From assembly GCA_963716325.1 (NCBI GenBank), contig CAVQTH010000023.1, positions 65,155 through 129,154 on the forward strand: a DNA stretch of 64,000 nt, in the 5' to 3' direction. The translations under genes and the position numbers were made by a program. Source of the stretch: an uncultured delta proteobacterium. Its GTDB lineage: Bacteria; Desulfobacterota; Desulfobacteria; Desulfobacterales; SpSt-501. Numbering within the stretch: the stretch's first letter is position 1; every line of letters starts with the position of its first letter. The notes under the pieces were generated by a model that ran no database searches, had not been told where the DNA came from, and was given only the letters and a program-made list of their open reading frames with translations. Of this stretch, positions 1 through 64,000 are shown piece by piece.

Positions 1-606
1 GAAGTCATCGCCATGATCCAGGGCAAAGGCGCCTACAGCGTTTTGAAATACGAAAGCGGGATCCACCGGGTGCAGCGGGTGCCTGCCACCGAAACCCAGG
101 GTCGCATTCACACCTCGGCGGTCACGGTGGCCGTGCTGCCCGAGGCCGAAGAGGTGGACGTGGAGATCAACCCCAACGATCTGCGCATCGACGTCTATCG
201 ATCGGGGGGCCCGGGGGGCCAAAGCGTGAACACCACGGATTCGGCGGTGAGGGTCACGCACCTGCCGAGCGGCCTGGTGGTCATCTGCCAGGACGAGAAA
301 TCGCAGCTCAAGAACAAGAACAAGGCCCTCAAGGTGCTGCGCTCACGGCTGTTGGACATGAAGATCCAGGAGCAGGAGCAGAAGCGGGCCGAGGACCGCA
401 AGAGCCAGGTGGGGACGGGCGACCGCAGCGGCCGCATTCGCACCTATAATTTCCCGCAAAGCCGGGTGACCGACCATCGCATCGGCCTGACCCTCTACAA
501 GCTGGACAGCGTCCTGCAAGGGGCCATGCAGGAACTGATCGACGGGCTGACCACGCACTATCAAGCCCAGGCGCTGCAGAATGTCGAACCCACCGCCGGC
601 CGCTAA
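1..606 (+). CDS. prfA: peptide chain release factor 1, C-terminal part (5' end lies outside the window)
   Basis: Frame is open from base 1. Class-I release factor GGQ motif ([24 protein letters not shown]) and RF-1 C-terminal domain. Followed by prmC, as is usual. Confidence 0.95.
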
Positions 607-1492
607 CCTTGAATGGACGGTCCTGAAAGTGTTGCAGTGGGCCGCCCCCTATCTGAAGGAGCGCGGCATCGACAGCCCGCGCGCGACCGCGGAGATCCTG
701 CTCGCGCATGCGCTGCATACCGAGCGGGTTCAGCTGTACATGCACCACGACCAGCCCCTGGAGAAGACGGAGCTCGCCGCGTTTAAGGAACTGCTGCGCC
801 GACGCCTGCGCCGGGAGCCCGTTGCCTACATCGTCGGTTGGAAGGGGTTCCGGACGCTCGAGCTTAAGGTTACCCCGGAGGTGCTCATCCCCCGGCCGGA
901 GACCGAGGGCCTGGTGGAAGCCGCCCTGGCCGCGCTCAGCGCCTTTCCGAACGGCCGCACGGCCCGGGTCCTCGATCTGGGGACCGGCTCAGGCGCCATC
1001 GTGCTCGCGCTCGCGGCCGAGGCGCCGGGGCATCGCTACTTCGCCTCCGACCTCTCGCCGGCGGCGATGGCCGTCGCCCGCCGCAACGCCGAGGCGGCGG
1101 GGGTCTCCGATCACGTGTTTTTCTGGGCAGCCGACTGGTTCTCGGCTCTGCAACCGGTGCGGGCCGTCTTCGACCTGGTCGTCTCGAACCCGCCCTATGT
1201 GGCGAGCGGGGCCATCGACGGGCTTCAGCCGGAGATCGCGTGCCACGAGCCGCGGTTGGCCCTGGACGGGGACGCGGACGGACTGCGGAGCTATCGCGTG
1301 ATCATCGCCGAAGCTCACCGCCACCTCGCACCTGGAGGGAGGCTGCTCCTGGAAATCGGGTGCGACCAGAGGCGGGCCGTGCAACAGCTGGTCGAGCCGT
1401 CCGGACACTACACGGGATTCGAATGCGTCAAGGACTACAGCGGCCGCGAGCGAGTGGTGTCCGTGCACAAAAAAGATGTTGCAACACCATAA
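581..1492 (+). CDS. prmC: release factor glutamine N5-methyltransferase (HemK/PrmC)
   Basis: AdoMet site [10 protein letters not shown] and catalytic NPPY (VSNPPYV). ATG at 581 overlaps the prfA end. Confidence 0.9.
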
Positions 1493-1642
1493 GATTATTG
1501 ATATCTAAATCTCTTTTAGAGAACCAAGGTTCATGACCCCATCACACACGTCGCCGGACGTGCCTCCCGGTGTCCCGACGTCGGGACTGGAGGCAGGAAT
1601 GACGGTGGCGGTGGAAAAAAACCGAACGGAAGGGAGATTAAA

Positions 1643-2544
<902 letters not shown>

Positions 2545-2545
<1 letters not shown>

Positions 2546-3141
2546 TGGCTGAGGTCAGTGCGAAGCTTGTGAAAGAGCTCCGGGACAAAACCGGGGCGGG
2601 TATGATGGATTGCAAGCAAGCCTTGGCGGCCTCCGACGGCGCCATGGACCAGGCGGTGGAGTTCCTGCGCAAGAAAGGGCTGGCCACGGCGCAGAAGCGT
2701 GCCGGCCGGGCCACGAGCGAAGGCACCATCGCCACCTACATCCACATGGGCGGCCGGCTGGGCGTGATGGTCGAGGTGAATTCCGAGACCGACTTCGTGG
2801 CCAAGAACGAGCAGTTCCAGGAGTTCGCGAAAAACATCGCCATGCACATCGCCGCGTCCAACCCGCTGGGCGTCCGACCCGAGGACGTGCCGCCCGAGGT
2901 GATCGCCAAGGAGCGGGAGATTTACGCCGCGCAGGCGAGGGAGACCGGTAAACCGGAGAAGGTCATCGAGAAGATCGTCGAGGGCAAGCTCAAGAAATTT
3001 TTCGAGGACAGCTGCCTTCTGAACCAGGCCTACGTCCGCAACCCCGACATCACGGTGGGGGATCTGCTGAACGACCTCATCGCCAAGATGGGCGAGAACA
3101 TCAGCGTTAAACGTTTTGTCCGCTTCCAGGTGGGGGAGTAA
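2545..3141 (+). CDS. tsf: translation elongation factor Ts
   Basis: EF-Ts N-terminal UBA-like motif [22 protein letters not shown] overlaps the rpsB TAA by 1 nt. Confidence 0.97.
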
Positions 3142-3147
3142 ACAGCC

Positions 3148-3864
3148 GTGTACAAGGCCCAGTACAAGCGGGTGGTCGTCAAGATCAGCGGCGAAGCCCT
3201 TATGGGCGACCAGGAGTTCGGCATCAGTTCGGACATGATCCGGTATGTGGCCGAGGAGATCCGCTCCATCGTGGAAATCGGCGTGCAGTGTGCGATCGTC
3301 GTGGGCGGCGGGAACATCTTCCGGGGCATCGCCGCCAGCTCCTACGGCATGGACCGCACCTCGGCGGACCACATGGGGATGCTCGCCACCGTGATCAACA
3401 GCCTGGCCCTGCAGGACGCGCTGGAGAAACAGGGGATTCAGACCCGAGTCCAGACCGCCGTCGGGATGCACCAGATGGCGGAGCCTTACATCCTGCGCCG
3501 GGCCATCCGGCACCTGGAGAAGGGTCGGGTGGTCATTTTCGCCGCCGGCACCGGCAATCCCTATTTCACGACCGACACGGCGGCCGTGCTGCGCGGCCAG
3601 GAGATTCATGCCGAAATCCTGCTCAAGGCCACCAAGGTTGACGGCCTCTACGATTCCGACCCGGTGAAGAACAAGGACGCCAAGCTGCTGAAACAGGTGA
3701 GCTACATGGAGGTGCTGGAACGGCAGCTCCGGGTGATGGATATGACGGCCATCTCGCTGGCCATGGACAACGATCTTCCGCTGGCCGTCTTCAAGCTCAA
3801 GACCAAGGGCAACATCCGCAAAGTGGTTTGCGGAGACGGCGTCGGAACCCGGATTAACACCTAA
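3148..3864 (+). CDS. pyrH: UMP kinase
   Basis: [12 protein letters not shown] and [10 protein letters not shown] amino-acid-kinase motifs. GTG start. Conserved tsf-pyrH-frr order. Confidence 0.96.
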
Positions 3865-3891
3865 GCGTCGCGGGAGGTTGAGGAGAGCACC

Positions 3892-4449
3892 ATGATCGAT
3901 TCCATTTACCAGGACAGCAAGGAAAACATGGTGAAGGTGATCGCCGCCCTGAAGAAGGACCTGAAGCGGGTTCGAACCGGGCGGGCATCCCTGTCGCTGC
4001 TGGACGGGGTCAAGGTCGATTACTACGGCACGCTGACCCCCGTCAGCCAGCTGGCCACCCTGGCCGTGCCCGAAAGCCGCTTGATCACCATTCAGCCATG
4101 GGACACCACCGTCATCAAGGAAATCGAAAAAGCGATCCTGAAATCCGATCTCGGGCTGACCCCGTCCAATGACGGCAAAATCGTGCGGATTGCCATCCCG
4201 CCCTTGACCGAACAACGTCGCAAGGAGCTCGTCAAGGTCGTCCACAAGATCTGCGAGGAGTACAAGGTGTCGGTCCGCAACCTCCGGCGCGATGCCAATG
4301 AAATGGTCAAAGAGCTGAAGAAAGACAGCCGGATTTCAGAGGACGACGCCTTCAAGTCCCAGGAGAAGATTCAAAAGATGACCGACGAGCACATCAAGCT
4401 CGTCGACGAGTGCTACAAAGAAAAAGAGAAAGAGATCCTTGAGTTCTAA
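3892..4449 (+). CDS. frr: ribosome recycling factor
   Basis: Typical RRF length (185 aa) and sequence ([33 protein letters not shown]). Confidence 0.97.
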
Positions 4450-5182
4450 CCCGCCTTCCGCCGGCTCCGATGCGGGCGCGGCGACCGGGCTCCCGGCCCA
4501 CGTGGCCATCATCATGGACGGCAACGGACGATGGGCGAGACAGCGGCTGCTGTCCCGCATCCAGGGGCACGAGAAGGGGGCGGAAGCGGTGCGGACGACG
4601 GTGCGCACCTGCCGTGAGCGGGGCATTCCCTTCCTGACCCTCTACGCCTTTTCCACCGAAAACTGGCAGCGCCCGAAAACCGAGGTAAACGCCCTGATGG
4701 GGCTCTTGCGTCGTTTCCTGGAATCCGAGCTGAGGGAACTGCTCAAGAACGGAATCCGGCTGCATGTCATCGGCCGCCGGGATCGCCTCCCGGAGAATGT
4801 CCAGAAGGCGCTGGCCGCCGCTGTCAACGACACCCGGCAGAACTCCACCCTCCAGCTCACCCTGGCCTTGAGCTATGGCGGGCGCGACGAAATCACACGG
4901 GCCGCCCAGTCGCTGGCCGTCGAGGTGCAGGCGGGCCGCATGCGACCGGCGGACATCACCGAGGAGCTGCTGTCCGCCCGCCTGGACACGGCCGGCACCC
5001 CCGATCCGGACCTGCTGATCCGCACGGGCGGCGACATGCGGGTCAGCAATTTTCTGCTCTGGCAGCTCGCCTACACGGAGATATTCGTCACCCCCACGCT
5101 CTGGCCGGATTTCACCCCTGAGTTGTTTCAGCAGATTCTGAAAGACTTCCAGAGCCGGGAGCGGCGGTTCGGACGCGTCTGA
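4439..5182 (+). CDS. uppS: ditrans,polycis-undecaprenyl-diphosphate synthase
   Basis: cis-prenyltransferase motif [13 protein letters not shown], plus SYGGRDEI and LLIRTGG. TTG start overlaps the frr end. Confidence 0.94.
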
Positions 5183-5212
5183 ACCGCGGGCGCCCTAATA
5201 CGAAGGAATTCC

Positions 5213-6049
5213 ATGACAGCAGGAGCCAAGGGTCAAGCCCACCTCAAACGCTGGGTCACCGGTTTGGCCGCGCTGGCGGTGTTGATCGCCTGCGTGATCG
5301 CGGGAGGGGCGACCTTTTCGCTGCTGGCCGGCCTGGGCTGTTTCGCTTGCCAGTGGGAGTATGTCCGCCTCGTCCGACCGCCCGACACCCGACGTTTGAC
5401 GCAACCCCTGGTTCTGGCCGGTTACACCGCCGGTCTCGGCGTGATCCTCGCTGCGCATGCCGGCCGGGCGGATATCATCCTGGCCGTGCTGAGCCTCAAT
5501 GGGGTCGCCTGCGGGCTCTTGTCCCTGCAGCGGTTTCCATCCGATCGGACCGTGCTGGAGGCTGTCGCCCGACAGATTCAGGGGGTTTGCTACATCCCTT
5601 TGCCCCTGGCGCTCCTGATCCTGCTGCGGTCGGCTCCCGGCGGCACGGTCTGGATCTTTCTGTTGTGCGCCGTGATCTTCGCCGGCGACACCGCCGCGCT
5701 TTACGCCGGCACCCTCTGGGGCCGGCACAAGCTCTGCCCGGCCATCAGCCCGGGCAAGACCGTCGAGGGGTCGCTGGCCGGTCTGGCGGCCAATCTGGCG
5801 GTCGGCATGGCGGGAAAGGCCCTTTTTCTGCCGGAGGTCGGTTGGGCGGCCGCTCTGGCCTTTGCCGCAGCGGTGGGGCTGGCGGGACAGGTGGGGGACC
5901 TCTTCGAGTCCGAGTTGAAGCGGGCATCCAGCGTCAAGGATTCGGGGGGGCTCTTGCCCGGCCACGGCGGAGTTCTCGACCGCATCGATGCGCTGCTGTT
6001 TGCCGCTCCGGTGGCGTTCGTGTTCAGGATGGTTGTCGTCTGCGCTTGA
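5213..6049 (+). CDS. cdsA: phosphatidate cytidylyltransferase
   Basis: Multi-TM protein with the CDS signature ELKRASSVKDSGGLLPGHGGVLDRIDAL. Confidence 0.9.
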   Translation: MTAGAKGQAHLKRWVTGLAALAVLIACVIAGGATFSLLAGLGCFACQWEYVRLVRPPDTRRLTQPLVLAGYTAGLGVILAAHAGRADIILAVLSLNGVACGLLSLQRFPSDRTVLEAVARQIQGVCYIPLPLALLILLRSAPGGTVWIFLLCAVIFAGDTAALYAGTLWGRHKLCPAISPGKTVEGSLAGLAANLAVGMAGKALFLPEVGWAAALAFAAAVGLAGQVGDLFESELKRASSVKDSGGLLPGHGGVLDRIDALLFAAPVAFVFRMVVVCA

Positions 6050-6092
6050 ACGCTTTCGGCCTGGGGCGGGGGACGATTCGACGCTGAGGTTT

Positions 6093-7247
6093 ATGAAACG
6101 GCTTTCCATAGTGGGGTCCACCGGCTCCATCGGGCGCAATGCGCTCAGCATCGTCCGAATGTTTCCCGAACGCTTCAGCGTAAAGGCCCTGGCGGCCAAG
6201 CGCAACCTGACGCTTCTGTCAGAGCAGATCCGGGTCTTCCAACCGGAGGTCGCCGCCGTATTCGACGAGGCCGGCCGCCGGGAACTGAAAACGCTGCTGC
6301 CGGCCGACTGTCGCACCCGCATTTTGCAGGGCGAGGACGGGTATGCGGCGGCGGCGGCCTGGGAGTCGGCCGACCTGACGCTGACCGCGGTCGTCGGCGC
6401 CGCGGGCCTGCTGCCGACGCTTGCCGCGATCGACGCCGGAAAGACCATCGCTCTGGCCAACAAGGAAACCCTCGTCATGGCGGGCGCGGTGGTGACGCGG
6501 CGCGCGGCCGAGCGCGGGGTGTCCATCCTGCCGGTGGACAGCGAGCACAGCGCGATTTTCCAGTGCCTGAAGGGCCAGCGGCGGGAGGATGTCGACCGGA
6601 TCTTGCTGACCGCCTCCGGGGGCCCTTTTCTCAACCGGCCGGCCGGGGAATTTGCGGGCATCACGCCGGAGCAAGCCCTGCAGCACCCGAACTGGTCCAT
6701 GGGTGCGAAGATCACGATCGATTCCGCCACCCTGATGAACAAGGGTCTCGAGGTTCTCGAGGCCCAGTGGCTTTTCGGCGTTTCGCAGGAGAGGATTCGG
6801 GTCGTGGTGCACCCGCAGAGCGTCATTCATTCGATGGTCGCTTTCCGCGACGGCGCGGTGATCGCCCAACTGGGAATCCCCGACATGAAGGCCGCCATCG
6901 CCTACGCGCTGTCCTACCCCGAGCGGTTGGCCCTGGGGCAGCCGCTGCCCGATTTCTCGGGGGGCGCCGATCTGACGTTCAGGGAACCGGACCTCGAAAA
7001 ATTCCCGTGTCTCGCACTGGCCTTCGATGCCTGCCGGCAGGGGGGTACGCTGCCGGCCGTGCTCAATGCCGCCAACGAGGTGGCCGTCAACGCTTTTCTG
7101 GAGAAGCGGATCGGGTTCAACGACATACCGCGCATCGTCGGGCGGACGATGGCGGTCCACGCCGGCGTGGACGACCCTGCACTGGAAACCATCATCGCTG
7201 CCGATCTCTGGGCGCGTCAAAGCGCCGGCGAGTTGGTCGCGGGATGA
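6093..7247 (+). CDS. dxr: 1-deoxy-D-xylulose 5-phosphate reductoisomerase
   Basis: MKRLSIVGSTGSIGRNAL NADPH-binding N-terminus, LANKETLV, DSEHSAIFQC. The track ORF starts at 5988, but that start overlaps cdsA. The ATG at 6093 gives the canonical N-terminus. Confidence 0.95.
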   Translation: MKRLSIVGSTGSIGRNALSIVRMFPERFSVKALAAKRNLTLLSEQIRVFQPEVAAVFDEAGRRELKTLLPADCRTRILQGEDGYAAAAAWESADLTLTAVVGAAGLLPTLAAIDAGKTIALANKETLVMAGAVVTRRAAERGVSILPVDSEHSAIFQCLKGQRREDVDRILLTASGGPFLNRPAGEFAGITPEQALQHPNWSMGAKITIDSATLMNKGLEVLEAQWLFGVSQERIRVVVHPQSVIHSMVAFRDGAVIAQLGIPDMKAAIAYALSYPERLALGQPLPDFSGGADLTFREPDLEKFPCLALAFDACRQGGTLPAVLNAANEVAVNAFLEKRIGFNDIPRIVGRTMAVHAGVDDPALETIIAADLWARQSAGELVAG

Positions 7248-7269
7248 CAGCGTTTTTTCTCCGGAACCC

Positions 7270-7299
7270 TTGACCGCCCCATGGGTTGAGCCCTATAAA
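7270..7299 (+). promoter_or_regulatory. candidate sigma-70 promoter upstream of rseP (TTGACC-18-TATAAA)
   Basis: TTGACC at 7270-7275 and TATAAA at 7294-7299, in the 99-bp dxr-rseP gap. Confidence 0.35.
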
Positions 7300-7346
7300 A
7301 TCGTCAGGCGCCATCAAATCAATGAAAGGGTGGGTTCCCGAGCCTT

Positions 7347-8417
7347 ATGACCAACAGTCTGTTTGCGTTTCTAATTGTTCTCGGCATTCTTATTTTTTTC
7401 CACGAATTCGGCCATTTCCTCATCGCCCGGCTGTTCCGGGTCGGCGTCGAGAAATTTTCCCTCGGCTTCGGACCGCGGCTGCTCGGCAAGAAAGTCGGCA
7501 TCACCGACTACCGTCTGTCGCTGGTCCCGTTGGGGGGCTATGTGAAGATGGTGGGCGAGGAACCGGACGAAGACCTTGACCCCCACCTCATCCCCCTCTC
7601 CTTCACCCACAAGCACGTCCTGAAGCGGATTCTGATCGTTTTCGCGGGCCCGTTCTTCAACATCCTGCTGGCGGTATTGATTTTTTGGGTCATTTCCTTC
7701 GTGTCGGGGGTCATGATTCTCAAGTCCTCGATCGGCTCCGTCAAGGAGAACTCTCCGGCCCAGATCGCCGGGTTCAAGAAGGGGGACCTCGTGACCGCCG
7801 TCGACGGGGTTGCGGTCGACACCTGGGAAGCGATGGCCGAGCGCATCACCCACAGCGGCGGCAAGCCGCTCGAGATCACCGTGGAGCGCCCCGAAGGCAG
7901 CCTCGTTCTGCGGGCCATCCCCGAGCTGATCACGTCCAAGAATCTGCTGGGAGAAAACATCAAGCGTTACGTGATCGGGATCGGCACCGCCGGCGAGACC
8001 TATTCCAGAAAACTCGGCTTCTTCCAGGCGGCGGAGGAAAGCCTGCGGCAGACTTACGGCATCGTGGAGTTGATGGTGATGATCGTGACCAAGCTCATCA
8101 CCGGCGATATTTCCATCGACACCGTCGGCGGCCCGATCATGATCGCCCAGATGGCCGGCGATCAGGCCAAGGCCGGCGTCAGCAGCCTCTTTCAATTCAT
8201 TGCCGTCATCAGCGTCAACCTGGCGGTCATCAACTTGCTGCCGATTCCCGTTCTGGACGGCGGCCACCTGCTGTTCTTCGTGATCGAGGCCATTATCGGC
8301 CGTCCGGTGAATGTCAAAGTGCGGGAGATTTCGCAGCAGGTCGGAATGGTCATCCTCATCATGCTGATGATCCTCGTGTTTTACAACGACATCACGCGGC
8401 TGTTTTTCAGCTCATGA
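7347..8417 (+). CDS. rseP: RIP metalloprotease RseP (site-2 protease)
   Basis: HEFGHF zinc site at the N-terminus, a PDZ segment, and the NLLPIPVLDGGH motif. Multi-TM. Conserved position after dxr. Confidence 0.92.
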   Translation: MTNSLFAFLIVLGILIFFHEFGHFLIARLFRVGVEKFSLGFGPRLLGKKVGITDYRLSLVPLGGYVKMVGEEPDEDLDPHLIPLSFTHKHVLKRILIVFAGPFFNILLAVLIFWVISFVSGVMILKSSIGSVKENSPAQIAGFKKGDLVTAVDGVAVDTWEAMAERITHSGGKPLEITVERPEGSLVLRAIPELITSKNLLGENIKRYVIGIGTAGETYSRKLGFFQAAEESLRQTYGIVELMVMIVTKLITGDISIDTVGGPIMIAQMAGDQAKAGVSSLFQFIAVISVNLAVINLLPIPVLDGGHLLFFVIEAIIGRPVNVKVREISQQVGMVILIMLMILVFYNDITRLFFSS

Positions 8418-8431
8418 CGGAGAAGGACTCC

Positions 8432-11428
8432 ATGCCCTCACGACTGGAAATCACCCTCAAAGACCATTTGATCGACCCCGAAGGCGAAGGCATCCGCAAG
8501 AAAGCCAAGGCGTACTTCGGCATCGACGCGGCCCGGATTCGGGCGGTGAACGTTCTGACGGTCGATGCGGACCTCGGCGCGGGGCAACTGGACCGCATCC
8601 GGCATGAAATCTTCGCCAACCCGGTCACCCAGGTGTCTTCCTACCGGCCGTTGGTCCTCGACGGCGAGTGGATCATCTGGGTCGGGTTCCGGCCGGGGGT
8701 GCGGGACAACCCGGGTGCGACAGCGGTCGAGGCCATCGAGGATCTTCTCGGTTTACGGTTCAAGGCCGGCGAGGCGGTCTACACGTCCAAACGCTACTGC
8801 GTCAGCGGGAAGACCCTCAGCCGGACGGATGTCGAACGGATCGCCGGGGGGCTGCTCGCCAACGACATCATCCAGCAGTGGCGGGTCTGGTCTGCGCGGG
8901 AATGGGATCCTGCCGAGGGCATCGGCATCATCATCCCCAAGGTGCGGCTGGACCACAGCCCGACGGTGACCGTGGTCCCCATCGACAGCGACGCCACCCT
9001 CCAGCGCATTAGCGACGAGCGCAACCTGGCCTTGAACCCGAACGACATCCCCGTGATCCGGGCCTACTTCTCCGACCCCGGCGTCAGGGCGGCGCGCGCG
9101 GCCATGGGCCTGTCGGACCCGACGGATGTCGAGCTGGAGTACATCTCCCAGGCCCGCAGCGATCATTGCAACCACAACACGTTCCGCGGCTTGTTCCATT
9201 ACCGGGATTTGGACGAGGGGCGGAGCGAAACGGTCGACAACCTGTTCAAGACCTGCATCGAGGCGCCGACCCTGGAGCTGGCGGCGCAGAAACCCTGGGT
9301 CGTGTCGGTGTTGTGGGACAACGCCGGCGCCGGGCGCCTGGACGATGAGCATCATTACGTCATCACCGGCGAGACCCACAACTCGCCCTCCAACATGGAA
9401 GCCTACGGCGGGGCCATCACCGGCATCGTCGGCGTCTACCGTGACCCCCTGGGCACCGGAAAGGGATCCAAGCTCGTCATGGGCGGCTACGGGTTCTGCG
9501 TGGGGCCGCGGGACTACGCCGGGCCGTTGAAACCGCGGCTGCACCCTCGGCGGCTGCTGGACGGGGTCATCGAGGGCGTTCGGGACGGCGGCAACAAGAG
9601 CGGCATCCCCACGGCATTCGGCCAGGTGCTGTTTCACCCGGGGTACATGGGCAAGTGCCTGGTGTTCGTCACGGCGGTCGGCATCATGCCGGCCCGTGTC
9701 GGCGGCTTGCCGGCCGACCAGAAGAAAACCTCTCCGGGGGATCTGCTCATCATGTGCGGCGGCCGGGTCGGCAAGGACGGCATCCACGGCGTCACCGCCT
9801 CCTCGGAGGTTTTCTCCGAGCACACACCGGCCGGCCACGTTCAGATCGGCGACCCGTACACCCAGAAGAAAATGCACGACTTCCTGCTGGAGGCCCGCGA
9901 TGCCGGCCTCATCCAGTTCATCACCGACAACGGCGGCGGCGGGCTTTCCTCGTCGGTCGGAGAATCCGCGCGATATTCCAACGGCGCCGATGTGGCGCTG
10001 GAGAAGGTGCCTCTCAAATACGACGGCCTGGACCAGTGGGAGATCTGGATTTCCGAATCCCAGGAGCGCATGACGGTCGCGATCCGTCCGGAAGACGCCG
10101 AACGTTTCATGGCGCTCTCCCGCCGGCACGCGGTGGAGAGCACGGTGATCGGCCGCTACACCGACACCGGCCGGCTGCACATCACCTACAACGGGAAGAC
10201 CTGCGCCTACGTGGACATGGACCTGCTGGCCGCCGGTTTCCCCCAGTGGGAGTTCGAGGCCGAATGGGCATCCCCGCAGCGGCGGGGGTTGTTCGAGCCG
10301 GTCCTCAAGGCGCCGGCCGACATGAACCGGCTGCTGCTGGACCTGCTGGAGCGCCCCAACATCTGCTCCACCGAGTGGGTCATCCGGCAGTACGACCACG
10401 AGGTTCAGGGCACCAGCGTCATCAAGCCTCTGACCGGCGCCGAACGGGATGTGAACAGCGATGCCGCCGTGCTGCGACCGATCCTGGGATCGGAACGCGG
10501 GCTGGCCTTCGCCCAGGCGCTGCTGCCGGCTTATTCCGCCATCGACGCCTACCCGATGGTCGCCTGCAGCATCGACGAGGCCGTGCGCCGGGTGCTGGCC
10601 GTGGGCGGCGACGTCGAGCACATCGGCGGGGTGGACAATTTCTGCTGGCCGAACATCCAGTATGACCCGGAGAGCAACCCCGACGGCAAGTTCAAGGCCG
10701 CCCAACTGGTGCGCGCCTGCCGGGCGCTGCGGGACGTTTGCCTCGCCTACGGAATCCCGCTGCTGTCGGGCAAAGACAGCATGTACGTGGACGGGCATCT
10801 GGCGGGGCGTTACGGCGAAATGCACAAGGTGTCCGCACTGGAAACCATGCAGTTTGCGACGATCTCGCGGGTCCCCGACATCGACCGTTGCGTCACCATG
10901 GACAGCAAGCTGGCCGGCGACCTGGTTTACGTCACCGGCCTGACCCGCAACGAGCTCGGCGGCTCCGAATATTACGCCCATCTGGGGTACCTGGGCCTGA
11001 ACGTGCCGCAGGTGCGCAGCGCCGAGTTCATGCCGCTTTACCGGGCGCTCCACCGTGCGATCGCAGCGGGGTTGGCCGCTTCCGTCCACGGGGTCTACCG
11101 CGGGGGCCTGGGGGTCCACCTGGCCATGGTGGCCATGGGCGGCGGCCTGGGCATGCGCGTAGATGCCGGCAGGGTCCCCGTCGAGGGGGTTCATCGCAAC
11201 GATACCCTGCTGTTTTCAGAGTCGGCCGGCCGCTTCATCGTCACCGTCGACCCTCGCCGGCGCAGCGAGTTTGAATCCGCTTTCAAAGGCCTGGCCTGCG
11301 CCTGTATCGGCACGGTCACGGCGGAGCCGCTGCTAAGGGTGGATGGGCTGCACGGCGAGGCGCTGGTATCCGTCGCCGTTTCCGATCTGAAGGCATCGTG
11401 GCAGAAACCCTTCGGGCATCTAGTTTGA
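8432..11428 (+). CDS. purL: phosphoribosylformylglycinamidine synthase, PurS-like N-terminal domains fused to PurL
   Basis: N-terminus RLEITLKDHLIDPEGEG is PurS-like. The PurL core follows (ARSDHCNHNTF, GETHNSPS, ITDNGGGGLSS). The track ORF from 7685 is an out-of-frame overlap of rseP. The real start is ATG 8432 (GGAGAAGGA RBS) or ATG 8414 (ATGA overlap with the rseP stop). Confidence 0.88.
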   Translation: MPSRLEITLKDHLIDPEGEGIRKKAKAYFGIDAARIRAVNVLTVDADLGAGQLDRIRHEIFANPVTQVSSYRPLVLDGEWIIWVGFRPGVRDNPGATAVEAIEDLLGLRFKAGEAVYTSKRYCVSGKTLSRTDVERIAGGLLANDIIQQWRVWSAREWDPAEGIGIIIPKVRLDHSPTVTVVPIDSDATLQRISDERNLALNPNDIPVIRAYFSDPGVRAARAAMGLSDPTDVELEYISQARSDHCNHNTFRGLFHYRDLDEGRSETVDNLFKTCIEAPTLELAAQKPWVVSVLWDNAGAGRLDDEHHYVITGETHNSPSNMEAYGGAITGIVGVYRDPLGTGKGSKLVMGGYGFCVGPRDYAGPLKPRLHPRRLLDGVIEGVRDGGNKSGIPTAFGQVLFHPGYMGKCLVFVTAVGIMPARVGGLPADQKKTSPGDLLIMCGGRVGKDGIHGVTASSEVFSEHTPAGHVQIGDPYTQKKMHDFLLEARDAGLIQFITDNGGGGLSSSVGESARYSNGADVALEKVPLKYDGLDQWEIWISESQERMTVAIRPEDAERFMALSRRHAVESTVIGRYTDTGRLHITYNGKTCAYVDMDLLAAGFPQWEFEAEWASPQRRGLFEPVLKAPADMNRLLLDLLERPNICSTEWVIRQYDHEVQGTSVIKPLTGAERDVNSDAAVLRPILGSERGLAFAQALLPAYSAIDAYPMVACSIDEAVRRVLAVGGDVEHIGGVDNFCWPNIQYDPESNPDGKFKAAQLVRACRALRDVCLAYGIPLLSGKDSMYVDGHLAGRYGEMHKVSALETMQFATISRVPDIDRCVTMDSKLAGDLVYVTGLTRNELGGSEYYAHLGYLGLNVPQVRSAEFMPLYRALHRAIAAGLAASVHGVYRGGLGVHLAMVAMGGGLGMRVDAGRVPVEGVHRNDTLLFSESAGRFIVTVDPRRRSEFESAFKGLACACIGTVTAEPLLRVDGLHGEALVSVAVSDLKASWQKPFGHLV

Positions 11429-11444
11429 TATCGGAGGTGATGGA

Positions 11445-12263
11445 ATGGCGAAGGTGAATGTCCTCGTCCTGACCGGATACGGGCTCAATTGCGACTATGA
11501 GACGGCGCACGCCTTCGAACAGGCCGGCGCCGCGGCTCACCGGGTCCACATCAACTCGGTCATCGACGGGTCCGTGCGCTTGGAAGACCATCACGTCCTG
11601 GTTTTCATCGGCGGGTTCGGTTGGGGGGACGACCACGGCGCCGGGGTCATCCAGGCGGTACGGTTCAAGACCCATCTCGGCCGGCGCCTGCTCGACTTCG
11701 TCGAGCGGGGCCGTCTGGTGCTCGGCATCTGCAACGGCTTCCAGGCCCTCGTGAATCTGGGGCTCCTGCCGGGCTTTGACGGCGACTACCGCTCGCGCTC
11801 GGTGGCGCTCATCAACAACGAATGCGGCAACTTCCGCAACCAGTGGGTTCGCCTGGCGGTCAACCCCCAGTCGCCCTGCCTTTTCACGAAAGGAATCCGA
11901 TTGGCGGATCTCCCGGTGCGCCACGGGGAAGGCAAGCTTTACGCCGACGACCAGGTGATCGAGCGGCTCACGCAGAACCACCAGATCGTTCTGCGCTATG
12001 CGCTCCCGGACGGAAGCCCGGCCGGCGGCCGCTTCCCTTACAACCCCAACGGGTCCGTGGAAGACATCGCAGGCATCTGCGACTCGACCGGACGCGTCTT
12101 CGGCTTGATGCCGCACCCCGAGGCCTACAACGACTGGACCAACCACCCGGACTGGCTGCGGGAACGGGAAGCGGCGAAACGCGAGGGAAAGCCGTTCGGA
12201 GTTGGCCCGACCGTCGGCATCCAGATCTTCCGAAACGCAGTGGCCTACCTGCAGGGTTGCTGA
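11445..12263 (+). CDS. purQ: phosphoribosylformylglycinamidine synthase glutamine amidotransferase subunit (PurQ-type)
   Basis: Class-I GATase nucleophile elbow LGICNGFQAL and C-terminal MPHPE. Lies directly downstream of purL. Confidence 0.85.
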   Translation: MAKVNVLVLTGYGLNCDYETAHAFEQAGAAAHRVHINSVIDGSVRLEDHHVLVFIGGFGWGDDHGAGVIQAVRFKTHLGRRLLDFVERGRLVLGICNGFQALVNLGLLPGFDGDYRSRSVALINNECGNFRNQWVRLAVNPQSPCLFTKGIRLADLPVRHGEGKLYADDQVIERLTQNHQIVLRYALPDGSPAGGRFPYNPNGSVEDIAGICDSTGRVFGLMPHPEAYNDWTNHPDWLREREAAKREGKPFGVGPTVGIQIFRNAVAYLQGC

Positions 12264-12643
12264 AAACCGGCGAGCGGCATCCCCCAAGGGTGCAGGGCGC
12301 CATGGTTCCCGGCCTGCGAGCAGATTCATTTTTGAACTCCTAGTTCCCCGTTTGTAATCGACGGCCCTCCTCCGTCGGTCCTTTTCATCCACTTCTTCGG
12401 ACCCTTCCTTTTCGAGCCTCTCCGGCTCTAAAAAGTTTTTATAACCCATTAATAGAGTTAATAACCCGGGACCTTCCGCCGGAGGGTGGCCACACCGTTT
12501 GAGCCAGCGCCGACGCCCTTTTTCCATTCTCTCCGCAAGGCTCAAAGAATCACAATTGCTTCGATTTATCGAACAGTTAACTTCCGCACGATTCAATTGT
12601 AGAAAGCGTTGCCCACCTTTCTGCGGGACCCACCCGAATGACA

Positions 12644-12659
12644 TGGCACAAGTTTTGAA
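12644..12659 (+). promoter_or_regulatory. candidate sigma-54 (-24/-12) promoter of minor-pilin operon 1
   Basis: TGGCACA-AGTT-TTGAA versus consensus TGGCACG-N4-TTGCW. The -12 element is GA rather than GC. Lies about 40 nt upstream of ATG 12697. Confidence 0.35.
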
Positions 12660-12696
12660 GAATCAGCCCTTGAATTCATGCGAGGAGTGTCTGCAC

Positions 12697-13179
12697 ATGC
12701 GTCGCGATTCCGGTTTCACGGCCCTCGAGGTGGCGATCACACTGGCGATCGTCGCCATTCTGGCATCCGTCACGATGCCGTCGTTCTTGAAGTGGCTGCA
12801 GGCCTTTCGCTTGAGGGGCGCGGCCATCAACCTCATGGCCGACATTGAAATGGCCAAGGTCCGGGCGATCCGCGAAGGGGCCTTGGTGAGCATTCAGTTC
12901 TCAGAGAACAGATACCAGGTGTTTTTCGACAACGGCGCTTCCTGCGTGACCGCCAGCAAAACGCGTGACGGAGCCGAGGGGTTGATCCAGGATCGCCGGT
13001 TGCCGACGGCCGTCAGGGTCTCGCTGGCGGATCTGATCCTGCCGCAGCCCGGGATTTGCTTCGACAGCCGGGGGCAGGCTCCCGAATTGGCGGCCGCCGC
13101 GGTGCTCATCCCGCTGGAGAACGACTCTGGCCGCAAGAACGTCCGGGTCAATCGGCTCGGCAGCGTCAGAATTCAATAG
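12697..13179 (+). CDS. GspH/FimT-family type IV minor pilin
   Basis: Prepilin N-terminus MRRDSG|FTALEVAITLAIVAILA followed by a FimT-like segment (RLRGAAINLMADIEMAKVRAI). The track ORF starts at 12499; ATG 12697 gives a normal short leader peptide. Confidence 0.8.
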   Translation: MRRDSGFTALEVAITLAIVAILASVTMPSFLKWLQAFRLRGAAINLMADIEMAKVRAIREGALVSIQFSENRYQVFFDNGASCVTASKTRDGAEGLIQDRRLPTAVRVSLADLILPQPGICFDSRGQAPELAAAAVLIPLENDSGRKNVRVNRLGSVRIQ

Positions 13180-13196
13180 GCACAGGGAATGATGTT

Positions 13197-13610
13197 ATGA
13201 GCCAAGCGGTTTTCAATCTTAAAAACGCCAAGGGGTTTTCCTTCATCGAGCTGTTGATTGCCATGGCCATCCTCGCGATGGGTATGATGGCTGCCGTTTC
13301 CATGCATTTCGGTTCGACACGCAACAACACCAAGGGAAACATCTACACCCAGGCCAACATGCTAGCCAAGGCCCAGCTCGAGAATCTCAAGAACCAGGAT
13401 GTCGATTTGCTGATGGCCGGCGGTCCTTACCAGGACCCCAACAACCCCGTCAATGCGAGCGGACAGGCCGGTGGCATCTACACCCGCAGCTGGACGATCG
13501 ATACCCTGGGCACCGGGGCCCGTCGCATCACGGTAACGGTGCAGTGGAACCGCAGGGGGGCGCCTGGCAGCGTGGTGATTTCATCGAACACCAAAGGCAG
13601 CGGTGTATGA
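13197..13610 (+). CDS. pilV: type IV pilus minor pilin, PilV-like
   Basis: N-terminal methylation motif KG|FSFIELLIAMAILAMG. About 137 aa. Lies in a minor-pilin operon. Confidence 0.75.
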   Translation: MSQAVFNLKNAKGFSFIELLIAMAILAMGMMAAVSMHFGSTRNNTKGNIYTQANMLAKAQLENLKNQDVDLLMAGGPYQDPNNPVNASGQAGGIYTRSWTIDTLGTGARRITVTVQWNRRGAPGSVVISSNTKGSGV

Positions 13611-14221
13611 CCATGAACGGCTCTGCAGACACCCGTTTCCGAGATTCTAAGTTTTCCCGGTGCGTTTCCTCCGCCGGTTTCTCAATGGTGGAAATGCTGC
13701 TGGTGTTGGGCGCGCTGGCGGTCTTGTTCGGCGCCATCTACTCGGGGTTCGAACGGCTCAGCCGTTCCTACACCGCGGAGAACGTCAAGGCCGGCACCCA
13801 GCAAAGCGCGCGCATCGGCGTGGAGACGATGATCCAGGACATGCGGCTGACCGGGCTCAACCCCCTGGGCACCGCCGGCGCCGGGGTTGTGGCGGCCACC
13901 CCCACAAGCTTCCAATTTACGGCCGACGTCAACTTTGACGGGGATGTAGACGACCCGTTTGAAAACATCACCTATCGACTGTCCGGCACGAATCTCGAGC
14001 AGGTCAACCACCTCGGCACGGAGGTGCTGCTCGAGAACGTCACCGCACTGGCGTATACGTATTTTGACGACACGGGGACCGCCATCCCCCCGGCCAACCT
14101 GGCGGCCCGCCTGGTTGACATCCGCACGGTCGGCATGACGCTGACCGTCAGCCGTCCCGCGGGGCGCAACCAGCAGGTCTCCCGGACCTACGACACCCAG
14201 GTCCGGTGCCGCAACATGTGA
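13607..14221 (+). CDS. pilW: type IV pilus minor pilin, PilW-like
   Basis: AG|FSMVEMLLVLGAL prepilin motif, then a PilW-like TQQSARIGVETMIQDMRLTG. ATGA overlap with the upstream gene. Confidence 0.72.
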   Translation: MTMNGSADTRFRDSKFSRCVSSAGFSMVEMLLVLGALAVLFGAIYSGFERLSRSYTAENVKAGTQQSARIGVETMIQDMRLTGLNPLGTAGAGVVAATPTSFQFTADVNFDGDVDDPFENITYRLSGTNLEQVNHLGTEVLLENVTALAYTYFDDTGTAIPPANLAARLVDIRTVGMTLTVSRPAGRNQQVSRTYDTQVRCRNM

Positions 14222-14239
14222 GAAAGGCACAAGTCCGCC

Positions 14240-14818
14240 ATGATGAATACCGCCCGACGCATTCTCGGCAACGAAAACGGCTTCGTGCTCGGCGCCTCCA
14301 TCTTGATCTCGGCCATTTTGCTGCTGGCCGGGGTCCTGGCCCTCTGGACGTCAAGCACGGAGATGCACGTCGTTCGCAACGAGAACGAACTCACCCGCGA
14401 ATTCTACAATGCCGAAGGAGGGGTGATCGACGCCATCGAGAATTATGATACGGGCGCCATGGAGTGGCTGACCGATGCGTTTCTGCTCGCCGCGCGTACG
14501 ACGGCGGGGGTGGTCCGCACATCGACCAACTCCGGCGGCCAGACCGTGGCAACGGTCGAAGTACGTTGCATTTACGATAATGTCGAAGAGGGAGTGGCCC
14601 CTCCTTCTCCCCCAAACGAGAATCTCAGCGCGCCGGTATCCGGGCTCAGCTCGGCCGCCAACACGGTGCCCTCACAGCGGCACATCTCCTCGCCGCCGGA
14701 AGGCTCCGGCTTCAGCCTGAAATACTTCGAGGTGCGCCGCTACGGCATCACGGCCACCTCGGAAACCGGCAACACGCGGGTCCAGGTCGGCGCCTACAAG
14801 GTCTTCAACAAGTATTGA
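14240..14818 (+). CDS. pilX: pilus assembly protein PilX-like
   Basis: PilX N-terminal pattern GNENGFVLGASILISAILLLAGVLAL. Positioned between pilW and pilY1. Confidence 0.65.
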   Translation: MMNTARRILGNENGFVLGASILISAILLLAGVLALWTSSTEMHVVRNENELTREFYNAEGGVIDAIENYDTGAMEWLTDAFLLAARTTAGVVRTSTNSGGQTVATVEVRCIYDNVEEGVAPPSPPNENLSAPVSGLSSAANTVPSQRHISSPPEGSGFSLKYFEVRRYGITATSETGNTRVQVGAYKVFNKY

Positions 14819-14856
14819 TGCTAAGTTCCAGTCGCTTGCGAAAAGGAGGCTTCGGC

Positions 14857-17800
14857 ATGAAACGATATGTACTGGTTACACTTCTGGCGATCTTCGGCTG
14901 CACCCCGATTCTGTGGGCGGACGACACCGAGATCTACGGCACGATCAACAACCCCTCGCTCGAGCCCAACGTCCTGATCCTCTTCGACACCTCGGGGAGC
15001 ATGGCAACCGATGATGTGCCGGGCAGCCCTTATGCTCCAGCCACGGACTACTCAAACCCATACAACGGCGCAACCTATTCGGCCAACGCCGTGTACCGGT
15101 ACAACAGCCTGAGCGGCAACTGGGTTCTTTTTAACAACAACATCGACAGCATCATTTGCCCTTCGATCAAAAACGACCTTCTCACCAAGGGGTACGCGCA
15201 GGCGCGGCTCAATATGTCCACCTTGAACTGCGGCAGCCTGCAGGACCCGCGACCGAGATTGCGCATCGGCAACTACATGAATTATGTCGCACGAGGAATC
15301 GGAGACACCACCCGGCCGCGCATCGATGTGGCCAAGGACGTCCTGACGGACCTCATTCTGAACACCACCGGCGTCCGTTTCGGAATGTTTGTGTTCAACT
15401 ACGACCAGGGCGGTCGTCCGATCGCGGCGTGCGGCGCCGACCAGACAGCGCTTCTGACCTCTCTGTGGGATGCGTCCCCGAACGGGTGGACGCCGCTGGC
15501 CGAGACCCTGGCCGAGATCGGGCTTTACTTCGCGGGCAAACCGAGCTGGTACAACTCGGGCGGATTTCCATCCGGAAGCTACAGCGGGGGGCATTACGTT
15601 TCGCCCATGCAGGAACGCTGTCAGAAGAACTATGTCATCATCATGACCGACGGCGAACCCACCCAGGACCGTGACAGCCGCCTGTATGCGACGCCCTACA
15701 TCAACGGCGACCTCATCGGCGACTACAACAACGACCAGACACCCTGCGACCCGACCAACCACAGAGAATATTGGGACCCCACCCAGGGCTGCTCGGCCTA
15801 TGGATCCAACGGATCGGACTACCTGGACGACGTCGCCCAGTACCTCTATGAAAACGACTGCAACCCAACCATGGGCGACGGGACTTCCTTTGACAAGCAG
15901 AATATCACCACCTTTACCATCGGGTTCCAGGTCAACCACTCGCTGCTCAAACGAACGGCCGCCGGCGGAGGCGGAGACTATTTCACGGCGGGGAATCACT
16001 CGGAGCTGAAAGAAGCCTTCGATCAGATCATGTCGAGCATCGTCGAGAAGAACGCCTGCTACGTGGCGCCGGTGGTCCCCATCAGCCGCATGAACCGGGT
16101 GTTTGCCGGCGACAAGATCTACCTCGGTTTTTTCAAGCCCCAGCAGAGCGGACGCTGGTTCGGCAACATCAAGCGCTACGGGCTCAAACCGGACGGGACC
16201 CTCGTGGACGCCAAGAGCCCCTATCCCAACGGCGACGTGGTAACGACCCCTGACGGGTTGATCAAGGACAACGCCCGTTCCTGGTGGACCAGCCTCGGCA
16301 ATGACGGCCCCGCGGTGGAAAGCGGCGGTGCCGCCGAAGCGTTGAACCTCCAGGTCTCATCGGGGGCGACACGCAACGTCTACACTTACACCGGGACCCA
16401 GGCGGCGCTGACCGACTCCTCCAACGCCTTCGTTGCTGCCAACACCGTCATCACCAAGGCCCTTCTCAACGTGGCGGATGACACGGCGCGCGAAAACCTT
16501 TTCACCACCGTTCGCGATGGATGGTTCGGCGATGTCATCCATTCCGAACCGGCGGTGGTGGTCTACACCGACAGAACCGTAATCTATGTCGGTGCCAACG
16601 ATGGGCTGCTGCACGCCATCGACGACGACACCGGGCAGGAATTATGGAGTTTCGTTCCGCCGGATCAGTTAAACCGGCTTTACCTTCTGAACGACGCCGA
16701 CCACGACTACTTCGTCGACGGCTCACCGACCGTCCACTATGGTAATGGTCAAAAAACCCTGATCGTCGGCTCGCGCCGGGGCGGCCATTCCTACACGGCG
16801 CTTGACATCAGCGACTACAGCGCCCCGCGCTACCTTTACAGCATCGGTCCCGACATTCTCGGCCCCACACCCACCAATTACGAGCGCCTGGGGCAATCGT
16901 GGGCGCGGCCGGACAAGGTCACAGTGGCCACCGGGTCCACGGTGACCGAATCAGGCTGCGGAGTGAACGTCACGGTCAGCACCGCCGATGTATTCCTGTT
17001 TGCCGGCGGCTATGACACCAACCAGGACAATCATCCGGTAACTTCAGCGGACGGCCTGGGCCGGGCGGTGTTCGGCGTGAACATGGAGACCGGGGCCGTG
17101 GTCAGCAGCCTCAAGTTCACGCCGGCCACGCATTCGACTTTAGGGCTGAGCAATGCCGTCGTGGATGTCTCCGGCTTCGACCACGACGGTGACGGCATCG
17201 TCAGCCGCATCTATTTCGGCGATCTGGGCGGGGCCGTCTTTGCGCTGAAGGACGACCAGGTCCAGACGTACACGCCTTGTTCCCAGACCATCACGCAAAA
17301 CGTGGTCGACGGCGTCTGGTCGGGGATGAAGCTGTTCCAGACCCCCACGCTGAGCGGGAACAAGCTCAAGATTCTCTATGCGCCGGATGCCGTGGCCGAA
17401 AAATACCCGCCCAGCACCCACGGCGAATACATATACTTCGGCACCGGAGACAGGGAAAACCCGGGCGACACCACCATGGTCAACCGGTTCTATGCCGTCA
17501 AGAACGACTGGACGGCAACCGCCCCGTACACCGAATCCAACCTGGTGGACGTCACGAGCAACGACATCCAGCTTGGTACAGCCGCCGAAAAGGCGGCTGT
17601 CAAAACCCTCCTGGAGACTCGTAAGGGTTGGTATATCCGGCTGGAAAACGCAGGGGAAAAAGTGGTTTCATCGCCGCGCGTTTACGGGGGTGTGGTGTAC
17701 TTCACCACCTACACGCCGTCGGACGACTCCGGCATCAACCCCACGGACCCCTGCGCGGCATCGACGGTGCGCGGCGTCTCCCGACTGTACGCCGTGGACT

Positions 17801-18045
17801 ACAAAACCGGAGGGGCCGTGCACGAATTCAGCGCGACGCCTGAAACCGACCACTCCGGCTACGCCGTGAGCCTCGGCAAGCTGGACCGGTCGCTATCGGT
17901 GGGCACCGCGATCCCTTCGGCGCCGGTCATCGCCGTTCTCTCGGGCGGCGCGCGCCTTTTCATCGGCGTCGAGGGCGGCATCGTCAGCCTGCCGACCATC
18001 GCCACCCAGGACATGTACCGGTACTACTGGAACCAGATCTTCTGA
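14857..18045 (+). CDS. pilY1: PilY1/PilC-family pilus tip adhesin with N-terminal von Willebrand A domain
   Basis: Signal peptide MKRYVLVTLLAIFG. vWA MIDAS motif LILFDTSGSM. C-terminal PilY1 beta-propeller motifs (YVGANDGLLHAIDDDTGQELWSFVP). AAAAGGAGG RBS before ATG 14857. Confidence 0.85.
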   Translation: MKRYVLVTLLAIFGCTPILWADDTEIYGTINNPSLEPNVLILFDTSGSMATDDVPGSPYAPATDYSNPYNGATYSANAVYRYNSLSGNWVLFNNNIDSIICPSIKNDLLTKGYAQARLNMSTLNCGSLQDPRPRLRIGNYMNYVARGIGDTTRPRIDVAKDVLTDLILNTTGVRFGMFVFNYDQGGRPIAACGADQTALLTSLWDASPNGWTPLAETLAEIGLYFAGKPSWYNSGGFPSGSYSGGHYVSPMQERCQKNYVIIMTDGEPTQDRDSRLYATPYINGDLIGDYNNDQTPCDPTNHREYWDPTQGCSAYGSNGSDYLDDVAQYLYENDCNPTMGDGTSFDKQNITTFTIGFQVNHSLLKRTAAGGGGDYFTAGNHSELKEAFDQIMSSIVEKNACYVAPVVPISRMNRVFAGDKIYLGFFKPQQSGRWFGNIKRYGLKPDGTLVDAKSPYPNGDVVTTPDGLIKDNARSWWTSLGNDGPAVESGGAAEALNLQVSSGATRNVYTYTGTQAALTDSSNAFVAANTVITKALLNVADDTARENLFTTVRDGWFGDVIHSEPAVVVYTDRTVIYVGANDGLLHAIDDDTGQELWSFVPPDQLNRLYLLNDADHDYFVDGSPTVHYGNGQKTLIVGSRRGGHSYTALDISDYSAPRYLYSIGPDILGPTPTNYERLGQSWARPDKVTVATGSTVTESGCGVNVTVSTADVFLFAGGYDTNQDNHPVTSADGLGRAVFGVNMETGAVVSSLKFTPATHSTLGLSNAVVDVSGFDHDGDGIVSRIYFGDLGGAVFALKDDQVQTYTPCSQTITQNVVDGVWSGMKLFQTPTLSGNKLKILYAPDAVAEKYPPSTHGEYIYFGTGDRENPGDTTMVNRFYAVKNDWTATAPYTESNLVDVTSNDIQLGTAAEKAAVKTLLETRKGWYIRLENAGEKVVSSPRVYGGVVYFTTYTPSDDSGINPTDPCAASTVRGVSRLYAVDYKTGGAVHEFSATPETDHSGYAVSLGKLDRSLSVGTAIPSAPVIAVLSGGARLFIGVEGGIVSLPTIATQDMYRYYWNQIF

Positions 18046-18062
18046 TGCAAAGGAGAGTTTTC

Positions 18063-18542
18063 ATGACAATCAAGATCGCATCGTGGCAGGGCATCGGATC
18101 GGCCGTTCTGGTACTCATCGGCCTGGCGGCAACCCCGGCCTGGTCCGCGGAGCAGAAGGTCAATGAAACGGTGAGCATTGTGAGAACCATTGACCTCGAT
18201 GAGTGCGAACCCATCAAAATCCGGGCCAAAATCATGGAGGTCAACTCTGAAAAGGGGACCTTGGTGGTGGTCGAGCGCGAAATCCGTGAGATCGACTTCG
18301 ACAAGGGCGGCCAGCGGATCAAGACCTCCTATCTGAACATCGAAGGCAAACCGGAACCCCGGGCCGCGTTTCGACCGGGTCAATACGTGCTGGTGAAAGG
18401 TTTTCAGCACCCTGATGGGTTCATGGTCGCCTCAGTAGTCCAAAAAATCGAAAAACCGGCTGAAAAGAAAACGAGCTATAAACCCGTCGCAGAAGGCCAG
18501 AGAGCGTCGCGCAGGAATTCGGCAGCTGCTCGACCTCGATGA
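18063..18542 (+). CDS. small secreted protein of unknown function, coupled to pilY1
   Basis: Signal peptide MTIKIASWQGIGSAVLVLIGLAATPAWS|AEQ and a basic C-terminal tail. AAGGAGA RBS before ATG 18063. An alternative ATG at 18045 overlaps the pilY1 stop. Confidence 0.6.
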   Translation: MTIKIASWQGIGSAVLVLIGLAATPAWSAEQKVNETVSIVRTIDLDECEPIKIRAKIMEVNSEKGTLVVVEREIREIDFDKGGQRIKTSYLNIEGKPEPRAAFRPGQYVLVKGFQHPDGFMVASVVQKIEKPAEKKTSYKPVAEGQRASRRNSAAARPR

Positions 18543-18543
18543 A

Positions 18544-18575
18544 ACCGAAGCAGCTTCGGTATTAACTTCTTTTAT
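18544..18575 (+). terminator. possible intrinsic terminator after pilin operon 1
   Basis: ACCGAAGC/GCTTCGGT hairpin followed by a T-rich stretch (ATTAACTTCTTTTA). Confidence 0.45.
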
Positions 18576-18768
18576 ACGGTTTAAATGTTCTTTAGGATGG
18601 CCGGCCGACGCCCTCCTTTCGGGGGATTTTCGATAAATCCATCGCAGGGGGCGGTCCCGAACGATTATTAAATATTAATAAGTATTTACAATAAGTTAAT
18701 TCGAAATACGGTAGGGGTGAAGCCCGTCTGCCCGCAGAGACACACAGACAAGAGCAGCTTCTAAGAGG

Positions 18769-18784
18769 TGGCATGCAATTTGCT
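18769..18784 (+). promoter_or_regulatory. sigma-54 (-24/-12) promoter of minor-pilin operon 2
   Basis: TGGCATG-CAAT-TTGCT, a near-perfect match to TGGCACG-N4-TTGCW with correct spacing. Lies about 48 nt upstream of ATG 18832. An AT-rich tract lies upstream at 18665-18715. Confidence 0.6.
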
Positions 18785-18831
18785 AAAGTTGTTGGCAAGT
18801 CCCATCCAACAGCGCAAAACAGGTGAAAGAC

Positions 18832-19272
18832 ATGCTGCGGAAAAATGACGGATTCAGCCTCAACGAGCTCATGATCATCATCGGCATCATCGCCCTGGTG
18901 TGCGGCATCGCGATGCCGAGTCTCATCGGATACCTGCCTAAGTACCGCATGGGAAGCGCCGCGCGGGACATCCTGGGGACCCTCGAGTTCGCACGGTTGA
19001 CCGCTGTGAAACGCAATGCAACCACCTTGGTTACGCTGGACTACGCCAATAACCTCGTGCGCATAACGGTAGGCACCGACACCGTGCGCGCGGTGCGGAT
19101 GCCCAAGGGAGTCGACCTGAAAGAGCCCGCATCCCAATCCCTGGGCGCTTCGTTTAATTTCAACGGCCAGGGAATGGCGGACAAGTCCGGCGAAGTGCTC
19201 ATCTCGAATGGCGGACGCTATCCGGATAAAAAGGTCACCCTGAGTGCGGGCGGCAGCATCAAGATTCAATAA
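18832..19272 (+). CDS. GspH/FimT-family type IV minor pilin (second copy)
   Basis: MLRKNDG|FSLNELMIIIGIIAL prepilin leader and a FimT-like body. AGGTGA RBS 5 nt before ATG 18832. The track start at 18823 is a GTG. Confidence 0.78.
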   Translation: MLRKNDGFSLNELMIIIGIIALVCGIAMPSLIGYLPKYRMGSAARDILGTLEFARLTAVKRNATTLVTLDYANNLVRITVGTDTVRAVRMPKGVDLKEPASQSLGASFNFNGQGMADKSGEVLISNGGRYPDKKVTLSAGGSIKIQ

Positions 19273-19296
19273 TCCAAATGATCGGCGGACCATGTC

Positions 19297-20082
19297 ATGA
19301 AGGTGATGAAAAGAGATAAGCGCGGATTCACCCTGGTGGAGCTGATGGTGACCCTGGCCATTTCCTCCATCGCCTTGGCGGGGATGTACGGCGTCTACAA
19401 GGCGCAGCTCATGTCGCACGTTACCCAGAACGCCGTGGTGGACACCCAGCAAAACCTGCGCAACACATTTTACATCATGCAACGGACCATCCGCATGGCC
19501 GGATTCGACCCGGCCCGCAACCTGAGGGTGGAGGAAGCAGCGGACGGCAAACAGCGGCGGGGGGTCCATGGCAGATTCACGGAACTCTGCGAGGACGGCC
19601 GTTTGACCGGCGCCTGTGGGACGGGCTACACCAACGCGATGTCCGGCGCAAATGCCATCGCCTTTGCCTTCAACGACACCGCCAGCCTTTTCGACGGGAC
19701 CCAATGCACGACCTATCCGTTAAACGACCTGAGTTGTGTCAACCTTGAGGCCCTGGACAGCGAACTGGTCGCGTTTCGGTTGAACAACGGCGCGATCGAA
19801 CGTTACGGTCCGCAGACCGGCTGGAAAACCATTGCCGAAAATATCGAATCGCTCACCTTTGAATATTTGGATGACACGTTGAGCGTTCTTGCTCCGCCGG
19901 CCGCAGACAATGCAGCCGGCTGGCTGGCGTTGAACAACAACCTGCGATCCGTGCGGATCACCATCGAAGCGAAGGCGATCGCGGATGGCCACCATCCTCT
20001 GATCAACCAGAAAAAGGCCGATTTCACGAACAACCGTATCCTGACGGCCCAGGTCAGAGTTCGCAACAGCGGCGTGGAATGA
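19297..20082 (+). CDS. pilW: type IV pilus minor pilin, PilW-like (second copy)
   Basis: KRG|FTLVELMVTLAISSIALAG, then PilW-like QQNLRNTFYIMQRTIRMAG. Confidence 0.72.
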   Translation: MKVMKRDKRGFTLVELMVTLAISSIALAGMYGVYKAQLMSHVTQNAVVDTQQNLRNTFYIMQRTIRMAGFDPARNLRVEEAADGKQRRGVHGRFTELCEDGRLTGACGTGYTNAMSGANAIAFAFNDTASLFDGTQCTTYPLNDLSCVNLEALDSELVAFRLNNGAIERYGPQTGWKTIAENIESLTFEYLDDTLSVLAPPAADNAAGWLALNNNLRSVRITIEAKAIADGHHPLINQKKADFTNNRILTAQVRVRNSGVE

Positions 20083-20573
20083 CGGGAAAAGGACGGGCGC
20101 TTATGCACGGGCGATTGAATTCCGAACAATGCAATGCCGACATGGAAACCGGGTTTTCCCTGATTGAAGTGCTGGTGGCCCTGGCGGTTTTTTCCATCGG
20201 GCTGCTTGCGATCTTCAGCATGCATTTTTCCTCCATCAAGACCAACGTGGTGGCACGTGGAGTAACGGAAAACATCACCGTGGCCACCGCCAAGGCGGAG
20301 CAGCTGATGGCCCTGGCCTATGATCATGCCGACCTGGCAGCCGGCAGCTATCAGAAGGCCCAGAATGCCGACGGCATCGACAACAACCTGGACGGTCGAG
20401 TGGACGAGGCCGGGGAGACCGGCCACCTCCGGATCGATTGGGATGTCCAGGATGAATGCCTGGGCGCAGACTTCCAGGGTCACAAATGCGTTCAGATCCA
20501 CGTGAGTTCCAATGTCAACGGGAAACGGGTCAAGGAGATCCGGTTGGATTTCATCAAGACCAACATGATGTAG
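20079..20573 (+). CDS. pilV: type IV pilus minor pilin, PilV-like (second copy)
   Basis: TG|FSLIEVLVALAVFSIGLLAI, a classic PilV N-terminus. ATGA overlap with the upstream gene. Internal ATGs at 20103 and 20142 would give a shorter leader. Confidence 0.72.
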   Translation: MTGKGRALMHGRLNSEQCNADMETGFSLIEVLVALAVFSIGLLAIFSMHFSSIKTNVVARGVTENITVATAKAEQLMALAYDHADLAAGSYQKAQNADGIDNNLDGRVDEAGETGHLRIDWDVQDECLGADFQGHKCVQIHVSSNVNGKRVKEIRLDFIKTNMM

Positions 20574-20610
20574 GTTCACGCGGCCACCGTCCAATGGGCG
20601 CCGGCCGAAC

Positions 20611-21156
20611 ATGACGGGAGTCGGATCCATGCCATCCATCGTGACACCACTGCGAAACGAGAACGGTTCGGTCATTGTCGTGGCGATGATCATGCTGGTG
20701 CTGCTGACGCTCATCGGCATTTCGAGCACGAACACCAGTTCCACCGAGGTTCAGATTGCGGCCAACAACCAGAACTACCAGGTCGAGTTCTACCTGGCAG
20801 ACAGCGGATGGCGCCAGGGCGCCCTGTGGCTGGATAACCGGGCCGCGCCGCCGGGTTGGGTCAATACCGACAGCGACGACAACACGGTTAAGAATTTCGG
20901 CGCCAACACGGCTCCGGACTCAAATACCAGCAGCCTTGCCGGCGTGACGCCGGACAACAGCACCATCAGCCAGTACGACATTCCTTACTGGTACAAGGTG
21001 GCCTTCCTGGATCCGGCCTACATCCAGGGCGGGTCGGATGCTCCGGAGGGCAATGAGAAGGGGTATGAGCGCTTTTATTATGAGATTACATCCAACGCCA
21101 ACATCACCCAGCAGATCCAGGTGCGGGCGTCGAAGGTTTTCAAGGTGGGGTATTAG
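20611..21156 (+). CDS. pilX: pilus assembly protein PilX-like (second copy)
   Basis: NENGSVIVVAMIMLVLLTLIGISS PilX-type N-terminus. Alternative start at ATG 20629. Confidence 0.62.
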   Translation: MTGVGSMPSIVTPLRNENGSVIVVAMIMLVLLTLIGISSTNTSSTEVQIAANNQNYQVEFYLADSGWRQGALWLDNRAAPPGWVNTDSDDNTVKNFGANTAPDSNTSSLAGVTPDNSTISQYDIPYWYKVAFLDPAYIQGGSDAPEGNEKGYERFYYEITSNANITQQIQVRASKVFKVGY

Positions 21157-21190
21157 GACAGGCAGCCGAAACCAGGGTCAGTCGAAAAAA

Positions 21191-21224
21191 AACGTGCCTC
21201 CCCAAAGGGGAGGCACGTTTTTTA
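21191..21224 (+). terminator. rho-independent terminator after pilin operon 2 (A-run upstream, so potentially bidirectional)
   Basis: 13-bp perfect stem AACGTGCCTCCCC / GGGGAGGCACGTT with loop AAA, followed by TTTTT. Confidence 0.85.
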
Positions 21225-21512
21225 TGCGGGTGAGGCAAGGTAAATAAATCTGGGATCTTAAGCCTATGACCGGCAGAGCCGGTTGTCTGCCGCAGCGCTG
21301 CGCAGCAACCTTTTCAAAGAACCCGAGAACAACAGGCCGCCCGTTCCTCATGCCGAGCCGGGTGGCCTCGGAGGGCTGATCATGGCAAGCCGCCGGCAGT
21401 TGCTCCTGGCCGCGGGGACCCTTGAGGCCTTATGATCAGATCCTTCCTGCGTGGAGCGATAACGGCGTTTCCATACTCGTCTTCCGGGGTTTCTCGAAAA
21501 ACATTTCAAGAC

Positions 21513-21553
21513 AAAAAAAATGGGGCGCCCCGTTCCGGGGCGCCCCATTTTTT
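21513..21553 (-). terminator. rho-independent (bidirectional) terminator downstream of the LysM gene
   Basis: 11-bp stem TGGGGCGCCCC / GGGGCGCCCCA flanked by A8 and T6. Starts immediately after the LysM stop at 21552. Confidence 0.85.
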
Positions 21554-22577
21554 AATTGGAGGCAAGCGGCGTCCGCACACGGGTGCCCGCAAAGAACTCT
21601 TTGTCGGAGCCGGTGACCAGAACGGTGGCGGTGTTCTCCTCCACGTGCAGAACGATCAGCTCGCCGTAATCTACCGGGATGACAATGTTTTTAGGCGCCG
21701 CCGCCGTCCCGAAATTGTTTTCATCGCGGTAATAGATACTGTAGATCTGACCCGGTTGGATGCCGTGCATTCTGCCGCGGTCGATAAAGGCAGTAGCTAA
21801 TTCGGCGAACATGTTCGAATGGTTCTCGGATACAATGATGGTGCCGTCGATGCCCGCCTGGCTTTTCTGAATGCCGATGCGTGGGGAGCGCTTCTCATAG
21901 GGCATGAGTTTGTCACCGAGAACAATCGGCTGATACGACTTGAGCACCTTGCCGATGGCGTAATCCGGCTCTCTTTGTAGAATTTCAACAATACCGCACA
22001 GCAGGTGCTGGGTGCCGATCAATTCCTTGGTAGGCTTGTCCAGGATCGGGTCATAGGTTCTGAAAATGGTCATGACTGAGCCTTTGGCGAGGGCGGCATT
22101 GCCTTCGGGCTTGATGTAAATGATATCGCCTTCGCTGATCATCGTCAGGCCCGTTTCACGGGATCTGAAAATCGTCCCATGGGGTGCAACCGGTACCTTG
22201 CGGATAAAACCATATTGGTCAGCCGATGAGTAGTAATAATAAATTCCGTCCAGGGGCGGCTGCGCCGAGGCCGTCGGGCCTGTCGCGCGAGCGCCCTTCA
22301 GCCGGGTGAGCCTGAGCTTTTGGCCCGGGTAAATCAAATGGGGGTTCGCGATGACCTGGCTGTTTTCCTCCCACAACTCAGGCCAAACCCACGGGGTACT
22401 TGAAAAACGCCTGGAGAGATCCCACAAGGTGTCGCCCTTTTGAACCGTGTAGTAATAACCGTTTTCCGTTTCGGTCAGCTGTGGATCAGCTGCCTGGACA
22501 TACACACAACAAACCAAAATAATTGAACAAATCAAACTTGCCGCTCCAACAGATTGCTTGATTTCTTTTCGGTTCAT
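21552..22577 (-). CDS. LysM peptidoglycan-binding domain protein (secreted)
   Basis: Signal/anchor MNRKEIKQSVGAASLICSIILV. LysM motif YYTVQKGDTLWDLSRRF...LIYPGQKLRL. Start moved to ATG 22577, which has a GGAG RBS. Confidence 0.8.
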   Translation of the reverse strand: MNRKEIKQSVGAASLICSIILVCCVYVQAADPQLTETENGYYYTVQKGDTLWDLSRRFSSTPWVWPELWEENSQVIANPHLIYPGQKLRLTRLKGARATGPTASAQPPLDGIYYYYSSADQYGFIRKVPVAPHGTIFRSRETGLTMISEGDIIYIKPEGNAALAKGSVMTIFRTYDPILDKPTKELIGTQHLLCGIVEILQREPDYAIGKVLKSYQPIVLGDKLMPYEKRSPRIGIQKSQAGIDGTIIVSENHSNMFAELATAFIDRGRMHGIQPGQIYSIYYRDENNFGTAAAPKNIVIPVDYGELIVLHVEENTATVLVTGSDKEFFAGTRVRTPLASN

Positions 22578-22847
22578 GGAAGACTCCACACGCCTTTGGA
22601 ATGGTTGAATGGAAATGCGCGGGGGCGTCCCTGGATGGTGCTGCCCCAGGATCATTGTCGTCCCTCCCGCTCTCTGTAACCCGCTCGATTAAAAAAGCAA
22701 TATTTGTGCCGAAGGTATGATATTCGGCCATCATTTCAGCAAGAAAGGCATTTACTTGAAAACACTCTGTATTAATTATTAATTTAAGCGGCAGTGAATC
22801 TGCAATGGCGCCGTGGAATGGCGCAAGCGCCATGTGGGGGATGGAAC

Positions 22848-22883
22848 AGAAAAGCCCCGGTGACAAAACTCCGTCACCGGGGC
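22848..22883 (-). terminator. rho-independent terminator of groESL
   Basis: 11-bp stem GCCCCGGTGAC / GTCACCGGGGC. On the minus strand it is followed by TTTTCT. Lies 36 nt after the groEL stop. Confidence 0.8.
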
Positions 22884-22918
22884 TTTCCGATTAGTTGTAA
22901 ATTAAGGCAGTCGGGGGG

Positions 22919-24586
<1,668 letters not shown>

Positions 24587-24596
24587 CTATTCCTCC

Positions 24597-24884
24597 TTAT
24601 TCGATTATGCCGAGTACATCGTCCTCGCGCAAAATGAGATATTCTTCGCCTGAGATTTTTATTTCCGCACCGGAATATTTTCCGAACAGAATGCGGTCGC
24701 CCTTCTTGACTTCGAGCGCGATGCGCTTGCCGTCATCGCCGACCTTGCCGTTGCCGACAGCGATCACCTTGCCCTCCGCCGGTTTTTCCTTGGCGGTGTC
24801 GGGGATGATGATGCCCCCCTTGGTGGTTTTTTCCTCCTCGATGCGTTGAACCAGAATTCGATCCTGCAAAGGTTTTAGTTTCAT
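24597..24884 (-). CDS. groS: co-chaperonin GroES
   Basis: [44 protein letters not shown] before ATG 24884. The track ORF is over-extended to 24944. Confidence 0.98.
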
Positions 24885-25108
24885 GGCACACAATCTCCTT
24901 ACATGCTCGATGCGATTTGGGGTACTTGCCAAATGGTGTTCCACTTGAGAACGCCGTTTTCGCGGAACTTATTTTTCGGGGTAACCTTTCTGACGCCACC
25001 TCCCTTCGTGTCGTGTGGTTCCTGCATATCACCATGCGTGAGCGCAAATCCGCTCGACCATTTAGTTTGATGCGTGCACGAATCGGCCGCCAAAAAACAG
25101 GAGCCCGG

Positions 25109-25390
25109 TCAGGAATCGGAACCGGTGGACGTGCTTTCGCTCTTCTCGGGTTTGGCTGAATCAGCTTGGGCGGACTCTGATGGTTGAGGCTTGGACGATG
25201 AGTTTTTGGATTTATTGGCGTAGTCGGTAACGTACCAGCCTGAGCCTTTGAGGTGGAACGTACTATGGGAAATGAGCCTATGAAGTCTTCCTGAGCAGTG
25301 GCGACACTTCGAGAGGGGCTTGTCCGAGAATTTCTGAATCGCCTCTTCGATGTTTCCGCACTTGCTGCACTGGTATTCATAGATCGGCAT
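25109..25390 (-). CDS. FmdB-family zinc-ribbon protein
   Basis: MPIYEYQCSKCG...CRHCSG CxxC-N-CxxC zinc ribbon with a Ser-rich acidic tail. Confidence 0.85.
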   Translation of the reverse strand: MPIYEYQCSKCGNIEEAIQKFSDKPLSKCRHCSGRLHRLISHSTFHLKGSGWYVTDYANKSKNSSSKPQPSESAQADSAKPEKSESTSTGSDS

Positions 25391-25462
25391 AAAGCAAAAC
25401 CTCCCCCATCAAAGTTCTCTCAAATTCTCGCGGAGGTTAATATAGGCACGAGGGGGTATTTG

Positions 25463-26005
25463 TCAAGGATGGTAATCAATTTGTTCGTAGACGGTGCGCC
25501 AGTCATCATAAAACTCAAGGACCGCCGGCAGGCCGTTCAGGCTCACACCCTGCAGGATCGCGTGCGTTTTTTCATGCACCCGTTTTTCCTCCGCCAGGCG
25601 TTCCTCGGGCGAGGCGTCGAATCCCTGGAGAAACCGGCTGAAACGCACGATGTGAATCAGTTCGTGGGTGATGATGTAAAGGGCAAACGGCAGCAGGCGG
25701 AGTGCGGGGTTCTTTTGCAGCGCGGCGAGAATGGCATGGTCTTGGAGGCAGATTTTGTAGAAATCATACGTGGCCGAACTCAGCGATGCCTGCTTCGGGC
25801 GGCCGCGGTAACGGATGATCTGGGCGAAGGGCCCGTCGACGACCTCACCCGGTTCCAATTCAGCCAGCGTCCGGACATCGTATTTGGGGCGCAGCCACTC
25901 GCTGGTTGTCATTTTGTAGTGGTTGCTCACCAAATCTTCAGCCGTGCCCACGGCATGAGTGACCGCGGACAGTTGGTCCGGTTTGAATATGGGTTTGATG
26001 TCCAT
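25463..26005 (-). CDS. conserved hypothetical protein with HExxH motif (possible metallopeptidase-like)
   Basis: ITHELIHIVRF motif. The start is uncertain: ATG 26005, or TTG 26086 (which overlaps the PilZ gene end). Confidence 0.55.
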   Translation of the reverse strand: MDIKPIFKPDQLSAVTHAVGTAEDLVSNHYKMTTSEWLRPKYDVRTLAELEPGEVVDGPFAQIIRYRGRPKQASLSSATYDFYKICLQDHAILAALQKNPALRLLPFALYIITHELIHIVRFSRFLQGFDASPEERLAEEKRVHEKTHAILQGVSLNGLPAVLEFYDDWRTVYEQIDYHP

Positions 26006-26051
26006 GAATCGAGGCACGTTCGGGATGGTTGGTTTTATTTTGGCAGACGTG

Positions 26052-26561
26052 TCAGGCGACCGCCGGCGACCGAAGGGCTGCGGCAACAGCTTCCGACAAT
26101 ATCTTCCGATTTTCCTCTGTGTTGTCGATGAAACGGATTCCCATGCCGCGGTTGATCACCCGGTCCGCCGGGACATGGATGTTGGACCAGACCACCTCGG
26201 CTTTGAGTTCCAACGGCCCCCGGCCGGGGAGATCCATCGTAATGAGAAAACGTTCGCTGAGCGGCAGCGGGTTGGCGCAGGCCACGAAGGCGCCCCCCAG
26301 GCTGATGTCTTTGAGCTGCGCCGGAGAGCTCCCGCGGTGGCTGGCGAAGACGGCGTGCCACGAGACCGCCAGGCGAGGCTGGGAGCGTTTTTCTTCCCAT
26401 GACGCCGCTCGCAGGGGCGTGGGGGGCTTAACGCTGGATGCAGGCCCGGCGGCCGTGCGTTTTTTTAAATAGACCCGCACGAACCAGAAGAGAGCAAAAC
26501 CGACAAAAATGGCCCCACCCGTGCCGACGCTTACCGCCAGCATGGAAGATGCAGTTTCCAT
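26052..26561 (-). CDS. membrane-anchored PilZ domain protein (putative c-di-GMP receptor)
   Basis: N-terminal TM segment, then PilZ motifs: the basic stretch EEKRSQPRLAV and DISLGGAFV. GGGAGGGG RBS before ATG 26561. Confidence 0.7.
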   Translation of the reverse strand: METASSMLAVSVGTGGAIFVGFALFWFVRVYLKKRTAAGPASSVKPPTPLRAASWEEKRSQPRLAVSWHAVFASHRGSSPAQLKDISLGGAFVACANPLPLSERFLITMDLPGRGPLELKAEVVWSNIHVPADRVINRGMGIRFIDNTEENRKILSEAVAAALRSPAVA

Positions 26562-26795
26562 GATACCCCTCCCGGTGTCCACCAGAGAATTGAAACCAGC
26601 GGTCCCCATTCGTTCTGAACGGAGCCGGCTGGGTGGCGGCTATCCGACCTGGCGCCGGTCCGTTGCATTCGCGACTATACCACACTCGCCGCGCCGATTC
26701 CAAGCGCCAAAAAACTGTGGACAACGGCGGCACGGCTGTGTTAAACAAAGCTTTCCCTAATTTGAATTATTTGAAAGGCGAGGGGGGGTGAGGGG

Positions 26796-26891
26796 TTGGG
26801 CAGTGTCATCAAGAAACGCAGAAAAAAGATGCGAAAGCACAAACACAAGAAATTACTGGCCAAGACGCGCCATCAGAGAAGGAGCAGGTAA
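26796..26891 (+). CDS. bS22-like / AURKAIP1-COX24-type 31-aa basic protein (absent from the ORF track)
   Basis: The TTG-initiated ORF encodes MGSVIKKRRKKMRKHKHKKLLAKTRHQRRSR. This closely resembles the actinobacterial ribosomal protein bS22 pattern MGSVIKKRRKRM-KKKHRKLL-RTR-QRR. A purine-rich RBS lies upstream and a terminator follows. Confidence 0.7.
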   Translation: MGSVIKKRRKKMRKHKHKKLLAKTRHQRRSR

Positions 26892-26916
26892 CCCTGCAGC
26901 TTTTTAGTCAATGCGA

Positions 26917-26954
26917 AACGGCACCGGCAGCCAAGCGCTGCCGGTGCCGTTTTA
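26917..26954 (+). terminator. rho-independent terminator between the bS22-like ORF and the convergent hflC
   Basis: 14-bp stem AACGGCACCGGCAG / CTGCCGGTGCCGTT with loop CCAAGCG, followed by TTTT. Confidence 0.8.
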
Positions 26955-26957
26955 TGG

Positions 26958-27902
26958 CTACTTTGAAGGAAACCCCTTGAAGTACTTCATGAGCTCGGAA
27001 TCCGTCGACAGCACGACGGAGCTGCTCTTGTCGAGGGAGTCGTTGTAGACTTCGAGGGTCTGCAGGAACGAGTAGAATTCCGGGTCGAGCCCATAGGCGG
27101 CGGCGTAGATCTGGGTCGCTTCGGCATCGGCCTTGCCCTTGAGCTCCTGGGCGATGCGATAGGCCTCTGAGGTGATCTGCTGCAGCTCCTTGTCCTTCTG
27201 GCCGAGAACCTTCTGAGCCTCGCCCTTTCCCTCCGAGCGGAATTTTTCGGCGATCTGCTTCCGCTCGGCGATCATCCGGTCGTAGACCGATTTCCGCACC
27301 TCTTCCACGTAGTTGATGCCTTTGATCTTGACGTCCACCAGCTCGATCCCGAACTGGTCTACTTTCGGCTGCGCCTGCTCGAGGATCCCCTGGGTGATCT
27401 TCTCCCGGCCGATGGTGATGCTGTAATGGCTCTGGGGCTTTTTCTCCAGATCCTCCAAGCCGACCTCCGCGGTGTCGAGCTCCCGGTTGGATTTTCGCAC
27501 GGCATCGATCAGCTTGTGCGAGGTGATGAAGTTCCGCACGGCCGGGTCGATGATGTCGTTCAGCCGGCTGACGGCATTCGACCGGTTGTTGACGGTTTGG
27601 AAGAACTTGATCGGGTCGACGATACGCCAGCGGGCGAACGCGTCCACCCAGATGAACGTCTTGTCGAGGGTCGGGATCTGCCCCGGCTCTCCGTCCCATT
27701 CCAGGATGTTCTTGTTAAAGACGTGCACCTTTTGGATGAACGGCAGCTTGAACTTCAGGCCCGGGTCTTTGATCGCGTCGCCGACGATCCGTCCGAACTG
27801 GGTGATCACCACCTGTTCGGTTTCACTGACGGTGAAGGCCGAGTCGTACAAAATGATACCTGCCGCGAGGAGCAGGACGATCCACACGCCTTTGAGTTTC
27901 AT
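26958..27902 (-). CDS. hflC: protease modulator HflC (SPFH/band-7)
   Basis: N-terminal TM segment and an SPFH domain (VITQFGRIVGDAIKDPGLKFKLPFIQKV). Start overlaps the hflK stop. Confidence 0.9.
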   Translation of the reverse strand: MKLKGVWIVLLLAAGIILYDSAFTVSETEQVVITQFGRIVGDAIKDPGLKFKLPFIQKVHVFNKNILEWDGEPGQIPTLDKTFIWVDAFARWRIVDPIKFFQTVNNRSNAVSRLNDIIDPAVRNFITSHKLIDAVRKSNRELDTAEVGLEDLEKKPQSHYSITIGREKITQGILEQAQPKVDQFGIELVDVKIKGINYVEEVRKSVYDRMIAERKQIAEKFRSEGKGEAQKVLGQKDKELQQITSEAYRIAQELKGKADAEATQIYAAAYGLDPEFYSFLQTLEVYNDSLDKSSSVVLSTDSELMKYFKGFPSK

Positions 27903-28927
27903 TATTTACCCGCCGGATTGATGAGGTTGAGCAATGGCAGCGCCGCCTTCTGATCGGGGTCCACGATGTACTTGGGGCCCATTTTCTGAAGCACGCCGCG
28001 CATGTATTCCAGGTAAAGCCGCCGTTTGGTGACATCCTTGGCCTTGCGGTATTCCTCGTAAGTCTCGCGGAACCGGGCCGCATCGCCTTTGGCGCGGTTG
28101 ACCCGGTTCAGGGCATAGCCTTCCGCTTCCCGGATCGTGCGGTCGGCTTCGCCGCGCGCGGAGGGCACGAATTTGTTGTACTCTTCGTTGGCCTGGTAGA
28201 TCATCTGTTCTTTTTCCTGCGTGGCCTGGTTGACCTCGTTGAAGGAGGGCTGGACCGACGGCGGCACGTTGGTCTTCTTCATCTCGATCGTGACGATGTG
28301 AATTCCGGTTTCGGCCTGGTCGAGTTCTTTTTGGAGGCTTTCCCTTGCTTCGATGGCGATCTCGTCGCGTTTGCTGATGACCTCGTTAATGCTGCGGTCC
28401 CCGACCACCAGGCGCATCGTGGCTTCGGACATGTCCTTCAGCAGCTGGCGCACGTTGGCAACTTTAAAGAGGTAGTTGTAGGGGTCCTTGACGCGAAACT
28501 GCACGACCCACGGGACGACCGCCACGTTGAGATCGCCGGTCAGCATGAGCGCCACGCTGCCCGGGTCCGTACCGGGCTTCGCGCGAGGCCGGAAATCAAC
28601 CTCCACGGCGGCGGAGCCGAACTCTTCGGTCTGGACCCGCTTGACGTTGACCTTGGAGACCGTGTCGATGCCCAGCGGCAGCTTGAAATTCAAGCCGGGC
28701 TGGGTCGTTTCGACATAGCGCCCGAAGCGTTGAACAATCCCGACTTCGTCCTGGTTCACCGTGTAAAAGGAGGTCAGGGCAAGCAAGGCGACCACGATGA
28801 CCCCTAATGCGAGCGGACCGCCGGGCAGCTTGAAGTTCTTGAACTGCTTGAACATCTCGTCTACTTGCGGGGGGATGCCGCCGCGGCCGCCTTGTTGTTG
28901 CTTTAGTTTTTCCCAGTCCCAACTCAT
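27902..28927 (-). CDS. hflK: protease modulator HflK (SPFH/band-7)
   Basis: MSWDWEKLKQQQGGRGG N-terminus, a TM segment and an SPFH domain. AAGGAAA RBS before ATG 28927. The track ORF is over-extended to 29044. Confidence 0.9.
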   Translation of the reverse strand: MSWDWEKLKQQQGGRGGIPPQVDEMFKQFKNFKLPGGPLALGVIVVALLALTSFYTVNQDEVGIVQRFGRYVETTQPGLNFKLPLGIDTVSKVNVKRVQTEEFGSAAVEVDFRPRAKPGTDPGSVALMLTGDLNVAVVPWVVQFRVKDPYNYLFKVANVRQLLKDMSEATMRLVVGDRSINEVISKRDEIAIEARESLQKELDQAETGIHIVTIEMKKTNVPPSVQPSFNEVNQATQEKEQMIYQANEEYNKFVPSARGEADRTIREAEGYALNRVNRAKGDAARFRETYEEYRKAKDVTKRRLYLEYMRGVLQKMGPKYIVDPDQKAALPLLNLINPAGK

Positions 28928-29141
28928 GCCTGTTTCCTTTGTTCTCAATGATTCATTGGTCGCAGAGCTTCCGGAGATGGCCCATGGCCCGATACCGCCG
29001 CCGGCGCAGGCTGCGGCGAATGAGAAAAATGCGGACGACCCCATTACTGTTAAGGCACCCTTCCCATCAAGTCAAGAGAAATCACTTTTCTTCGACCCAA
29101 GCGATTGACGGATGGAATCGCTATCGTCATAATGGGAACCC

Positions 29142-29459
29142 ATGAACGCAGGCGACAAGAAGACCGGCAGTGCGGTTCACATCGGCGGGGTTCTCACCGA
29201 GGTGCTCAAACACTTCCGCCCCGAGGCGGAGCAGGGGATGCTGCGTATCTGGCGGGTGTGGGACCGCGTGGTCGGCGCGGACATCGCACGCAATGCACGG
29301 CCGGCGGCCTTCAAGGGGTCCATTCTGCTGGTGCACGTCACGAGTTCCACCTGGCTTCACCACCTGCAGTATCTGAAAGGCGACCTTCTCGCACGGCTGA
29401 ACGACGATCTGGGTCAGTCCGTTGTGAGCGAGATCAAATTTAAAATCGGGTCTTTCTGA
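29142..29459 (+). CDS. DUF721 (DciA-like) domain protein
   Basis: About 105 aa. The pattern W..VVG..IA.NARP..F..G.L.V.V.SS.W...L is typical of DUF721. Confidence 0.7.
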   Translation: MNAGDKKTGSAVHIGGVLTEVLKHFRPEAEQGMLRIWRVWDRVVGADIARNARPAAFKGSILLVHVTSSTWLHHLQYLKGDLLARLNDDLGQSVVSEIKFKIGSF

Positions 29460-30182
29460 ATGGACGGCGTCACCCAGGATTCATTTTTCGACGGTCGTCT
29501 CCGGCTCAAGCAGCACCGCCACGGGTACCGTTATTCGATCGACGCCGTCATCCTGGCGGGCGCCGTGCACCCGACGCCCGGCGAGACGGTGGTGGATCTG
29601 GGGACCGGCTGCGGCATCATTCCGCTGATCCTGGCGTTCCGCCGGCCCGGCGTTCGCATCTGGGGCGTCGAACTCCAGGCGACGCTTTCCGCCCTGGCGG
29701 AGGAAAACGTCCGCGAGAACGATATGGCGTCGCGGGTGAAGGTCGTGTGCGCCGACATGCGGGACATCCGCCCGGAGCGGGTCGGAGGGCCGGTGGACAT
29801 GGTGGTCTCCAACCCGCCGTACCGGCGCGGGCGTTCCGGTCGTGTGAACCCGGACCGGCAGCGGGCACTGGCCCGCCACGAGATCGCCATCACGCTGCCG
29901 GAGGTCGTGCGGGCGGCCAGAAAGCTATTGAAAACCGGCGGCCGCTTCACCGTGATTTACGCGGCCGGTCGCATCGCGGAACTTCTTTCCCACATGCGGG
30001 CCGAGCGCATCGAACCGAAGCGCTTGCGCAACATTCACTCGTCGGACGGGCAAGATGCCCGTTTGGTGCTGGTGGAAGGGGTCCGTGACGGCGGACCCGG
30101 GATGGTGGTTTCTCCGGCATTGATCGTCTTCGATGGGGACGGCCAATACACAGAAGAGATGCAGGCGATGTTCCGCGTTTGA
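29460..30182 (+). CDS. SAM-dependent methyltransferase, tRNA1(Val) m6A37 (TrmN6/YfiC)-like
   Basis: GYRYSIDAVILA, VVDLGTGCGIIPL and catalytic SNPPY motifs. Confidence 0.75.
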   Translation: MDGVTQDSFFDGRLRLKQHRHGYRYSIDAVILAGAVHPTPGETVVDLGTGCGIIPLILAFRRPGVRIWGVELQATLSALAEENVRENDMASRVKVVCADMRDIRPERVGGPVDMVVSNPPYRRGRSGRVNPDRQRALARHEIAITLPEVVRAARKLLKTGGRFTVIYAAGRIAELLSHMRAERIEPKRLRNIHSSDGQDARLVLVEGVRDGGPGMVVSPALIVFDGDGQYTEEMQAMFRV

Positions 30183-30263
30183 TGCATATGCCTTTGATGT
30201 GTGGTTGACATCACCCGGTAAAAAAGATAAAAGAAAAAGTTATTGTTTGTTGCGATTTACCCT

Positions 30264-30356
30264 GGAGAGGTGGCCGAGTGGTTGAAGGCGCCGCTCTCGA
30301 AAAGCGGTGTGCTGCTTATAACGGCACCGTGGGTTCAAATCCCACCCTCTCCGCCA
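30264..30356 (+). tRNA. tRNA-Ser (anticodon CGA), CCA encoded
   Basis: Acceptor GGAGAGG/CCTCTCC. D-arm TGGCCGAGTGGTTGAAGGC. Anticodon loop CTCGAAA. Long variable arm. T-arm GTGGGTTCAAATCCCAC. Confidence 0.93.
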
Positions 30357-30456
30357 TCCATCCAGCCGTTGATCCGGCGAGCCGGCCGGGATGGCGGGCG
30401 GTGGTTTTACCGGGCTACGGTCGCTGAGAGCGTTTTTTAAAACATTGCTGATTTGC

Positions 30457-30550
30457 GGAGAGATGTCCGAGCTGGCCGAAGGAACACGACTGGAAATCGT
30501 GTGTGCTGCTAATAACGGCACCGTGGGTTCGAACCCCACTCTCTCCGCCA
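30457..30550 (+). tRNA. tRNA-Ser (anticodon GGA), CCA encoded; prophage integration target
   Basis: Acceptor GGAGAGA/TCTCTCC. Anticodon stem CACGA/TCGTG with loop CTGGAAA. Long variable arm. T-arm GTGGGTTCGAACCCCAC. Confidence 0.93.
30521..30550 (+). repeat. attL core (30-bp direct repeat, 3' end of tRNA-Ser GGA)
   Basis: CCGTGGGTTCGAACCCCACTCTCTCCGCCA is identical to 59581-59610. The flanking bases differ on both sides. Confidence 0.9.
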
Positions 30551-30591
30551 TTAACTTTCTGATTTAATTGTATATTTTGTGTCGAGGGGGG

Positions 30592-30622
30592 TACAAATGA
30601 GGTGCAAATGGAATGCAAATCG
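30592..30622 (+). repeat. three phased 9-mers TRCAAATNR (candidate integrase/RDF arm-type sites, attL arm)
   Basis: TACAAATGA, TGCAAATGG and TGCAAATCG start at 30592, 30603 and 30614, an 11-bp phasing. Confidence 0.5.
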
Positions 30623-30747
30623 CCTCACCCCCCGACCGCTGTCCGCTGCCCCATTCAATACCTCCATTTCGCCCTCCGCCTAATTTTATTTTCTGCATAG
30701 CCGCCTTATCTTTTCCCATGCGGTTATACCTTCTATTTCGATCGCGT

Positions 30748-30776
30748 TTGGTTCATTTTTGCGGATGTGGTATAAG
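30748..30776 (+). promoter_or_regulatory. candidate sigma-70 promoter of the TA pair (TTGGTT-17-TATAAG, TG-extended)
   Basis: TTGGTT at 30748-30753 and TATAAG at 30771-30776, preceded by TGG. Lies 27 nt upstream of the AGGAGGA RBS and ATG 30803. Confidence 0.35.
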
Positions 30777-30802
30777 AACAATATTCGTAGGAGGACTGCG
30801 AG

Positions 30803-31045
30803 ATGAAACTGGACCGCATCACAATAGACCCTGACAAAATGAACGGGCAGCCGTGCGTTCGGAACATGCGCCTGACCGTCAAGCGCATTGTGGAGCTGGC
30901 GGCGCTGTATCCCAATCGCAAGGAGCTGCTGCGGGAATACCCCGAGCTTGAGGATGAGGATATCCGTCAAGCGCTGACCTATGTGGCCACCTACCTGGAT
31001 GACCGAATCGTCGAGCTGCCCTTGAACCATGAAACTGCTGCTTGA
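30803..31045 (+). CDS. DUF433 domain protein (putative antitoxin)
   Basis: ITIDPDKMNGQPCVRNMRLTV..., the typical DUF433 core. Strong RBS. Overlaps the downstream PIN-like gene. Confidence 0.75.
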   Translation: MKLDRITIDPDKMNGQPCVRNMRLTVKRIVELAALYPNRKELLREYPELEDEDIRQALTYVATYLDDRIVELPLNHETAA

Positions 31046-31397
31046 CCAAGGGCTGCCCCGATCGGCGGCCATGCTGCTAAGAGAGGGCGGGATCGACACG
31101 CTGCACGTGGGCGAAATCGGCCTTGCGGCCGCTGCTGACGATGAAATCCTCCAGAGGGGACGGCAGGAGGGCCGTGTGGTCGTCACTCTGGACGCCGACT
31201 TTCATTCTCTGCTTGCATTTTCGAAAGCCGTCTCTCCTTCGGTGATCCGCATACGAATCGAGGGATTGACGGGGCCGGTGGCGGCGAACGTAATAAGAGA
31301 GGCGGTCTTGCGCAGCAAAGAGGATCTGGAAAACGGCGCGCTTGTGACGGTGCAGCCCGGCCGGATCCGAATCAGGCGATTGCCGCTTTCAGCTTAG
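31029..31397 (+). CDS. DUF5615-family PIN-like nuclease (putative toxin)
   Basis: MKLLLDQGLP...DDEIL...VVVTLDADF pattern of Mut7-C/PIN-like DUF5615. Overlaps the DUF433 gene by 17 nt. Confidence 0.7.
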   Translation: MKLLLDQGLPRSAAMLLREGGIDTLHVGEIGLAAAADDEILQRGRQEGRVVVTLDADFHSLLAFSKAVSPSVIRIRIEGLTGPVAANVIREAVLRSKEDLENGALVTVQPGRIRIRRLPLSA

Positions 31398-31434
31398 AGA
31401 ATCCGCCGGCGGTTCCCGCGGGCGAAAGCGCGCG

Positions 31435-32454
31435 TCACTTCATCGCCCGAACGTTGTCCACTACCTTCTTCAAAACTCCCATGTCGTGCTCGGCGTAGTG
31501 CTTTTTCGTGATTGCTACGTTTGAATGGCGGAGAAGCGCGCTGATCTGGTTCATATCGACGCCTGCCTTTGACAGGGCCATCCCAAGCGAGTGCCTCCCC
31601 GCGTTGTTCAGCGGAAAGTATCCTACGCCCGCCTCTTTGCATGCCGCGTTCCATATATCGTAGATGTTCTTTTTGTAGACGCGCCCGGTGTCCGGATTGA
31701 TGAAAACGTATGGCGTGAGGTTTTGGCCGGCGGCCTCGATGGCGATCCGTGCTCCCTCTGTAAGCGGTATTGCCTCCTCTCGCGACTGCTTGACGATTTG
31801 CCAGACCTCACCGCCGTCCGCGCTCGGCGCGAACGTCCCCGCTATGACGATGCAATCACGCTGCACGTCAGCTTTCCGCAATGCACGGGCCTCCGAGACC
31901 CTACAGCCCGTTGCAAACAGGAAGGCATAGATCGGTCTATGCCTCACCGGGATCTTCTCAAGAACGGCCGCTTGTGTGTCGGCGTCGAGGTATTTGATCT
32001 TCTTCTGGTCGAGCTTGATGGGGATCAGCGCCGGCACTTGCGAAAGATACCCGTTTTCTCGTGCGTCCCGCAGGATCTCGAAAAGCAGCGCCTGGATGTT
32101 TTTTTTGTACTTGGGGGATTTAGGGATGGCGTTCAGAAACCGCTTGATCTTTTCATGCGACAGGTCCTCCCAGCCCCGCGGTTTGCCCTCGAACCATCCG
32201 CCTAGCAGCTTCTCGCCCTCGAGAATCAGACCGTTGGAATAGCGCAGCTCGCCGCCTTGCTTCTGGACGATGATCCCGGACTTCCATCCGACGCAGTCCT
32301 CCGACTTGCGCGCCTGGTAGCGCAGCTTGTCGATCGAGACGATGATCGCCGCGGGGTCGTTCGTGTATTTAACGAGATAGCAGTCCTTGTTGAAGGGATT
32401 GAGGCTGCGGGCGCGGCAGATGTGCATGAAGAAGATGACTTCCTGGTCGGTCAA
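31435..32454 (-). CDS. tyrosine integrase with an in-frame N-terminal Bet/RecT-like fragment (chimeric ORF, TTG start)
   Basis: The C-terminal two-thirds is a tyrosine recombinase (FATGCRVSEARAL, AGRHSLG, LLRHSNVAITKKHY). The N-terminal ~100 aa (LTDQEVIFFMHICRARSLNPFNKDCYLVKY...IIVSID) resembles the Bet/RecT annealase core. No ATG precedes it. Confidence 0.8.
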   Translation of the reverse strand: MTDQEVIFFMHICRARSLNPFNKDCYLVKYTNDPAAIIVSIDKLRYQARKSEDCVGWKSGIIVQKQGGELRYSNGLILEGEKLLGGWFEGKPRGWEDLSHEKIKRFLNAIPKSPKYKKNIQALLFEILRDARENGYLSQVPALIPIKLDQKKIKYLDADTQAAVLEKIPVRHRPIYAFLFATGCRVSEARALRKADVQRDCIVIAGTFAPSADGGEVWQIVKQSREEAIPLTEGARIAIEAAGQNLTPYVFINPDTGRVYKKNIYDIWNAACKEAGVGYFPLNNAGRHSLGMALSKAGVDMNQISALLRHSNVAITKKHYAEHDMGVLKKVVDNVRAMK

Positions 32455-32528
32455 GCGGAGTGACGCCGCGCTCGAACGCCGGCTCTTGATGTTCGGTTTC
32501 CGCCGCAGGGTTCAATGCCGCCGAAAAA

Positions 32529-33098
32529 TCAATCATGGTCTGCCTCCTTGCATGGGTGGAAGTAACGATACGCCGTCAACGCGGAGAGAAACGCCTGGAA
32601 GTCCCGGTCGCTCGACGGGTAGATCACGGCTTTGGGCATGCCGCCGTCCGGCCGCAGCATCAGCGCGACGGCGAGGGGGCGCAGCATGTGCCCCAGGTGC
32701 CGGTAGGATTTCGACGATAGGTGCCGGTAGGCTGCGATCTGCGACTTCCAGGTCGGGGATTCGACGGCCGGGGTCTTGTAGTCCACGACGGCCCCGGCGC
32801 CGGAAACAAGCCGGCAGATCAGGTCCGGATGCCCCTTGTAGCCCAGGGCCTCGTCGACGAGCTCGGGCTCAACGTCGATCACGTCCCGGACCATTTCATC
32901 GAGCCAGGTCTCAAGCGATTGCAGATAGCCCTCGTCGCCAGGCTCAAGGGGGGTCACCTGGAACACGTCGGAGAGGCGGGCAGCAGCTGCAGCGTGGATC
33001 CGTCTGCCACGGGCCGCCGCCTCCTCAAGGGTTTTTGGAGGGACGCCGGAAAAATCAGAAAACGGCCGCAGGACCTCCGTCACGCTCAGAATCTTCAT
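32529..33098 (-). CDS. RecB-family PD-(D/E)XK exonuclease (phage Exo-like)
   Basis: GHPDLI...VVDYKT...SQIAAY (D, D-x-K and QxxxY motifs). Lies directly upstream of the Bet-like fragment, in the position of lambda exo. Confidence 0.65.
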   Translation of the reverse strand: MKILSVTEVLRPFSDFSGVPPKTLEEAAARGRRIHAAAAARLSDVFQVTPLEPGDEGYLQSLETWLDEMVRDVIDVEPELVDEALGYKGHPDLICRLVSGAGAVVDYKTPAVESPTWKSQIAAYRHLSSKSYRHLGHMLRPLAVALMLRPDGGMPKAVIYPSSDRDFQAFLSALTAYRYFHPCKEADHD

Positions 33099-33343
33099 GG
33101 GTCATTTGCCCTGGATAGGGCGCACCTATCCTGTTGGTGCTGAAAAACCTTCCTGAATCCGGTTGCTCTGCCTGGCGAGGACTTAACGGCTCGGAAGCCT
33201 AATCCGTCGCATCTGAGAGCGGCGGGGCTCACAGCTGGGGCCGCGGATACCGGCTGCGGCTCGTGCTCGCTTGCCCGCCAGAAAGCCCTACTTGCCGCCG
33301 CAACCGCTATGCGAGAGGGGCAGCTTTCCGGCTTTTAATGTCA

Positions 33344-33372
33344 ATTATAATAACATTAAATGTCAGTGTCAA
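33344..33372 (-). promoter_or_regulatory. PL-like early-left promoter (TTGACA-17-TATAAT) with embedded operator
   Basis: On the minus strand, TTGACA (33372-33367) and TATAAT (33349-33344) with a 17-nt spacer containing the palindrome ACATTTAATGT. It is a mirror copy of the PR module. Confidence 0.7.
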
Positions 33373-33470
33373 GAACATTTGAATGGATTTAAAAAGCAGG
33401 GGCGGGGAGCCGTTAGGAAATGTTTCGGGCCTGGTCCGATTCCGATGCGGGCACTTTTGTTGGAGGGTGG

Positions 33471-33935
33471 CTATGCGGCCCGGTTGTTGGTCGCCTCGCT
33501 GTTCGACGGTACGATGGGCCTGCGCAGCTTTTTGGGGTTCACTTCCGGCGGATCTCCGGTGCGGCGGTCAAGAAAATAGCGTTGAGAAATATGGGTTAAG
33601 GTGATTTCTAAATTACGGATCTTGTCCTTGTGTTCTGAAAGTTCTTTCCTTGACTCTGCTAACTCTTTGTAAAGATTTAATAATTCTGATGATTGCTGAG
33701 GCGTGTCAAAGTCGGTCCCAAAAATATCCTTGATGCACTCTCCCATGTCCTTCGCGGACAGGTTGTTTTTCATCATGCTCAACAATTTACCGATCTCGTC
33801 GGCCGTCCAGGGAGTCGCCCCGCTCAGCTTTTGAGTGATCGAAGAATGGGTCTTGAAGCCAAAGACAAGGGCGACATCGCGCTGCTTTAAGCCTGCCTTT
33901 TTAAACCATTTTTTTAGGATAGCAGGATTGAACAT
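33471..33935 (-). CDS. phage repressor-like HTH protein (CI analogue, no S24 peptidase domain)
   Basis: HTH LKQRDVALVFGFKTHSSITQKLSG. Divergent from the cro-like gene. AGGAGG RBS. Confidence 0.6.
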   Translation of the reverse strand: MFNPAILKKWFKKAGLKQRDVALVFGFKTHSSITQKLSGATPWTADEIGKLLSMMKNNLSAKDMGECIKDIFGTDFDTPQQSSELLNLYKELAESRKELSEHKDKIRNLEITLTHISQRYFLDRRTGDPPEVNPKKLRRPIVPSNSEATNNRAA

Positions 33936-33953
33936 GGCTCCTCCTAAATGTTC

Positions 33954-33982
33954 TTGACAGTAACATTTAATGTCAATATAAT
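33954..33982 (+). promoter_or_regulatory. PR-like early-right promoter (TTGACA-17-TATAAT) with overlapping operators
   Basis: TTGACA at 33954-33959 and TATAAT at 33977-33982. The palindrome ACATTTAATGT lies in the spacer. The perfect palindrome TGTCAAT-ATA-ATTGACA (33971-33987) lies across the -10 box. Confidence 0.75.
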
Positions 33983-34019
33983 TGACATATTGTTAGCGTT
34001 CTATGAAAAAGGCCAAACC

Positions 34020-34208
34020 ATGAAAGACACTGCAAATATTGTCAAGCAAACCAGAAAGGTTTTGGGACTGACGCAGAAGCAGTTCGCTGAGCTCCTGGGA
34101 GTGAAGCGGGGCCGGGTGGCTTCCTACGAAACCAGCCGCAGCGAGCCGCCGGGCAGCCTGATGTTGCGGATCATCGAGCTGGCCAACAACCAGCGCGACG
34201 CGGCCTAA
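34020..34208 (+). CDS. XRE-family HTH protein (Cro-like)
   Basis: LGLTQKQFAELLGVKRGRVASYE HTH. ATG 34020 lies downstream of PR. The track start at 33948 lies upstream of the promoter. Confidence 0.7.
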   Translation: MKDTANIVKQTRKVLGLTQKQFAELLGVKRGRVASYETSRSEPPGSLMLRIIELANNQRDAA

Positions 34209-34291
34209 GCCCGGAGGTGCGGAGCCGTTATAAGCTCCAAAATGCTTTCGGCGTCCTGCCTATCCAAGGTGCGATTCAGAAAGGGGGAAGT

Positions 34292-34501
34292 ATGGCGGGA
34301 AAAAAGGAAGTGATTCACAACTTCAAGGCCTGCGAATCCTTCTCGGAATGGATAAACCGGGCGGTCGTGATTCTCGACCGACCAAAGTCCGAAGTCATCC
34401 GATGCTGCCTCCTGCTCTCCCTGCCCACGCTGTGTGCCAACCCCTCCCTGATCGATCACACGCGGTTCGAAGATACCAGAAAGGATCTGTTCTGTCAGTA
34501 A
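34292..34501 (+). CDS. small phage regulatory protein, possibly ribbon-helix-helix
   Basis: MAGKKEVIHNFKACESFSEWINRAVVILDRPKSEVIR resembles an Arc/CopG strand-helix-helix. AAGGGGGA RBS before ATG 34292. Confidence 0.4.
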   Translation: MAGKKEVIHNFKACESFSEWINRAVVILDRPKSEVIRCCLLLSLPTLCANPSLIDHTRFEDTRKDLFCQ

Positions 34502-34549
34502 ATTTCTGGTTCATCGCCGGACCGTAGCGGGGTAGACGAAAGTAAGACG

Positions 34550-35329
34550 ATGGGAGCGGAAAAGGAAGCCGAACACAGCCCGCAGGTTGAGGACGGCTAT
34601 ACCCGGATAGCCAATGAGCTGCTTGAGGCTTTGATTGATATCCGGATGCCGGGCGAGGTCCGCAGGGTATTCGACTACATTTTGCGTATGACCTACGGCT
34701 ACCATCGCAAAACGTTTGATACGACCCAGCGCAAAATTTCGCGGAGGCTGAACACAAGCCAGCAAAGGGTCTTTGAGGCCCTGCGCTGGCTGACCAGGGC
34801 GAATATGGTTGTCAACACGAAAAACCGTGTCGATCTGAGTCCTGACTGTCTGACTACATTGGGTATCCAGAAGCGATACCGGCTATGGAGTCCAACACGG
34901 AAAACCGTGTCGACACGAAAAAGCGTGTTAAGCCGAAACGTAAAACCGTGTTGTATCAACACGGAAAAGCGTGTCTTTACCTATAAAGAAAATTCTAAAG
35001 ATAATTTTAAAGAAAAGGGAATGGGCGCGTTAGACGCGCCTCCCTCGCTCGGTTCTGATAACAAAGAAGAAAATCCGCTTAAAAAACGCCGGCAGCTTCC
35101 GCCCGATTTCTCCCTCACCGATGAACTGAAAGTCTACGCCGAAGGGCAGGGCATCAACGGAAACAGGGTTGAATCCGTGTTCGCCCACTTCTGCGACCAC
35201 CACCGGGCGAAAGGGTCTGTCATGCTCGACTGGACGGCTGCCTGGCGGACCTGGGTCCGGAACGAAATGCGATTCAACCGCGGGAAAGTAGATAAAACGC
35301 GCCCTCCGGAGGACCTGCTGAAATGGTGA
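34550..35329 (+). CDS. phage replication initiator (lambda O-like N-terminal domain)
   Basis: EDGYTRIANELLEALI...RVFDYILRMTYGY is typical of the phage O-protein N-terminal domain. The gene contains iterons and an AT-rich tract internally. Confidence 0.75.
   Translation: MGAEKEAEHSPQVEDGYTRIANELLEALIDIRMPGEVRRVFDYILRMTYGYHRKTFDTTQRKISRRLNTSQQRVFEALRWLTRANMVVNTKNRVDLSPDCLTTLGIQKRYRLWSPTRKTVSTRKSVLSRNVKPCCINTEKRVFTYKENSKDNFKEKGMGALDAPPSLGSDNKEENPLKKRRQLPPDFSLTDELKVYAEGQGINGNRVESVFAHFCDHHRAKGSVMLDWTAAWRTWVRNEMRFNRGKVDKTRPPEDLLKW
34815..35015. repeat. putative phage origin: five palindromic iterons ACACG-N6-CGTGT plus an AT-rich tract
   Basis: Iterons at 34815-34830, 34895-34910, 34913-34928, 34937-34951 (degenerate) and 34959-34974. 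AT-rich tract at 34975-35015. Confidence 0.7.
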
Positions 35330-35883
35330 ACGATAAGAAAAACTCAACCTACGATGAGTTTTTGAGGTTCGCCGCCAAGCTGATCGACATCTTTGACCTT
35401 GATTGGAGTAAGTATCATCCCCGCATCGATGCCGCCTATGATTTTCTGCAGCATATCCCGGAAATCGCCTTTCGGGGCATGTACCCGATTGCGGTTGACT
35501 CCTGGAACGGCTGGCCGCGGAATTTCCCGCGGGCGGTCAAGGAAGTATATGAAACCTGGCGCCACCAAAATCAGCAGGTGGCAGCTCATTCCCTCGCCCC
35601 CTGCAATTACTGCAACGGGCACGGTTTTTTTACCGGCATCAAGCGCGTCGAGGTCAAACCCGGCGTGCGAATTTCCTTCCGCTTCACCTTCCGCTGCTCT
35701 GCCTGCAGCAACTGGCGCGGGGTTTTCGGCGAGAAGATCCCGGCCGCCTGGCCCCTTGAGCTCAAGACCCACGGCTACGAGATAGACATCTACCCCAAGC
35801 CCTACGAGCCGGCTCCTCCGCCGGCTGTCAAACAACCCGGCAGCTTCCCAAGCCGGGCCTATCAGAACCCTTACGTCGATTAA
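35323..35883 (+). CDS. phage hypothetical protein with Cys-rich motif (CNYCNGHG ... CSACSNW)
   Basis: ATG overlaps the O-gene stop. Occupies the position of a replication accessory (P-like) gene, but no recognisable motifs. Confidence 0.5.
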   Translation: MVNDKKNSTYDEFLRFAAKLIDIFDLDWSKYHPRIDAAYDFLQHIPEIAFRGMYPIAVDSWNGWPRNFPRAVKEVYETWRHQNQQVAAHSLAPCNYCNGHGFFTGIKRVEVKPGVRISFRFTFRCSACSNWRGVFGEKIPAAWPLELKTHGYEIDIYPKPYEPAPPPAVKQPGSFPSRAYQNPYVD

Positions 35884-36035
35884 ACCCCCTTTTTTAGAGG
35901 CATTTGAGGTGGCCGAAATGGAACAAACCGAAGCTGAACGTACAAGCGCTATCAGATCCCTGCAGCCGGCTCATGCCCAGGCCCGGGGTTGAGCGATTTC
36001 ATCCGAACCAATAGCCACTCAAGGAGGAAAACGCC

Positions 36036-36242
36036 ATGCTTTGCCCAAAATGCGGAGAGGACAAATCGACCATGCTGCGCAAGGTGCCGTTTGACGATGG
36101 CGCCGACCTGCGGATCCGTCGTTGCAAATCCTGCGGCCACGTTTACCACACAACCGAACGGTTATCGGGGTCGTTTGATACGGCAGCACTGTCGAAATCA
36201 TCGAAATCGACGGCGCCGTCGGCACCGACGCGGGCGGCTTGA
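36036..36242 (+). CDS. NrdR/Ogr-like zinc-ribbon protein (possible late-gene regulator)
   Basis: MLCPKCG...RRCKSCGHVYHTTE is a CxxC-N-CxxC ribbon like the NrdR N-terminus. Strong AAGGAGGA RBS. Lies just before the packaging module. Confidence 0.55.
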   Translation: MLCPKCGEDKSTMLRKVPFDDGADLRIRRCKSCGHVYHTTERLSGSFDTAALSKSSKSTAPSAPTRAA

Positions 36243-36410
36243 CGGTATTTGCAGACATGCGAAAATATGCACGCAACATGGCCGGGCCGCTTCCCTCCCA
36301 GAAGCCTCCATCTCCCTCCCGGCCATTCTCCCGCAGCTGCCGGCGGGGGCCGTTCAGGCAAGGGCCGCAAATGAAGGGCGAGCCCCCGCCGGCTTTGCAT
36401 AAGGGGCGCG

Positions 36411-36884
36411 ATGGCTGCGAAGAAGAAACGAAAGGCCAATGGCAGGCCCAGCAAACTGACGCCAAAGCTCAGACGCAAACTGCTCCGGCTTGCCGAGGAG
36501 GGGCTTTCAGTCGAACAGCTGGCGATCGCCTGCGACGTGGCAGTCCAGACGGTCTACAACTGGCAGAAGGACCCGGAGTTTCAAGAGCAGCTGAAGGCCT
36601 CCAAGCAGCTCGCCGATCAGAAGGTCGTCGTTTCCCTTTACCGCCGGGCCTGCGGTTACTCCCACCCCGAGGACAAAATTTTCCAGTACGAAGGCGAGCC
36701 CGTGATCGTCCCGACGACCAAGCACTACCCACCGGACACCGAGGCTGCCCGATTCTGGCTGACCAACCGGCTGCCGGAGGAATGGTCGAACAGACAGAAG
36801 ACCGAGCTCTCCGGCAACGTGGTTTTTGAGATCGTTGATTATGCCAACGCCGACCAAAACAATCCGCCAGCGAATCCCGTATAA
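36411..36884 (+). CDS. terminase small subunit
   Basis: N-terminal GRPSKLTPKLRRKL plus an HTH, then the YPPDTEAARFWLTNRLPEEW motif common in TerS proteins. Immediately precedes TerL. Confidence 0.8.
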   Translation: MAAKKKRKANGRPSKLTPKLRRKLLRLAEEGLSVEQLAIACDVAVQTVYNWQKDPEFQEQLKASKQLADQKVVVSLYRRACGYSHPEDKIFQYEGEPVIVPTTKHYPPDTEAARFWLTNRLPEEWSNRQKTELSGNVVFEIVDYANADQNNPPANPV

Positions 36885-38172
36885 TTTCGAGCCGCGGGCG
36901 TATCAGATCCCCCTCGTGGCTGCGATGGACCGCGGCTGCAAACGGGCGGTCTGTGTGTGGCATCGGCGCGCCGGCAAGGACAAGGTCTGTTTCAACTACC
37001 TGGTGAAGCGCGCAGCCCGCGAGCCGGGCAACTACTACTACTATTTCCCCAAGCTGAACCAGGGCCGCAAAATCCTTTGGGAGGGGATCGACAAAACAGG
37101 GCTGCGAACCCTCGATCATGTGCCGAAGGAGCTCATCGCCGGCAAAAGCGACACCGAAATGCGTCTGGAGCTCACGAAAGGGAGCATCATCCGGGTTATC
37201 GGGACCGATCACTCGGAGGTCGTCGGCCCGAACCCGAGAGGCTGCGTCTTCTCCGAGTATTCCCTCCAGGACCCATCCGCTTGGAACCTCGTCCGGCCAA
37301 TCCTGATCGAAAACGGCGGCTGGGCGATCTTCAACATGACCCCCCGCGGCATGAACCACGGCTTCGATCTCTGGAACATCGCGCAGAAGAACCCCGAGGC
37401 CTGGTTTTCCTCGCTGCTAACAATCGACGATACGCGGCGCGAAGACGGCCTGCCGGTCATTTCCCGCGAGCAGTACGAGGCTGAGATCCGCGACGGCATG
37501 GAGGAGGATCTCGCCCGGCAGGAGTTCTATTGCAGCTGGACCTCCCCACGCTCGGGGACGATTTTTGCCCGGACCATCGAGGAGCTCGATCGGGACGGGC
37601 GCCTTACAAACGTCCCCTGGGATCCGGCGCTGGCGGTTCACACGGCCTGGGATCTTGGGATCGACGACGCGATGGCGATCTGGTTCATCCAACGCGCCGG
37701 CCGCGAAACCCGGTTAATCGATTACGAGGAGGGCCACGGCGCAGGCCTGGAGCACTACGCGAAGCTGCTCAGGGAAAAGCCCTACACCTACGGCAAGCAC
37801 ATCGGCCCGCATGACATCGAGGTCCGGGAGCTCGGCACCGGACGAAGCCGCAAGGAGGTTGCCGAGGGCCTGGGCATCAGGTTCGAGGTTGCCCCGAAGC
37901 TGCCGCTGCAGGACGGGATCCAGGCGGTCCGGGTGCTTCTGCGCTCCTGCTGGATCGACAAAACCAAGTGCGCGAAAGGGATCCTGGCGCTGCGGTCCTA
38001 CCACCGGGAATGGGACGAGAAGCTCAGGATCTACGGCCTGACCCCCGAGCATGACTGGAGCTCGCATGCCTGCGACGGGCTCAGGACTTATGCGGTCGGC
38101 GGCCCGCGGTTTGTTGAAGGAGAAACGCAATGGACACCGAAGCAAAGCCTGCGGAGCTGGATGGCGGCGTAA
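36841..38172 (+). CDS. terminase large subunit
   Basis: Walker-A-like HRRAGKDK. C-terminal nuclease end motif HDWSSHACDGLRTY. Overlaps the TerS end. Confidence 0.85.
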   Translation: MPTPTKTIRQRIPYNFEPRAYQIPLVAAMDRGCKRAVCVWHRRAGKDKVCFNYLVKRAAREPGNYYYYFPKLNQGRKILWEGIDKTGLRTLDHVPKELIAGKSDTEMRLELTKGSIIRVIGTDHSEVVGPNPRGCVFSEYSLQDPSAWNLVRPILIENGGWAIFNMTPRGMNHGFDLWNIAQKNPEAWFSSLLTIDDTRREDGLPVISREQYEAEIRDGMEEDLARQEFYCSWTSPRSGTIFARTIEELDRDGRLTNVPWDPALAVHTAWDLGIDDAMAIWFIQRAGRETRLIDYEEGHGAGLEHYAKLLREKPYTYGKHIGPHDIEVRELGTGRSRKEVAEGLGIRFEVAPKLPLQDGIQAVRVLLRSCWIDKTKCAKGILALRSYHREWDEKLRIYGLTPEHDWSSHACDGLRTYAVGGPRFVEGETQWTPKQSLRSWMAA

Positions 38173-39950
38173 ATTCGATCGCACAGAAGGTCCGCCGCTG
38201 GCGCCGGGAGGCCTCCGGCTACCATCGGGCGTTCACCAAGCAGGCGAACATCGCGTTCGACTTCTACGATGGGGACCAGTGGGACGCCGAGGACCGGCAG
38301 AAGCTCAAGGAGGAGGGGCGGCCGGCGCTGACCATCAACCTGACCCGGCCGCAGCTCGATCTCCTGTGCGGCGTGCAGCGCCAGGAAAAGGTCGATCTGA
38401 AGTTCATTGGGCGCACGGAGAACGACGCGCCAGTTGCCGAGGCCATGACCAAGCTCGTCAAGTACGTCTGCGACAGGAACGATCTTGAGATGCGCCAGGG
38501 CGACGTGTTCTTCGACGGAACGGTCACCGGCCGCGGCTGGTTTGTCACCGAAATGAGCTACCGAGACGACTTCCTGAACGGGGAGATCGTCGTCCGCAAG
38601 GAAGACCCCGACGAGGTCATCATCCCCCGCGGGGTCGAGCGCGATCTTTCGGACTGCCCTTGGCTGCTCAGGATCAAGCGGGTGCCGATTCAGACCGCAA
38701 AGCGCCTCTGGCCAAAATTCGCCGACAAGTTTCAGACGATCGCTGAGATCCGCGAGGCTCAGAAACTGGTCGACGACGGCGAAAGCGACTACGGAGAAGC
38801 CTCCGACGCGCAGCCGGCCGGCACCTACGAGGGGGAGGAGGCCGGCAAGGACGACGTGGAAGTCATCGAGGCCCATTGGGAAGACTTCGAGCCGGTCCGA
38901 TTCGTCATGGACGGAAACACCGGGGATGTCCAGCAGGTCCAGGACGAGGAAGCCGCCAAGAAAGCGGCCGCGGAGATCGCCGGGGTGAAGATCATCGAAC
39001 GTCACCGGCGCGTCATCAAGTGCGCCCGGCTTTCCGGCTCCGCGGTCCTGGAGGGGCCGATCACGCTGCCTGACAACCGGTATCCCCTGGTGCCATTCTT
39101 CTGCTATCGGGGCCGCAAGTGCGACTACGGGGTCGTGAAAAACATCGTCGACCCGCAGCTTGAGGTCAACAAGCGCCGGTCCCAGACCCTTCACATCATC
39201 AACACGTCGGCCAACTCCGGCTGGATCGCCGACGATGCGGAGCTCCTCGCGCAGCTGGAGGCCTTCGGTTCCAGGCCGGGCATGACCGCGCTCAAAAAAG
39301 CTGGCACCACCTACGAGCGCATCCAGCCGGCAGCACTGCCGGCGGCCGTGATGCAGATGGAGCAGCAGAGCAAGGACGACATCAAGGCCATTTCCGGGGT
39401 CAACTCGGATTTGCTCGGGATCCGGGAGGCCACGCAGTCCGGGGTCGCAATCGACCTGCGCATGCGGCAGGGATTGACCGTCATCGCGCAGATCTTCGAC
39501 AACTTCCGGCTTGCCCTGAAAGAGGTCGCCCGGCGGATCGCCGCGCGGATCATCGCCTACATGCCGGAGGATGAGATCGGTCGGATCCTGGGCGAGGAAG
39601 CGGTCCCGGAGCTAATCACTGCGATCAAGAACGCGGACATTCTGAAATACGACCTGGTGGCCGCGCAATCGCCGTCATCGCCTTCGGTGCGCATGAGCAA
39701 CTTCATGATGCTGATGGAGATGAAGAAGGCCGGTGTGCCAATCCCGGACGATCTAATTGTTGAGGCGAGCGATATTCCGGGCAAGGAAAAGATTCTCGAA
39801 AAACTCGCCCAACCGCAGATGCTGCCGCCGCAGCTGCCGCCAGGAATCCCGGGGGGGCTGCCTCCTTTCCCCGGTGGCGGCAACGGAGGGGCCGCGAGTC
39901 CACCAGCTCCGGTCCCTCCAATTCCGGCGGGAGCGGGCGGGCAGGTTTAA
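38130..39950 (+). CDS. portal protein
   Basis: 606 aa directly after TerL, with a GAAGGAGA RBS. The portal-like N-terminal region includes DGDQWDAEDRQKLKEEGRPALTIN. Pro/Gly-rich C-terminal tail. Confidence 0.75.
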   Translation: MDTEAKPAELDGGVNSIAQKVRRWRREASGYHRAFTKQANIAFDFYDGDQWDAEDRQKLKEEGRPALTINLTRPQLDLLCGVQRQEKVDLKFIGRTENDAPVAEAMTKLVKYVCDRNDLEMRQGDVFFDGTVTGRGWFVTEMSYRDDFLNGEIVVRKEDPDEVIIPRGVERDLSDCPWLLRIKRVPIQTAKRLWPKFADKFQTIAEIREAQKLVDDGESDYGEASDAQPAGTYEGEEAGKDDVEVIEAHWEDFEPVRFVMDGNTGDVQQVQDEEAAKKAAAEIAGVKIIERHRRVIKCARLSGSAVLEGPITLPDNRYPLVPFFCYRGRKCDYGVVKNIVDPQLEVNKRRSQTLHIINTSANSGWIADDAELLAQLEAFGSRPGMTALKKAGTTYERIQPAALPAAVMQMEQQSKDDIKAISGVNSDLLGIREATQSGVAIDLRMRQGLTVIAQIFDNFRLALKEVARRIAARIIAYMPEDEIGRILGEEAVPELITAIKNADILKYDLVAAQSPSSPSVRMSNFMMLMEMKKAGVPIPDDLIVEASDIPGKEKILEKLAQPQMLPPQLPPGIPGGLPPFPGGGNGGAASPPAPVPPIPAGAGGQV

Positions 39951-39974
39951 CCATCAACCCACGAAAGGTGCCTT

Positions 39975-40775
39975 ATGAGCGAAGCAGCCGAAAACCTGGA
40001 GCACAACGACCTGGAAGAAGATCTCTCTACTATTGAGGACGACGACGAACCCGGCGCAGAACCTGATGAGGGTGGAGAACCCGCCGGGAGCAAAGCCGAG
40101 GAGCCGCCCCCGCAGAAGCCAGCCGCACTGGATACTGCCAGGCTCCAGGAGGAGGTCGAGAACTACAAACGCGCCCTGATCGAGGAGCGAACCAAGCGCC
40201 AGGAAGCCCAGCGCCTGCTTGAATTCAACATCTTCCAGGCCAGGCACGCCGCCGCTCAGCCCCAGACGCCGGCGAAAAAGGAAGAGGACGACGACGCGAT
40301 TACCCCGCTGGTCAAGCCAGTCCTGGACAAGGAGATTTCCCCGATTTCCCAGGAGCTCCGGCAGGTGAAGGCCCAGCTCTCCGAGCAGCAGGCCCGCGGG
40401 CGGTACAAGGATTATGACCAAGTGGTTGCCAAGGTGCTGCCAACCATCCAGCAGGATCCGAGCATGTTCAACCTCTTCCTGCAGGCGCCTGATCCGGCCG
40501 AGTTCGCCTACCGCATGGGGGTTTTTATGACCCTCGACGATCGGATCGCAGCGGCTCGCGAGGAAGGCCGCCGGGAAGCGCTCGCCGGCCTGAAAAAAAC
40601 GGGCGACGGCAGCCCGCCGCCGGCCGGCCTCTCGGACGCTGCATACGGCAAACGGGGCGGAGCAGGGGCCGGTGACGGGGAGGACATCAGCGTCGAGGCC
40701 GCCGCCAAGCTCAGCCCTCAGGAGTGGGCGAAGCTGCCGGAAAAGACCCGGCGCCGGCTGCTCGGCATCGGATAA
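39975..40775 (+). CDS. scaffolding protein
   Basis: Acidic, coiled-coil-rich 266-aa protein between the portal and capsid genes. Confidence 0.6.
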   Translation: MSEAAENLEHNDLEEDLSTIEDDDEPGAEPDEGGEPAGSKAEEPPPQKPAALDTARLQEEVENYKRALIEERTKRQEAQRLLEFNIFQARHAAAQPQTPAKKEEDDDAITPLVKPVLDKEISPISQELRQVKAQLSEQQARGRYKDYDQVVAKVLPTIQQDPSMFNLFLQAPDPAEFAYRMGVFMTLDDRIAAAREEGRREALAGLKKTGDGSPPPAGLSDAAYGKRGGAGAGDGEDISVEAAAKLSPQEWAKLPEKTRRRLLGIG

Positions 40776-40951
40776 CAGGCTTTTCGTTCAATCGGGACGG
40801 GCAACCCGTCATCAGCCCAAAGCTATCGAGCCGGCCAACTCGTAAAAGGCCATCTTCGGGAGACCACCCGTAAAAAGTCACTTGTTCGGCGCGGACCGTT
40901 ACCCCGCGAGGCTTCAACCCGAAACAACCGACTTTTACGGAGGATCCTGAA

Positions 40952-41950
40952 ATGGCTGAAACGATTGGCCCCAGCATGAAACAGCTCTGGGCGAAAGAAA
41001 CCTGGATGGCCGCTCTCCAGGGGACGTTTTTCTATAAATTCTTCAACAAAACCTCCGACGACAAAAACTCCCCCATTTTTTACACCGACGAGCTCAAGCG
41101 CGAAAAGGGCGGGCAGTACAACATTTCGCTCCTGACCCCGCTCGTGGGGGAAGGGGTGGAAGACGACGCGATCCTGGAAGGCAACGAGGAGGCGCTGATC
41201 TACTACGACGTGAGCCTCGCCCTCAAGGAATATGCGCACGCCGTCCGCCTCAAGGGCCGCCTCGCCGAGCAGAAGGTCGCGGTCAACATGCGCAAGGACG
41301 CGAAGGCCGCCCTTTCTGACTGGCTGATGCGAAAGATCGACCGGACCTTCGTCGAGGTGCTCTCCGCCAGTCCGACCACGAACCGGGTGCTCTACGCGAA
41401 CGACGCGACGAGCGACGCGACGATCGACTCCTCTGACGTATTCTCCACCACGATTCTTTCCCGCGCCAAGCGCAAGGCCCAGCTCGCCACCATCGGCACG
41501 AACAACGCCGAGTCCAAGATCCGGCCCATCCGGGTCAACGGAGCCGACCACTACCTCTGCCTGCTGCACCCCTACCAGGCCAAAGCGCTGAAGGCTGAAG
41601 CCGCCTGGCAGCAGGCCCAGCGCGAGGCGAACGTCCGCGGGGAGAAGAACCCGATCTTCTCGGGGGCGCTCGGTATGTGGGACGGAGTGGTGATCTACGA
41701 GTACGAGCGCATCAAGACCTATTCGACCTGGGGCGCCGGCGGCAACCTGCCCGGCGCGCGAGCCCTTTTCCTTGGGGCTCATGCCGGTGCGCTTGCTGTC
41801 GCCAAGGGCTCCACCTGGGACGAGAAGACCTTCGACTACAACCGCAAGGCGGGCTTCGCCATCTCCACGATCGCGGCGATTGCCAAGCCCAAGTTCAACA
41901 ACGAGGACTATGCGCTGATCGCGCTCGACTCCTACATCGCGGTTGACTGA
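40952..41950 (+). CDS. major capsid protein
   Basis: 332 aa with a GGAGGA RBS. Position after the scaffold gene. The length would fit an HK97-fold capsid protein. Confidence 0.7.
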   Translation: MAETIGPSMKQLWAKETWMAALQGTFFYKFFNKTSDDKNSPIFYTDELKREKGGQYNISLLTPLVGEGVEDDAILEGNEEALIYYDVSLALKEYAHAVRLKGRLAEQKVAVNMRKDAKAALSDWLMRKIDRTFVEVLSASPTTNRVLYANDATSDATIDSSDVFSTTILSRAKRKAQLATIGTNNAESKIRPIRVNGADHYLCLLHPYQAKALKAEAAWQQAQREANVRGEKNPIFSGALGMWDGVVIYEYERIKTYSTWGAGGNLPGARALFLGAHAGALAVAKGSTWDEKTFDYNRKAGFAISTIAAIAKPKFNNEDYALIALDSYIAVD

Positions 41951-42014
41951 TGAAAACCCCTAACGCCGGCGGGCGCTGTCCCGCCGGCCTTCCTAACAAC
42001 GGAGGAAACGCAAA

Positions 42015-42440
42015 ATGGCAACCGCCTATAACAGCTCTCGAATCACAAACAAGGTTCCCCCTCGGGGCGTTGTCGGGGAGGTGACCAGCGTTTTTGCCGA
42101 GTTCACCTTTCCCGCCGCTCCGGTTGTAAACGACACGGTGAAGATGTTCACCCTGCCCAAGGGGGCCGTTCTCCTCGAAATGCTCCTCAGCGCGGACGAC
42201 CTCGACACCAACGGCACGCCCGCGGTGATGCTTCAGGTCGGGGACGGCACGACCGCCGATCTCTTCTTCTACGCCGACGGGGTTGCAAAAACCGGCGGCA
42301 TGTCGCGCATGAGCAACCCGGCCAAGCTCGGCCAGGTGCTCGCCGCCGACACCGACGTGGTGGCCAAGGTATCCACTGCGCCTGCCACCGGCGCGGTCGG
42401 CAAGATCGGCCTGGCGGCTCTCTACGCCATGCAACAGTAA
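42015..42440 (+). CDS. phage structural protein, possibly head decoration/accessory
   Basis: 141 aa immediately after the capsid gene, with a GGAGGAAA RBS. No diagnostic motif. Confidence 0.4.
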   Translation: MATAYNSSRITNKVPPRGVVGEVTSVFAEFTFPAAPVVNDTVKMFTLPKGAVLLEMLLSADDLDTNGTPAVMLQVGDGTTADLFFYADGVAKTGGMSRMSNPAKLGQVLAADTDVVAKVSTAPATGAVGKIGLAALYAMQQ

Positions 42441-42503
42441 ACCGTTAGCCGGCGGGCTGCCGCGCTCGGCGCCCGCCGAAATCCAACAACGCGAGGTCTT
42501 TTC

Positions 42504-42797
42504 ATGCTGATCGAATACCACGGACCGAAGCCTGCAAAGACCCTCACACGGTTCTGGGGCAAGGAATACCGATTCGCCCCGGTATGCGAGGTGGAGGATG
42601 AAGACGGCAAGGTCCTACTGGCCGAATGTGGAGACATCTTCCGACTGTGCGGCCCCGGGGAGGCGCAAAAAGAGGCCGGACCTGTATCGGAAGATCGTCA
42701 ACCGGAGGAAACCAAACCTGATTCCGCTCCGCCCGTGCGGAAGGGCATCTGCCGGGGACGGCGCGCCCAACGGAGACAGGAACATGCCGAGTCTTGA
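42504..42797 (+). CDS. phage hypothetical protein
   Basis: 97-aa ORF in the late operon. Its C-terminal half is low complexity. Confidence 0.35.
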   Translation: MLIEYHGPKPAKTLTRFWGKEYRFAPVCEVEDEDGKVLLAECGDIFRLCGPGEAQKEAGPVSEDRQPEETKPDSAPPVRKGICRGRRAQRRQEHAES

Positions 42798-43074
42798 GGA
42801 GCTGGGGGCAAGCGCCGGGGTGGGGTTCATCACGAGCCTTGTCACCCTGCTTTTTACGATCTTCGGCTTCAACCGTCGCCTGGAGCGGGTGGAGCAGTCC
42901 AAGCTCGACAAGGCGATCCATGACGCCTGTAGCACTGGCATGGTCAACGAGATCCGCCAGCTGCGGCAGGACACCGCAAACGAGATCCGGCAGCTGCGGA
43001 TGGACACCAGCCAGGATCTACGCAACCTGGCCACCCGGATCGACCGGATCCTGAATAATCACAAGGACGAGTGA
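42784..43074 (+). CDS. membrane-anchored coiled-coil protein (lysis-associated, holin/spanin-like)
   Basis: One TM segment (GFITSLVTLLFTIFGF), then a repeated EIRQLRQDT/EIRQLRMDT coiled coil. First gene of four overlapping lysis-type genes. Confidence 0.45.
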   Translation: MPSLEELGASAGVGFITSLVTLLFTIFGFNRRLERVEQSKLDKAIHDACSTGMVNEIRQLRQDTANEIRQLRMDTSQDLRNLATRIDRILNNHKDE

Positions 43075-43517
43075 ACGTGGGTTTCATATCCGCCATTCCG
43101 ATCCTGGGCGAGGTGGTCCAGGGGGGGATCGAGATCATCAAGAAGCTGATCCCAGACCGCGACAAGCAGCTGGAGGCCGAGTTCGCACTAAGAACGATCG
43201 CCCTCGAAGCTGAGAACAGGCTCCGCGATCAGGAGCATGCGGAGAAGATGGGCCAGATCGACATTAACAAGATTGAGGCCGCGAGTCCCGATCCATACGT
43301 CCGGCGGGCGCGGCCGACCACACTCTGGATCTGCAACGCGGCCCTTGGCTACGTCTTCATCGTCCATCCGCTCGCCTGCTGGGCGGCGGCAGTTTGGAAA
43401 CCGGATCTAAAGCCTCCCGGCCTTCCCGATGCGGAATACCTCTTCATTGTGCTCGGTGCGCTGCTCGGTTTCGGGGGGTTCCGATCCTGGGAAAAATGGA
43501 AGGGGGTCACGAAATGA
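43071..43517 (+). CDS. 3-TM holin (gene-transfer-release holin family-like)
   Basis: N-terminal amphipathic segment with KKLIPDRDKQLEAE. C-terminal hydrophobic segments. Start overlaps the upstream stop. Confidence 0.55.
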   Translation: MNVGFISAIPILGEVVQGGIEIIKKLIPDRDKQLEAEFALRTIALEAENRLRDQEHAEKMGQIDINKIEAASPDPYVRRARPTTLWICNAALGYVFIVHPLACWAAAVWKPDLKPPGLPDAEYLFIVLGALLGFGGFRSWEKWKGVTK

Positions 43518-43660
43518 AAAACGTCGATCATCAAATTTTAGAGATGGCTGAAGCGGATCGCAGCGGGGTCATGCTCGGCCTGGTTTTCTTCATGCTTTAC
43601 GGGGCGGCGGTCGGAGGCGTGATCGGATTTCTGATCGGCCGTGCCAGCTGTGGAGGATGA
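43514..43660 (+). CDS. small single-TM phage protein (lysis accessory?)
   Basis: 48 aa with the TM segment VMLGLVFFMLYGAAVGGVIGFLIG. ATGA overlap with the holin stop. Confidence 0.45.
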   Translation: MKNVDHQILEMAEADRSGVMLGLVFFMLYGAAVGGVIGFLIGRASCGG

Positions 43661-43664
43661 TCTC

Positions 43665-44111
43665 ATGACCACGCGCATGAATCCCACCCGAATCATCCTC
43701 CACTGCTCGGCCACCGAGGATGGTCGGACCGTCTCCTGGAGTGCGATCCGCCGGTTTCATGTGGAACAGCGGGGCTGGGCGGACATCGGCTATCACTTCG
43801 GGGTCGAACTGGTGAATGACGGCTATGAGATCCTTCTCGGGCGATTCCCGGAACGGATGGGGGCGCACTGCCAGAACCAGAATTTCGACTCCCTGGGGAT
43901 TTGCTTCGTCGGCAGCTTCGACGCGAGTTCGCCGCCGCCGGCGCAGTGGGAGAGGGGGGTCAAGCTCGTCGCCTGGCTCTGCCGGCGGTTCATCATCGGG
44001 GCGGATAAAGTTTTCGGACACCGGGAGTTTGACCCGCAAAAGACCTGTCCGGGGCTCGCCTTCGAATTATCCAGGTTCCGCAGCGATCTGAAAAAGGAGC
44101 TTGCCCGATGA
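43665..44111 (+). CDS. N-acetylmuramoyl-L-alanine amidase endolysin (Amidase_2/PGRP, T7-lysozyme-like)
   Basis: IILHCSAT...GWADIGYHFGV...GAHC...GHREF...KTCPG zinc-amidase motifs. GGAGGA RBS before ATG 43665. Confidence 0.85.
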   Translation: MTTRMNPTRIILHCSATEDGRTVSWSAIRRFHVEQRGWADIGYHFGVELVNDGYEILLGRFPERMGAHCQNQNFDSLGICFVGSFDASSPPPAQWERGVKLVAWLCRRFIIGADKVFGHREFDPQKTCPGLAFELSRFRSDLKKELAR

Positions 44112-44734
44112 ACGCCCTTGCCCTGGTCAACGCCGTCTTGAAAGAGCTCCGGCAGCCGGTCGTCTCCACCCTGGCCAACGCAGAGCAGTACGTCCAAAAC
44201 GCCCTGTTCGCCCTAAATGCGACGGCCGGCAAACTCGCCTCGGGCAACGCATTGCCGTTTCTCGAAGCGGTCCAAGAGATCACGCTCGCAACCGGCACGC
44301 CGGACTATGCACTGGCGGCGGACCACGACCGGATCCTTGCCGACCCCTACATGAACGACCCCGCTCTGCGGCTCATCCCGAGGGTGAGCGAGCTCGTCTG
44401 GGGCGAGGAAACCCTGGGACGGACCCTGCAGGGAACGCCGGCTATCTGCCATCTCGCCGGCGGGAAGATCTGGTTCTGGTACGTCCCGGACGCAGCTAAC
44501 AACGGGAAGAAGGCCTTTGTCCGCTACCAGAAAAAGCCGGCCGAGCTCGCCGCAGATGCCGATGTCTCGCCCTTCGACGACTACGTTCTGATCACCGGGG
44601 CGGTTGCCAAGGTGAAAACCATCGACGGGGACGTGTCGCCGGCCGACGTGGAGGACCACCGCGACACGAAGCACAGCTACCTGGTCGAGCAGCGTCGGCA
44701 GACGCCGCGCTTCGTTCCGTATCGGGATTTCTGA
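44108..44734 (+). CDS. phage structural protein (adaptor/tail-tube-A-like position)
   Basis: 208 aa. ATGA overlap with the endolysin stop. Called from position only. Confidence 0.4.
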   Translation: MNALALVNAVLKELRQPVVSTLANAEQYVQNALFALNATAGKLASGNALPFLEAVQEITLATGTPDYALAADHDRILADPYMNDPALRLIPRVSELVWGEETLGRTLQGTPAICHLAGGKIWFWYVPDAANNGKKAFVRYQKKPAELAADADVSPFDDYVLITGAVAKVKTIDGDVSPADVEDHRDTKHSYLVEQRRQTPRFVPYRDF

Positions 44735-44736
44735 CC

Positions 44737-46194
44737 ATGCCGAAAGTCTTTCCCTTTCCCCGCTCCAAGGGACTGAACACGATCACCGACCCGGTGAACA
44801 TGAAGCCGGAGTTCTGCCCGGTGTTCAAGAACGCCTACATCAACGAGGAAGGCTTGTGGGCGCAGCGGCCGGGCTCGGTGAAGGCCTCACAGCAGATCGG
44901 GGGCGGGCTCAGGATCGAAAGCCTGGTGCAGTACCGCAAACGCGACGGCACGCAAATGACGATAGCCGCGGCGGGCGGATCGCTGCTCAAGAAAAACGAA
45001 GACGGCTCCTGGGCGACGATCCGGACCGGGCTCGGAAGCAACATCGTTTCTGCGGCGGTTTTCAACGACAAGCTGGTCGTGTTCAACGGTGTCAACCTGC
45101 CGTTCTGGACAGACGGCTCGACCTGGGCGGAGCTCTCCAACCTCTGCACCGACTGGAGCTACGGCGATGTCCCGAAATACGTCATCACCTACAAGGGCAG
45201 GCTCTTCGTCGGCGGCCGGCCGGGCGCCCGGCAGTTGATCTATTACTGTGGGCTCCAGGATATGAACGACTGGATCTCAGCCAACAACGCCGGCTACATC
45301 GACCTGTCTATGCAGGTCTCGATCGCGAGCGGCTCGGTGACCGGGCTCGCGGTTTGGGAAGGCTATCTCGTTTTCGTCATGGGGGACGAGATCTTTGTCT
45401 GGGCCTGGACGGACCCGCAGAACCAGGGGCTCGTGAAAGTGTTTCCTGTGGGCGCCCCATTCGGCCGGCCGGTGGGGTTCGGAAACGACCTGCTTTTTGC
45501 CAGCCGGCTCGGGATAAAAAGCCTAACTCGTTCTGTTAAGACAGGAGAGTTAAATATAGACAATTTATCGGAAAACATTGAACCTTTGGTTCTTGCCCGC
45601 ATGAAGGCCTCGGGTGTCCTCTCCGCGGCAATTTATCCTGCGCTGCGGCTGACCCTCTTTCACATGCCGCCCTCGATCCTGGTCTACGACTACGCCCACG
45701 AGGCCTGGGCGGAGTGGACCGGGCTGGATGCCGCGGCCATGCTCGCCGTCGATTACGATCTCTTTTTCGGCGGCGCCGGCGGCTACCTCTACAAGCTCGA
45801 CCCGGGAGCTGCCAGCGACGACGGCACGGCGATCGACATGTACGTCGAAACCCCCTGGCTGAAATTCGGCCGTATCTCCACCATCAAGATTCCTCTCTGG
45901 CTCAAAATGGTGCTGGGCGAAGGCTCGCTCGGTGCGCTCACCATCACCGAGCAGATGGATTTTACGTCCCGGATCGCCATCAACAAGACCTTCACAGCAG
46001 ACACCGGCAGCTACTGGCGGGTTGCGAAGTGGCGGACCTATTACTGGCGCGGCACCAAGAACGCGGCCGTCATGATTCCGCTCCTCGGCCGGGGGAAGGC
46101 GGTCAAGTTCGGGTTTAAGCACGTGGACAACTACAAGCCGTTTGCGATGGCCGCAACCGAGGTCATTTACAACGAAGCGGGTTATCGAGCCTGA
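44737..46194 (+). CDS. phage structural protein (nozzle/tail-tube-B-like position)
   Basis: 485 aa with a repetitive beta-rich sequence. Called from position only. Confidence 0.4.
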   Translation: MPKVFPFPRSKGLNTITDPVNMKPEFCPVFKNAYINEEGLWAQRPGSVKASQQIGGGLRIESLVQYRKRDGTQMTIAAAGGSLLKKNEDGSWATIRTGLGSNIVSAAVFNDKLVVFNGVNLPFWTDGSTWAELSNLCTDWSYGDVPKYVITYKGRLFVGGRPGARQLIYYCGLQDMNDWISANNAGYIDLSMQVSIASGSVTGLAVWEGYLVFVMGDEIFVWAWTDPQNQGLVKVFPVGAPFGRPVGFGNDLLFASRLGIKSLTRSVKTGELNIDNLSENIEPLVLARMKASGVLSAAIYPALRLTLFHMPPSILVYDYAHEAWAEWTGLDAAAMLAVDYDLFFGGAGGYLYKLDPGAASDDGTAIDMYVETPWLKFGRISTIKIPLWLKMVLGEGSLGALTITEQMDFTSRIAINKTFTADTGSYWRVAKWRTYYWRGTKNAAVMIPLLGRGKAVKFGFKHVDNYKPFAMAATEVIYNEAGYRA

Positions 46195-46210
46195 GAAAGG
46201 AGAACACAAA

Positions 46211-47068
46211 ATGTGGGGGTATGTAGCAGCAGCCATTGCGATGGCCATTGTTTCCGCAATTGCGACGAGCATGAACAAGCCCAAAGTCCCAAAGCCCCAG
46301 CCTCCGGCGAACTACAGCAGCCCAGAGGGGATGCAACGCTGGAACTCTGAAACCAACACCTACGAGTGGATCCCGACCCCGCTCACCCCTGAACAGGAGG
46401 CGGCCAAGAAGGCCCGCGAAGAAAAGATCGGTGGCCTGGAGGCGGGCCTCAACACGCCGGAGCCCGAGCGGATCGCCGAATGGGACCGCTTCCAGCAGTC
46501 ATACTCTGACCAGATGATGAAGCCGTTGACGGACCAGTACGCTATTGCCAAACGCAACCTCGAAGAAAACTTCGCCGCAAGGGGGTTGACCGGATCCCGG
46601 GCGCATGTGGACGCGCTCGCCGAGCTCGAAAAGGATTGGCAGGCGACTCAGGTTGACGTCCAGAACCGGGCGGTGCAAGCCCGCGAGTCGCTCGCGCAGC
46701 AGGATTTTCAAAACCGCCTGGCCACCCTGGAAGCGCTCCGCGGGGGCAAGAGCCTGGAAGAAGCCCAGGCGATCCGGCAGCAGGGGATCGCGCAGCAGGG
46801 GGTTCAGGGCGCAACCGCCATGCAGAACGCCCGCTGGGACCAGTCCATGCAGGGTGCGATGGCGCGCTGGGCGAACACGAACCAGGGGATTCAGGGCGGA
46901 TTGCAGGCGGGCAGCAACCTTGCGCTGCTCTACGGCCTGAGCAGCATGAAGCAGGGCCAGACGCAGCCCCAGACCCGGCAGCCGACCCCGACCACCAACC
47001 TTTCAAATCTGACGAGCCTTTGGGCCTCGCAGCAGAATCAACTGATCCCGTATCAGCCGGCTTGGTAA
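46211..47068 (+). CDS. phage internal/ejection-type protein (N-terminal TM segment, Q-rich coiled coil)
   Basis: MWGYVAAAIAMAIVSAIATS TM segment. GAAAGGAGAA RBS before ATG 46211. Confidence 0.4.
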   Translation: MWGYVAAAIAMAIVSAIATSMNKPKVPKPQPPANYSSPEGMQRWNSETNTYEWIPTPLTPEQEAAKKAREEKIGGLEAGLNTPEPERIAEWDRFQQSYSDQMMKPLTDQYAIAKRNLEENFAARGLTGSRAHVDALAELEKDWQATQVDVQNRAVQARESLAQQDFQNRLATLEALRGGKSLEEAQAIRQQGIAQQGVQGATAMQNARWDQSMQGAMARWANTNQGIQGGLQAGSNLALLYGLSSMKQGQTQPQTRQPTPTTNLSNLTSLWASQQNQLIPYQPAW

Positions 47069-47084
47069 GGAAGGAGGCCGAACG

Positions 47085-48059
47085 ATGGCAAGCATCCTGA
47101 GTTTACTGACACAGCAAAACCCGGGAACAGCCGGCAGTCGAAAGTCCGCTTATCCCTCTCCACCGATTCCGGCTGCCGCCTACCGTGCACAGGCTCTGAA
47201 AACCTCAATTCCGTTGCTTTATGGCCAGATGCAAACCGCCGGGAGAAACCCCTACGACTTTTCCGGGCCGATCATGGGGTATGCAACCGGCCGGGCGATA
47301 GCTGATTACTCCGGTGCGATGCAGGAGGCCGAAGAGCAAAACCAGGCGGCCCAAATGCTGAACCGCGAGAAATGGACCAAAGCGCTGCAGGAAGATCCTG
47401 GGCTCCTGCAAAACCCGGCGAAGCTGATCCAGACTGCCATGATGATCGACCCGCACATCATGGAGAGGTTTAAAACCGCGCTCGAAGTATCCAAACTAAC
47501 TCAAGAAACCGACCGGATCGAGAAGCTGACTCCGGCTGAGAAAACGCTCAAGGAGGCCCAGGCGACCCAGGCCGGCAGCCAGGCGGCCGAGAACCTTGCT
47601 GGCGCTCAGCTGAAAGGCGAACAAGCTGCCACAGCTGGCGCGCTGCGCGGCCCGGAAGCCCGGCTCAAGGGTGCGATGGCAGGCAAATACGAACGCGAGA
47701 CCGGGCTGATGGGCCAGGAGAGCAAGTACCGCGTTCCGTCCTCGACCTATTCTCCAGTGACCGATGCCATGGTCGCGCAGTTCTGGCCGCTCGCCCAGAT
47801 GAGCCTGCCGGAGGAGCTCAAGAACAACGCCTCGATGCTGTTATCGGATCCCATGACCGGCAAGCCGAACGAGGCGAAGATCCGGTCCTTCCTGCCCTAC
47901 GACGTGCAGCAGCGCTACGACGCGATCAAGCTTCAGGCGGAGAAGAACGTCGCCGCCGGAATGACACCCCAGGAAGCTGTGCAAAGCGCCATGAGTGGGG
48001 CCGGGGCAGGGACCGCTCCCGCTCAGACGGAATTCCGTCCGCCGGTGAGGTTCAGGTAA
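47085..48059 (+). CDS. phage internal/ejection-type protein
   Basis: 324 aa, Ala/Gln-rich, with an AAGGAGG RBS. Precedes the giant protein. Confidence 0.4.
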   Translation: MASILSLLTQQNPGTAGSRKSAYPSPPIPAAAYRAQALKTSIPLLYGQMQTAGRNPYDFSGPIMGYATGRAIADYSGAMQEAEEQNQAAQMLNREKWTKALQEDPGLLQNPAKLIQTAMMIDPHIMERFKTALEVSKLTQETDRIEKLTPAEKTLKEAQATQAGSQAAENLAGAQLKGEQAATAGALRGPEARLKGAMAGKYERETGLMGQESKYRVPSSTYSPVTDAMVAQFWPLAQMSLPEELKNNASMLLSDPMTGKPNEAKIRSFLPYDVQQRYDAIKLQAEKNVAAGMTPQEAVQSAMSGAGAGTAPAQTEFRPPVRFR

Positions 48060-48060
48060 G

Positions 48061-51000
48061 ATGCCCGTTCCGCGATCGGTATTCGAGCAGGTCAACGAGT
48101 TTGAGCAGCAGGGCTATCGGCCCTCCGAGATCCTGGACGGGCTCGAACGCAGCCCGCAGTATTCGGACCTTGGCCGGCAAGTGCGCTCCTTCAGGCTCAC
48201 TGGCCGGGGGGACGACGAGATCCTGGCCGGCCTGAAGGAGTCTTACGTCCCGGAGCCGCCGGGGCTGCTGGAGCGCGCCGGCGGAAAGGCTTCCGAGATC
48301 CTGGCCGGGACTCCAGGTGCGTCGGCCGCGGAAGCCGTGCAATCCGTCGCGAAATCGTTTCAGCCGGGCGAGGTCGGGCGCTCGCTGGTGGGGGCGGGGG
48401 AGACTACGGCATCCCTTTTGACGAGCCTCTACGGGCTTCCCTTGTCGGGGCTCGCGGGTCTGGGGGCGCTGCCCTTCGGCGGGTTCGAAGGCGCGCAGAG
48501 GGCGATCGAGGAAACCCAGAAATACACGATCTATCAGCCCCAGACCGAACGCGGCCGGCAGATCGCCGGGGTCGCCTTCTGGCCGTTTGAAAAGCTGCAT
48601 GAGCTGGGCGGGGCCGCCGGCGAGAAGACCCTGGAAGCTACCGGCAGCCCGGGCCTTGCAACCGCCGCGGCCACTGCAGTTGAAATGGCGCCTTTTGGTT
48701 TGTCTCCGGCGCTGAAAGCAGTCAGGGGACGGGGGGCGGCGCCGCTTCCCAAACAGGGAGCGTATGCCGGACCGGGCGCCGGCCCCTATTCGGAGCGCGC
48801 CTCGGTAGTTGAAATGTACTCCGCCAAGCCCAGGCCGGCCCCGGTTGTCGAGGCGGAGGTGGTGGGCGAAACAGTCAATCCGCGGATCCCGCCTCCTCCG
48901 CCCAGGCTGGAAGCCCCTCGGCCGGCGCTTCCCGAACCGCCTCCGGCGCCCCCGCCGCCGCTTGAGCAGATCAACCTGCCGGTGGTCTATTCGGGGAAAG
49001 CGACCCCCGCATCTGCAGGCCCCGCACAAACCGGATCGACTCCAGCGCCGTCCCTACTGCCGCAGCCCTACGCCAAGCCTCTTGAGCGCCGGGCTTATCC
49101 GTCGATTCCCGTCACCGTTCCGAGCAAGTCCCCCTGGGAGCTGGAGGGCCAAAACAAGTCCCCGCTCAGGCTCCGTCCCCGGGATGAGTTCTGGATGATC
49201 GAATCGACGCTGCGCGATCAACCCAGGCCTTCTGAGGCGACCGGGCCGCAGACCGTCGTTTTGACAGGCGGCCCGCCGGGCGCGGGCAAGTCCAGCGGGA
49301 CGAGAGAACTCGGGATTGACCGCCGCCGCTTCGTGGTGGCCGATGCCGACGAAATGAAAAGGAAATCCGGCTGGGATGCCGGAGAGGATGCCTCCGCCTT
49401 CCATGAGCAAAGCTCCACCGTCAACAAGAAGCTGCGCGACTTAGCCATCGATCGGGGATACAGCACGATCTACGACTCGCTCATGTCCAACTATGAGGAG
49501 GCGAAAAGTACAATCAACAAGGCAAGGGAGAAGGGTGCAAAGGTCAATTTGGTTTTTACAGACATCGATGCGGGCACCTCCCAGGCGCGCTCGATGATGC
49601 GAAACATGCTCATCGACCGGGAAAGCGGGGCGCCGCTGTCCATTCGCAAGATCCCCGTCGAAACCTCCATCAAGGGGCATAACAATTCGGCTGCCACTTT
49701 CCGGGCGCTGTTCGATGAATTCCGCGGGGATCCGCGGGTCGATATGGTGTTGATGGACAACAATGTGGATCTGGCCGCCCCCCGGCTGGTGTTCAAGCAG
49801 GAGGCCGGAAAGATCACGGTCGGCGACCAGGCGCTTTTTGACAGCTTTCTCGGCATGAAGTATCATAATGTCGGTAAAGGGGGTGAGATTCGCTATGAAA
49901 GATCCAACCCTGTTCGAGACCTTGAAGCGTTCGGAGGCCTCGAATCCCTCCAGCAGCGAGCCCTCGAAGCCGCCCGTGCCGTCGCCGCCAGAAGCGGGGG
50001 ACGACTTGTCGCGGATAGCGGAGGACTTGCTGGAGGAAAAGTTCCTCTCGGACCGCGAGCTGGCGAGAGCGGGAATCTTCAAGGACAACTGGCCGCCCGC
50101 CTACCGTCAGCGCCTGATAGACAGCCTCAAGCAGAGCTGACCGCTACGCCGGTCCCGCCTGCCCAGCCTGTAGCACCCCAGATTCAACCCCAAAAAGTTC
50201 GAAATCTCTACCCAGAGGGCATTCCGCCCGAGCGGGCGAAGCGCGCCTTGCGCCGTTCTGCAAGGATTAAGATCGATAAAACCAACACCCTGCGCGGCGC
50301 GATCAACAAGATGGGCGGCATCAACCCCGGCAACTTCAAAGGCGAGTTCAAAGAAGCTCCGGTCGCCGTCAAGTTCCTGCTGAAAAAATCAGGCGAGCAC
50401 CTGGACCTGGCCGAGGCCCGGCTGCGGGAAGAAGGCTGGCTGCGGCCGGACGAAAACCTGATCGATGTGCTGCGCGATCCCGCCAGCCTGCGCCGAAACA
50501 AGGTGGCGGCGGAAGGTGCCTCCAAGCAGGAGCGCTTCAAAACCGAGGTCGAAAAGCGATTCGAGCGCGAGATGGCCTGGGAGCCGGAAGAGCCCCCGCC
50601 CGGCGAATACGTCACCCTGGAAGCTGAGGATCTGCCGAAGGGCCGGAAGCTGACTCTGATCGACGACAGCGCAGCCGGCTGGGACGTTTATGAAGTGGTC
50701 GAGAAAGACCCCTTCGGCGTGGTCCTGCAGGACGGCAAAACGATCAACCTGTCCCCCGGCCAGCGCGTGCAGGTTCGCAAACAGGATATCGTAAAACCGG
50801 CAGCAGGGGAGGGTGTTGACGCTGCGACGGGTCTGTCTGATAATGAAGGCGTTTGGAACGAAATCCATGAACCCAAAGCAGCCTACCGACAACTCCAGCT
50901 CGACTTCTCGGCCCCCGCAAAACCCCGAGGGCCGGCCGGTACCGCGCAAGGTCATTCCCTTCCCGCGGACTTACAGGCCCGCGTCCGAACCGGAATGGCA

Positions 51001-54000
51001 ACTACCGGATCCCTCCGAGCAGGCTCCCTATACGCCAGAGGACCCGCCGAAGCCGCCAGCCTCTTAGCCCACATCCGCAAAAGCCCGCAGGAAAATCTTT
51101 ACCTGGTCGCGGTCGATGAGGCCGGGAAAATCCTCGAGATCCACCGGTACTCCAAGGGAACCAAGAGCGCTGCCTACGCGCATCCGGTCGAAATGATCGG
51201 GTCGGTGATGAACGTCCCCGGCACCAAGCGGGTCTTCGTCGCCCACAACCACCCCGGCGGCAGCGCGCTCGCCTCCCGCGAAGACATTGCGCTTCTTGAG
51301 CATATCGAAGCTGGCCTAAAACTGGCGGATATCGAGACCATCCCGATCATCATCGCCGGGACCAAGTGGAAAACCTTCTCACCGGTAGGCGATGAAGTGG
51401 GCATCCCGCCGGCCGTGCGAAAGGTTGATCTCCCGATTAAAGAGCGGGTTTTTGCCATGCAGCGCCCCGGCGAGCGGGCGAGTTTCCCCCAGGAAGCCGT
51501 GAGGATCAAGAACGAGCTCTACGGCCGCGATTCCGAAGGCTTCATGCTGCTCGACAACAAACTGCGTGTGTCGGGCTTCCTGGAGCACAAGCCGGGCCGG
51601 CCGATGGCGGAGGTGGCGGCCGACCTGATCCGATCCGCCGAGAAAACAAACGCGGCCGGCTACCTGTTTTTCAGCAACGAGCCGATCAAGGGCGGCGGGA
51701 GCCGGGAGCGGTTTCTTACCCAGATGAAGACCGCAACTGCCGAGAACCTCCAGCTGTTCGACGTGTTCGTAAAAGGCGAATCCGCCCCTTTGAACGCCGC
51801 GGTCAAGGAATCCTCGGCGGCCGGATACAAAAACCTGAAAAGCGGCGGAACGCTTTACTCGGGCATCCCCATCCCGGCGATCATCGACTTTCTCACCAGC
51901 ACGAAGGTCAAAGGGTTTTTCGACCCTTTCCACAACTTGCCGCAGAAGGAAGCCTACCTGGAGTCGCGCTACAAGAGCTTCGGCGGGATCGCCCGGGTAG
52001 AAAAGATCGTCGAGCGGGTGTTCGAGCGCACCAAGGGCCTGGATGAGCAGACTCGGGCTGATCTTTTCCGCTACTTGGACGGCCAGGCGGTGCAGCTGCC
52101 GCCGGAGGTTCAGCGGCTGGTCGATACCCTGAAAATAGTCAACAACACGGTCGGCAAGATGCTGGTCAATCGCGGGCTGCTCTCGCCGGAGGCCTTCGAG
52201 GCGCACAAGAACCAGTACGTCCGCTACCTGTACCTCAAGCACGTTCTGGGCGACAAGTTCAACATCACCGGCCGGGGCGGCCGGATGGATCTCACCTACC
52301 TCAAGCACCGCAAGGATCTGACCGACGAGCAGCGGAAGGCGATCGGCTTGGTCGAGGACGTTTCGGTCGCCGAGCCCTACGGTCTTTCCAAAAGTCTTTC
52401 CGACATCGTGAAGCACGACTTTTACGAGCAGATTGCCGGAAATTCAGAGTGGGTCTGGGAGCCTTCCGTGATTGAGGCAGGCGAGATCCGACGCTTCCCG
52501 GACATAGCCTCGGCCTACCGGATGGTAGCAAGGCATGCCCGGGCGGGAGATCCCGTGCAGGTGCGGCGTTTGCCGAACGGCCAGTTCTTCCTTGAGCGCA
52601 CAGCCGGCGGGGAGCCCGTGCGCCACAAGATCGGCCTGGCCAGGGCGCGGGCAGAGCTTGAAGCCCAGCGCCGGGTCGCGCGCGAATCCCAGGCGCCGGA
52701 GGTCCTGGACCGGCTGCAGCGCCTGGAGAAGGCGGTTTCCGACGCCGAGGCCCAGGCCGGCAAGCTGACCGCGGATTTCGTGGAAATGCCCGACTCCCCG
52801 AATTACGGGCCGCTCGCCGGCGCTTATGTCCGCAAAGAGATCGCCCGGGATGTGGTGCCGTTCATTGGCCGGATCCCTGACAAGGTACATGCCTCGGCCT
52901 CGCTTAACACTGTGATTTCGGCCTTCGAGGCCGGAATGACGGCCTTTAAGGTCTCCAAGACCGCGCTCAACCTACCGACCGCCGCGAGAAACATCTATTC
53001 CAACTTCGTGCAGCTCAACATGAGCGGGATCCCCTGGTACGAGATCCCCGGCTACATGGCCAAGGCCGCGAACGAAATGAGGACCAAGGGCCGGCTCTAC
53101 GGGGAAGCCTTCCGGAACGGGCTCACGAAAACCAACTGGACCGAGGCCGAGATCGGCGAGGTGCTTTCCGCCTTCAAGCAGATGCAGGGCGGGGGGCTTG
53201 AGACGGTCGTGTCGAAGCTCCGGGACGTGGCCAAATACTACGGCAAGATCGACGACTTTTTTAAACTCGCCAAGTTCATCGAGCAGCGCGAGTCGGGCGC
53301 GTCGGTCGGAAAAGCGATCCGCGAGGCCCAGAAGTGGGGGATGGATTACTCCATCGCCGACCCCTCGGTCCGCATGGCCCGGCGGTTTGCAGCCCCTTTT
53401 TTGTCCTACCCGTACAAGGTGACCCCGCTCATCGCCGAGGCGATCCAGAAACGCCCCTGGGTGATCGCAAAATACCTGGCGCTGCCCTACGCCATGTTTG
53501 AGGCCGCGAAATATGCCCTGGATCTGACCGAGGAGGATTTCAAGCGGCTGAAAAAGCTGCTGCCCGAGTACGTCCGCAAGAATCCAACTTATGCGGTCCT
53601 GCCCTGGAAGAGCCCGGAGGGCAACCTGCAATGGGTCAACCTGGGGTACTATTTCCCCTGGTCAACGCATGTTGAACTCGCCCGGGGGGTCGCCTCCGGC
53701 AAGCCGGAAAGCATGGTGCAGCTGATCGGCAACCCCTATCTGGATATGCTCTGGAGCCTCAAGAGCGGCAAGGGGGACGATCCGCCGCGGGACTCCTTCA
53801 CCGGCCGGGAAATCTACAACCGGCTGGACAGCCCGGCCGAGAAGGCTCTCAAGCTCTCAGAATGGCTCTACAACAAGTGGGCGCCGACCATGCTGACCCG
53901 CGAGGGCGCTGCCGGCTACACGGCCCGGGCGGTCACCGGCGAGAAGGACCGCTATGGGCGCAAGGTCACCCCGGAGCAGGCGGTCGGCCGCTGGATGGGG

Positions 54001-54171
54001 GTTAATATCGTATCGCCAACCCCTATGCAGGCGGCGGTCGAGAAGCGGGCGAAGATTTCGGATCTCAAGGCGGCGCTTTACCGGGCGCTGCGGGATCCTA
54101 ATCTGAAGCCGGCGGAAAAGGCCGAGCTGATGAATCGCTTTGGCGCGGAACTCAAGGAAGTGGGGGAATGA
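48061..54171 (+). CDS. 2036-aa phage polyvalent (virion/ejection-type) protein with Zeta-toxin-like P-loop kinase and RadC/JAB domains
   Basis: P-loop VVLTGGPPGAGKSSG plus VVADADEMKR...FHEQSS...VNLVFTDID (about 49250-49800). JAB/MPN+ motif VAHNHPGGSALASREDIALLEHI (about 51060-51380). Pro-rich linkers. Large C-terminal helical region. Confidence 0.8.
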   Translation: MPVPRSVFEQVNEFEQQGYRPSEILDGLERSPQYSDLGRQVRSFRLTGRGDDEILAGLKESYVPEPPGLLERAGGKASEILAGTPGASAAEAVQSVAKSFQPGEVGRSLVGAGETTASLLTSLYGLPLSGLAGLGALPFGGFEGAQRAIEETQKYTIYQPQTERGRQIAGVAFWPFEKLHELGGAAGEKTLEATGSPGLATAAATAVEMAPFGLSPALKAVRGRGAAPLPKQGAYAGPGAGPYSERASVVEMYSAKPRPAPVVEAEVVGETVNPRIPPPPPRLEAPRPALPEPPPAPPPPLEQINLPVVYSGKATPASAGPAQTGSTPAPSLLPQPYAKPLERRAYPSIPVTVPSKSPWELEGQNKSPLRLRPRDEFWMIESTLRDQPRPSEATGPQTVVLTGGPPGAGKSSGTRELGIDRRRFVVADADEMKRKSGWDAGEDASAFHEQSSTVNKKLRDLAIDRGYSTIYDSLMSNYEEAKSTINKAREKGAKVNLVFTDIDAGTSQARSMMRNMLIDRESGAPLSIRKIPVETSIKGHNNSAATFRALFDEFRGDPRVDMVLMDNNVDLAAPRLVFKQEAGKITVGDQALFDSFLGMKYHNVGKGGEIRYERSNPVRDLEAFGGLESLQQRALEAARAVAARSGGRLVADSGGLAGGKVPLGPRAGESGNLQGQLAARLPSAPDRQPQAELTATPVPPAQPVAPQIQPQKVRNLYPEGIPPERAKRALRRSARIKIDKTNTLRGAINKMGGINPGNFKGEFKEAPVAVKFLLKKSGEHLDLAEARLREEGWLRPDENLIDVLRDPASLRRNKVAAEGASKQERFKTEVEKRFEREMAWEPEEPPPGEYVTLEAEDLPKGRKLTLIDDSAAGWDVYEVVEKDPFGVVLQDGKTINLSPGQRVQVRKQDIVKPAAGEGVDAATGLSDNEGVWNEIHEPKAAYRQLQLDFSAPAKPRGPAGTAQGHSLPADLQARVRTGMATTGSLRAGSLYARGPAEAASLLAHIRKSPQENLYLVAVDEAGKILEIHRYSKGTKSAAYAHPVEMIGSVMNVPGTKRVFVAHNHPGGSALASREDIALLEHIEAGLKLADIETIPIIIAGTKWKTFSPVGDEVGIPPAVRKVDLPIKERVFAMQRPGERASFPQEAVRIKNELYGRDSEGFMLLDNKLRVSGFLEHKPGRPMAEVAADLIRSAEKTNAAGYLFFSNEPIKGGGSRERFLTQMKTATAENLQLFDVFVKGESAPLNAAVKESSAAGYKNLKSGGTLYSGIPIPAIIDFLTSTKVKGFFDPFHNLPQKEAYLESRYKSFGGIARVEKIVERVFERTKGLDEQTRADLFRYLDGQAVQLPPEVQRLVDTLKIVNNTVGKMLVNRGLLSPEAFEAHKNQYVRYLYLKHVLGDKFNITGRGGRMDLTYLKHRKDLTDEQRKAIGLVEDVSVAEPYGLSKSLSDIVKHDFYEQIAGNSEWVWEPSVIEAGEIRRFPDIASAYRMVARHARAGDPVQVRRLPNGQFFLERTAGGEPVRHKIGLARARAELEAQRRVARESQAPEVLDRLQRLEKAVSDAEAQAGKLTADFVEMPDSPNYGPLAGAYVRKEIARDVVPFIGRIPDKVHASASLNTVISAFEAGMTAFKVSKTALNLPTAARNIYSNFVQLNMSGIPWYEIPGYMAKAANEMRTKGRLYGEAFRNGLTKTNWTEAEIGEVLSAFKQMQGGGLETVVSKLRDVAKYYGKIDDFFKLAKFIEQRESGASVGKAIREAQKWGMDYSIADPSVRMARRFAAPFLSYPYKVTPLIAEAIQKRPWVIAKYLALPYAMFEAAKYALDLTEEDFKRLKKLLPEYVRKNPTYAVLPWKSPEGNLQWVNLGYYFPWSTHVELARGVASGKPESMVQLIGNPYLDMLWSLKSGKGDDPPRDSFTGREIYNRLDSPAEKALKLSEWLYNKWAPTMLTREGAAGYTARAVTGEKDRYGRKVTPEQAVGRWMGVNIVSPTPMQAAVEKRAKISDLKAALYRALRDPNLKPAEKAELMNRFGAELKEVGE

Positions 54172-54174
54172 CGC

Positions 54175-55020
54175 ATGAGCACGCTTGCGAGACTCTACAA
54201 TTTCGGAAACGACTACCTCAGCAACATGCCGATCGACGATCAGAAGATGGACGCCGAGCTGAACCAGCTCGTCTCCGGCCACAACGACCAGGAGGGGCGG
54301 ATAGGGACGTTGGAAGGCGCGGCCATGAAGAAGGACGGCTCGGTCGACATGACCGGTCCGCTCAAGTGGTCCGAGAGCGGGGACGAGTACATCCGGGTCC
54401 CCCGGCTCACCACCACCCAGCGTGACGCGCTGGCCTCGCCGGTCGCGGGCTATCTGATCTACAATTCTACGGACGGACGCTTCCAGATTTACACCGGCTC
54501 GGCCTGGGCGGACGTGCTTTCCTCCGTGCTGGCGGCTCTCAAGACGTCCACGCCGGCTCTGCGGCTGATCGGCACCGAGACGAATGCCAAAGACTTCCGT
54601 GTGGTCGAATCCGCTGGCAGTTTGATCGTACAGCTCAACACCGGGACCGAGGCCTCGCCGACCTGGACCGACAAGTTTAAGATCCGCTCGGACGCGACAC
54701 TTTCCACCGTTCAAACCCTGACCGGCCTGACCCGCAAGCTGACCAAGATCACGGCCGCAACCTATACCGTGGTTGACGACGACGACATCATCCTGATCGA
54801 CGCAACGTCGAACAATGTGACTGTCACCATGCAGGGGGTCGCCAACCGCAACGGCCGGGCGCTGACTTTCAAACGGATCGACGGAAGCGCGAACACCGTG
54901 ACCATCCAGCGCGCCGGGACAGACCAGATCGACGGGGGGACGTCGGTTTCTCTCACCTCCTATGCGAACAAGTACCTGGTCGCCGACGAGGCCGCTACCA
55001 TGTGGCGGACCTTCTCTTGA
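54175..55020 (+). CDS. tail fibre-like protein
   Basis: The N-terminus (L.N.P..D.KMDAELNQLV.GHN) and YNSTDGRFQIYTGSAW resemble phage fibre/collar proteins. Late-operon position. Confidence 0.5.
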   Translation: MSTLARLYNFGNDYLSNMPIDDQKMDAELNQLVSGHNDQEGRIGTLEGAAMKKDGSVDMTGPLKWSESGDEYIRVPRLTTTQRDALASPVAGYLIYNSTDGRFQIYTGSAWADVLSSVLAALKTSTPALRLIGTETNAKDFRVVESAGSLIVQLNTGTEASPTWTDKFKIRSDATLSTVQTLTGLTRKLTKITAATYTVVDDDDIILIDATSNNVTVTMQGVANRNGRALTFKRIDGSANTVTIQRAGTDQIDGGTSVSLTSYANKYLVADEAATMWRTFS

Positions 55021-55023
55021 TGA

Positions 55024-56679
55024 ATGAAAAACACCCCTTTTCACCTGCTCCAATGGCAGTACGACCTCCTGGGCGGCCAGGAGATCGAGACCCTCCGCCG
55101 CGGCAACCTGGACGGGGCAGTCTTGACCGCGCAGGACGGCCAGGTCGTCATCCCGGAGGCCTCCGGCGGCGGCCGGGTGCACCACTTCCGCGGGGCCTGG
55201 CTCACGACCGTTGAATTCTCCTGGGAGGGCTATTGGGCCGCTCCGAAAGGAACCCCGGTTAACTATTTCGAGGGCGGCAGCGCGGTCAATTCCGGCAACC
55301 AGACGATCGTCATCCTGGGGACCGACCCCGGGAACGGGACCGCTCTCCAGGTCTATTATTACTTCGGCAGCGGTCAGACCTTCGCCCCGAAAACCCCGAT
55401 CGAAGCCTATCCCGCCTTTCAGCCCTGCCGGCAGGGGGCCAAGCAGAAATTTTCTTCCGCTCCGGACGCCGACCAGTGGATCGCGCTCGTCATGCTGGAG
55501 GCCCGCGCTCGCTGGGACGACTTCAAGCGCTGCTACGGCTGGAGTATCATCGAGAGCCTGAAAAAGTTTGCGGAGTCGGGCGACCAGGCCATCATTGACG
55601 ACTTCAACCGCGACCCCTCCCGGGTGCGTGACGAGGGGCACTGGACCTATTTCGGCACGGACGCCGCCAGTACACTCACACCGTCGATCACCGACAAGGG
55701 AACGCTCCGGATCGACTCGAACATCGCCGAGGGCGGGTTTGGCTATTTCGGCTGGGGGCGGCCGATCTATGTACCGCCGGCGGCCGGAAAAATCCTGATG
55801 CTCTTCAAGGGGCAGGGCACAGGCCGCGCCTGGCAGCTTGCCCTCAACAGCGATCCGGCCGGAGCCTACGAACTGGACAAGATATTCTATTACGGGGTCG
55901 TGGACAATTCGGTCGACTGGCGGCAGCTGGAGGCGTCTTTCGAGCAGTTCACCAAGATCAAGAACCTGATCTGGGACGGGGACCGGATCGACTGGAACAT
56001 CTGGGGGGTGACGCCGGAGCAGCGCTATTACATGGGGGAGCTGGTCGGGGCGACGGCGGGCGAGCTCAGCCGGCACCAGGCGGAATGGATCGAGGGCGGC
56101 TTCAACCACGGCCAATGTTTGCGGGTGGACATGCAGCACATCAACACCCGCTTTGCGAACACGACGAGCCTGCGCGTCTCGACGACTCCTCCGATCGACA
56201 CCCGTACCGTGGAGGGGATCTCCTTCGGCGTTCGCTGGATCTTCGACGCATTCGCCGTTCACCAGCTCTGGGTTGAGATCGTGGACGGGCAGTTTTCGCC
56301 GGAGGAATTGGGCGGAGCTTCGGCCTGGTGGTACATTGACGGCTCCGAGCTCGCCTACTGGAAGCGGATCAATTTGAAATGGACCGATCTCAAGTGGGGT
56401 TGGGAAAACGTCCCGAATCTGAACCCGATCAACCAGATCCGGTTTAACTTTGTTCTCAAGACCAATTTCGGAGGCATGAGCTCGGTCCGGCAAGAAACCA
56501 GCACGGCTCTTATGGATGATTTTAAATGGATCCCGTCCGGGCAGAGTGCGATGGTCAGGGAAACCTATGCCGACTTTCTGGCTGGCGGAGGGAGCCGGTA
56601 TCTGAGCAACGCGCAGATCAACATCGCTCCTGGTGAGTCGCTAAGGAGGCGGAGCATAGGGAGCATTATAGTTTGGTAA
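55024..56679 (+). CDS. phage tail/host-recognition protein (hypothetical)
   Basis: 551 aa, Trp/Gly-rich and beta-type in composition. Last gene of the late operon. Confidence 0.4.
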   Translation: MKNTPFHLLQWQYDLLGGQEIETLRRGNLDGAVLTAQDGQVVIPEASGGGRVHHFRGAWLTTVEFSWEGYWAAPKGTPVNYFEGGSAVNSGNQTIVILGTDPGNGTALQVYYYFGSGQTFAPKTPIEAYPAFQPCRQGAKQKFSSAPDADQWIALVMLEARARWDDFKRCYGWSIIESLKKFAESGDQAIIDDFNRDPSRVRDEGHWTYFGTDAASTLTPSITDKGTLRIDSNIAEGGFGYFGWGRPIYVPPAAGKILMLFKGQGTGRAWQLALNSDPAGAYELDKIFYYGVVDNSVDWRQLEASFEQFTKIKNLIWDGDRIDWNIWGVTPEQRYYMGELVGATAGELSRHQAEWIEGGFNHGQCLRVDMQHINTRFANTTSLRVSTTPPIDTRTVEGISFGVRWIFDAFAVHQLWVEIVDGQFSPEELGGASAWWYIDGSELAYWKRINLKWTDLKWGWENVPNLNPINQIRFNFVLKTNFGGMSSVRQETSTALMDDFKWIPSGQSAMVRETYADFLAGGGSRYLSNAQINIAPGESLRRRSIGSIIVW

Positions 56680-56735
56680 TCGGGGATTGACATAAAGTGC
56701 TTCCCTCTGAAACTGTATCAGTTAAAATAATTTTT

Positions 56736-57230
56736 TTAAGGCAGTATCCCTAAAATCTTCCACTTATCCTTCCACTGCTCCAACCTTCGGTTATTTATCG
56801 AATGGTGAGTCGACTCCTGCGACACTGGCCTCTTTCCGAGATTTTTTTCCAAATATGCAGCATGGCATTCATAAATATTGTTTTTTACCCACCACTCAGG
56901 AACTATATAGAAATCTGGTGGGTTCTTCCCTCTGGATAAATCGACAAATATCCAAAAAGATGTTTCATCCCTCTTTATTGAGCATTTTTTTCCATGGTTT
57001 ATTGTGCTTTGCCAGTCGCCTGCCGTTTTGGTTTTCACCTGAATATGGACGGTGCGATTTTGGTTTATATCACAAGCAAGAATGTCAATTCTTGGCATAT
57101 TGCCGGAAAAGGTAACTGCATAAGCGCCCCTGCGATTCAGTTCGGCAGCGACGTAATATTCTCCGGCCCTTGCTGTCTGCTGGTTTCTTCCCCCTTTGGC
57201 CATAATTACTTCTTTAAATGGTTGTGTCAT
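56736..57230 (-). CDS. DUF4365-like PD-(D/E)XK nuclease-fold protein (prophage cargo)
   Basis: GEYYVAAEL...PRIDILACD...VHIQVKTK gives an E / D / (Q)xK arrangement. Low-GC gene. Start lies 3 nt after the GNAT stop. Alternative ATG at 57203. Confidence 0.55.
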   Translation of the reverse strand: MTQPFKEVIMAKGGRNQQTARAGEYYVAAELNRRGAYAVTFSGNMPRIDILACDINQNRTVHIQVKTKTAGDWQSTINHGKKCSIKRDETSFWIFVDLSRGKNPPDFYIVPEWWVKNNIYECHAAYLEKNLGKRPVSQESTHHSINNRRLEQWKDKWKILGILP

Positions 57231-57233
57231 TGA

Positions 57234-57812
57234 TTATCTCAGGATTGAATCAAATCTCATAATCGGCCTTGTTGGCGAACGACGAGCCACTTCCGAAAAC
57301 CCCGCCGACTCAAATGCTTTCGGAATTCCAGTCCAGGCGAAAGCCGGCGCAATCATCTTGTCGCCCTTAGGCTCAACCGGGTAGGCCTCAATAATGCGGC
57401 CGCCTTGGTCACGTACATGATCGACGGCAGCGCGAAGCAACTGGGTGGAAACGCCTTTTTTCCGATACGCTCGGTGAACGAAGAGGCAGGAAACCGACCA
57501 ACAGGGTTGATCATCGACAGGTTTTAGGATCCGTGAGCGGTTCAAGGCAGGGTAATGATCGCGGGGGGCCACCGCACACCAGCCGACCGGTTGACCCTCA
57601 AAATAACCAAGCAGGCCCGGAACGGCCCCCGATTCAACGATAGCCTTCATCGCTTTCCGGTTAGCCTCGCCCTTCTGGCACTCGAACTGCTTGCGCGGCA
57701 ACCGCCAGAGCATGCACCAGCAACCGCCGCAGGCGCCGTTCTTGCCGAAAAGCAGCTCAAAATCCAGCCAGCGGGCTTTCTTCAGCGGATGGCATTCGAG
57801 ATGAATGTCCAA
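57234..57812 (-). CDS. GNAT-family N-acetyltransferase (prophage cargo)
   Basis: Acetyl-CoA site VHRAYRKKGVSTQLL. Cys-rich GACGGCWCMLWR N-terminal motif. TTG start. Confidence 0.75.
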   Translation of the reverse strand: MDIHLECHPLKKARWLDFELLFGKNGACGGCWCMLWRLPRKQFECQKGEANRKAMKAIVESGAVPGLLGYFEGQPVGWCAVAPRDHYPALNRSRILKPVDDQPCWSVSCLFVHRAYRKKGVSTQLLRAAVDHVRDQGGRIIEAYPVEPKGDKMIAPAFAWTGIPKAFESAGFSEVARRSPTRPIMRFDSILR

Positions 57813-58068
57813 TATGCCTTGGATCCTGTCGTTAGAATCTCAATGGGCAACCGATAACTTTTTGATGCTGTCATAGAAATGTTGAACTTTCAAGGAAATC
57901 AACGATCGGCTAAATGCAGGGGTGGGGCTGTTGGTGGGAGCGGATATAATTCTTAACGCCACTATGCGCTGGGTGATAGGTTTTTTTAAGAAGAATTTTT
58001 GCGAATCAAAGCGCGGAAAACACCTACTTGATTAGCTGTCAGTACCAATCGATCAGCGCTAACCATGG

Positions 58069-59055
58069 CTATTTGAAAAATTCGGATACGTATTTGAGTG
58101 CAGTAAAAACGATGATAGCGCTTAGCATCCACTTGATTGCTTTTGCAGGAACATACTTCTGGCAACGCGCACCCATATACATCCCGGCGATTCCCCCCAG
58201 ACCAAACAACGACCCCAGCAGCCAGTCCGGTGCGATCGACAAGCTCGGATAAAAAGGTGCGATCGCCTGATAGAAGATGACGCCAGCAACCGATGTCACA
58301 AAGGTTCCCATCAGAGCGGCACCCGCAACTGTGTATACGGGAAGCCCGAAAAATGACACAAAAAATGGCGCTATTATGGCACCACCACCAATTCCGTAAA
58401 TACCTCCCACTATACCGACAATGAAGCTAAGGGAGAAAACGCCGACAACGGGCACATCAAACTGCTCACCGTAAAATTCATACTTAACTCGCCGCAGAGT
58501 GAATTGAATTATTTTGACAGCCGGGAGGGTTTCACCACCCTTGATTGCGGATTTTTCCGCTTTGCGTCTGTGTTCACGAACAAGTTCCTGGAAGCGCTTT
58601 TCGCTTGAAGCCTTGTCCATGCCGGGAAGAGGTTTTCGGATCAGGTCCCTCAGCATACGAACTCCAATATACAGAAGGACGATTGCCGCGAATAATTTGA
58701 AGTTCTTTGGGTCTGGCAGGTACCCAATTCGAACAACAGCCCCAATAAAAACACCGGGGAGTGTCCCAATGATGACGGCCCATGTGAGCGGCCAGACCAT
58801 ACGGCCTTCTTTGAAGTAGCGGTAGACGCCGCTTGGAATGGCCACAACGTTAAATAACTGATTTGTTGCGCTTACTGAAGGGTTTGTGTAACCGAGAAAG
58901 GACATTTGAAATGGCAAGAGCAGGAAAGCGCCAGAAACCCCTCCCATGGATGTGAAGAAAGATACAAAAAAGGCAACCGCAACGGGAACTATTGGGCTGG
59001 TCTCAACTCCTGATACCGAAAACAGCATGTATTTCCATGCCTCTTTAAATTTCAC
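58069..59055 (-). CDS. TauE/SafE-family sulfite/anion exporter (prophage-border cargo)
   Basis: About eight TM segments with duplicated GxxGGxxG-type motifs (GIVGGIYGIGGGAI). GTG start; alternative ATG at 59028. Confidence 0.8.
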   Translation of the reverse strand: MKFKEAWKYMLFSVSGVETSPIVPVAVAFFVSFFTSMGGVSGAFLLLPFQMSFLGYTNPSVSATNQLFNVVAIPSGVYRYFKEGRMVWPLTWAVIIGTLPGVFIGAVVRIGYLPDPKNFKLFAAIVLLYIGVRMLRDLIRKPLPGMDKASSEKRFQELVREHRRKAEKSAIKGGETLPAVKIIQFTLRRVKYEFYGEQFDVPVVGVFSLSFIVGIVGGIYGIGGGAIIAPFFVSFFGLPVYTVAGAALMGTFVTSVAGVIFYQAIAPFYPSLSIAPDWLLGSLFGLGGIAGMYMGARCQKYVPAKAIKWMLSAIIVFTALKYVSEFFK

Positions 59056-59342
59056 CTGTTATTTTCTGTGATTTAAAGTAATTCTAAGAAATAAAAATAA
59101 AAAAGTCAACATAATATTAGAGGGTTATTCTACCTATAAAGTTTTAGACTGATTTCGGCAAAGTTTTTGATTTAACCAGATTTTGGAATGTGTTTGAGTG
59201 GCGATAACAGGGGCGGGGTAGGATCGAGGTATTCAATACCATCACTAAGCAGTTTCCATGCCCAGGGGCTATCCGCTAAACTTCTTGTTTTTTGGACAGT
59301 TTTAGGATAGAAATTCGGGGAGTGGTGGCGCTGAAATTAAAC

Positions 59343-59397
59343 AAAAAAATGGCGGAAGTGCATGGGAATCCTTCCCACGCACTTAAGCCGCCGCCAT
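59343..59397 (-). terminator. strong minus-strand intrinsic terminator just inside attR
   Basis: On the minus strand: ATGGCGG..AAGTGCGTGGG-loop-CCCATGCACTT-CCGCCAT followed by T7. No minus-strand gene lies upstream of it. Confidence 0.55.
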
Positions 59398-59438
59398 AGA
59401 CTCAACAGTGATGTTAAAAAACAAATTCACCAGGGGTC

Positions 59439-59463
59439 GCCGCGGTTATGCGGCCATTTTTTT
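59439..59463 (+). terminator. weak plus-strand terminator-like hairpin
   Basis: GCCGC-GGTTAT-GCGGC, then CA and T7. Confidence 0.35.
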
Positions 59464-59470
59464 GTGGTCT

Positions 59471-59498
59471 TTGACTGTACCCGTTTCTGTGCTAATAT
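59471..59498 (+). promoter_or_regulatory. outward-facing sigma-70-like promoter (TTGACT-16-TAATAT) at the prophage right end
   Basis: TTGACT at 59471-59476 and TAATAT at 59493-59498. Points across attR toward dnaX. Confidence 0.45.
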
Positions 59499-59509
59499 CC
59501 AAACGATCG

Positions 59510-59529
59510 TGCAAATGGAGTGCAAATGG
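59510..59529 (+). repeat. two phased TGCAAATGG 9-mers (candidate arm-type sites, attR arm)
   Basis: TGCAAATGG at 59510-59518 and 59521-59529, 11-bp phasing. Same motif and orientation as the attL-arm copies. Confidence 0.5.
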
Positions 59530-59580
59530 CTGAGCGGGTTTCAAAAAATAAATATAAATTACGGCAGGTTACTGAGGGGG

Positions 59581-59610
59581 CCGTGGGTTCGAACCCCACT
59601 CTCTCCGCCA
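59581..59610 (+). repeat. attR core (30-bp direct repeat; tRNA-Ser 3' remnant)
   Basis: Identical to 30521-30550. Confidence 0.9.
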
Positions 59611-59716
59611 CTTCCTTTGTTCTGTTTCGACGGCAAGCGTCGGCGTGGCATGACGCCGGCGCACCGAATGCCCTCGTTCTCCTCATCCCGCCGACAGGAA
59701 CCCGACGTTCAGGGAT

Positions 59717-61411
59717 ATGTCCTATCTTGTACTAGCGCGTAAATATCGCCCGCAGACCTTCGCAGAGGTGCTCGAGCAGGGGCACATCACCCGCACCCTC
59801 GGCAACGCCCTGTCTGCGGGCCGGGTGGCGCACGCGATTCTTTTCGCCGGGCCGCGGGGAACCGGCAAGACCACCATTGCGCGGATACTGGCCAAAGCGC
59901 TGAACTGTCAGGCAGGGCCGGCGGCGGCGCCGTGCAATCAATGCCGTTCCTGCTCAGACATCACGGCGGGTCGCGCGGTGGATGTGTATGAGATCGACGG
60001 TGCTTCCAACAACAGCGTGGATCAGGTGCGGGAGTTGCGGGAGACCATCAAGTACATGCCCGCCCACAGCCCCTACAAAATCTACATCATCGACGAAGTG
60101 CACATGCTCAGCACCCCGGCGTTCAACGCCCTGTTGAAAACCCTGGAGGAGCCGCCCGCCCATGTGCTGTTCATGTTTGCAACCACCGAACCGCATAAGA
60201 TTCCGATTACCATTCTGTCCCGCTGTCAGCGTTTTGACCTGCGGCGCATTCGGTTCTCCTCGATCGCCGGTCATCTAACGGCGGTCTGCCGTAATGAAGG
60301 CGTGGAGGTCGCCGCCGAGAGCCTGGAGCTGATCGCTCGGGAATCCGGCGGCAGCGTGCGCGACAGTCTGAGCCTGCTGGACCAGGTGATCTCGGGCGGG
60401 CAGCGGACCATCTCCCACGAGCAGATCATTGAAACCCTCGGAGTCATCGACCGCAGCCAACTCCATGAACTGGCCGGGGCCCTGCTCGCGGGCGACGTGT
60501 TGCCGTTTCTGGCGACCCTCGACGACATCTTCGACCGCGGTCACGACCTCAAGAGACTGTTTTCAGATCTGCTCGAGTATCTGAGGGACCTCTGGGTCAT
60601 TCAAACCAGCCGATCGCCGGGAAAACTGGTCGACCTGCCCAACCACGAAATCGAACGGATGCAGGATCAGGCCGGGCGGATTCCAAAGTTCATGCTGGAA
60701 CACGTCCTAGACATTCTCTTTCGCGAGGAGGCCGCTATCCGTTTTTCGCTCCAGCCCAAACTGGCGCTGGAGATGGTTTTTTTCAAGGTTCTGCAGACGC
60801 GCGCGGTACTGTCCATCGACACGCTCATCACCAAACTGGATGATTTGCGCCGGGAGGTTCAGGGGGCTGGGGCCGTTCCGCCGCCGTTGACCCGGGAGCA
60901 ACCGAGGGAGGCATCCGGCGGTCAGGGAACGCCAAATGCCCGCTCCGGCCGTGACCGATCGGATCCGCCCGCGCCGCCGCCGGCGGCCCGCCGGCCCGCC
61001 GGCCCGGTCTCGACCCCGACGGCCGATATGGAGGCGGCCTGGCAGCAGGTCGTGGAACTCGTCGCCGGCACCCAGCCCAGCCTGGCGGCCACGTTGAAGC
61101 GGTGCTGCATCAAACGCGGGGGGGCGGAACGGGTGGAGATCGTCGCCTCGGCCAATTCTTTCGTCGGCGCGACGCTGAAGCGCGACAAACACATGGCGAT
61201 TCTCAGGAAGGCCTGCGCCGAGATCTTCGGCGGCACTCCGGAAGTGGTGGTCGCGGCCGGGGAGGAGTGCAGCGTATCGACCCACGAGCGCCGCGATCGC
61301 AACCAGGCGCGGGTCCAGGAGACGCTGAATCATCCGGTGGTCGCCGACGCCATCGAAATCTTCAACGGCAAGCTCGTGGATGTCACGATATCCAAGGAGG
61401 TGGACAAATGA
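59717..61411 (+). CDS. dnaX: DNA polymerase III subunit gamma/tau
   Basis: LARKYRPQTFAEV...AILFAGPRGTGKTT Walker A. Zn module CNQCRSCSDI. Box VII SRCQRF. Confidence 0.97.
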   Translation: MSYLVLARKYRPQTFAEVLEQGHITRTLGNALSAGRVAHAILFAGPRGTGKTTIARILAKALNCQAGPAAAPCNQCRSCSDITAGRAVDVYEIDGASNNSVDQVRELRETIKYMPAHSPYKIYIIDEVHMLSTPAFNALLKTLEEPPAHVLFMFATTEPHKIPITILSRCQRFDLRRIRFSSIAGHLTAVCRNEGVEVAAESLELIARESGGSVRDSLSLLDQVISGGQRTISHEQIIETLGVIDRSQLHELAGALLAGDVLPFLATLDDIFDRGHDLKRLFSDLLEYLRDLWVIQTSRSPGKLVDLPNHEIERMQDQAGRIPKFMLEHVLDILFREEAAIRFSLQPKLALEMVFFKVLQTRAVLSIDTLITKLDDLRREVQGAGAVPPPLTREQPREASGGQGTPNARSGRDRSDPPAPPPAARRPAGPVSTPTADMEAAWQQVVELVAGTQPSLAATLKRCCIKRGGAERVEIVASANSFVGATLKRDKHMAILRKACAEIFGGTPEVVVAAGEECSVSTHERRDRNQARVQETLNHPVVADAIEIFNGKLVDVTISKEVDK

Positions 61412-61719
61412 AAGGGATGGGCGACATGATGAAGCAGGCGCAGAAGCTGCAGGCGCGCATGCTCAAGATGCAGGAGGAGCTGGCTGAAAAAACGGTGGAG
61501 TCCGCCGTCGGCGGCGGCATGATCAAGGTGGTCGCCAACGGGCGCCAGCAGATCGTCTCCATCCGGATCGAGAAGGAAGTGGTCGACCCGGAGGACGTGG
61601 ACATGCTGCAGGACCTGATGCTGGCGGCCGTCAACGACGCCCTTGCCAAGTCTCAGGAAATGGTTTCCTCCGAAATGGGCAAGCTCACCGGCGGCCTCAA
61701 ACTTCCGGGCCTCATGTGA
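61408..61719 (+). CDS. ybaB: nucleoid-associated protein YbaB/EbfC
   Basis: MKGMGDMMKQAQKLQARMLKMQEEL... is the typical YbaB N-terminus. ATGA overlap with the dnaX stop. The track ORF is over-extended to 61102. Confidence 0.95.
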   Translation: MKGMGDMMKQAQKLQARMLKMQEELAEKTVESAVGGGMIKVVANGRQQIVSIRIEKEVVDPEDVDMLQDLMLAAVNDALAKSQEMVSSEMGKLTGGLKLPGLM

Positions 61720-61722
61720 CCC

Positions 61723-62325
61723 ATGAACCACTATCCGGCATCCATCCGCCAGCTGATCAAACTCATGGCGCGCCTTCCCGGGATCGGTGAGAAGACCGCC
61801 GAACGGCTGGCCCTGCACCTGCTGTACGCCTCGGACCTCCTCGTGGAGGAGCTGGCGCGGAGCATCCTCGAGGTCAAGCAAAAAGTCCGCTTGTGCGCAC
61901 GCTGCTTTTCCCTGAGCGATGCGGAGCTCTGCACCATCTGCAGTAACCCGGCGCGCGACGCCGCGGTCGTGTGCGTCGTGGAACAGCCCGGCGACCTGGC
62001 GGCGGTGGAGAAGTCCGGTGCGTTCAGCGGTGTCTACCATGTGTTGTCCGGCGTGCTTTCTCCCATGAACGGCGTGGGGCCGGACGACATCCGCATTCGT
62101 GAACTGATCGCCCGAGTGACGGCGGGCGGAGTCCGGGAAGTGATCCTGGCCACCGGCACCAGCGTGGAAGGGGAAGCCACCTCCGCTTTCATCGCGGGTC
62201 GGCTGGCCGCTTTCCCGGTGACCGTGACGCGCATCGCCTCGGGAGTCCCGATGGGCGGCGATTTGAAATATGTGGACCAGGTGACGCTCAAGAAAGCCAT
62301 GGAGTCGCGACGTGCCCTCGGATGA
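61723..62325 (+). CDS. recR: recombination protein RecR
   Basis: LPGIGEKTAERLA HhH motif. C4 zinc finger CARCFSLSDAELCTIC. Toprim domain. Confidence 0.97.
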   Translation: MNHYPASIRQLIKLMARLPGIGEKTAERLALHLLYASDLLVEELARSILEVKQKVRLCARCFSLSDAELCTICSNPARDAAVVCVVEQPGDLAAVEKSGAFSGVYHVLSGVLSPMNGVGPDDIRIRELIARVTAGGVREVILATGTSVEGEATSAFIAGRLAAFPVTVTRIASGVPMGGDLKYVDQVTLKKAMESRRALG

Positions 62326-62731
62326 TGTGAAACCGGAAATGCTTTTCACCTGCACGCGCTGCGGGGACTGCTGCAGGGGGTACGGCGGCACCTATGTCGA
62401 CGCGGTGGACATCGCCGCCATTGCGGCGTTCATCCGCACCGAGCCGTCCGTAGTGGTCGAACGATACTGTCGGCGATCCGGCGGGAAGCATCTGCTGGCG
62501 CAGCGGGAAGACGGCTATTGCGTTTTCTGGGACGAGAGCTGCACCGTCCACCCCGTCAAGCCTCGCATGTGCCGCCGCTGGCCGTTCATCGAAAGCGTCG
62601 TGGCCGAGCCGCAAAACTGGTTGATCATGGCCGGACTCTGCCCCGGCATGCGCACCGACATCCCTCTCCCCCGAGTTCGGGACTGCATCGTAGCGGTCCT
62701 GACGGCCGAAGGGCAAAGGGGGATGCCATGA
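62312..62731 (+). CDS. YkgJ-family cysteine-cluster protein (UPF0153)
   Basis: FTCTRCGDCC...CVFWDES..CTVHPVKPRMCRRWPF motifs. GTG start at 62312 overlaps recR; alternative ATG at 62339. Confidence 0.75.
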   Translation: MPSDDVKPEMLFTCTRCGDCCRGYGGTYVDAVDIAAIAAFIRTEPSVVVERYCRRSGGKHLLAQREDGYCVFWDESCTVHPVKPRMCRRWPFIESVVAEPQNWLIMAGLCPGMRTDIPLPRVRDCIVAVLTAEGQRGMP

Positions 62732-63993
62732 CGGATGACGCCCGCCGCCGGGAAGGCCTGCTGCAGGAACTGGCAGCCACCCGCACCGAATGCAAGCGCC
62801 TGGAGGCGCTCGTGCACACGCGCGAGCAGGCTCTGAAGGAGGCCGGGCAGCAGCTTCAGCAGGCCCAGAAAATGGAAGCCCTCGGCACGCTGGTGGCCGG
62901 CGTGGCCCATGAGATCAACAACCCCATCAACCTCATTCTCTACAACCTGCCGCTGCTTCAGAAAACGTGGGCGGATTTCATGCCGCTTCTTATGGAACAC
63001 CGTCAACGCCAACCCGACCGCACCTTCGGCGGGTTCACCTACGATTTTCTGAATGACCATCTGCCGCAGCTGGTCGCCGACATGGAAATGGCGGCCAACC
63101 GGGTGGTCAAGATCGTGGCGGATCTTAAGAATTTCTCCCGGCAGTCCAACATCGCCGAGAAAACGCCTCTCAACATCAACACCGCCGCCCGCAACGCCTT
63201 GCGTCTGTGCCAGAGCACGCTGCGCAAGGCCGGGGTCAAGGTCACCCTCGAGCTGCAGGAGGGCCTTCCCGACATCGAGGGCAACCTGCAGAACATCGAG
63301 CAGATCGCGCTGAACATCCTGATCAATGCGGTGCAGGCCATTGATCACCCGCACGGCGAAATATCGATCCAAACGGGCTTCACCGCAAAAGACGGCCGGG
63401 TGCATCTGCGCATTTCAGACAATGGCCGCGGGGTCGCTCCTGCGATCGCCGACCGGATTTTTCTGCCGTTCGTCACCGACAAGCAGTCCCAGGGCGGGAC
63501 CGGCCTCGGGCTTTCCGTCAGCTACAGCCTGGTCAAAGCCCACGGCGGGGAGATCGGCTTCGAGAGCCGCCCGCCCGGAGGCACGACGTTTACGGTGCTC
63601 TTGCCCACCGTGCTGAACCGCAAAGCCGCCAAGGTCCTGGTGGTGGATGACGATCGGATGGTCCGGCAGATCCTCATGGAGGCGCTGGCGATCCCGCGCA
63701 CCTATCTCCTGGAGGAAGCCACCAACGGGATCGAGGCGTCGATCCGGCTCGGTACCTACCGGCCGGACCTGCTGCTTCTGGATGTGTTCATGCCGGAGAT
63801 GGATGGGCTGGAGGTGTGCCGGAACATCAAGGCGGAGCCAGCGCTGGCCGGCATGAAGGTCATCATCACCACGGGGTTCCCCGGCCATCCCAAGCTGGAC
63901 GAGCTGGCCGCCCTGGGGTTCACGCACGTCCTCGCCAAACCCTTCAACATCCCCGTGCTGCTCAAGATGGTTCAAACCCTTCTCGGGAATTGA
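62728..63993 (+). CDS. hybrid sensor histidine kinase / response regulator (cytoplasmic, coiled-coil N-terminus)
   Basis: H-box VAGVAHEINNP. N, G1 and G2 boxes (NAVQA, DNGRGV, GGTGLGLS). C-terminal receiver (VLVVDDD...LLLLDVFMPEMDG...K). ATGA overlap with the upstream stop. Confidence 0.9.
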   Translation: MTDDARRREGLLQELAATRTECKRLEALVHTREQALKEAGQQLQQAQKMEALGTLVAGVAHEINNPINLILYNLPLLQKTWADFMPLLMEHRQRQPDRTFGGFTYDFLNDHLPQLVADMEMAANRVVKIVADLKNFSRQSNIAEKTPLNINTAARNALRLCQSTLRKAGVKVTLELQEGLPDIEGNLQNIEQIALNILINAVQAIDHPHGEISIQTGFTAKDGRVHLRISDNGRGVAPAIADRIFLPFVTDKQSQGGTGLGLSVSYSLVKAHGGEIGFESRPPGGTTFTVLLPTVLNRKAAKVLVVDDDRMVRQILMEALAIPRTYLLEEATNGIEASIRLGTYRPDLLLLDVFMPEMDGLEVCRNIKAEPALAGMKVIITTGFPGHPKLDELAALGFTHVLAKPFNIPVLLKMVQTLLGN

Positions 63994-64000
63994 GCTCCGC

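Follow-up and report, generated by a model that had tools for sequence, protein, structure and literature searches.

A prophage at tRNA-Ser(GGA) of an uncultured Desulfobacterales bacterium, probably short-tailed and stranded by small deletions

The 64,000-nucleotide stretch of DNA analysed here (the window) holds, between two copies of a 30-bp repeat, 29,060 bp of phage content that we read, with considerable confidence, as a temperate short-tailed phage integrated at tRNA-Ser(GGA) and subsequently crippled for excision by small deletions. Its immunity, replication, packaging, head, tail, lysis and polyvalent-protein genes are still intact. The preliminary description of this DNA had presented the phage as apparently complete; this is not supported, as the N-terminus of the integrase has been lost, RecT is fused and startless, and the early operon has suffered at least two more deletions. 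As its sequence stands, the element would have no recognisable means of excision, and it probably cannot leave the chromosome, unlike a complete mobile phage. The annotation is corrected accordingly, to a prophage complete by gene content yet seemingly locked by three small deletions.

Boundaries and insertion site

Exact copies of the 30-mer CCGTGGGTTCGAACCCCACTCTCTCCGCCA lie at 30521-30550 and 59581-59610, confirming the ends first proposed for the element, and the bases flanking the repeat are, as stated then, not alike at either copy. ARAGORN and Rfam identify the 30-mer as the T-arm, acceptor 3' strand and CCA of tRNA-Ser(GGA). The concern that it might be a generic repeat was dispelled by a search of the 5.08-Mb assembly, which returned exactly two copies with up to two mismatches allowed. 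The search that located the repeat pair had one further match, with three mismatches, at the adjacent tRNA-Ser(CGA), and none of 100 shuffled controls matched. To the right of the element, dnaX starts at 59717 and is followed by ybaB and recR, an arrangement that agrees with the earlier account and for which synteny was checked. A tRNA-Ser gene is found immediately 5' of dnaX in 10 of 11 relatives' loci (the CGA/GGA pair in eight, GGA only in two). Furthermore, G008, the closest congener, has a clean, empty site in which the tRNA CCA is directly joined to the right-flank sequence of attR. Insertion into tRNA-Ser(GGA) is thus upheld both by the identity of the repeat and by the unoccupied site.

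Candidate arm-type integrase sites accompany both att cores (Table 1); the exact 10-mer of these repeats occurs three times in the 64 kb, each time within 75 bp of a core. Gene-content searches likewise substantiated the claim of phage-like DNA throughout the inter-repeat region. A 166-aa minus-strand ORF between attL and int had been listed as a gene, but conservation in this interval falls on two plus-strand genes, the DUF433/DUF5615 pair, for which NCBIfam and PADLOC gave no match. The DUF433 gene is conserved beside int relics in loci L016 and L020-25.

Table 1 Features of the prophage and its insertion site, in window coordinates.
Feature	Position	Strand	Remarks
tRNA-Ser(CGA)	30264-30356		ARAGORN, Rfam
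tRNA-Ser(GGA), integration target	30457-30550	+	ARAGORN, Rfam; attL core is its 3' 30 nt, 30521-30550
Three phased 11-bp GTGCAAATGG-type repeats	30591-30622	+	Candidate arm-type integrase sites, P' arm
DUF433 protein, 80 aa	30803-31045	+	Putative antitoxin; PF04255, E 9e-20
DUF5615/PIN-like protein, 122 aa	31029-31397	+	Putative toxin; PF18480, E 1e-25
Integrase remnant, C-terminal 243 aa	31435-32164	-	Residues 134-376 of intact 376-aa homologue P0002
RecT/Bet remnant	32165-32454	-	Residues 47-141 of 378-aa P0014; fused in frame to integrase remnant
55-aa ORF	32369-32536	-	First 35 codons of 236-aa early gene, then out of frame into recT remnant
Exonuclease, 189 aa	32532-33098	-	Intact; 96% identical to L015 homologue
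Left operator/promoter block	33338-33380	.	Inverted copy of 33946-33988; 43 nt, 91% complementary
Repressor candidate, 154 aa	33471-33935	-	Weak phrog_3 match; between mirrored operators
Right operator/promoter block	33946-33988	.
Cro-like HTH_3 regulator	33948-34208	+	Real start probably 3' of operator
O-like replication initiator	34550-35329	+	PF04492; five palindromic iterons at 34812-34974
186-aa protein, lambda P position	35323-35883	+	63% to L015; no profile matches
Small terminase (TerS)	36411-36884	+	N-terminal HTH; corrected frame
Large terminase (TerL)	36826-38172	+	Relatives' homology begins at 36925
P22-type portal	38130-39950	+	PF16510, E 6e-109
Scaffold-position protein	39975-40775	+	Named by position alone; no profile matches
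Major capsid protein	40952-41950	+	Phage_capsid_3
Virion structural protein, 141 aa	42015-42440	+
Holin	43071-43517	+	PF11351; three transmembrane segments
Amidase_2 endolysin	43641-44111	+
Head-to-tail adaptor	44108-44734	+	SU10 adaptor family; PF24175, E 1e-10
Tail nozzle/hub, 485 aa	44737-46194	+	Beta-propeller, P22 gp10-like
Two conserved proteins, ~291 and ~324 aa	46142-48059	+	Needle/ejection-protein position; no profile matches
Polyvalent protein, 2036 aa	48061-54171	+
281-aa and 551-aa proteins	54175-56679	+	Fibre/receptor-binding position
Low-GC cargo	56736-59055	-	164-aa protein, GNAT acetyltransferase, TauE/SafE-family transporter
Terminator-like hairpin	59439-59464		Upstream of P-arm repeats
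Two phased GTGCAAATGG repeats	59509-59529	+	P arm; conserved in L016
attR core	59581-59610	+	Duplicated tRNA 3' end

Deletions in the leftward early operon

What had been annotated as int proved to be a deletion chimera of RecT and integrase. The junction, which we located to the nucleotide and to the residue, bears a GGA microhomology and yields an open ORF of 339 codons. The integrase, whose N-terminal 118-162 residues are missing, retains the whole Phage_integrase catalytic domain and, of the 52 matched SAM-like (core-binding) positions, the final 13, having lost the arm-binding domain and the other 39; a full-length integrase comprising all three domains is therefore absent from its place beside the att site. 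None of the 47 homologues of the ORF covers both halves, these being either integrases of 221-419 aa (361-412 aa for the complete, SAM-like-bearing ones) or RecT proteins of 210-457 aa. The native start codon is missing from the RecT remnant, and the chimeric ORF has none to borrow because the upstream 236-aa gene enters out of frame. That misalignment results from a 774-bp deletion relative to the closest phage relative (L015), against which the first leftward gene is also shortened by a deletion of ~270 bp; hence the operon carries at least two deletions besides the recT-int one. All three, with junctions at about 32165, 32448-32453 and 33114-33117, lie in unique, non-repetitive sequence with junction overlaps of 3-6 bp. 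The recombination pair of exonuclease and annealase is consequently not intact, the former being whole and the latter reduced. No excisionase was recognised in the element, and the genome holds no second integrase of this family, its other integrases being 23-29% identical. In L019 and L038, small ORFs that precede intact int genes are candidate excisionases.

A domain-level scan would call this locus 'integrase present'. In metagenomic strains, and likewise in two congeners, the same integrase is present as broken relics only, and all copies of the family found in the genus are broken, with three relics each truncated differently. Every readable locus (the window, L016-18 and L020-25) sits beside the same DUF433/DUF5615 pair. 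The abhydrolase gene that flanks the L020-type relic is not in this genome. The tRNA-Ser(GGA)/dnaX site appears, then, to be a repeated landing and decay spot.

We propose that tyrosine-integrase recombination placed the phage into the 3' end of tRNA-Ser(GGA), duplicating 30 bp, and that small illegitimate deletions then wrecked its excision and recombination module. One joined recT, at codon 141, to codon 134 of int, taking with it the arm-binding domain, most of the core-binding domain and any excisionase in between; the 774-bp deletion removed the 236-aa gene and the recT start, and the ~270-bp deletion cut short the first leftward gene. With this module destroyed, the prophage would therefore be anchored in the chromosome. 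Residual integrase activity is conceivable, given an open ORF and a catalytic domain with no visible damage.

Three other readings deserve consideration. A prophage that is still complete and mobile, excised by the RecT'-'Int ORF or by some other recombinase, would accord with that open ORF and its catalytic domain, with identical att cores and intact arm-type repeats, and with late genes that are all intact. We nevertheless regard it as decidedly improbable, for the ORF is without a native start as well as without the arm-binding domain and most SAM-like positions, no excisionase was recognised, and the genome's other integrases are only distantly similar; fragments of lambda Int that lack the arm-binding domain are known to cleave core sites but not to perform regulated, arm-dependent recombination. 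Since the deletions were read from one MAG assembly, of 61 contigs and with 9.35% estimated contamination, they might instead be artefacts that conceal an intact phage. This we consider the least credible explanation by some way: assemblers collapse repeats and make no joins at such short overlaps, the three deletions are separate and in unique sequence, and this integrase is also truncated, in other ways, on independent contigs obtained from different samples.

It is also conceivable, if unlikely, that the locus is a composite, in which no phage bearing this integrase ever entered the site as one unit and ~27 kb of phage DNA was joined illegitimately into the int gene of a small resident integrase-plus-TA islet at tRNA-Ser(GGA). 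Islets consisting solely of attL-TA-int-P arm-attR do occupy the same site in L016-18 and G004; in these the int start abuts the attR-side terminator, and the parts of the window homologous to them (30260-32160 and 59437-59610) border the phage-specific block exactly. The unrelated integrase of L015 points in the same direction. Such an origin, however, requires two illegitimate joints rather than one, and L015 and L019 likewise have int after recT, both genes oriented as here, which would be expected of a phage that simply had another int cassette. Moreover, prophages usually decay to int-plus-TA relics, of which the differently truncated copies described above would be examples. We retain integration followed by deletion as the preferred account. 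Under it, a prophage long dead would not usually keep all its late genes intact; their state could reflect ongoing selection or very recent immobilisation.

Late genes and the polyvalent protein

The late region was described as podovirus-like, and its P22 portal, SU10 adaptor and gp10-like nozzle bear this out; portal, capsid, adaptor, holin and endolysin all match phage profiles. For the nozzle, the top Foldseek matches of the model were the Pan3 tail, P22 gp10, Pa223, LME-1 and the SU10 nozzle, to be read with a mean pLDDT of 55 (core ~75) and with the fact that generic WD40 propellers match too. No inter-repeat ORF had a PHROG or Pfam match to a tape-measure, tail-tube or sheath protein, negative evidence that agrees with the earlier impression, and together these features suggest a short-tailed, podovirus-type particle. 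TerS had been assigned to the ORF at 36239-36829, a frame we rejected in favour of 36411-36884 on the third-codon substitution periodicity against L026 and on homology; TerL probably starts near 36925, judging from its relatives.

The 2036-aa protein combines a Zeta-toxin-type kinase domain (residues 392-555, E 5e-17), a RadC/JAB domain (996-1102, E 3e-15) and a conserved C-terminal module (1284-2036) common to phage polyvalent proteins. The fold of these last 753 aa matches the C-terminal parts of proteins that BFVD labels LPD38, ART-PolyVal and Zeta toxin (E 1e-23 to 1e-8), with nothing significant among PDB folds (best E 0.14). Contigs of 28-47 kb encode homologues of the giant, and PF18763, PF18760 and PF04607 were identified in its homologues; NCBIfam and PADLOC gave no match, and 50,697 phage records yielded a single partial tblastn match. 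It is encoded within the virion gene set of a portal-terminase phage, and we infer that virions contain the protein and inject it together with the DNA. In uniting unrelated enzymatic domains in one late-gene giant it resembles the phage polyvalent proteins of Iyer, Burroughs, Anand, de Souza and Aravind (2017, PMC5512222), who list RadC as restricted to the polyvalent proteins of conjugative elements, whereas here RadC sits in a phage one. A single polyvalent protein takes up one fifth of the genome in these phages.

Further to the right, the 281-aa and 551-aa proteins had no informative matches (NCBIfam and PADLOC being empty), and NCBIfam and PADLOC gave none for the cargo genes, which we take to be foreign.

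It is tempting to speculate that, on induction, the anchored prophage replicates in situ from its O-gene origin and packages headfuls rightwards, starting at TerS, crossing attR and running on into and past dnaX-ybaB-recR, although we would call this a long shot. If true, lateral transduction would be the sole possible output of this prophage; it would in effect be obligate for lateral transduction, or a GTA-like device, and its particles would deliver the Zeta-kinase/RadC polyvalent protein as well. Lateral transduction has been documented from unexcised P22-type prophages (PMC8575938). A gene transfer agent proper is ruled out by the repressor, cro and O/ori and by a portal present in only 1 of 26 congeners, and the identity of a satellite was considered and rejected.

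Relatives and known phages

The closest relatives are an uncultured Desulfobacterales prophage (JGI 3300037308 contig Ga0394872_0002808, IMGVR_UViG_3300037308_000831; L015/L026), with nucleotide identity of ~80-82%, and a prophage in the MAG Desulfobacterales bacterium Uz-U4-21 (contig JBBFLI010000048.1; L027). Both share the gene order from the O gene to the 281-aa protein; their TerL, portal, capsid, nozzle and giant protein are 83-97% identical to those here, the giant being 2030 aa in length, and each late protein has a full-length counterpart in both. The late region is intact and, at ~82% nucleotide identity, collinear with the two prophages. L015 differs in possessing an intact 378-aa RecT, early genes of 236 aa and 131 aa, a VRR_NUC gene, a full-length integrase and a distinct immunity region, and in being without the 551-aa gene and the GNAT/TauE cargo. 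Among cultured phages, portal and capsid reach at best 28% and 31% identity, respectively, and INPHARED held nothing that matched 25 kb of the prophage by megablast; in line with the earlier remark, no named cultured group is close. These results do not overturn current understanding, but they document small temperate phages (~27-32 kb) with short tails, an uncultured lineage that infects Desulfobacterales-type bacteria, for which, to our knowledge, few phages have been described.

The early region had been likened to that of coliphage lambda. This holds for the divergent repressor and Cro-like HTH gene with repeated, mirrored operators, for the O-type initiator with origin iterons within its gene, and for exo within a leftward operon of exo, annealase and int; it fails for int, which is a chimera. 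The element also departs from lambda in its RecT-type, broken annealase and truncated Int, and nothing homologous to N, Q or P could be recognised.

With Salmonella phage P22 it shares the PF16510 portal and an adaptor followed by a beta-propeller nozzle (471 aa in P22 gp10 and 485 aa here, TM ~0.47). It differs from P22 in its Phage_capsid_3 capsid, in lysis genes placed within the structural module, in the 2036-aa polyvalent protein standing where small ejection proteins would be expected, and in size (~29 kb against the ~42 kb of P22); no match to a gp9-type tailspike was found in the element. Like P22 and other short-tailed temperate phages with a portal of that type, it has a lambdoid early region, integrates at a tRNA and places its cargo after the tail genes, ahead of the att site.

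Insertion at tRNA-Ser(GGA)

The element is delimited by exact copies of a 30-mer at 30521-30550 and 59581-59610, and the inserted unit measures 29,060 bp. The preliminary description placed this repeat over the 3′ end of tRNA-Ser(GGA), and this was confirmed. Across the entire 5.08-Mb, 61-contig assembly the 30-mer occurs exactly twice (allowing up to two mismatches), with no copy beyond the two att sites, and it found no match in 100 dinucleotide-preserving shuffles. The adjacent tRNA-Ser(CGA) supplies the sole other near-match, its T-arm/acceptor end differing from the 30-mer at three positions. According to the ARAGORN and Rfam calls, an intact tRNA ends in the left copy, and the right copy, 107 bp upstream of dnaX, is a duplicate without a tRNA of its own.

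dnaX could be located in 16 of 18 congeners and in all 12 genera sampled elsewhere in the order. The suggested check of whether relatives have the tRNA directly upstream of dnaX came out positive, a tRNA-Ser gene occupying this position in 10 of the 11 loci retrieved and GGA being present in all ten (CGA and GGA in eight, GGA only in two). In the closest congener, G008 (dnaX 85% identical to the window at the nucleotide level), the CCA of tRNA-Ser(GGA) runs straight into CTTCCTTTGTTCTGTT..., matching the window sequence after the attR core; this junction is attB, the empty site. A related portal was found in only one of 26 congeners (71%). Taken with the empty site, this identifies the element as an insertion rather than an ancestral feature.

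Gene content of the element

Content between the repeats was assigned by PHROG and Pfam scans and is listed in the table with the neighboring tRNA genes and a related islet. The window DNA is 62% GC, and its long open frames mislead gene calling. The frame of TerS was corrected from the third-codon substitution pattern between the window and L026, a related Desulfobacterales provirus; a 196-aa ORF (36239-36829) considered as TerS was rejected as out of frame with the true gene. A 166-aa ORF (30686-31186, minus strand) was also rejected, since it lies on the strand opposite the true DUF433/DUF5615 genes.

Features of the prophage and its surroundings
Feature	Position	Strand	Remarks
tRNA-Ser(CGA)	30264-30356		ARAGORN and Rfam agree
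tRNA-Ser(GGA)	30457-30550		ARAGORN and Rfam agree
DUF433/DUF5615 (PIN-like) pair	left end	+	
'int' ORF, 339 aa	31435-32454	-	TTG start
Exonuclease	left end, after 'int' ORF		
Repressor candidate	between two mirrored operator/promoter blocks		
Cro-like HTH protein	immunity region		
O-type initiator			five palindromic iterons within gene
TerS	36411-36884		N-terminal HTH
TerL	after TerS		
Portal			P22-type, E 6e-109
Scaffold-position gene	between portal and capsid		
Capsid			Phage_capsid_3
Holin			3-TM
Endolysin			Amidase_2
Adaptor			SU10 family
485-aa protein	directly after adaptor in gene order		
Two proteins	between 485-aa protein and giant		no assigned function
Giant, 2036 aa	right part		
281-aa and 551-aa proteins	right part, after giant		
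Three cargo genes	right part, 56.7-59.1 kb	-	164-aa protein, GNAT acetyltransferase, TauE/SafE-family transporter
TauE/SafE-family anion exporter (the cargo transporter above)	58069-59055	-	
2.2-kb islet	L016:9640-12300 (also L017, L018); G004:C13:28475-29635		attL, DUF433/DUF5615, integrase, P-arm repeats, attR; no phage genes

The early region proved lambda-like, as first proposed, with a candidate repressor and a cro-like gene, an O-type initiator containing internal iterons, and mirrored operator/promoter blocks of 43 nt each that are 91% complementary. The podovirus-like reading of the late region was similarly supported by its P22-type portal, its SU10-family adaptor and a nozzle-like model, PHROG and Pfam scans of the element giving zero matches to tape-measure, tube or sheath proteins. 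This AlphaFold model, of the 485-aa protein, was built from an 8-sequence alignment (mean pLDDT 55; approximately 70-80 in the beta-propeller core, residues 50-355). Its best PDB matches were podophage nozzle/hub proteins (cyanopodophage Pan3 tail, P22 gp10, Pa223, LME-1 and the SU10 nozzle), with generic WD40 propellers ranking after them, and P22 gp10 (471 aa) aligned over 434 columns. In combination with the adaptor and portal families, the model supports a predicted short tail.

The giant protein possesses a Zeta_toxin/AAA_33 kinase domain (residues 392-555) and a RadC/JAB domain (996-1102). Its N-terminal 1280 residues are variable among homologues, and residues 1284-2036 (window 51910-54168) are conserved, sharing 49% identity with a homologue of 1201 aa. 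On contigs of 28-47 kb, homologues instead have ddrB-ParB, RelA/SpoT, ART-PolyVal or Zeta domains; the version in the phage relative L019 (3140 aa) combines RadC, MuF_C and ART-PolyVal. The 753-aa C-terminal module gave a confident, mostly helical model (pLDDT 78, pTM 0.73) with no fold match in the PDB (best E 0.14). In BFVD it matches many phage proteins in their C-terminal portions, these bearing the labels Zeta-toxin, ART-PolyVal or 'large polyvalent protein associated domain 38', as well as the 'tail protein' of Anabaena podophage A-4L (E 1e-23 to 1e-8). The module is widespread and without a solved structure. Phage-type polyvalent proteins are proposed to be packaged and injected with DNA, and zeta-toxin-like kinases are mentioned for them (Iyer et al. 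2017, PMC5512222); the giant fits this class of that study. RadC, however, is listed there as restricted to polyvalent proteins of conjugative elements, to which this phage-encoded giant is a counter-example.

The cargo segment has a GC content of 50-52%, against approximately 62% elsewhere, and a GC3 of 0.44-0.62, against 0.77-0.86 in phage genes. Its TauE/SafE transporter is only 25% identical to the host paralogue, has one partial match among 50,697 phage records, and might be relevant to sulfur-oxyanion handling in a sulfate-reducer-type host.

A RecT-integrase chimera and further deletions

The ORF taken for int matches two Pfam families, RecT at residues 2-93 and Phage_integrase at 162-324, and none of its 47 homologues in a collection of 5.8 billion proteins spans both parts. 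RecT/Bet homologues (210-457 aa, up to 96% identical) cover only its first 26-29%, and integrase homologues (221-419 aa, up to 97% identical) only its C-terminal 60-79%; complete integrase homologues, with the SAM-like domain present, measure 361-412 aa. Sequence comparison places the RecT side of the joint (...GKPRGWE) at residue 141 of the intact 378-aa RecT homologue P0014, and the integrase side (D(L/I)SHEKIKRF) at residue 134 of the intact 376-aa integrase P0002 and 163 of the 405-aa integrase P0001. At the DNA level the switch lies at about 32165, with a GGA common to both parents. Since P0002 has its SAM-like core-binding domain at 95-146 and its catalytic domain at 199-361, the window integrase is without everything upstream of residue 134: of the 52 matched SAM-like positions 39 are gone, and so is the arm-binding region. 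Phased GTGCAAATGG repeats adjoin the two att cores only and resemble arm sites to which the missing domain would have attached. A 48-bp segment near the attR-side arm (59334-59381) recurs, 92% identical, in the relative L015 (12386-12433), directly downstream of that prophage's unrelated integrase. No excisionase was recognised in the element; L019 has three small genes between recT and int, and L038, another related sequence, has a 74-aa gene ahead of its intact int. The genome holds no second integrase of the same family, the next best being 23% identical.

Comparison with L015 defines further deletions in the leftward operon. A 774-bp stretch (L015 9363-10136) is missing, comprising a 236-aa gene beyond its first 35 codons plus recT codons 1-45. 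The remnant of this gene is a 55-aa ORF (32369-32536) that enters recT out of frame, and thus the chimera has no native start. The gene that comes first in the leftward direction, 131 aa long in L015, is reduced to residues 14-39. Two further L015 genes that lie between the P-position gene and TerS, one for VRR_NUC and one of 121 aa, have no counterpart in the window, a difference that mosaic variation could explain without any loss. The exo gene is intact, at 96% identity to that of L015. The initial view of a complete phage is not supported: its integrase is truncated and fused to RecT, leftward early genes are deleted, and an excisionase was not recognised. The prophage is probably grounded by these deletions.

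Integrase relics and relationship to known phages

In metagenome contigs L016-18 and congener G004, only the DUF433/DUF5615 pair, a putative toxin-antitoxin (TA) pair, and the same integrase family, with the P-arm repeats and attR core, occupy the same site between tRNA-Ser and dnaX. The G004 integrase is broken by a TAG stop; the L016 gene call gives 265 aa, truncated at the C-terminus, and homology runs on past the call. This islet represents a minimal relic or, alternatively, a mini integrative element. In L020-25 (23 metagenome contigs, 92-96% identical to the window), the TA pair accompanies a truncated integrase that is cut 45-50 bp further in than the window's (window coordinate 32115) and joined to an unrelated abhydrolase gene absent from the window's genome. 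G005, a related genome, retains integrase residues 239-405 only. Hence, all copies of this integrase encountered in the genus are broken, each differently, and we read these relics as probable products of independent decay. A rival reading is a composite origin, in which phage DNA was joined into a resident integrase islet, as relatives carry integrase and TA islets without phage genes at this very site; the three differently broken relic types, read as independent decay products, nevertheless make such an origin improbable.

Outside the early deletions the prophage is intact. L026 is an IMG/VR provirus taken from the same contig as L015. The window is collinear with it over 36229-55020 at approximately 82% nucleotide identity, with substitutions concentrated at third codon positions, and all late proteins match end to end (giant 2036 versus 2030 aa, 89%). 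After the 281-aa protein, L026 encodes a P63C-domain protein (20431-21348, minus strand) where the window has the 551-aa protein; these phages thus vary at their right end. A second relative, L027 from a Desulfobacterales MAG, is collinear with the window from TerS into the giant and belongs to the same genus as the window's genome, being G036 of the congener portal search. The related portal in that genome (L040, G036:C48:2853-4631) lies within a 1026-aa open frame, against 606 aa in the window, which may be a fusion or just an upstream open frame.

The element had not been recognised as a member of a named phage group, and comparison with cultured phages agrees: 25 kb of prophage gave no nucleotide match in INPHARED, and the nearest cultured phages have portals at most 28% and capsids at most 31% identical. 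All of these are short-tailed, namely Pseudomonas KPP25, Burkholderia JC1, the Ralstonia Gerry group, Paracoccus KLEP18-1 and Stx2 phages. The element is a temperate prophage of an uncultured lineage, lambdoid in its early region and of P22/SU10 type in its late region.

Follow-up and report, generated by a model that had tools for sequence, protein, structure and literature searches.

An in-frame recT–integrase fusion in a P22-like prophage is probably a pseudogene left by two deletions

Within the window, by which we mean the whole 64,000-nucleotide stretch of delta proteobacterial DNA that was analysed, a single open reading frame (ORF) on the reverse strand (31435–32454) joins a RecT-type annealase sequence to a tyrosine integrase. 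This ORF is very probably a recT'-'int pseudogene produced when two illegitimate deletions, each mediated by microhomology, removed parts of the early-left operon of a prophage, and the fusion is a case of ordinary prophage decay, not a new kind of enzyme. We propose that in an ancestral phage exo, a 236-aa gene, recT and int were four distinct genes; a first deletion would have brought the beginning of the 236-aa gene up against about codon 46 of recT, out of frame, and a second would have linked codon 142 of recT with codon 163 of int, the frame being kept by chance. The expected outcome is the loss of recT and of the 236-aa gene, an integrase that keeps its catalytic domain intact but is without the arm-binding domain and roughly half of the core-binding domain, and a prophage that is probably stuck in the chromosome, with att sites, arm repeats and late genes that look intact.

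Read from a TTG at 32454 the ORF has 339 codons, and an in-frame stop lies 19 codons 5' of this TTG, giving an open frame of 358 aa (339 + 19); the original prediction of a TTG-start ORF without an ATG, closely preceded by a stop, was borne out by this reading of the sequence. No Shine-Dalgarno sequence was found 5' of the TTG. The public annotation starts at an in-frame ATG at 32427 with AGGAAG 11 nt upstream, and the resulting 330-aa product is annotated as an integrase and recorded on one contig only. Profile searches gave significant matches for both parts, to Pfam RecT (PF03837) over residues 2–93 (profile positions 20–123 of 198, E-value 5.2e-12, 46.2 bits against a cut-off of 24 bits), as had been suggested for the first ~100 residues, and to Phage_integrase (PF00589) over residues 162–324 (2.4e-20, 73.5 bits). 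The abrupt switch from annealase to recombinase that had also been described lies at ...PRGWE(96)|D(97)LSHEK..., and tblastn searches placed its borders, residues 46–142 of the RecT protein P0014 matching window positions 32454–32164 (96% identity) and residues 163–405 of the integrase P0001 matching 32166–31438 (92% identity). RecT homologs (353–457 aa) aligned only to residues 1 to ~97 of the fusion ORF and integrase homologs (364–412 aa) only to residues ~95–339; none of its 47 homologs covered both halves, nor did any entry in a protein collection of 5.8 billion sequences, which argues against the earlier idea of a genuine annealase/integrase chimera. Close relatives are separate full-length RecT proteins (353–457 aa, up to 96% identity) and separate full-length integrases (376–405 aa, 92% identity). 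A degenerate pattern built on the RecT–integrase junction had no match in the metagenome_contigs or genome_contigs collections, and no assembly other than this one was found to contain the fusion.

The in-frame junction (junction 2) was placed at 32165–32167 on the reverse strand by alignment with both parents, which share the microhomology GGA at this point. Here recT codon 142 is joined to int codon 163 in P0001 numbering (134 in P0002), and ~1.2 kb (about 1.15–1.3 kb) is missing. What follows, from 31435 to 32166 (reverse strand), is the 3' two-thirds of int, which encodes the C-terminal half of the core-binding domain followed by the complete catalytic domain and still has its stop codon. 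In P0001 the SAM-like core-binding domain spans residues 124–175 (PF14659; 123–208 against PDB 2kkp) and the catalytic domain residues 228–390, so the junction falls inside the former, at 163, and with codons 1–162 the protein has lost the arm-binding domain as well as roughly half of the SAM-like domain. All of the catalytic residues were located in the fusion ORF (R185, K222, R287, H310 and Y320; alignment to 4a8e); in the HxxR box Asn takes the place of the first His, as it does in the full-length relatives and throughout this integrase group. The original prediction of a short tyrosine recombinase was therefore right as to its catalytic residues, but the sequence is not that of a short enzyme; it is the C-terminal 243 residues of an integrase of 376–405 aa. 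Residues 1 to about 162 of P0001 had no match in the window or in the assembled 5.08-Mb draft genome, in which the next-best integrase has only 23% identity, and inside the window no integrase-domain match other than the fusion ORF was found.

The recT fragment (32167–32453, reverse strand; Pfam and tblastn) corresponds to codons ~46–142 of a RecT of ~380 aa and lacks the C-terminal ~240 codons. It has neither a start codon nor a ribosome-binding site of its own, its 5' end being the out-of-frame stub of another gene, and its annealase core is incomplete, covering profile positions 20–123 of 198 as against 4–187 in the intact P0014. As P0014 had no sequence match among solved structures, the retained portion was mapped on the Pfam profile only. 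The assembled genome has a single RecT-family match (49 bits in the genome search), and RecT codons 1–45 and about 143–378 are absent from the assembled 5.08-Mb draft. With no native start and about half of the annealase core left, recT is predicted to be dead. We also considered a translocation or inversion as the origin of the fusion and rejected it, as the missing halves of recT and int are nowhere else in the genome.

Upstream, the operon begins with an early-left (pL-like) promoter at 33344–33372 (reverse strand), a TTGACA-17-TATAAT sequence matching the consensus at 12 of 12 positions, which is the sole promoter-like site within 31300–33500 and faces exo, the gene stub and the fusion ORF. 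The exo gene (32529–33098, reverse strand) supplies the exonuclease of the recombination module, an intact PD-(D/E)XK protein of 189 aa that carries a PD...DYK motif, matches PHROG 298 exonuclease (4.6e-14) and has 96% identity to its homolog on contig L001, a related phage contig, across all 189 residues. It scored below the cut-off of Pfam PDDEXK_1 (0.0077, 16.6 bits against 22); the exonuclease of the original prediction is thus well placed, and its RecB-type label seems reasonable but is weakly shown. Next comes a feature overlooked in that prediction, the 5' stub (~30 codons; 32448–32536, reverse strand) of the 236-aa gene, identified by 83% identity to residues 1–35 of the 236-aa protein of L001. 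Its ATG overlaps the exo stop codon (ATGA) and is preceded by a strong ribosome-binding site (AAGGAGG). The stub ORF has 55 codons (32369–32536, reverse strand); past the first junction it is read through recT in the wrong frame until a TAA at 32369, overrunning the TTG start of the fusion ORF in another frame.

This first junction (junction 1; 32448–32453, reverse strand) was defined by two blastn segments that overlap by 6 nt, window 33114–32448 matching L001 8696–9362 and window 32453–32165 matching L001 10137–10425, and by a three-way alignment. Here the 236-aa gene breaks off at codon ~30 and recT sets in at codon ~46, out of frame, with about 774 bp (~0.77 kb) missing relative to L001 and a microhomology of GACCG preceded by GCTCG. 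The fusion ORF lacks the recT ATG because of this deletion, and its TTG codon (32454–32452) was itself created by the junction. A 270-bp difference from L001 upstream of exo (window 33117/33114 against L001 8427–8695) was considered as a third deletion and set aside, L001 and contig L011 also differing there. The VRR_NUC and 121-aa genes of L001 are absent from the window without remnants, and we read this as a mosaic difference and not as decay.

Comparison with related phage contigs supports the deletion that had been proposed to fuse bet (here recT) to int, although two deletions were found and not one, the upstream one joining the 236-aa gene to recT. On five contigs (L001, L011, L028, L030 and L032) exo, a 229–236-aa gene, recT and then an integrase of varying type are separate genes, and in close relatives of the phage at least four other integrase types lie downstream of a near-identical recT. 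The same integrase type as in the window, full length and with 92% identity, was found on L026, a 1.6-kb contig on which 36 bp separate it from an upstream RecT C-terminus (the last ~66 codons of recT only; 64% identity to residues 315–380 of P0021, 6e-28). Among the relatives found, no long contig combined this exact integrase type with an intact recT, and the adjacency rests on L026. A pattern for the recT–int spacer had no match in metagenome_contigs, though the sequence from genome G004 (locus L002) has this spacer, so the collection is incomplete; viral_contigs held no relatives of the P0002 integrase. In the nearest relatives the gap between recT and int is 36 bp (L026), 120 bp (L001) or 114 bp (L032), and none has a xis gene there, which lends no support to the suggestion that an excisionase was removed. 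Of the proposed ancestral order exo-bet-(xis)-int, exo, recT and int are retained, xis is dropped and the 236-aa gene is added between exo and recT; from these comparisons the predicted ancestral order is exo, 236-aa gene, recT, int.

The prophage is P22-like, measures roughly 29 kb and lies at tRNA-Ser(GGA). The attL core (30521–30550, forward strand; repeat family D1) is the 3' end of this tRNA gene, and the attR core (59582–59611, forward strand; D1) is an exact 30-nt copy of it. Arm-type repeats (GT[GA]CAAATG...; family D9) follow the attL core at 30591–30623 and precede the attR core at 59509–59530, and in an empty-site-like comparison chromosomal synteny with G004 resumes at 59437. The genes for terminase, portal, capsid, lysis and tail have open frames, and the immunity region and the replication genes, including an O-like replication gene with iterons, look intact. 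A pair of DUF433 and DUF5615 (PIN-like) genes, identified by profile matches, lies between attL and int (30803–31397, forward strand). The int gene is disabled by its truncation and has no close paralogue in the assembled draft genome. Judging from the domains lost, the truncated Int should be unable to assemble an arm-dependent attL x attR intasome, and because it lacks the arm-binding domain and the genome encodes no close integrase paralogue, the prophage is probably grounded, that is, unable to excise.

We also weighed a different history for the second junction, in which int and the DUF433/DUF5615 pair were an islet already resident at tRNA-Ser, a RecT phage with another integrase entered beside it, and a boundary deletion fused the two. 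Such a phage might have entered by secondary-site integration or illegitimate recombination, and the deletion would have cost the phage its own int and att together with the 3' end of recT, and the resident int its 5' end. This history would fit the prophage-free occurrence of int with the DUF433/DUF5615 pair at this site (G004/L002 and L005–L010), the four or more other integrase types behind recT in close phage relatives, and a dS against L005 of 0.04–0.17 for the int and DUF433/DUF5615 region, compared with 0.26–0.28 for the chromosomal flanks. However, L026 places this integrase type directly behind a RecT C-terminus and part of the same spacer is kept upstream of the G004 int; a single pair of att cores bounds the whole 29-kb element, and the same arm-type repeats lie inward of each core; the order recT, int, att, cargo, late genes is that of L011; and neither another integrase nor another att has left a trace in the window. 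We therefore regard a resident int as very unlikely.

That one or both junctions are unreal, through a chimeric contig or the collapsed consensus of several strains, appears less likely again. The genome is MAG-like (61 contigs, estimated contamination 9.35), both junctions are known from the assembly, and, as noted, no other assembly contains the fusion. Yet the junctions share only 3–5 nt with their parents, far below the overlap length of an assembler, and therefore reads must span them; moreover, each junction has sequence of one and the same prophage on its two sides, this prophage lies between matching att sites on one 199-kb contig, and the missing segments are on no other contig of the bin.

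In favor of the deletion-derived pseudogene, related int genes are damaged in several other ways. In G004/L002 int has a TAG stop and has lost its start codon, in L005–L010 it is cut at codon ~176, and L034–L036 hold an L005-type copy with a further frameshift. All of these remnants are at tRNA-Ser, and in each of them (L002–L010 and L034–L036, every remnant seen in relatives) the DUF433/DUF5615 pair adjoins int; these relatives probably represent later stages of the same decay. An abhydrolase region upstream of the truncated int on L005-type contigs was considered as a clue to the ancestry of the window; it had no match in the source genome and tells nothing. The recT fragment has a dN/dS of 0.08 and the int fragment one of 0.03–0.07, and because the surviving fragments are without sign of relaxed selection, the deletions appear recent and the prophage is most likely freshly grounded. 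Between the window int and the independently truncated int of L005/L007 the dN/dS is 0.034, and alternatively the catalytic fragment could still be under selection.

Least probable of all is that RecT(46–142)-Int(163–405), or the integrase catalytic fragment by itself, is expressed and selected, for example for interference with incoming related phages or for residual DNA cleavage or topoisomerase activity: 358 codons are open with every catalytic residue kept, a perfect promoter lies upstream, the ATG at 32427 follows its AGGAAG, and the two truncated int copies have that low dN/dS, but the architecture occurs only in the source genome, both domains are cut inside their folds, the strongly initiated out-of-frame stub ORF spans the start region, the low dN/dS is explained if the copies were recently cut from a functional phage gene, and a sister truncated int is further frameshifted in several samples and other copies have stops, so selection does not maintain the fragments.

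The grounding of prophages by recombinase mutation has been described, and the cryptic prophages Rac, DLP12, e14 and Qin of E. coli K-12 are grounded or defective with a mutated recombinase (PMC6379469). Like these, the window prophage is flanked by att sites, has a mutated recombinase gene and internal deletions that leave gene fragments and fusions, and has remnants at the tRNA site in related genomes; unlike them, it looks to be at a very early stage, with damage confined to the recombination/integration corner and an excision failure that we infer. As in RecET of Rac and Exo-Bet of lambda, the RecT-family sequence follows the gene of a PD-(D/E)XK exonuclease within an early-left operon, but here it covers only profile positions 20–123 of 198 and its native start is gone. 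The phage group of the window has a conserved 236-aa gene between exo and recT, for which we know of no counterpart in lambda Red. The integrase resembles the lambda Int type (PF00589 and PF14659) in its R, K, R, H and Y residues, in an att core at a tRNA 3' end that is doubled, and in phased arm-type repeats; it differs in lacking residues 1–162 and in the Asn at the first His of HxxR. The C65 and C170 catalytic fragments of lambda Int cleave DNA and have topoisomerase activity and do not carry out att recombination.

We speculate, as an unlikely extension, that an excision-dead and otherwise complete prophage might on induction replicate in situ and package by headful, or that the int catalytic fragment is kept for a function of its own; in several lineages this fragment sits beside the DUF433/DUF5615 pair. 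If true, in-situ packaging would take neighbouring chromosome on the dnaX-recR side, making the prophage a locked-in platform for lateral transduction. The public 330-aa "integrase" should be relabelled as a recT'-'int pseudogene fusion, and no RecT or integrase function should be transferred to it; caution is warranted with two-domain ORFs in prophages, as a deletion can by chance leave two domains in frame. As we read it, the locus would offer a clean, datable snapshot of the first step in prophage domestication, in which two small deletions leave the remaining phage untouched.

Profile searches confirmed the original prediction of a RecT/Bet-type front and a tyrosine integrase back within one ORF: in the open frame 31435–32454 (minus strand; 339 codons counted from a TTG), Pfam RecT (PF03837) matched residues 2–93 (profile positions 20–123 of 198; E-value 5.2e-12) and Phage_integrase (PF00589) matched residues 162–324 (2.4e-20). 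The predicted TTG start at 32454 and the in-frame stop 19 codons 5' of it were both seen, the whole open frame being 358 residues; a 330-residue version, from an ATG at 32427, is recorded from one contig only (199,466 nt), which we took to be the window's own. Across 5.8 billion proteins, none of 47 homologs covered both halves: RecT homologs (353–457 residues) aligned to residues 1 to ~97 and integrase homologs (364–412 residues) to residues ~95–339. By tblastn, residues 46–142 of the RecT relative P0014 (378 residues, 96% identity) matched 32454–32164, and residues 163–405 of the full-length integrase P0001 (405 residues; 92% identity, as for the 376 residue P0002) matched 32166–31438. The suggestion of a genuine annealase/integrase chimera finds no counterpart in these proteins, nor did a degenerate pattern across the RecT-Int junction occur in any other metagenome or genome contig searched.

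Comparison with related phage contigs, as had been proposed, identified separate exo, recT and int genes in L001, L011, L028, L030 and L032. L001 has the order repressor, 131 residue gene, exo (189 residues), 236 residue gene, recT (378 residues) and int; exo, a 229–236 residue gene, recT and then int likewise follow one another in the other four. The predicted exonuclease gene upstream of the fusion is present (32529–33098, minus strand; 189 residues), with a match to PHROG 298 "exonuclease" (4.6e-14) and a PD...DYK motif, its match to Pfam PDDEXK_1 being under threshold. Every relative has the conserved 229–236 residue gene, which lacks a Pfam domain, between exo and recT, its start overlapping the exo stop; it matches PHROG 10477 "exonuclease" weakly (1.2e-7) and may form a third part of the recombination module. 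Upstream of exo, a 45 residue ORF (33095–33232, minus strand) stands where L001 8313–8708 encodes a 131 residue membrane-like protein; the ~270 bp absent there relative to L001, at a place where L011 differs too, may reflect either one more deletion in this operon, a third, or simple mosaicism.

Two deletions are seen against these parents. Blastn matched 33114–32448 to L001 8696–9362 (exo and the first 89 nt of the 236 residue gene, L001 9274–9984) and 32453–32165 to L001 10137–10425 (recT codons ~46–142), with 774 bp gone at this first junction, which has GACCG microhomology directly preceded by GCTCG in both parents. The remaining 5' stub of the 236 residue gene (32448–32536, minus strand) keeps its AAGGAGG ribosome binding site and an ATG at 32536 overlapping the exo stop. 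The junction is out of frame: 28 native codons are followed by recT in the wrong frame and a TAA at 32369, and the TTG "start" is built from junction bases with no Shine-Dalgarno sequence ahead. The second junction, recT to int (32165–32167, minus strand), has GGA microhomology and is in frame (...PRGWE/DLSHEK...); relative to a parent like L026 and the RecT relative P0021, about 1.15–1.3 kb was lost: some 240 codons at the 3' end of recT, the spacer, and 133–162 codons from the 5' end of int. Int residues 1–161 and RecT residues 145–378 were unmatched in the 5.08-Mb, 61-contig genome, which has one RecT-family match; as the missing parts are found nowhere else in it, inversion or translocation is ruled out, and the predicted fusion by deletion stands. 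The junctions were read from the assembly only, and the genome resembles a metagenome bin; assembler overlaps, however, cannot generate junctions with only 3–5 nt of microhomology. The ORF is, on this sequence comparison, very probably a deletion-made recT'-'int pseudogene.

The deletion had also been thought to remove an excisionase, from an ancestral order exo-bet-(xis)-int. The order of exo, recT and int is right, but the 229–236 residue gene intervenes and the recT-int gaps of L001 (120 bp), L026 (36 bp) and L032 (114 bp) contain no ORF, L011 having three small ORFs there; no excisionase gene would be expected at this position. L026 carries the window's integrase type at full length, starting 36 bp past a RecT C-terminus (a 74 residue ORF, 64% identical to P0021 residues 315–380, 6e-28). 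The exo/236 residue gene/recT modules are near-identical across L001, L011, L026, L028 and L032 (RecT 86–96% over the shared part) and are followed by at least five unrelated integrase cassettes. The cassettes vary by contig, at least four types having only 19–28% identity among themselves or with P0001. In these phages the integrase, and hence att specificity, is swapped as a module immediately beyond the recT stop codon.

The supposed short tyrosine recombinase is the back part of a full-length type, beginning at P0001 residue 163 of 405. P0001 has a SAM-like core-binding domain (124–175 by Pfam; 123–208 against the solved N-terminal domain 2kkp) and a catalytic domain (228–390); the fusion lacks the arm-binding N-terminus and roughly half of the core-binding domain, and retains R185, K222, R287, H310 and Y320. 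In the conserved HxxR box, Asn replaces the first His (NAGRHS; 31600–31608), both in the window and in all P0001-type integrases, full-length ones included. About half of the RecT profile is kept, with both ends gone. Catalytic-domain fragments of lambda Int retain cleavage and lose arm-dependent att recombination; by analogy, the fusion product would be unable to excise the prophage.

Exact 30-nt copies of CCGTGGGTTCGAACCCCACTCTCTCCGCCA flank the element, one at the 3' end of tRNA-Ser(GGA) (30521–30550) and the other at 59582–59611, with arm-type repeats (GTGCAAATGG-like) just inside both ends. A DUF433/DUF5615 pair comes first, then the fusion ORF, exo, a leftward promoter of perfect consensus (33372–33344, minus strand), a repressor/cro-like region and an O-like replication gene, within which five copies of the ~19-nt palindromic repeat CAACACGnAAAACCGTGTC (34804–34975) are consistent with origin iterons. 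Late genes follow (small and large terminase, P22-type portal, major head protein, holin, amidase, tail proteins), then a 2036 residue protein and AT-richer cargo. The window has one integrase-domain match, and no other integrase in the genome comes closer than 23% identity. Elsewhere in the genome, adjacent tyrosine-recombinase pairs or trios that recur with identical scores on several contigs (C23:183854-191619, C44:56940-58299, C7:95676-97036, C31:69603-70956 and C34:63003-64356) suggest multi-copy recombinase-trio mobile elements. Grounding of prophages by recombinase mutation has been described (PMC6379469), and this P22-like prophage is probably grounded.

The recT fragment (dN/dS 0.08 against L001 and L011) and the int fragment (0.03–0.07 against L026, L027, L005 and L007) have no stops or frameshifts, which argues that their divergence from relatives built up under selection and that the deletions appear recent by that measure. 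Against L005, dS is 0.04–0.17 in the int and DUF433/DUF5615 region and 0.26–0.28 in the chromosomal flanks, which fits related elements having been acquired separately and more recently. Relatives show later stages of the decay. In G004 (= L002), a genome of the same genus, the site between the tRNA and dnaX contains only an int pseudogene (one TAG stop; ATA replacing the start codon), preceded by part of the 36-bp recT-int spacer seen in L026, and the DUF433/DUF5615 pair, synteny with the window resuming at 59437. Among closer relatives (L005–L010, 91–96% identical in DNA), the int copy is truncated at codon ~176, next to unrelated DNA; in L034–L036 this copy is further frameshifted into 115 and 143 residue ORFs, and P0004 is another frameshifted copy. 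The truncated int adjoins an alpha/beta-hydrolase gene in both groups and, in L034/L035, also a DDE_3 (IS630-like) transposase; this flanking DNA is absent from the window's genome. Different lineages carry independent breaks in the 5' region of int, at codons 163, ~176 and ~218. What persists is the int-proximal end beside the DUF433/DUF5615 pair, with the window representing the earliest stage.

Follow-up and report, generated by a model that had tools for sequence, protein, structure and literature searches.

T7 gp16 and N4 gp50 (vRNAP) are ejected proteins that carry enzymatic domains. The concept of phage-injected polyvalent proteins was set out by Iyer, Burroughs, Anand, de Souza & Aravind in 2017 (PMC5512222). 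In cyanopodophage A4 (A-4L; PDB 9K2V), gp26-29 form the pre-ejectosome, as verified by cryo-EM and mass spectrometry (PMC12002296). The Stx phage phi24B encodes gp47 (2807-2811 aa; LPD5, LPD1, MuF-C, LPD38), an LPD-type polyvalent protein and putative ejection protein whose presence in the virion, in abundance, was verified by proteomics (bioRxiv 10.64898/2026.04.10.717836). Here we describe a giant prophage protein from a 64,000-nucleotide stretch of DNA (the window), which is a new example of these already described phage polyvalent/ejection proteins. It consists of a conserved scaffold, which spans ~900-1100 aa in minimal relatives, and of ~1000 aa of cargo that interrupt it; this scaffold-plus-insert anatomy is what is new in this analysis.

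Gene context of the giant protein

The host element is a ~29-kb podovirus-like prophage bounded by att sites (Table 1), with integrase and RepO inside the att-bounded element and dnaX outside. The first-pass annotation had named the giant gene as the largest ORF of the prophage, which it is, at about 21% of the element, and had correctly given its product as 2036 aa. The frame runs from ATG to TAA; a single base separates its ATG from the stop of the gene before it, and a Shine-Dalgarno-like GGTGAGG precedes the ATG. The 324-aa gene and the giant gene are translationally coupled. An identical protein (P0001) is found in public assemblies, and an independent viral contig (L009) carries an orthologue with the same architecture. 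Purifying selection acts on every domain (dN/dS ~0.1; 0.06-0.12 between the query and the L009 orthologue), and two of the three linkers show values of 0.23-0.38. The possibility that the ORF is a high-GC artefact was ruled out by this orthologue and the per-domain dN/dS.

Table 1. Features of the prophage and domains of the giant protein (window coordinates)
Feature	Coordinates	Strand	Basis
attL, 3' end of tRNA-Ser(gga)	30521..30550	+	30-bp exact direct repeat with 59581-59610
SU10-type adaptor	44108..44734	+	PF24175 E 1e-10
485-aa tail hub/nozzle-like protein	44737..46194	+	phrog_5107, phrog_578
285-aa protein with N-terminal transmembrane helix; candidate small ejection protein	46211..47068	+	hydropathy 1.81 over 19 aa
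324-aa Ala/Gln-rich protein; candidate second ejection protein	47085..48059	+	position, synteny
2036-aa polyvalent protein, probably internal-virion (ejection-type)	48061..54171	+	ORF; identical P0001; L009 orthologue
N1, N-terminal scaffold domain, aa 1-250	48061..48810	+	common to minimal members and LPD38-type P0009-P0011
Pro-rich linker 1, aa 251-389, 24% Pro	48811..49227	+	composition
Cargo 1: Zeta/AvrRxo1-type P-loop kinase, aa 390-650	49228..50010	+	Pfam, Foldseek, motif mapping
Pro/Gly/Ala-rich linker 2, aa 651-734	50011..50262	+	composition
Cargo 2a: domain X, aa 735-915	50263..50805	+	conserved in P0013, P0014, P0015, L009
Cargo 2b: RadC-type JAB/MPN+, aa 960-1110	50938..51390	+	Pfam; PDB 2qlc by sequence and fold
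Cargo 2c: post-RadC alpha/beta domain, aa 1111-1249	51391..51807	+	conserved in P0005, P0013, L007, L014
C1, first part of C-terminal scaffold, aa 1250-1522	51808..52626	+	confident helical model
C2, conserved core of C-terminal scaffold, aa 1523-2036	52627..54168	+	cluster representatives, fold matches
281-aa fibre/trimer protein, directly downstream of giant gene	54175..55020	+	PF26696 PTL_trimer; PHROG fibre-like matches
attR, second 30-bp repeat copy	59581..59610	+	bounds ~29.1-kb prophage

The genes run from the adaptor through the hub-like gene, the transmembrane protein, the 324-aa protein and the giant gene to the fibres, and the hub/nozzle-like gene is syntenic in L002, L003, L009 and L010. 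The start of the 285-aa gene was taken as called in L001, no family match was found for the 324-aa protein, and the PTL_trimer assignment was precomputed for an identical gene. With the adaptor, the hub/nozzle-like gene and two small genes before it and fibre genes after it, the podovirus ejection-protein position proposed earlier for the giant gene is supported.

In A4, the genes for gp29 to gp26 come before the fibre gene, the same order as in the prophage, and in both cases several internal proteins (predicted ones in the prophage), some of them very large and enzyme-bearing, are encoded between nozzle and fibre genes. A4 gp26 (1114 aa, all-alpha, last before the fibres) is a fold match to our C-terminal scaffold (BFVD E 1.3e-7), whereas sequence similarity is marginal, the scaffold-family HMM matching gp26 via one motif, and the query scaffold has no PDB match. 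The lytic enzymes of A4 reside on another protein, gp28, and kinase or RadC cargo is lacking there. Like the query, phi24B gp47 is giant and polyvalent and belongs to a short-tailed temperate phage; its LPD5, LPD1 and MuF_C domains recur on the query's scaffold, and the LPD38-type proteins P0009-11 match gp47 and have N1 in common with the query. The cargo of gp47 is unlike that of the query, and its LPD38-type C-terminal module resembles C1/C2 in fold only, a link of the scaffold to LPD38 and gp47 not being significant at the sequence-profile level. T7 gp16 and N4 gp50 show no detectable sequence or fold similarity to the query, and the query's cargo comprises small-molecule/nucleic-acid enzymes instead of a transglycosylase or RNA polymerase. 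The query would resemble them as a large internal protein that delivers an enzyme to the cell before the DNA or together with it, and in its relatives the same slot can hold an SLT domain, as does the gp16 N-terminus.

The giant gene adjoins fibre genes, A-4L gp26 and gp27 were first annotated as 'tail protein', and the model matches no solved ejection protein, all of which would suit a structural protein that belongs to the tail or is associated with the capsid, is never ejected, and whose enzymes act late in the producing cell (assembly, DNA processing, lysis) or on the cell surface. We consider this quite unlikely, as A4 gp26 and gp27 have been shown to be internal (PMC12002296), phi24B gp47 is not visible on the outside of the virions in which it abounds (bioRxiv 10.64898/2026.04.10.717836), an ATP-dependent kinase and RadC require cytoplasmic substrates and cofactors, and the short-tailed gene order groups the giant gene with internal proteins. 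The giant gene probably encodes a large internal-virion (ejection-type) protein, built from a modular scaffold and cargo enzymes, of a ~29-kb temperate short-tailed phage integrated at the tRNA-Ser gene of a host genome probably belonging to the Desulfobacterota.

A conserved scaffold with exchangeable cargo

A helical region of ~900 aa had been described at the C-terminus. The last ~790 aa are indeed mostly helical (model pLDDT 83), whereas aa 1111-1249 are alpha/beta and attached to RadC. That the helical region and the N-terminus are the conserved scaffold of a huge family, into which the enzymes are inserted, had been overlooked. N1 is Gly/Ala-rich, with a conserved core at aa ~98-249 and, in the hydropathy profile, one moderately hydrophobic segment (aa 119-137). 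C1 is present in 142 of the 164 collected relatives, and the C2 family comprises 2,873 cluster representatives at E<=1e-3 (606 at <=1e-30), in all of which it is C-terminal. The scaffold has no Pfam or PHROG model. Its C-terminal model had no significant match (best E 0.75) in a PDB set that should include the T7, P22-type and A4 ejection proteins, and the scaffold-family profile matched none of the solved chains. In BFVD, C2 matched C-terminal chunks of phage polyvalent proteins, annotated as Zeta toxin, ART-PolyVal, LPD38 and LT_GEWL, as well as A-4L gp26.

Sister phages swap cargo and carry other cargo or almost none. The minimal member P0072 (918 aa) consists of N1, C1 and C2 only, L010, from the same lineage as the query, encodes 1250 aa, and L002/L003 have different cargo in identical synteny. 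P0002 is 61% identical to the query over aa 1-311 and 70% over aa 1286-2036; its middle differs and gives a weak RelA_SpoT match. The Pro-rich linkers noted previously are real (17% Pro in linker 2); linker 1 is partly shared, only with P0002, and linker 2 is under relaxed constraint (dN/dS 0.38).

Long scaffold members carry MuF_C, LPD1/3/5, ddrB-ParB, SNF2, methylase, SLT, RadC and Zeta domains. These classic polyvalent domains, the BFVD matches and the published survey (PMC5512222) support the 'polyvalent protein' framing of the first-pass annotation. As in the phage-type proteins of that survey, unrelated enzymatic domains with linkers between them are joined in a giant single polypeptide, whose gene lies among the virion genes of a portal-terminase phage; MuF_C, LPD1/3/5, ddrB-ParB, SNF2, methylase and lysozyme-type domains recur in the query's family, and a zeta-like kinase is listed there as a polyvalent-protein domain. 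However, phage zeta-like kinases were described there only as MuF fusions, while the query has Zeta and RadC on a non-MuF N1/C1/C2 scaffold. No MPTase-type processing peptidase was detected in the giant protein.

We infer that the giant protein is packaged and ejected, and infer likewise all of its substrates. N1 and C1+C2 (aa 1250-2036), the entire protein in minimal relatives, form a structural scaffold that would serve incorporation into the capsid core and participate in the ejection apparatus. A hypervariable cargo slot between N1 and C1, flanked by Pro-rich linkers, holds in the query phage the P-loop kinase followed by the X-RadC-post unit. A few copies may be packaged together with the two small upstream proteins and expelled via the tail at infection, with the linkers helping domain-by-domain refolding. 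During the first minutes after entry, the cargo enzymes would then target metabolites or nucleic acids of the host and so serve host takeover or counter-defence.

The kinase cargo

The Zeta and RadC/JAB assignments were borne out by Pfam profiles above gathering scores. Both domain calls draw on Pfam, PHROGs, PDB sequence and fold, and the catalytic residues are intact (Walker A K410, D430 and the full JAMM motif) and conserved in relatives. Zeta_toxin (PF06414) matches aa 392-555 (E 5e-17, 62.4 bits; cut-off 22.3). The motifs quoted earlier are all found: GGPPGAGKSSG (aa 403-413), VVADADEMKR (425-434), FHEQSS (447-452) and VNLVFTDID (495-503). The Walker A motif is G404PPGAGK410S, and D430 is the equivalent of the zeta catalytic Asp D67; dN/dS is 0.10. 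Foldseek ranked AvrRxo1 first (E 7e-6), followed by zeta (4.5e-4) and PezT (1.2e-3), with gonococcal zeta1 also among the matches; the ranking of AvrRxo1 over zeta is soft because this part of the model has only low to medium confidence (pLDDT ~50-80).

The GTXR motif, Gly117-Thr121 in zeta, is needed for UNAG binding (PMC6362051). At this site zeta/PezT have EGTGRT/EGTLRT, whereas the query has Y471DSLMSN477 and P0004 has YDSLLSN. Since GTXR is absent and AvrRxo1, a NAD 3'-kinase, ranks first by fold, the poisoning of peptidoglycan precursors suggested previously is not supported. The kinase is predicted to be catalytically competent without the UDP-GlcNAc-binding motif, and its substrate is most likely some other nucleotide-type small molecule.

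The Pfam match above threshold and the fold matches to zeta, PezT and gonococcal zeta1 speak for a kinase that phosphorylates UDP-GlcNAc/UDP-MurNAc, local peptidoglycan weakening easing DNA entry. Such a role has been proposed for the zeta-like domains of polyvalent proteins (PMC5512222), and true cell-wall enzymes (SLT, LT_GEWL) occupy the same slot in other members. Given the replaced UNAG-binding site and the better match to AvrRxo1, we regard it as unlikely; poisoning of a cytoplasmic precursor pool would also be too slow and too global for a single entry event.

The query shares the P-loop kinase fold, the Walker A Lys/Ser-Thr and the catalytic Asp with the UNAG kinases zeta/PezT and with AvrRxo1, a Xanthomonas T3SS effector. 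Like AvrRxo1, to which it is ~16% identical, it would be a delivered effector and not a toxin-antitoxin toxin; unlike AvrRxo1 and zeta/PezT, it has no antitoxin or chaperone partner. A prophage-addiction or abortive-infection toxin following Zeta toxin-antitoxin logic might be expected from the fact that Zeta/PezT are type II toxins and that AvrRxo1 has an antitoxin-like partner. This is very improbable for a kinase domain inside a 220-kDa late structural protein whose gene is translationally coupled to an upstream structural gene: no epsilon/PezA-like or other small partner is adjacent, the neighbours being structural and without such family matches, and relatives carry non-toxin domains in the same slot.

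The X-RadC-post module

RadC (PF04002) matches aa 996-1102 (E 2.9e-15, 56.7 bits; cut-off 22.1), and the JAB segment quoted previously (VAHNHPGGSALASREDIALLEHI) was located at aa 1060-1082. The JAMM motif is complete (E1044...H1062-x-H1064-x7-S1072-x-x-D1075), and dN/dS is 0.09. The domain shares the metal site and the JAB fold with RadC/YicR (PDB 2qlc; sequence E 9e-4, fold E 2.5e-7, TM 0.81). It scores far under the NCBIfam equivalog cut-off, and the N-terminal HhH part that cellular RadC carries is missing from it; the two conserved domains on either side, X and post, are not seen in cellular RadC. Cleavage of ubiquitin-like conjugates, as proposed for the JAB domain, is uncertain; the query domain falls within the RadC clade, for which the absence of the ubiquitin-tail groove and an action on nucleic acids or nucleotides have been predicted (PMC5512222). 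No RadC-clade activity is established in the literature up to 2026.

[quoted passage not shown] The gene context contradicts this reading, which we regard as extremely improbable: the giant gene lies among the terminase, portal, capsid, adaptor and fibre genes of an att-bounded prophage, no T4SS or relaxase is present, and the combination of RadC with this phage scaffold is seen again at about 10 of the 33 loci, as well as in a 'Podoviridae sp.' genome that is complete.

X-RadC(JAMM-intact)-post moves between elements as a three-domain block, domain X always lying upstream and the post-RadC domain always downstream of this RadC subtype. Domain X (dN/dS 0.12) has a helical N-terminal and a beta-rich C-terminal half and no relative in Pfam or PDB. 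The post-RadC domain has no metal ligands and is modelled in the same H-E-E-H-E-H-E order as RadC, with which it aligns co-linearly in hhalign, but at E 0.18; a degenerate duplicate of JAB-like type is a possible reading of it.

The giant gene and its prophage

The giant ORF singled out by the first-pass annotation was found as described (see table). The 324-aa gene just upstream has its stop codon 1 base before the start codon of the giant ORF, and a Shine-Dalgarno-like site (GGTGAGG) precedes this start. The giant ORF is a real gene: an identical protein, P0001, is already on record, and a 2030-aa orthologue composed of the same seven segments is encoded on L009, an IMG/VR contig of independent origin. 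Comparison with this orthologue revealed high synonymous divergence (dS 0.5-0.9), with dN/dS values of 0.06-0.12 in the N-terminal scaffold segment N1, the kinase, domain X, RadC, the post domain and the C-terminal scaffold segments C1 and C2, and of 0.23-0.38 in two of the linkers. Both the cargo and the scaffold of the protein are maintained by selection. NCBIfam and an exact-sequence cluster look-up returned no name for it.

Between the two direct repeats lie the genes of an integrase and a replication-O protein, together with those of TerL, a P22-like portal, a capsid protein, an adaptor of the SU10 type, a hub/nozzle-like protein of 485 aa and fibre-like proteins; dnaX is found beyond the repeats. 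The giant gene, which makes up about 21% of the prophage, is phage-encoded and sits among virion genes (terminase, portal, capsid, adaptor and fibres) within the attachment sites. Locally, the adaptor gene is followed by those for the hub-like protein, a 285-aa protein whose N-terminus has a transmembrane helix, the Ala/Gln-rich 324-aa protein, the giant protein and the fibre proteins. In short-tailed phages, the slot between hub/nozzle and fibre genes is occupied by genes for internal or ejection proteins. The ejection-protein position claimed for the giant gene agrees with this, as the gene belongs to a run of internal-protein genes between hub/nozzle and fibres. The reading that the giant protein is structural but not ejected is weakened by this gene context, on which we also rejected both a toxin-antitoxin-type toxin as cargo and a conjugative-element protein. 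No epsilon/PezA antitoxin gene adjoins the giant gene; the flanking genes are structural and gave no antitoxin-family matches.

Several features of the prophage and its sister phage are recorded here in their own right. The low-GC distal segment probably represents moron cargo or was inserted secondarily. The ORF beside attL that matches both RecT and Phage_integrase could be an unusual fusion or truncation or else an artefact of ORF listing. Long ORFs antisense to structural genes, one of which is tabulated, are typical high-GC artefacts with Arg/Pro/Gly-rich translations. In the sister phage L002, the major capsid gene is present in pieces of 80 and 249 aa around a 245-aa ORF with a faint LAGLIDADG_3 match, and this split may reflect a homing-endonuclease intron or an intein.

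Coordinates of the features discussed (window positions unless a locus or aa is given; aa, residues of the giant protein)
Feature	Position	Strand	Remark
Tandem tRNA-Ser genes	30264-30550		anticodons cga and gga; prophage attachment at 3' end of the second
30-bp exact direct repeat, copy 1	30521-30550		3' end of tRNA-Ser(gga)
RecT/Phage_integrase ORF	31435-32454	-	single 338-aa ORF; RecT aa 1-92, Phage_integrase aa 161-323
Giant gene	48061-54171	+	ATG to TAA; 2036 aa
Antisense ORF	53857-56493	-	878 aa; opposite giant and fibre genes
Low-GC distal prophage segment	56700-59580		~2.9 kb, 50-52% GC vs ~62% elsewhere
GNAT acetyltransferase	57234-57812	-	in low-GC distal end
TauE/SafE-type exporter	58069-59055	-	in low-GC distal end
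30-bp exact direct repeat, copy 2	59581-59610		bounds ~29.1-kb element with copy 1
N1	aa 1-250		N-terminal scaffold
Zeta_toxin (PF06414)	aa 392-555		cargo 1
Domain X	aa 735-915		cargo 2
RadC (PF04002)	aa 996-1102		cargo 2
Post domain	aa 1111-1249		cargo 2; alpha/beta
C1	aa 1250-1522		C-terminal scaffold
C2	aa 1523-2036		C-terminal scaffold
Split major capsid gene	L002:1513-3336		sister phage
P0013 island	L035:5900-16500		~10 kb

A conserved scaffold and its ejection-protein relatives

The closest relative of the giant protein, P0002 (2132 aa, from the syntenic phage L002), matches it over aa 1-311 at 61% and over aa 1286-2036 at 70%; its middle has nothing in common with the giant protein and gives a weak RelA_SpoT match instead. 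Within the same phage lineage, L002 and L003 carry a different cargo, L009 carries the same cargo and L010 encodes a 1250-aa version of the protein, the flanking genes being identical across all four. Minimal members of the family, such as P0072 (918 aa), consist of N1, C1 and C2 only. Together, these observations show that the giant protein is built from a conserved scaffold of ~900-1100 aa in which a hypervariable slot separates N1 from C1. In the giant protein, Pro-rich linkers (24% and 17% Pro) delimit this slot.

When aa 1250-2036 were searched exhaustively with HMMER, 2,873 cluster representatives were retrieved at E<=1e-3, 1,971 at <=1e-10 and 606 at <=1e-30, and the match was essentially always C-terminal, in proteins of ~330 to 5,651 aa. 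Segment mapping of 164 collected proteins located C1 in 142 and C2 in 155. Relatives in genome assemblies come mainly from Desulfobacterales, 'Deltaproteobacteria', Syntrophaceae MAGs and strain NaphS2; Verrucomicrobiota and Clostridia are represented by one MAG each. A Pfam census of 21 family members yielded no model for the scaffold, P0072 being without any match, and identified as cargo MuF_C, RadC, LPD5, LPD1, LPD3, Zeta_toxin, SLT and ddrB-ParB domains, as well as SNF2/ResIII/Helicase_C, an Eco57I-type methylase, GGDEF and CPT. PHROG annotation of the neighbours was uninformative at the distant loci L007 and L014. In P0048 (aa 602-1425) and P0070 (aa 2454-3290), an insertion of ~275 aa breaks the C2 core, which suggests that the scaffold has a further site for cargo or insertions.

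From a 40-sequence alignment, AlphaFold2 modelled aa 1250-2036 with confidence (pLDDT 83.3, pTM 0.84); this segment is predicted to be mostly helical with a small beta insertion. Foldseek found nothing significant for this model in the PDB (best E 0.75), and the family profile hit no solved chain among PDB sequences apart from spurious coiled-coil matches. Among predicted viral structures, the matches were C-terminal chunks of phage proteins, one annotated 'Zeta toxin domain containing' (E 4e-25) and others 'ART-PolyVal-like', 'Helicase/UvrB', 'Large polyvalent protein associated domain 38' and 'LT_GEWL domain'. We rejected membership of LPD38 (PF18857): the giant protein had no Pfam match to it even at E<=1, none of the 21 scaffold-family members matched, and hhalign to LPD38 proteins was not significant (E 0.25-0.31). 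The remaining links to LPD38 are the fold-level resemblance and the N1 segment that the LPD38-type proteins P0009-P0011 share with the giant protein. These three also match gp47 of phage phi24B, a 2.8-kaa LPD5/LPD1/MuF-C/LPD38 protein that is abundant in virions by proteomics and was proposed to be an ejection protein (bioRxiv 10.64898/2026.04.10.717836).

A further fold match was the 'tail protein' of cyanopodophage A-4L (E 1.3e-7, TMq 0.39), corresponding to the predicted structure of gp26 (1114 aa). The cultured phages Cellulophaga phi19:3 and Ralstonia phage Alix likewise yielded fold matches. With the family HMM, A4 proteins and phi24B gp47 gave marginal matches only, and the sequence link to gp26 consists of one conserved motif. 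The gp26-29 proteins form the A-4L pre-ejectosome, as verified by cryo-EM and MS (PMC12002296). In A-4L, the nozzle gene gp31 is followed by gp29, gp28, gp27 and gp26 and then by gp25 and the fibre gene gp24; the giant gene lies in the same order as gp29-gp26. Packaging is thus supported by experiment for analogues and possible remote homologues, as distinct from the N1/C1/C2 family itself.

The kinase and RadC cargo

The first-pass annotation had assigned a Zeta-type kinase and a RadC/JAB domain to the giant protein. Both assignments scored above the Pfam gathering cut-offs, and all motifs it had quoted were found with the expected spacing. Zeta_toxin (E 5e-17, 62.4 bits, cut-off 22.3) is overlapped by a weaker AAA_33 match, RadC scored 56.7 bits against a cut-off of 22.1 (E 2.9e-15), and PHROGs were concordant, with the kinase part hitting 'ATPase' and the RadC part 'DNA repair protein'. 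The catalytic residues, whose loss had been named as counter-evidence, are in place: Walker A, D430 and the full JAMM site are all present.

The kinase residues were mapped via the relative P0138, partly by eye through conserved flanking anchors. The Walker A motif G404PPGAGK410S aligns with zeta GQPGSGK46T, which contains the catalytic Lys K46, and D430 (VVADAD430) aligns with zeta VIDND67, equivalent to PezT D66. In zeta and PezT, this Asp deprotonates the substrate (PMC6362051). Walker A and D430 are kept in P0004 (41% identity) and L009. The model of the mid-region has a mean pLDDT of 58.7, with kinase blocks at ~50-80, and is of medium-to-low confidence because no deep kinase alignment stands behind it. 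Foldseek with this model places the predicted kinase in the Zeta clade: the best match was AvrRxo1 (4z8t, E 7e-6, TMt 0.42, 16% identity), followed by zeta (1gvn, E 4.5e-4) and PezT (2p5t, E 1.2e-3), and polynucleotide kinases were much weaker. In the same medium-to-low-confidence model, S411 and D430 sit at the equivalents of AvrRxo1 T167/D193. By sequence, the best that the kinase reached among solved structures was adenylate kinase or Ral (E~0.2-1), with zeta at E 1.5.

Binding of UDP-GlcNAc (UNAG) requires the GTXR motif (Gly117-Thr121 of zeta; PMC6362051), which reads EGTGRT in the solved zeta sequence and EGTLRT in that of PezT. In our mapping, made partly by eye, this motif has no counterpart in the kinase, where Y471DSLMSN477 follows the conserved 'GY-hhh' anchor; P0004 has YDSLLSN at this position. 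The equivalent stretch retains an acidic residue, and the Thr and Arg are gone. Cargo 1 is therefore predicted to be competent as a kinase of the Zeta family, and UNAG is probably not its substrate. The missing motif also weighs against the alternative in which it phosphorylates UNAG to aid entry. AvrRxo1, which phosphorylates NAD, appears from the modelled fold to be a nearer analogue of cargo 1 than the UNAG kinases. The poisoning of peptidoglycan precursor synthesis first proposed for this domain was therefore not borne out, given the missing GTXR motif and the better fold match to AvrRxo1, and "Zeta toxin" annotations of phage proteins should not be taken to denote peptidoglycan-precursor kinases.

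The RadC domain has a complete JAMM site (E1044, H1062, H1064, S1072 and D1075; E...HxH-x7-S-x-x-D), whose HxH-x7-S-x-x-D core is retained in the relatives examined. It adopts a JAB fold (Foldseek 2qlc, E 2.5e-7, TMt 0.81, rmsd 2.2) and matches the same solved homologue by sequence at E 9e-4. An assignment as a cellular RadC/YicR orthologue was rejected with 47.5 bits against 180 for NF000642 and 41.2 against 133.85 for TIGR00608; the scores fall far below these full-length cut-offs because the HhH half is missing and only the JAB half aligns. RadC is embedded in a conserved block (aa ~693-1241) between X and the post domain. The whole X-RadC-post block also occurs in P0013, a stand-alone protein of 774 aa (39% identity) located in a small integrase/primase-helicase/TerS island. 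This island, on L035, contains two HTH_17 genes, a Toprim/DnaB_C primase-helicase, the small terminase subunit and the integrase, a layout that is that of a phage satellite (PICI-like). The C-terminal tail of P0013 is Gly/Ala-rich and hydrophobic.

RadC with the post domain recurs in other giant proteins (P0005, L007, L014/L015), and RadC is found in about 10 of the 33 loci examined. A complete 'Podoviridae sp.' genome of 65 kb has it too, in a 2166-aa gene that bears the annotation 'DNA repair protein'. In the model, helices and strands succeed one another in the post domain as they do in RadC, and the His ligands are absent from it. hhalign aligned the two co-linearly over 116 columns at an E-value that is not significant (0.18), and BLAST found nothing. 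We put forward, purely as a hypothesis, that post could be a degenerate MPN--like partner of RadC derived from a duplicated JAB domain. Profiles of X and post gave only spurious matches in the PDB (protein A repeats and others). P0015 (915 aa), which has domain X, contains a ParB/Srx-like 'NGHRR' stretch at aa 708-774; X therefore associates with ParB-like modules and not with RadC alone. A nuclease or nucleotide-processing role was predicted for RadC (PMC5512222), which has also been termed a 'putative nuclease' (PMC12826799).

A polyvalent protein and its possible role at infection

The giant protein combines a Zeta-type kinase, a RadC JAB domain and two further conserved domains in one polypeptide. 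Proteins that share its scaffold or cargo, as distinct from the giant protein itself, carry MuF_C, LPD1/3/5, ddrB-ParB, ART-PolyVal, PBECR3 and LPD38, and the cargo repertoire of the scaffold family is that of the polyvalent proteins (Iyer et al., 2017; PMC5512222). The giant protein is a phage-type polyvalent protein, a class already described. Injected multi-enzyme proteins of this kind are an established idea, and automatic annotations of similar proteins are already present in UniProt/BFVD and GenBank. New relative to the literature consulted are the very abundant N1/C1/C2 scaffold with its insertion slot, which lacks a Pfam or PHROG model as well as a solved structure, RadC with two partner domains as recurrent phage cargo, and a Zeta-family kinase without the UNAG motif in a polyvalent setting.

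From its gene position and the A4 and phi24B precedents, we infer that the giant protein would be packaged and delivered with the DNA. N1 and C1/C2 would bring it into the core of the capsid along with the two small proteins encoded upstream, and all three would be expelled at infection. The flexible Pro-rich linkers might let the domains unfold and refold independently, so that the kinase and the RadC unit would act at the very start of infection. As a whole, we regard this mechanism as fairly probable.

A more specific proposal, which we consider unlikely, is that N1/C1/C2 is a general platform for capsid loading and injection whose slot holds pre-made counter-defence enzymes, here as a two-pronged cassette. 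On arrival, the AvrRxo1-like kinase would act on NAD+ or on a nucleotide that serves as an immune signal; by phosphorylating it, the enzyme would blunt NAD-consuming or cyclic-nucleotide defences. X-RadC-post would be an MPN+/MPN--like pair within a single molecule and would remove a conjugate installed by the defence or process a nucleic-acid intermediate; this would be the first defined role for RadC, whose function has been disputed for decades. If the counter-defence proposal were true, the ~2,900 scaffold clusters could be mined systematically, through their cargo slots, for new injected anti-defence activities.

The host, probably a Desulfobacterota of the sulfate-reducer type, is an inconvenient model. 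The class as such would not surprise specialists; useful leads lie in the RadC unit and the cargo-slot rule. By this simple rule, injected cargo in podovirus-like phages can be sought by way of scaffold plus slot, and RadC with two conserved partner domains is a tractable setting for asking what RadC does. Contrary to the 2017 survey (PMC5512222), RadC is frequent in phage-type polyvalent cargo.

Follow-up and report, generated by a model that had tools for sequence, protein, structure and literature searches.

In phage P22, the O-antigen modification genes gtrABC lie between the tailspike gene and attP, and in Sf6 a conversion slot is occupied by oac. GNAT-fold proteins are known as the toxins of the TacAT, AtaRT, and KacAT toxin-antitoxin (TA) systems, in which an RHH/DUF1778 antitoxin gene lies directly upstream and the GNAT acetylates aminoacyl-tRNA. 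Among small nucleases, the homing endonuclease I-Ssp6803I is specified by a group I intron that interrupts a tRNA gene. This enzyme is encoded in cyanobacteria (PMC3384342), and DREN, the DUF4365 nuclease domain of SPARDA, is a defence effector resembling it (bioRxiv 10.1101/2025.04.08.647717).

The window analysed here, a stretch of 64,000 nucleotides from an uncultured delta proteobacterium, carries a prophage in which a TauE/SafE exporter, a GNAT acetyltransferase, and a nuclease-fold protein are encoded between the last tail gene and attR. On balance, we favour the view that this is an accessory slot filled by three separately acquired cellular genes, with the adjacency of the acetyltransferase and nuclease genes accidental and the nuclease a solitary, defence-type moron.

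A P22-like prophage and its accessory slot

The prophage is P22-like, spans ~29 kb, and is integrated into tRNA-Ser(GGA). Its boundaries and the gene that precedes the cargo, located by ARAGORN, Rfam, repeat and pattern searches (the tRNA gene and attL), by repeat and pattern searches (attR), and from the open reading frame list and an IMG/VR comparison (the late gene), are:

30457..30550, plus strand: tRNA-Ser(GGA) with the attL core, the core being its 3' 30 nt (30521-30550)
55024..56679, plus strand: last gene of the late operon, 551 aa, tail-fibre/spike-like
59581..59610, plus strand: attR core, repeating the 3' 30 nt of tRNA-Ser without change

The 30-nt core is exact in both copies, with no third copy present and 0 expected by chance, and dnaX starts at 59717, beyond attR. 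The prophage encodes an integrase and a portal of the P22 type, with matches to Phage_integrase (2.4e-20) and P22_portal (5.8e-109), along with a Rep-O-like protein, capsid protein, holin, and amidase. The portal, the integrase beside the tRNA attL, and the accessory genes between tail gene and attR place the element among P22-like prophages with an att-proximal conversion slot. The 551-aa late protein had no Pfam family above threshold, and its N-terminal 277 residues are common to one IMG/VR viral contig; when related prophages were sought for the content of their slots, a single IMG/VR contig was found, which ends before the slot.

Three minus-strand open reading frames fill the 2.9 kb between position 56679 and the attR core, bearing out the initial annotation, which had described an accessory cargo inside the att repeats, flipped in strand and richer in AT than the late operon. 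Across ~56500-59500 the GC content falls from 0.60-0.64 to 0.40-0.58, against reference values of 0.61 (phage) and 0.61-0.63 (host). The decrease is not uniform, with values of 0.424 for the nuclease gene, 0.568 for the GNAT gene, 0.485 for the TauE gene, and 0.40-0.44 for the spacers. The segment is probably a moron or lysogenic-conversion slot, bounded by the last tail gene and attR and lying at the far end of the prophage from the integrase. In common with the P22-like slots, it belongs to an element with a P22-type portal, its accessory genes occupy the interval from the last tail gene to att on the side away from the integrase, they are transcribed against the late operon, and their composition is foreign. 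It differs from them in what it holds, a TauE exporter, a cytoplasmic GNAT, and a small nuclease instead of O-antigen modification genes, and, unlike the P22 and Sf6 slots, none of the three cargo proteins has close relatives in sequenced phages; a comparison with 50,697 phage records found next to nothing for any of the three. None matched any PADLOC-DB v2 family at E<=1. The locus offers a clean example of a P22-like conversion slot filled by cellular genes.

Other arrangements of the segment were considered and rejected. A tandem second element would call for a third att copy between phage and cargo, and none was found with <=3 mismatches. An integron-type cassette array was set aside as attC-like imperfect inverted repeats were not found after the cassettes, and a restriction-modification (R-M) system with a distal methyltransferase as no DNA methyltransferase was present among the prophage open reading frames scanned.

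The exporter and acetyltransferase genes

Two of the three cargo genes belong to very large families of cellular origin. They and their upstream regions are:

59081..59109, minus strand: sigma-70-like promoter upstream of TauE, TTGACT-17-TAGAAT, 10/12 matches (consensus scan only)
58069..59028 (open reading frame to 59055, 328 aa), minus strand: TauE/SafE-family membrane transporter, GC 0.49 (Pfam, homologues)
57813..57937, minus strand: leader and promoter region inherited with the GNAT gene (blastn)
57234..57812, minus strand: GNAT N-acetyltransferase, 192 aa, TTG start, GC 0.57 (Pfam, homologues, Foldseek)

The 328-aa protein matches TauE/SafE (PF01925) at 2e-39 and 135.9 bits over profile positions 3-236 of 237, in agreement with its original naming; its homologues are 319 aa long, so that the start is probably at 59028. 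There are at least 8000 homologues; identity is 73-97% for the best 120 listed, and Desulfobacterales account for many of these. These relatives match the window at the DNA level only over 58064-59127 (83-86% identity), and their neighbours are ordinary chromosomal genes that vary by locus. The exporter in the prophage is thus a common Desulfobacterales chromosomal gene captured alone, and it had rightly been called unusual as phage cargo, being rare in sequenced phages. In a host of the Desulfobacterota type, a sulfur-anion exporter could serve the phage as an auxiliary metabolic gene.

The 192-aa protein is likewise what it was first taken to be, a GNAT, with an Acetyltransf_1 match at 2e-11 (44.5 bits against a gathering threshold of 20.7) and Foldseek matches to hundreds of GNAT structures. 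Its Cys-rich GACGGCWCMLWR motif, described at first as unusual, proved to be a family hallmark, invariant in 22/22 aligned members from several phyla, which share 64-80% identity with the window protein. C28, C31, C33, C79, and C109 are strictly conserved, and C104 almost strictly. A literature search on the Cys motif found no papers, and the family with its six conserved cysteines has no characterised or solved member; PDB sequence searches with the GNAT and nuclease family profiles returned nothing significant. The locus serves as a pointer to this very large family, whose >7000 members occur everywhere as chromosomal singletons, in differing gene contexts. In structure, the closest matches are small-molecule acetyltransferases of the ArsN / phosphinothricin type, and the protein probably acts on small molecules.

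DNA homology to the nearest GNAT loci is confined to 57254-57937 (blastn, 86.5% identity). In these closest relatives it ends ~20 nt before the GNAT stop, and a peroxidase gene lies downstream; the neighbours of GNAT relatives are ordinary chromosomal genes that differ between loci. The three cargo genes thus differ in composition and in where their homology to relatives begins and ends, and they are probably unrelated and were gained separately. On this view, the nuclease cassette was inserted at the GNAT gene's 3' end, and the two genes do not form a system.

A stand-alone nuclease-fold protein

The third cargo gene was delimited by homologue alignment, an AF2 model, and Foldseek:

56736..57203 (open reading frame to 57230), minus strand: stand-alone PD-(D/E)xK nuclease-fold gene

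The open reading frame at 56736-57230 encodes 164 aa, or 155 aa counted from M10. Homologues begin at the equivalent of M10 and the earlier residues are unconserved even in a 92%-identical relative, so that, as judged from these alignments, the true start is probably M10 at 57203 (MAKGGRNQQ). That relative (P0001) lies on a contig of 934 bp, with a 110-residue gene upstream.

The E...D...QxK pattern by which the protein was originally classed as nuclease-fold is upheld by both structure and alignment. The AF2 model (pLDDT 87, pTM 0.80) has a restriction-endonuclease-like alpha-beta-beta-beta-alpha-beta core that Foldseek matches with probability 1.0 to I-Ssp6803I, Hjc, SPARDA DREN, EcoRV, and viral PD(D/E)XK proteins. 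In 28 sequences 50-89% identical to the window protein, the catalytic residues on which the nuclease call depended are retained: E24, D49, and K66 never vary, and Q64 shows >=90% conservation. An H142-H143 pair in the C-terminal part is also invariant (numbering of the 164-aa frame). Across the family, Q takes the acidic position of the (D/E)xK motif, and catalytic activity is presumed with this residue in place.

Comparison with described nucleases leaves the protein close to several of them and within none. I-Ssp6803I (PDB 2ost) heads the Foldseek matches (E 1e-4, probability 1.0) and has the same single-domain restriction-endonuclease-like core of ~150 aa; however, identity is 8-11%, TM is ~0.5, and the window gene stands by itself, outside any intron and without a target locus that is conserved. 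The suggested likeness to DUF4365 holds in structure, in that the PD-(D/E)xK domain of SPARDA DREN/DUF4365 is among the Foldseek matches (9vx6, 9jsz, 9qcc), but not in sequence, as the window protein matches no Pfam family at E<=1, DUF4365 included; one family member (P0316) matches DUF4365 (PF14280) weakly, at E 0.005 and 17.3 bits against a cut-off of 24.3. It also differs from SPARDA in carrying no APAZ fusion and from DREN in having its own conserved C-terminal extension with the invariant HH pair. No Argonaute or APAZ was found in the window or among the neighbour families in the summaries of nuclease loci. With YraN/UPF0102 and Hjc it shares small size, a GE...(I/L)D...xVK signature, and Hjc fold matches. 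In contrast to YraN/Hjc, the window family has Q at the acidic position, is sporadic, is AT-richer than its flanks, and occurs in R-M islands, and its YraN score of 16.2 bits (E 0.0079) falls short of the 109-bit NCBIfam equivalog cut-off.

The nuclease family comprises ~2656 clusters at 50% identity, almost all of ~150 aa and single-domain, for which there is no Pfam or PADLOC model. Its members, at 50-70% identity, are scattered patchily over bacterial phyla, with one archaeal MAG among the sources, and it is absent from 50,697 phage genomes and from an IMG/VR pattern scan. The gene is >5 GC points below its flanks in 43/77 loci and >5 points above them in 0/77. It has no conserved neighbour, the biggest neighbour cluster occurring in 5/80 loci. 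Immediate neighbours include Mrr (four times), Type II/IIG methyltransferases, an MvaI/BcnI REase, HmaA, DpdF, and a DRT reverse transcriptase, and a Type III REase adjoins one relative with a 4-nt overlap; also among the immediate neighbours are three PADLOC candidates (PDC-S11, PDC-S14, PDC-S02) and, in mycobacteria, an LmuB-like ATPase operon. Against a defence reading, many relatives sit beside housekeeping genes (GluRS four times, IF-2 twice, PheT, ribonucleotide reductase, 3-hydroxyacyl-CoA dehydrogenase), and the closest relatives, at ~70% identity, have no recognisable defence neighbours. These contexts suggest a horizontally mobile, uncharacterised, and usually solo gene, often residing in R-M/defence islands. 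By guilt by association, from raw counts of defence neighbours, its most likely role is in defence.

If so, the nuclease would be expressed in the lysogen and might cut incoming foreign DNA as a solitary, metal-dependent endonuclease, with superinfection exclusion or defence as the outcome; self-DNA would be spared through substrate specificity, for a modification, sequence, or structure, and not through a partner protein. A more specific proposal, which we hold only tentatively, is that the ~155-aa PD-(D/E)xK family with its C-terminal HH module constitutes an unrecognised single-gene anti-phage/anti-plasmid nuclease, carried by prophages for superinfection exclusion and serving in some lineages as the effector of larger systems (the LmuB-like ATPase operon, or beside Mrr, HmaA, and Type III R-M). 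Although the segment as a whole is ordinary prophage cargo, this mid-sized, unannotated, solo family that recurs in R-M/defence islands is mildly interesting and a reasonable candidate for defence screens.

Alternative readings of the nuclease

The nuclease might instead be a selfish, free-standing gene that behaves like a homing endonuclease, spreading by cleavage of nuclease-free alleles into which it is then copied, with no benefit to phage or host. This is unlikely, even though the top structural match is the PD-(D/E)xK homing endonuclease I-Ssp6803I and much of the family's behaviour would suit it: the patchy spread across phyla, the absence of neighbour conservation, a composition consistently AT-richer than the flanks, and a frequent position directly after housekeeping genes such as those for GluRS, IF-2, and PheT. 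In the window, too, the junction falls at the extreme 3' end of the GNAT gene and alters the last residues of its product. Homing endonucleases, however, are recognised by residence in an intron or intein or at one target locus, and the nuclease lies outside any intron or intein while its neighbours differ in nearly all 80 loci. Nor did an empty/filled allele pair with homology on both flanks emerge among the loci compared, the far flank differing between the window and the nearest GNAT loci. The match to I-Ssp6803I is at the level of the fold, with those to Hjc and DREN equally good, and the recurrent R-M/defence neighbours better suit a gene of defence islands.

It is improbable that the protein is a structure-specific recombination or repair nuclease of the Hjc or YraN kind, resolving Holliday junctions or D-loops in phage replication and recombination or in the repair of host DNA. 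Such a nuclease would need no immunity partner, the fold matches archaeal Hjc, and several family members were named "Holliday junction resolvase-like predicted endonuclease" by JGI. There is also the weak sequence match to YraN (NCBIfam NF009154, E 0.008), a protein reported to be a D-loop nuclease in natural transformation (bioRxiv 10.1101/2024.02.06.579203). Yet that score lies far under the YraN cut-off (16 against 109 bits), and the gene is placed outside the early/replication module, on the opposite strand and in an AT-rich moron slot. The absence of the family from the phage genomes searched also counts against a phage resolvase, and its sporadic, HGT-like spread and R-M neighbours are unlike those of a core repair gene.

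The acetyltransferase and nuclease as a pair

The initial annotation had proposed that the GNAT and nuclease genes are tightly linked, with 3 nt between them, and might represent a new defence or TA architecture. The genes are indeed adjacent and on the same strand; the spacer, however, measures ~30 nt from the probable nuclease start at 57203, with 56 nt beyond the nuclease gene. No terminator was predicted in this gap, and with so short a spacer co-transcription in the prophage is likely. The proposal of a new architecture had been tied to co-occurrence of the two families elsewhere, which was found in neither direction: the GNAT family was near nuclease relatives in 0 of 80-84 loci within 3.5-6 kb (tblastn, family HMM), and nuclease relatives were present at 0 of 10 GNAT loci. 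A metagenome scan for close relatives of the pair yielded one locus only, at 43% identity.

In having a GNAT-fold protein on a mobile element beside a small gene, the pair resembles the GNAT-toxin TA systems, but the small gene here encodes a nuclease that never co-occurs with the GNAT. No antitoxin open reading frame is conserved in 57813-58068, where GNAT-relative homology ends at 57937, and no small antitoxin gene was inherited with the GNAT; in addition, no TacT/AtaT-type toxin appears among its 50 best structural matches, the nearest of which are small-molecule acetyltransferases.

That the two genes form a module, whether a new defence system or a TA-like pair in which acetylation controls or complements the nuclease, is thus very improbable despite their shared strand, 3-30 nt spacer, terminator-free gap, and place in a prophage moron slot, given also the 14-point GC gap between them, the nearest GNAT relatives without a nuclease, homology that stops at the GNAT 3' end, the varied contexts of the singleton GNAT family, and the lack of any PADLOC match. 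An interplay of GNAT and nuclease evolved locally in this prophage is formally conceivable. The pairing is unique to this prophage and stems from mosaic acquisition, and an acetyltransferase-nuclease defence architecture is therefore not worth pursuing.

A structured element inside attR

Between the exporter gene and attR, a sequence/structure scan revealed one further feature:

59341..59465, no strand assigned: element with strong secondary structure, bounded by a perfect 13-nt inverted repeat; T-runs occur on either strand

Rfam searches of the cargo region gave sub-threshold noise only, with no family match for this element. Lying immediately inside attR, it probably serves as a bidirectional terminator or encodes a small RNA.

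An accessory slot at the right end of a P22-like prophage

The element carrying the three cargo genes is a genuine P22-like prophage of approximately 29 kb. Its integrase gene adjoins attL, and it also encodes a Rep-O-like protein, a P22-type portal (match at 5.8e-109), a capsid protein, an adaptor protein, a 2036-aa polyvalent late protein, a holin, and an amidase. The features that delimit and fill its right end are as follows.

30457-30550, tRNA-Ser(GGA), whose last 30 nt are 30521-30550
55024-56679, plus strand, last late-operon ORF, ending just ahead of the three minus-strand cargo ORFs
56736-57230, minus strand, nuclease ORF, 164 aa
57234-57812, minus strand, GNAT ORF, 192 aa, TTG start
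58069-59055, minus strand, TauE ORF, 328 aa

The cargo segment lies within the att repeats: an exact copy of the last 30 nt of tRNA-Ser(GGA) is present at 59581-59610, and dnaX starts directly after attR, at 59717. When up to 3 mismatches were allowed, the only sites found for the 22-nt att core were the two att copies and one in the adjacent tRNA-Ser(CGA), against 0 expected by chance. The two tRNA-Ser genes, CGA and GGA, are 194 nt apart (30264-30550), and only the second is the att site. GC content falls to 0.40-0.58 across ~56500-59500, versus 0.60-0.64 on either side, and individual features differ as well (nuclease gene 0.424, GNAT 0.568, TauE 0.485, spacers 0.40-0.44; reference values 0.609 for the phage and 0.61-0.63 for the host flanks). 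The initial annotation's description of three ORFs, a strand switch after 56679, and an AT-richer segment inside the att repeats is thus borne out.

In the P22-like phages P22 and Sf6, the conversion slot is att-proximal. The layout seen here corresponds to that slot, with a cargo that is cellular and unusual, though its members are individually ordinary.

Independent origins of the GNAT, nuclease, and TauE genes

Assignment of the 192-aa protein to the GNATs holds, on the basis of a Pfam Acetyltransf_1 match (2.2e-11) and an AF2 model with a normal GNAT fold, in which precisely the CxxCxC motif is modelled with low confidence. The Cys-rich motif GACGGCWCMLWR, which had been singled out as unusual, is normal within its family, being kept in 22/22 aligned members. 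Six cysteines are conserved in this set (alignment A3), C28, C31, C33, C79, and C109 being invariant and C104 nearly so; a metal or Fe-S site at these positions is possible. Among solved structures, the closest are acetyltransferases of the ArsN/phosphinothricin type, which act on small molecules; no sequence relative with a solved structure and no characterised relative was found. Among the best 120 of the >7255 family members, identities are 64-89%, with representatives in Desulfobacterota, Acidobacteriota, Latescibacterota, and Gammaproteobacteria.

The 328-aa protein is likewise a TauE/SafE protein, as proposed (Pfam, 2.3e-39). Its homologues number at least 8000; the best 120 are 73-97% identical and come in many cases from Desulfobacterales. 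Most homologues are 319 aa long, and the start is therefore probably 59028. Both GNAT and TauE are thus members of large known families.

The GNAT and nuclease genes had been read as a functional pair, possibly a new defence or toxin-antitoxin system. Co-occurrence elsewhere, the test set beforehand, was found in none of 84 nuclease loci (80 fetched of 289 found, plus 4 via contig look-ups) and none of 10 GNAT loci. Specifically, when the window GNAT and TauE served as tblastn queries, no match lay within 6 kb of the 84 nuclease loci; the GNAT-family HMM matched none of the 1866 ORFs located up to 3.5 kb from the 80, and the nuclease HMM gave no match in the 10 GNAT loci or 4 TauE loci. Homology is also confined to separate blocks. 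The nearest GNAT relatives (89% protein and 86.5% DNA identity) align only with 57254-57937, that is, the gene plus 125 nt upstream, and the block breaks off ~20 nt short of the stop codon; the window GNAT deviates from the family consensus in its final residues. In these relatives the next gene downstream encodes an animal-haem-peroxidase-family protein; other relatives of the GNAT occur as singletons, adjoining a PALP enzyme, a methyltransferase, or CreD. TauE relatives, whose chromosomal contexts are unrelated, align only across 58064-59127. Together with the 14-point GC difference between GNAT and nuclease, these findings identify three independent cassettes. The accessory slot is a mosaic, and the adjacency of GNAT and nuclease is a chance juxtaposition.

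The reported 3-nt gap between the two genes probably widens to ~30 nt: nuclease homologues are ~154 aa long and begin at the equivalent of M10, and the preceding residues are unconserved even in a 92%-identical relative, so that the real start is probably 57203. No terminator is predicted between the genes, and co-transcription here may therefore well occur. A functional pair is nonetheless very improbable.

A solo nuclease with defence-associated relatives

Neither Pfam nor PADLOC gives a match for the 164-aa protein; it has only weak matches to YraN (E 0.008) and phrog_29029 (1e-6). Its AF2 model (pLDDT 87) comprises a helix, a strand run, and then another helix and strand, and Foldseek aligns it at probability 1.0 with I-Ssp6803I, the SPARDA DREN (DUF4365) domain, Hjc, and EcoRV, as well as with small viral PD(D/E)XK proteins. 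Across 28 sequences 50-89% identical to the window nuclease, E24, D49, and K66 are invariant and Q64 is at least 90% conserved; a C-terminal module (H142, H143, and W153) is invariant too. The protein thus has a PD-(D/E)xK fold in which the catalytic signature is invariant. DREN/DUF4365 is itself a PD-(D/E)xK domain resembling I-Ssp6803I (PMC3384342; bioRxiv 10.1101/2025.04.08.647717); the suggested DUF4365 likeness therefore stands at the level of fold but not of membership, as scores fall short for both DUF4365 and YraN. The family is new and unannotated, inside a very well-known superfamily. Nothing at the locus is categorically new.

Searching 1.84 billion representatives with a profile recovered 2656 clusters at E<=1e-3 and 870 at <=1e-10, nearly all single-domain proteins of ~150 aa; fusions are rare, one being with HNH + DUF7669. 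No member of the family was found in 50,697 phage records or in an IMG/VR pattern scan. The nuclease gene lies more than 5 GC points below its flanks in 43/77 loci and more than 5 above in 0/77 (median -6.1), a signature of horizontal transfer. No neighbour gene is conserved, the largest neighbour cluster occurring in 5/80 loci. The gene is therefore solo and horizontally mobile.

The genes directly adjoining on the same strand are of several kinds. They include housekeeping genes (GluRS four times, IF-2 twice, PheT, ribonucleotide reductase), and neighbourhoods are frequently related to restriction-modification (R-M) or defence. Mrr occurs four times, immediately preceding the nuclease gene in L022 and L023; a Type III REase overlaps the nuclease relative by 4 nt (L002-L004); and Type II/IIG methyltransferases, an MvaI/BcnI REase, HmaA (1.8e-178), DpdF, a DRT reverse transcriptase, and the PADLOC candidates PDC-S11, PDC-S14, and PDC-S02 are also found. 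In an Actinomycetota MAG (L001, 3782-6358, on a contig shared with L025), the nuclease follows a Type_ISP_C fragment and lies between PDC-S11 and PDC-S14 (both 3e-109). In four mycobacterial loci (L043, L044, L045, L049) the nuclease belongs to a three-gene operon whose other members are an LmuB-like SMC ATPase and a 134-aa ORF; in L045 (3099-6474) the LmuB match is 1e-22 and consecutive genes overlap by 4 nt. This operon may be a Lamassu-like system with the family nuclease as effector.

On balance, we favour mosaic cargo, with no pair and a solo nuclease of defence type, as the somewhat more probable account. More tentatively, and with a probability somewhat below even, the nuclease would be expressed from the lysogen and cut incoming DNA, self-DNA being spared through substrate specificity and not by a partner protein. 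No methyltransferase was found among the prophage ORFs scanned. That the gene is instead selfish and homing-endonuclease-like, a reading consistent with the I-Ssp6803I match and its mobility, seems unlikely given the frequent R-M and defence neighbourhoods. Less likely still is a YraN/Hjc-like structure-specific nuclease: Hjc is among the structural matches, and YraN, reportedly a D-loop nuclease in natural transformation (bioRxiv 10.1101/2024.02.06.579203), is matched only below its membership score.

Other features of the prophage

The 2036-aa late-operon protein (48061-54171, plus strand) combines a Zeta-toxin-like kinase domain (residues 392-555) with a RadC-like JAB domain (residues 996-1102). 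The integrase ORF (31435-32454, minus strand) matches RecT at residues 2-93, ahead of its Phage_integrase domain (162-324), and represents either an unusual fusion or a reading frame that spans two genes. A 19-nt iteron, CAACACGGAAAACCGTGTC, occurs five times at 34813-34975, inside the Rep-O-like gene (34550-35329), and probably marks the phage replication origin. Just inside attR, a strongly structured 125-nt element (59341-59465) is closed by a perfect 13-nt inverted repeat, ACAAAAAAATGGC / GCCATTTTTTTGT. It has no Rfam family, an MFE of -53.4 kcal/mol (z -5.5 vs shuffles), and T-runs on both strands, and probably acts as a bidirectional terminator or encodes a small RNA.
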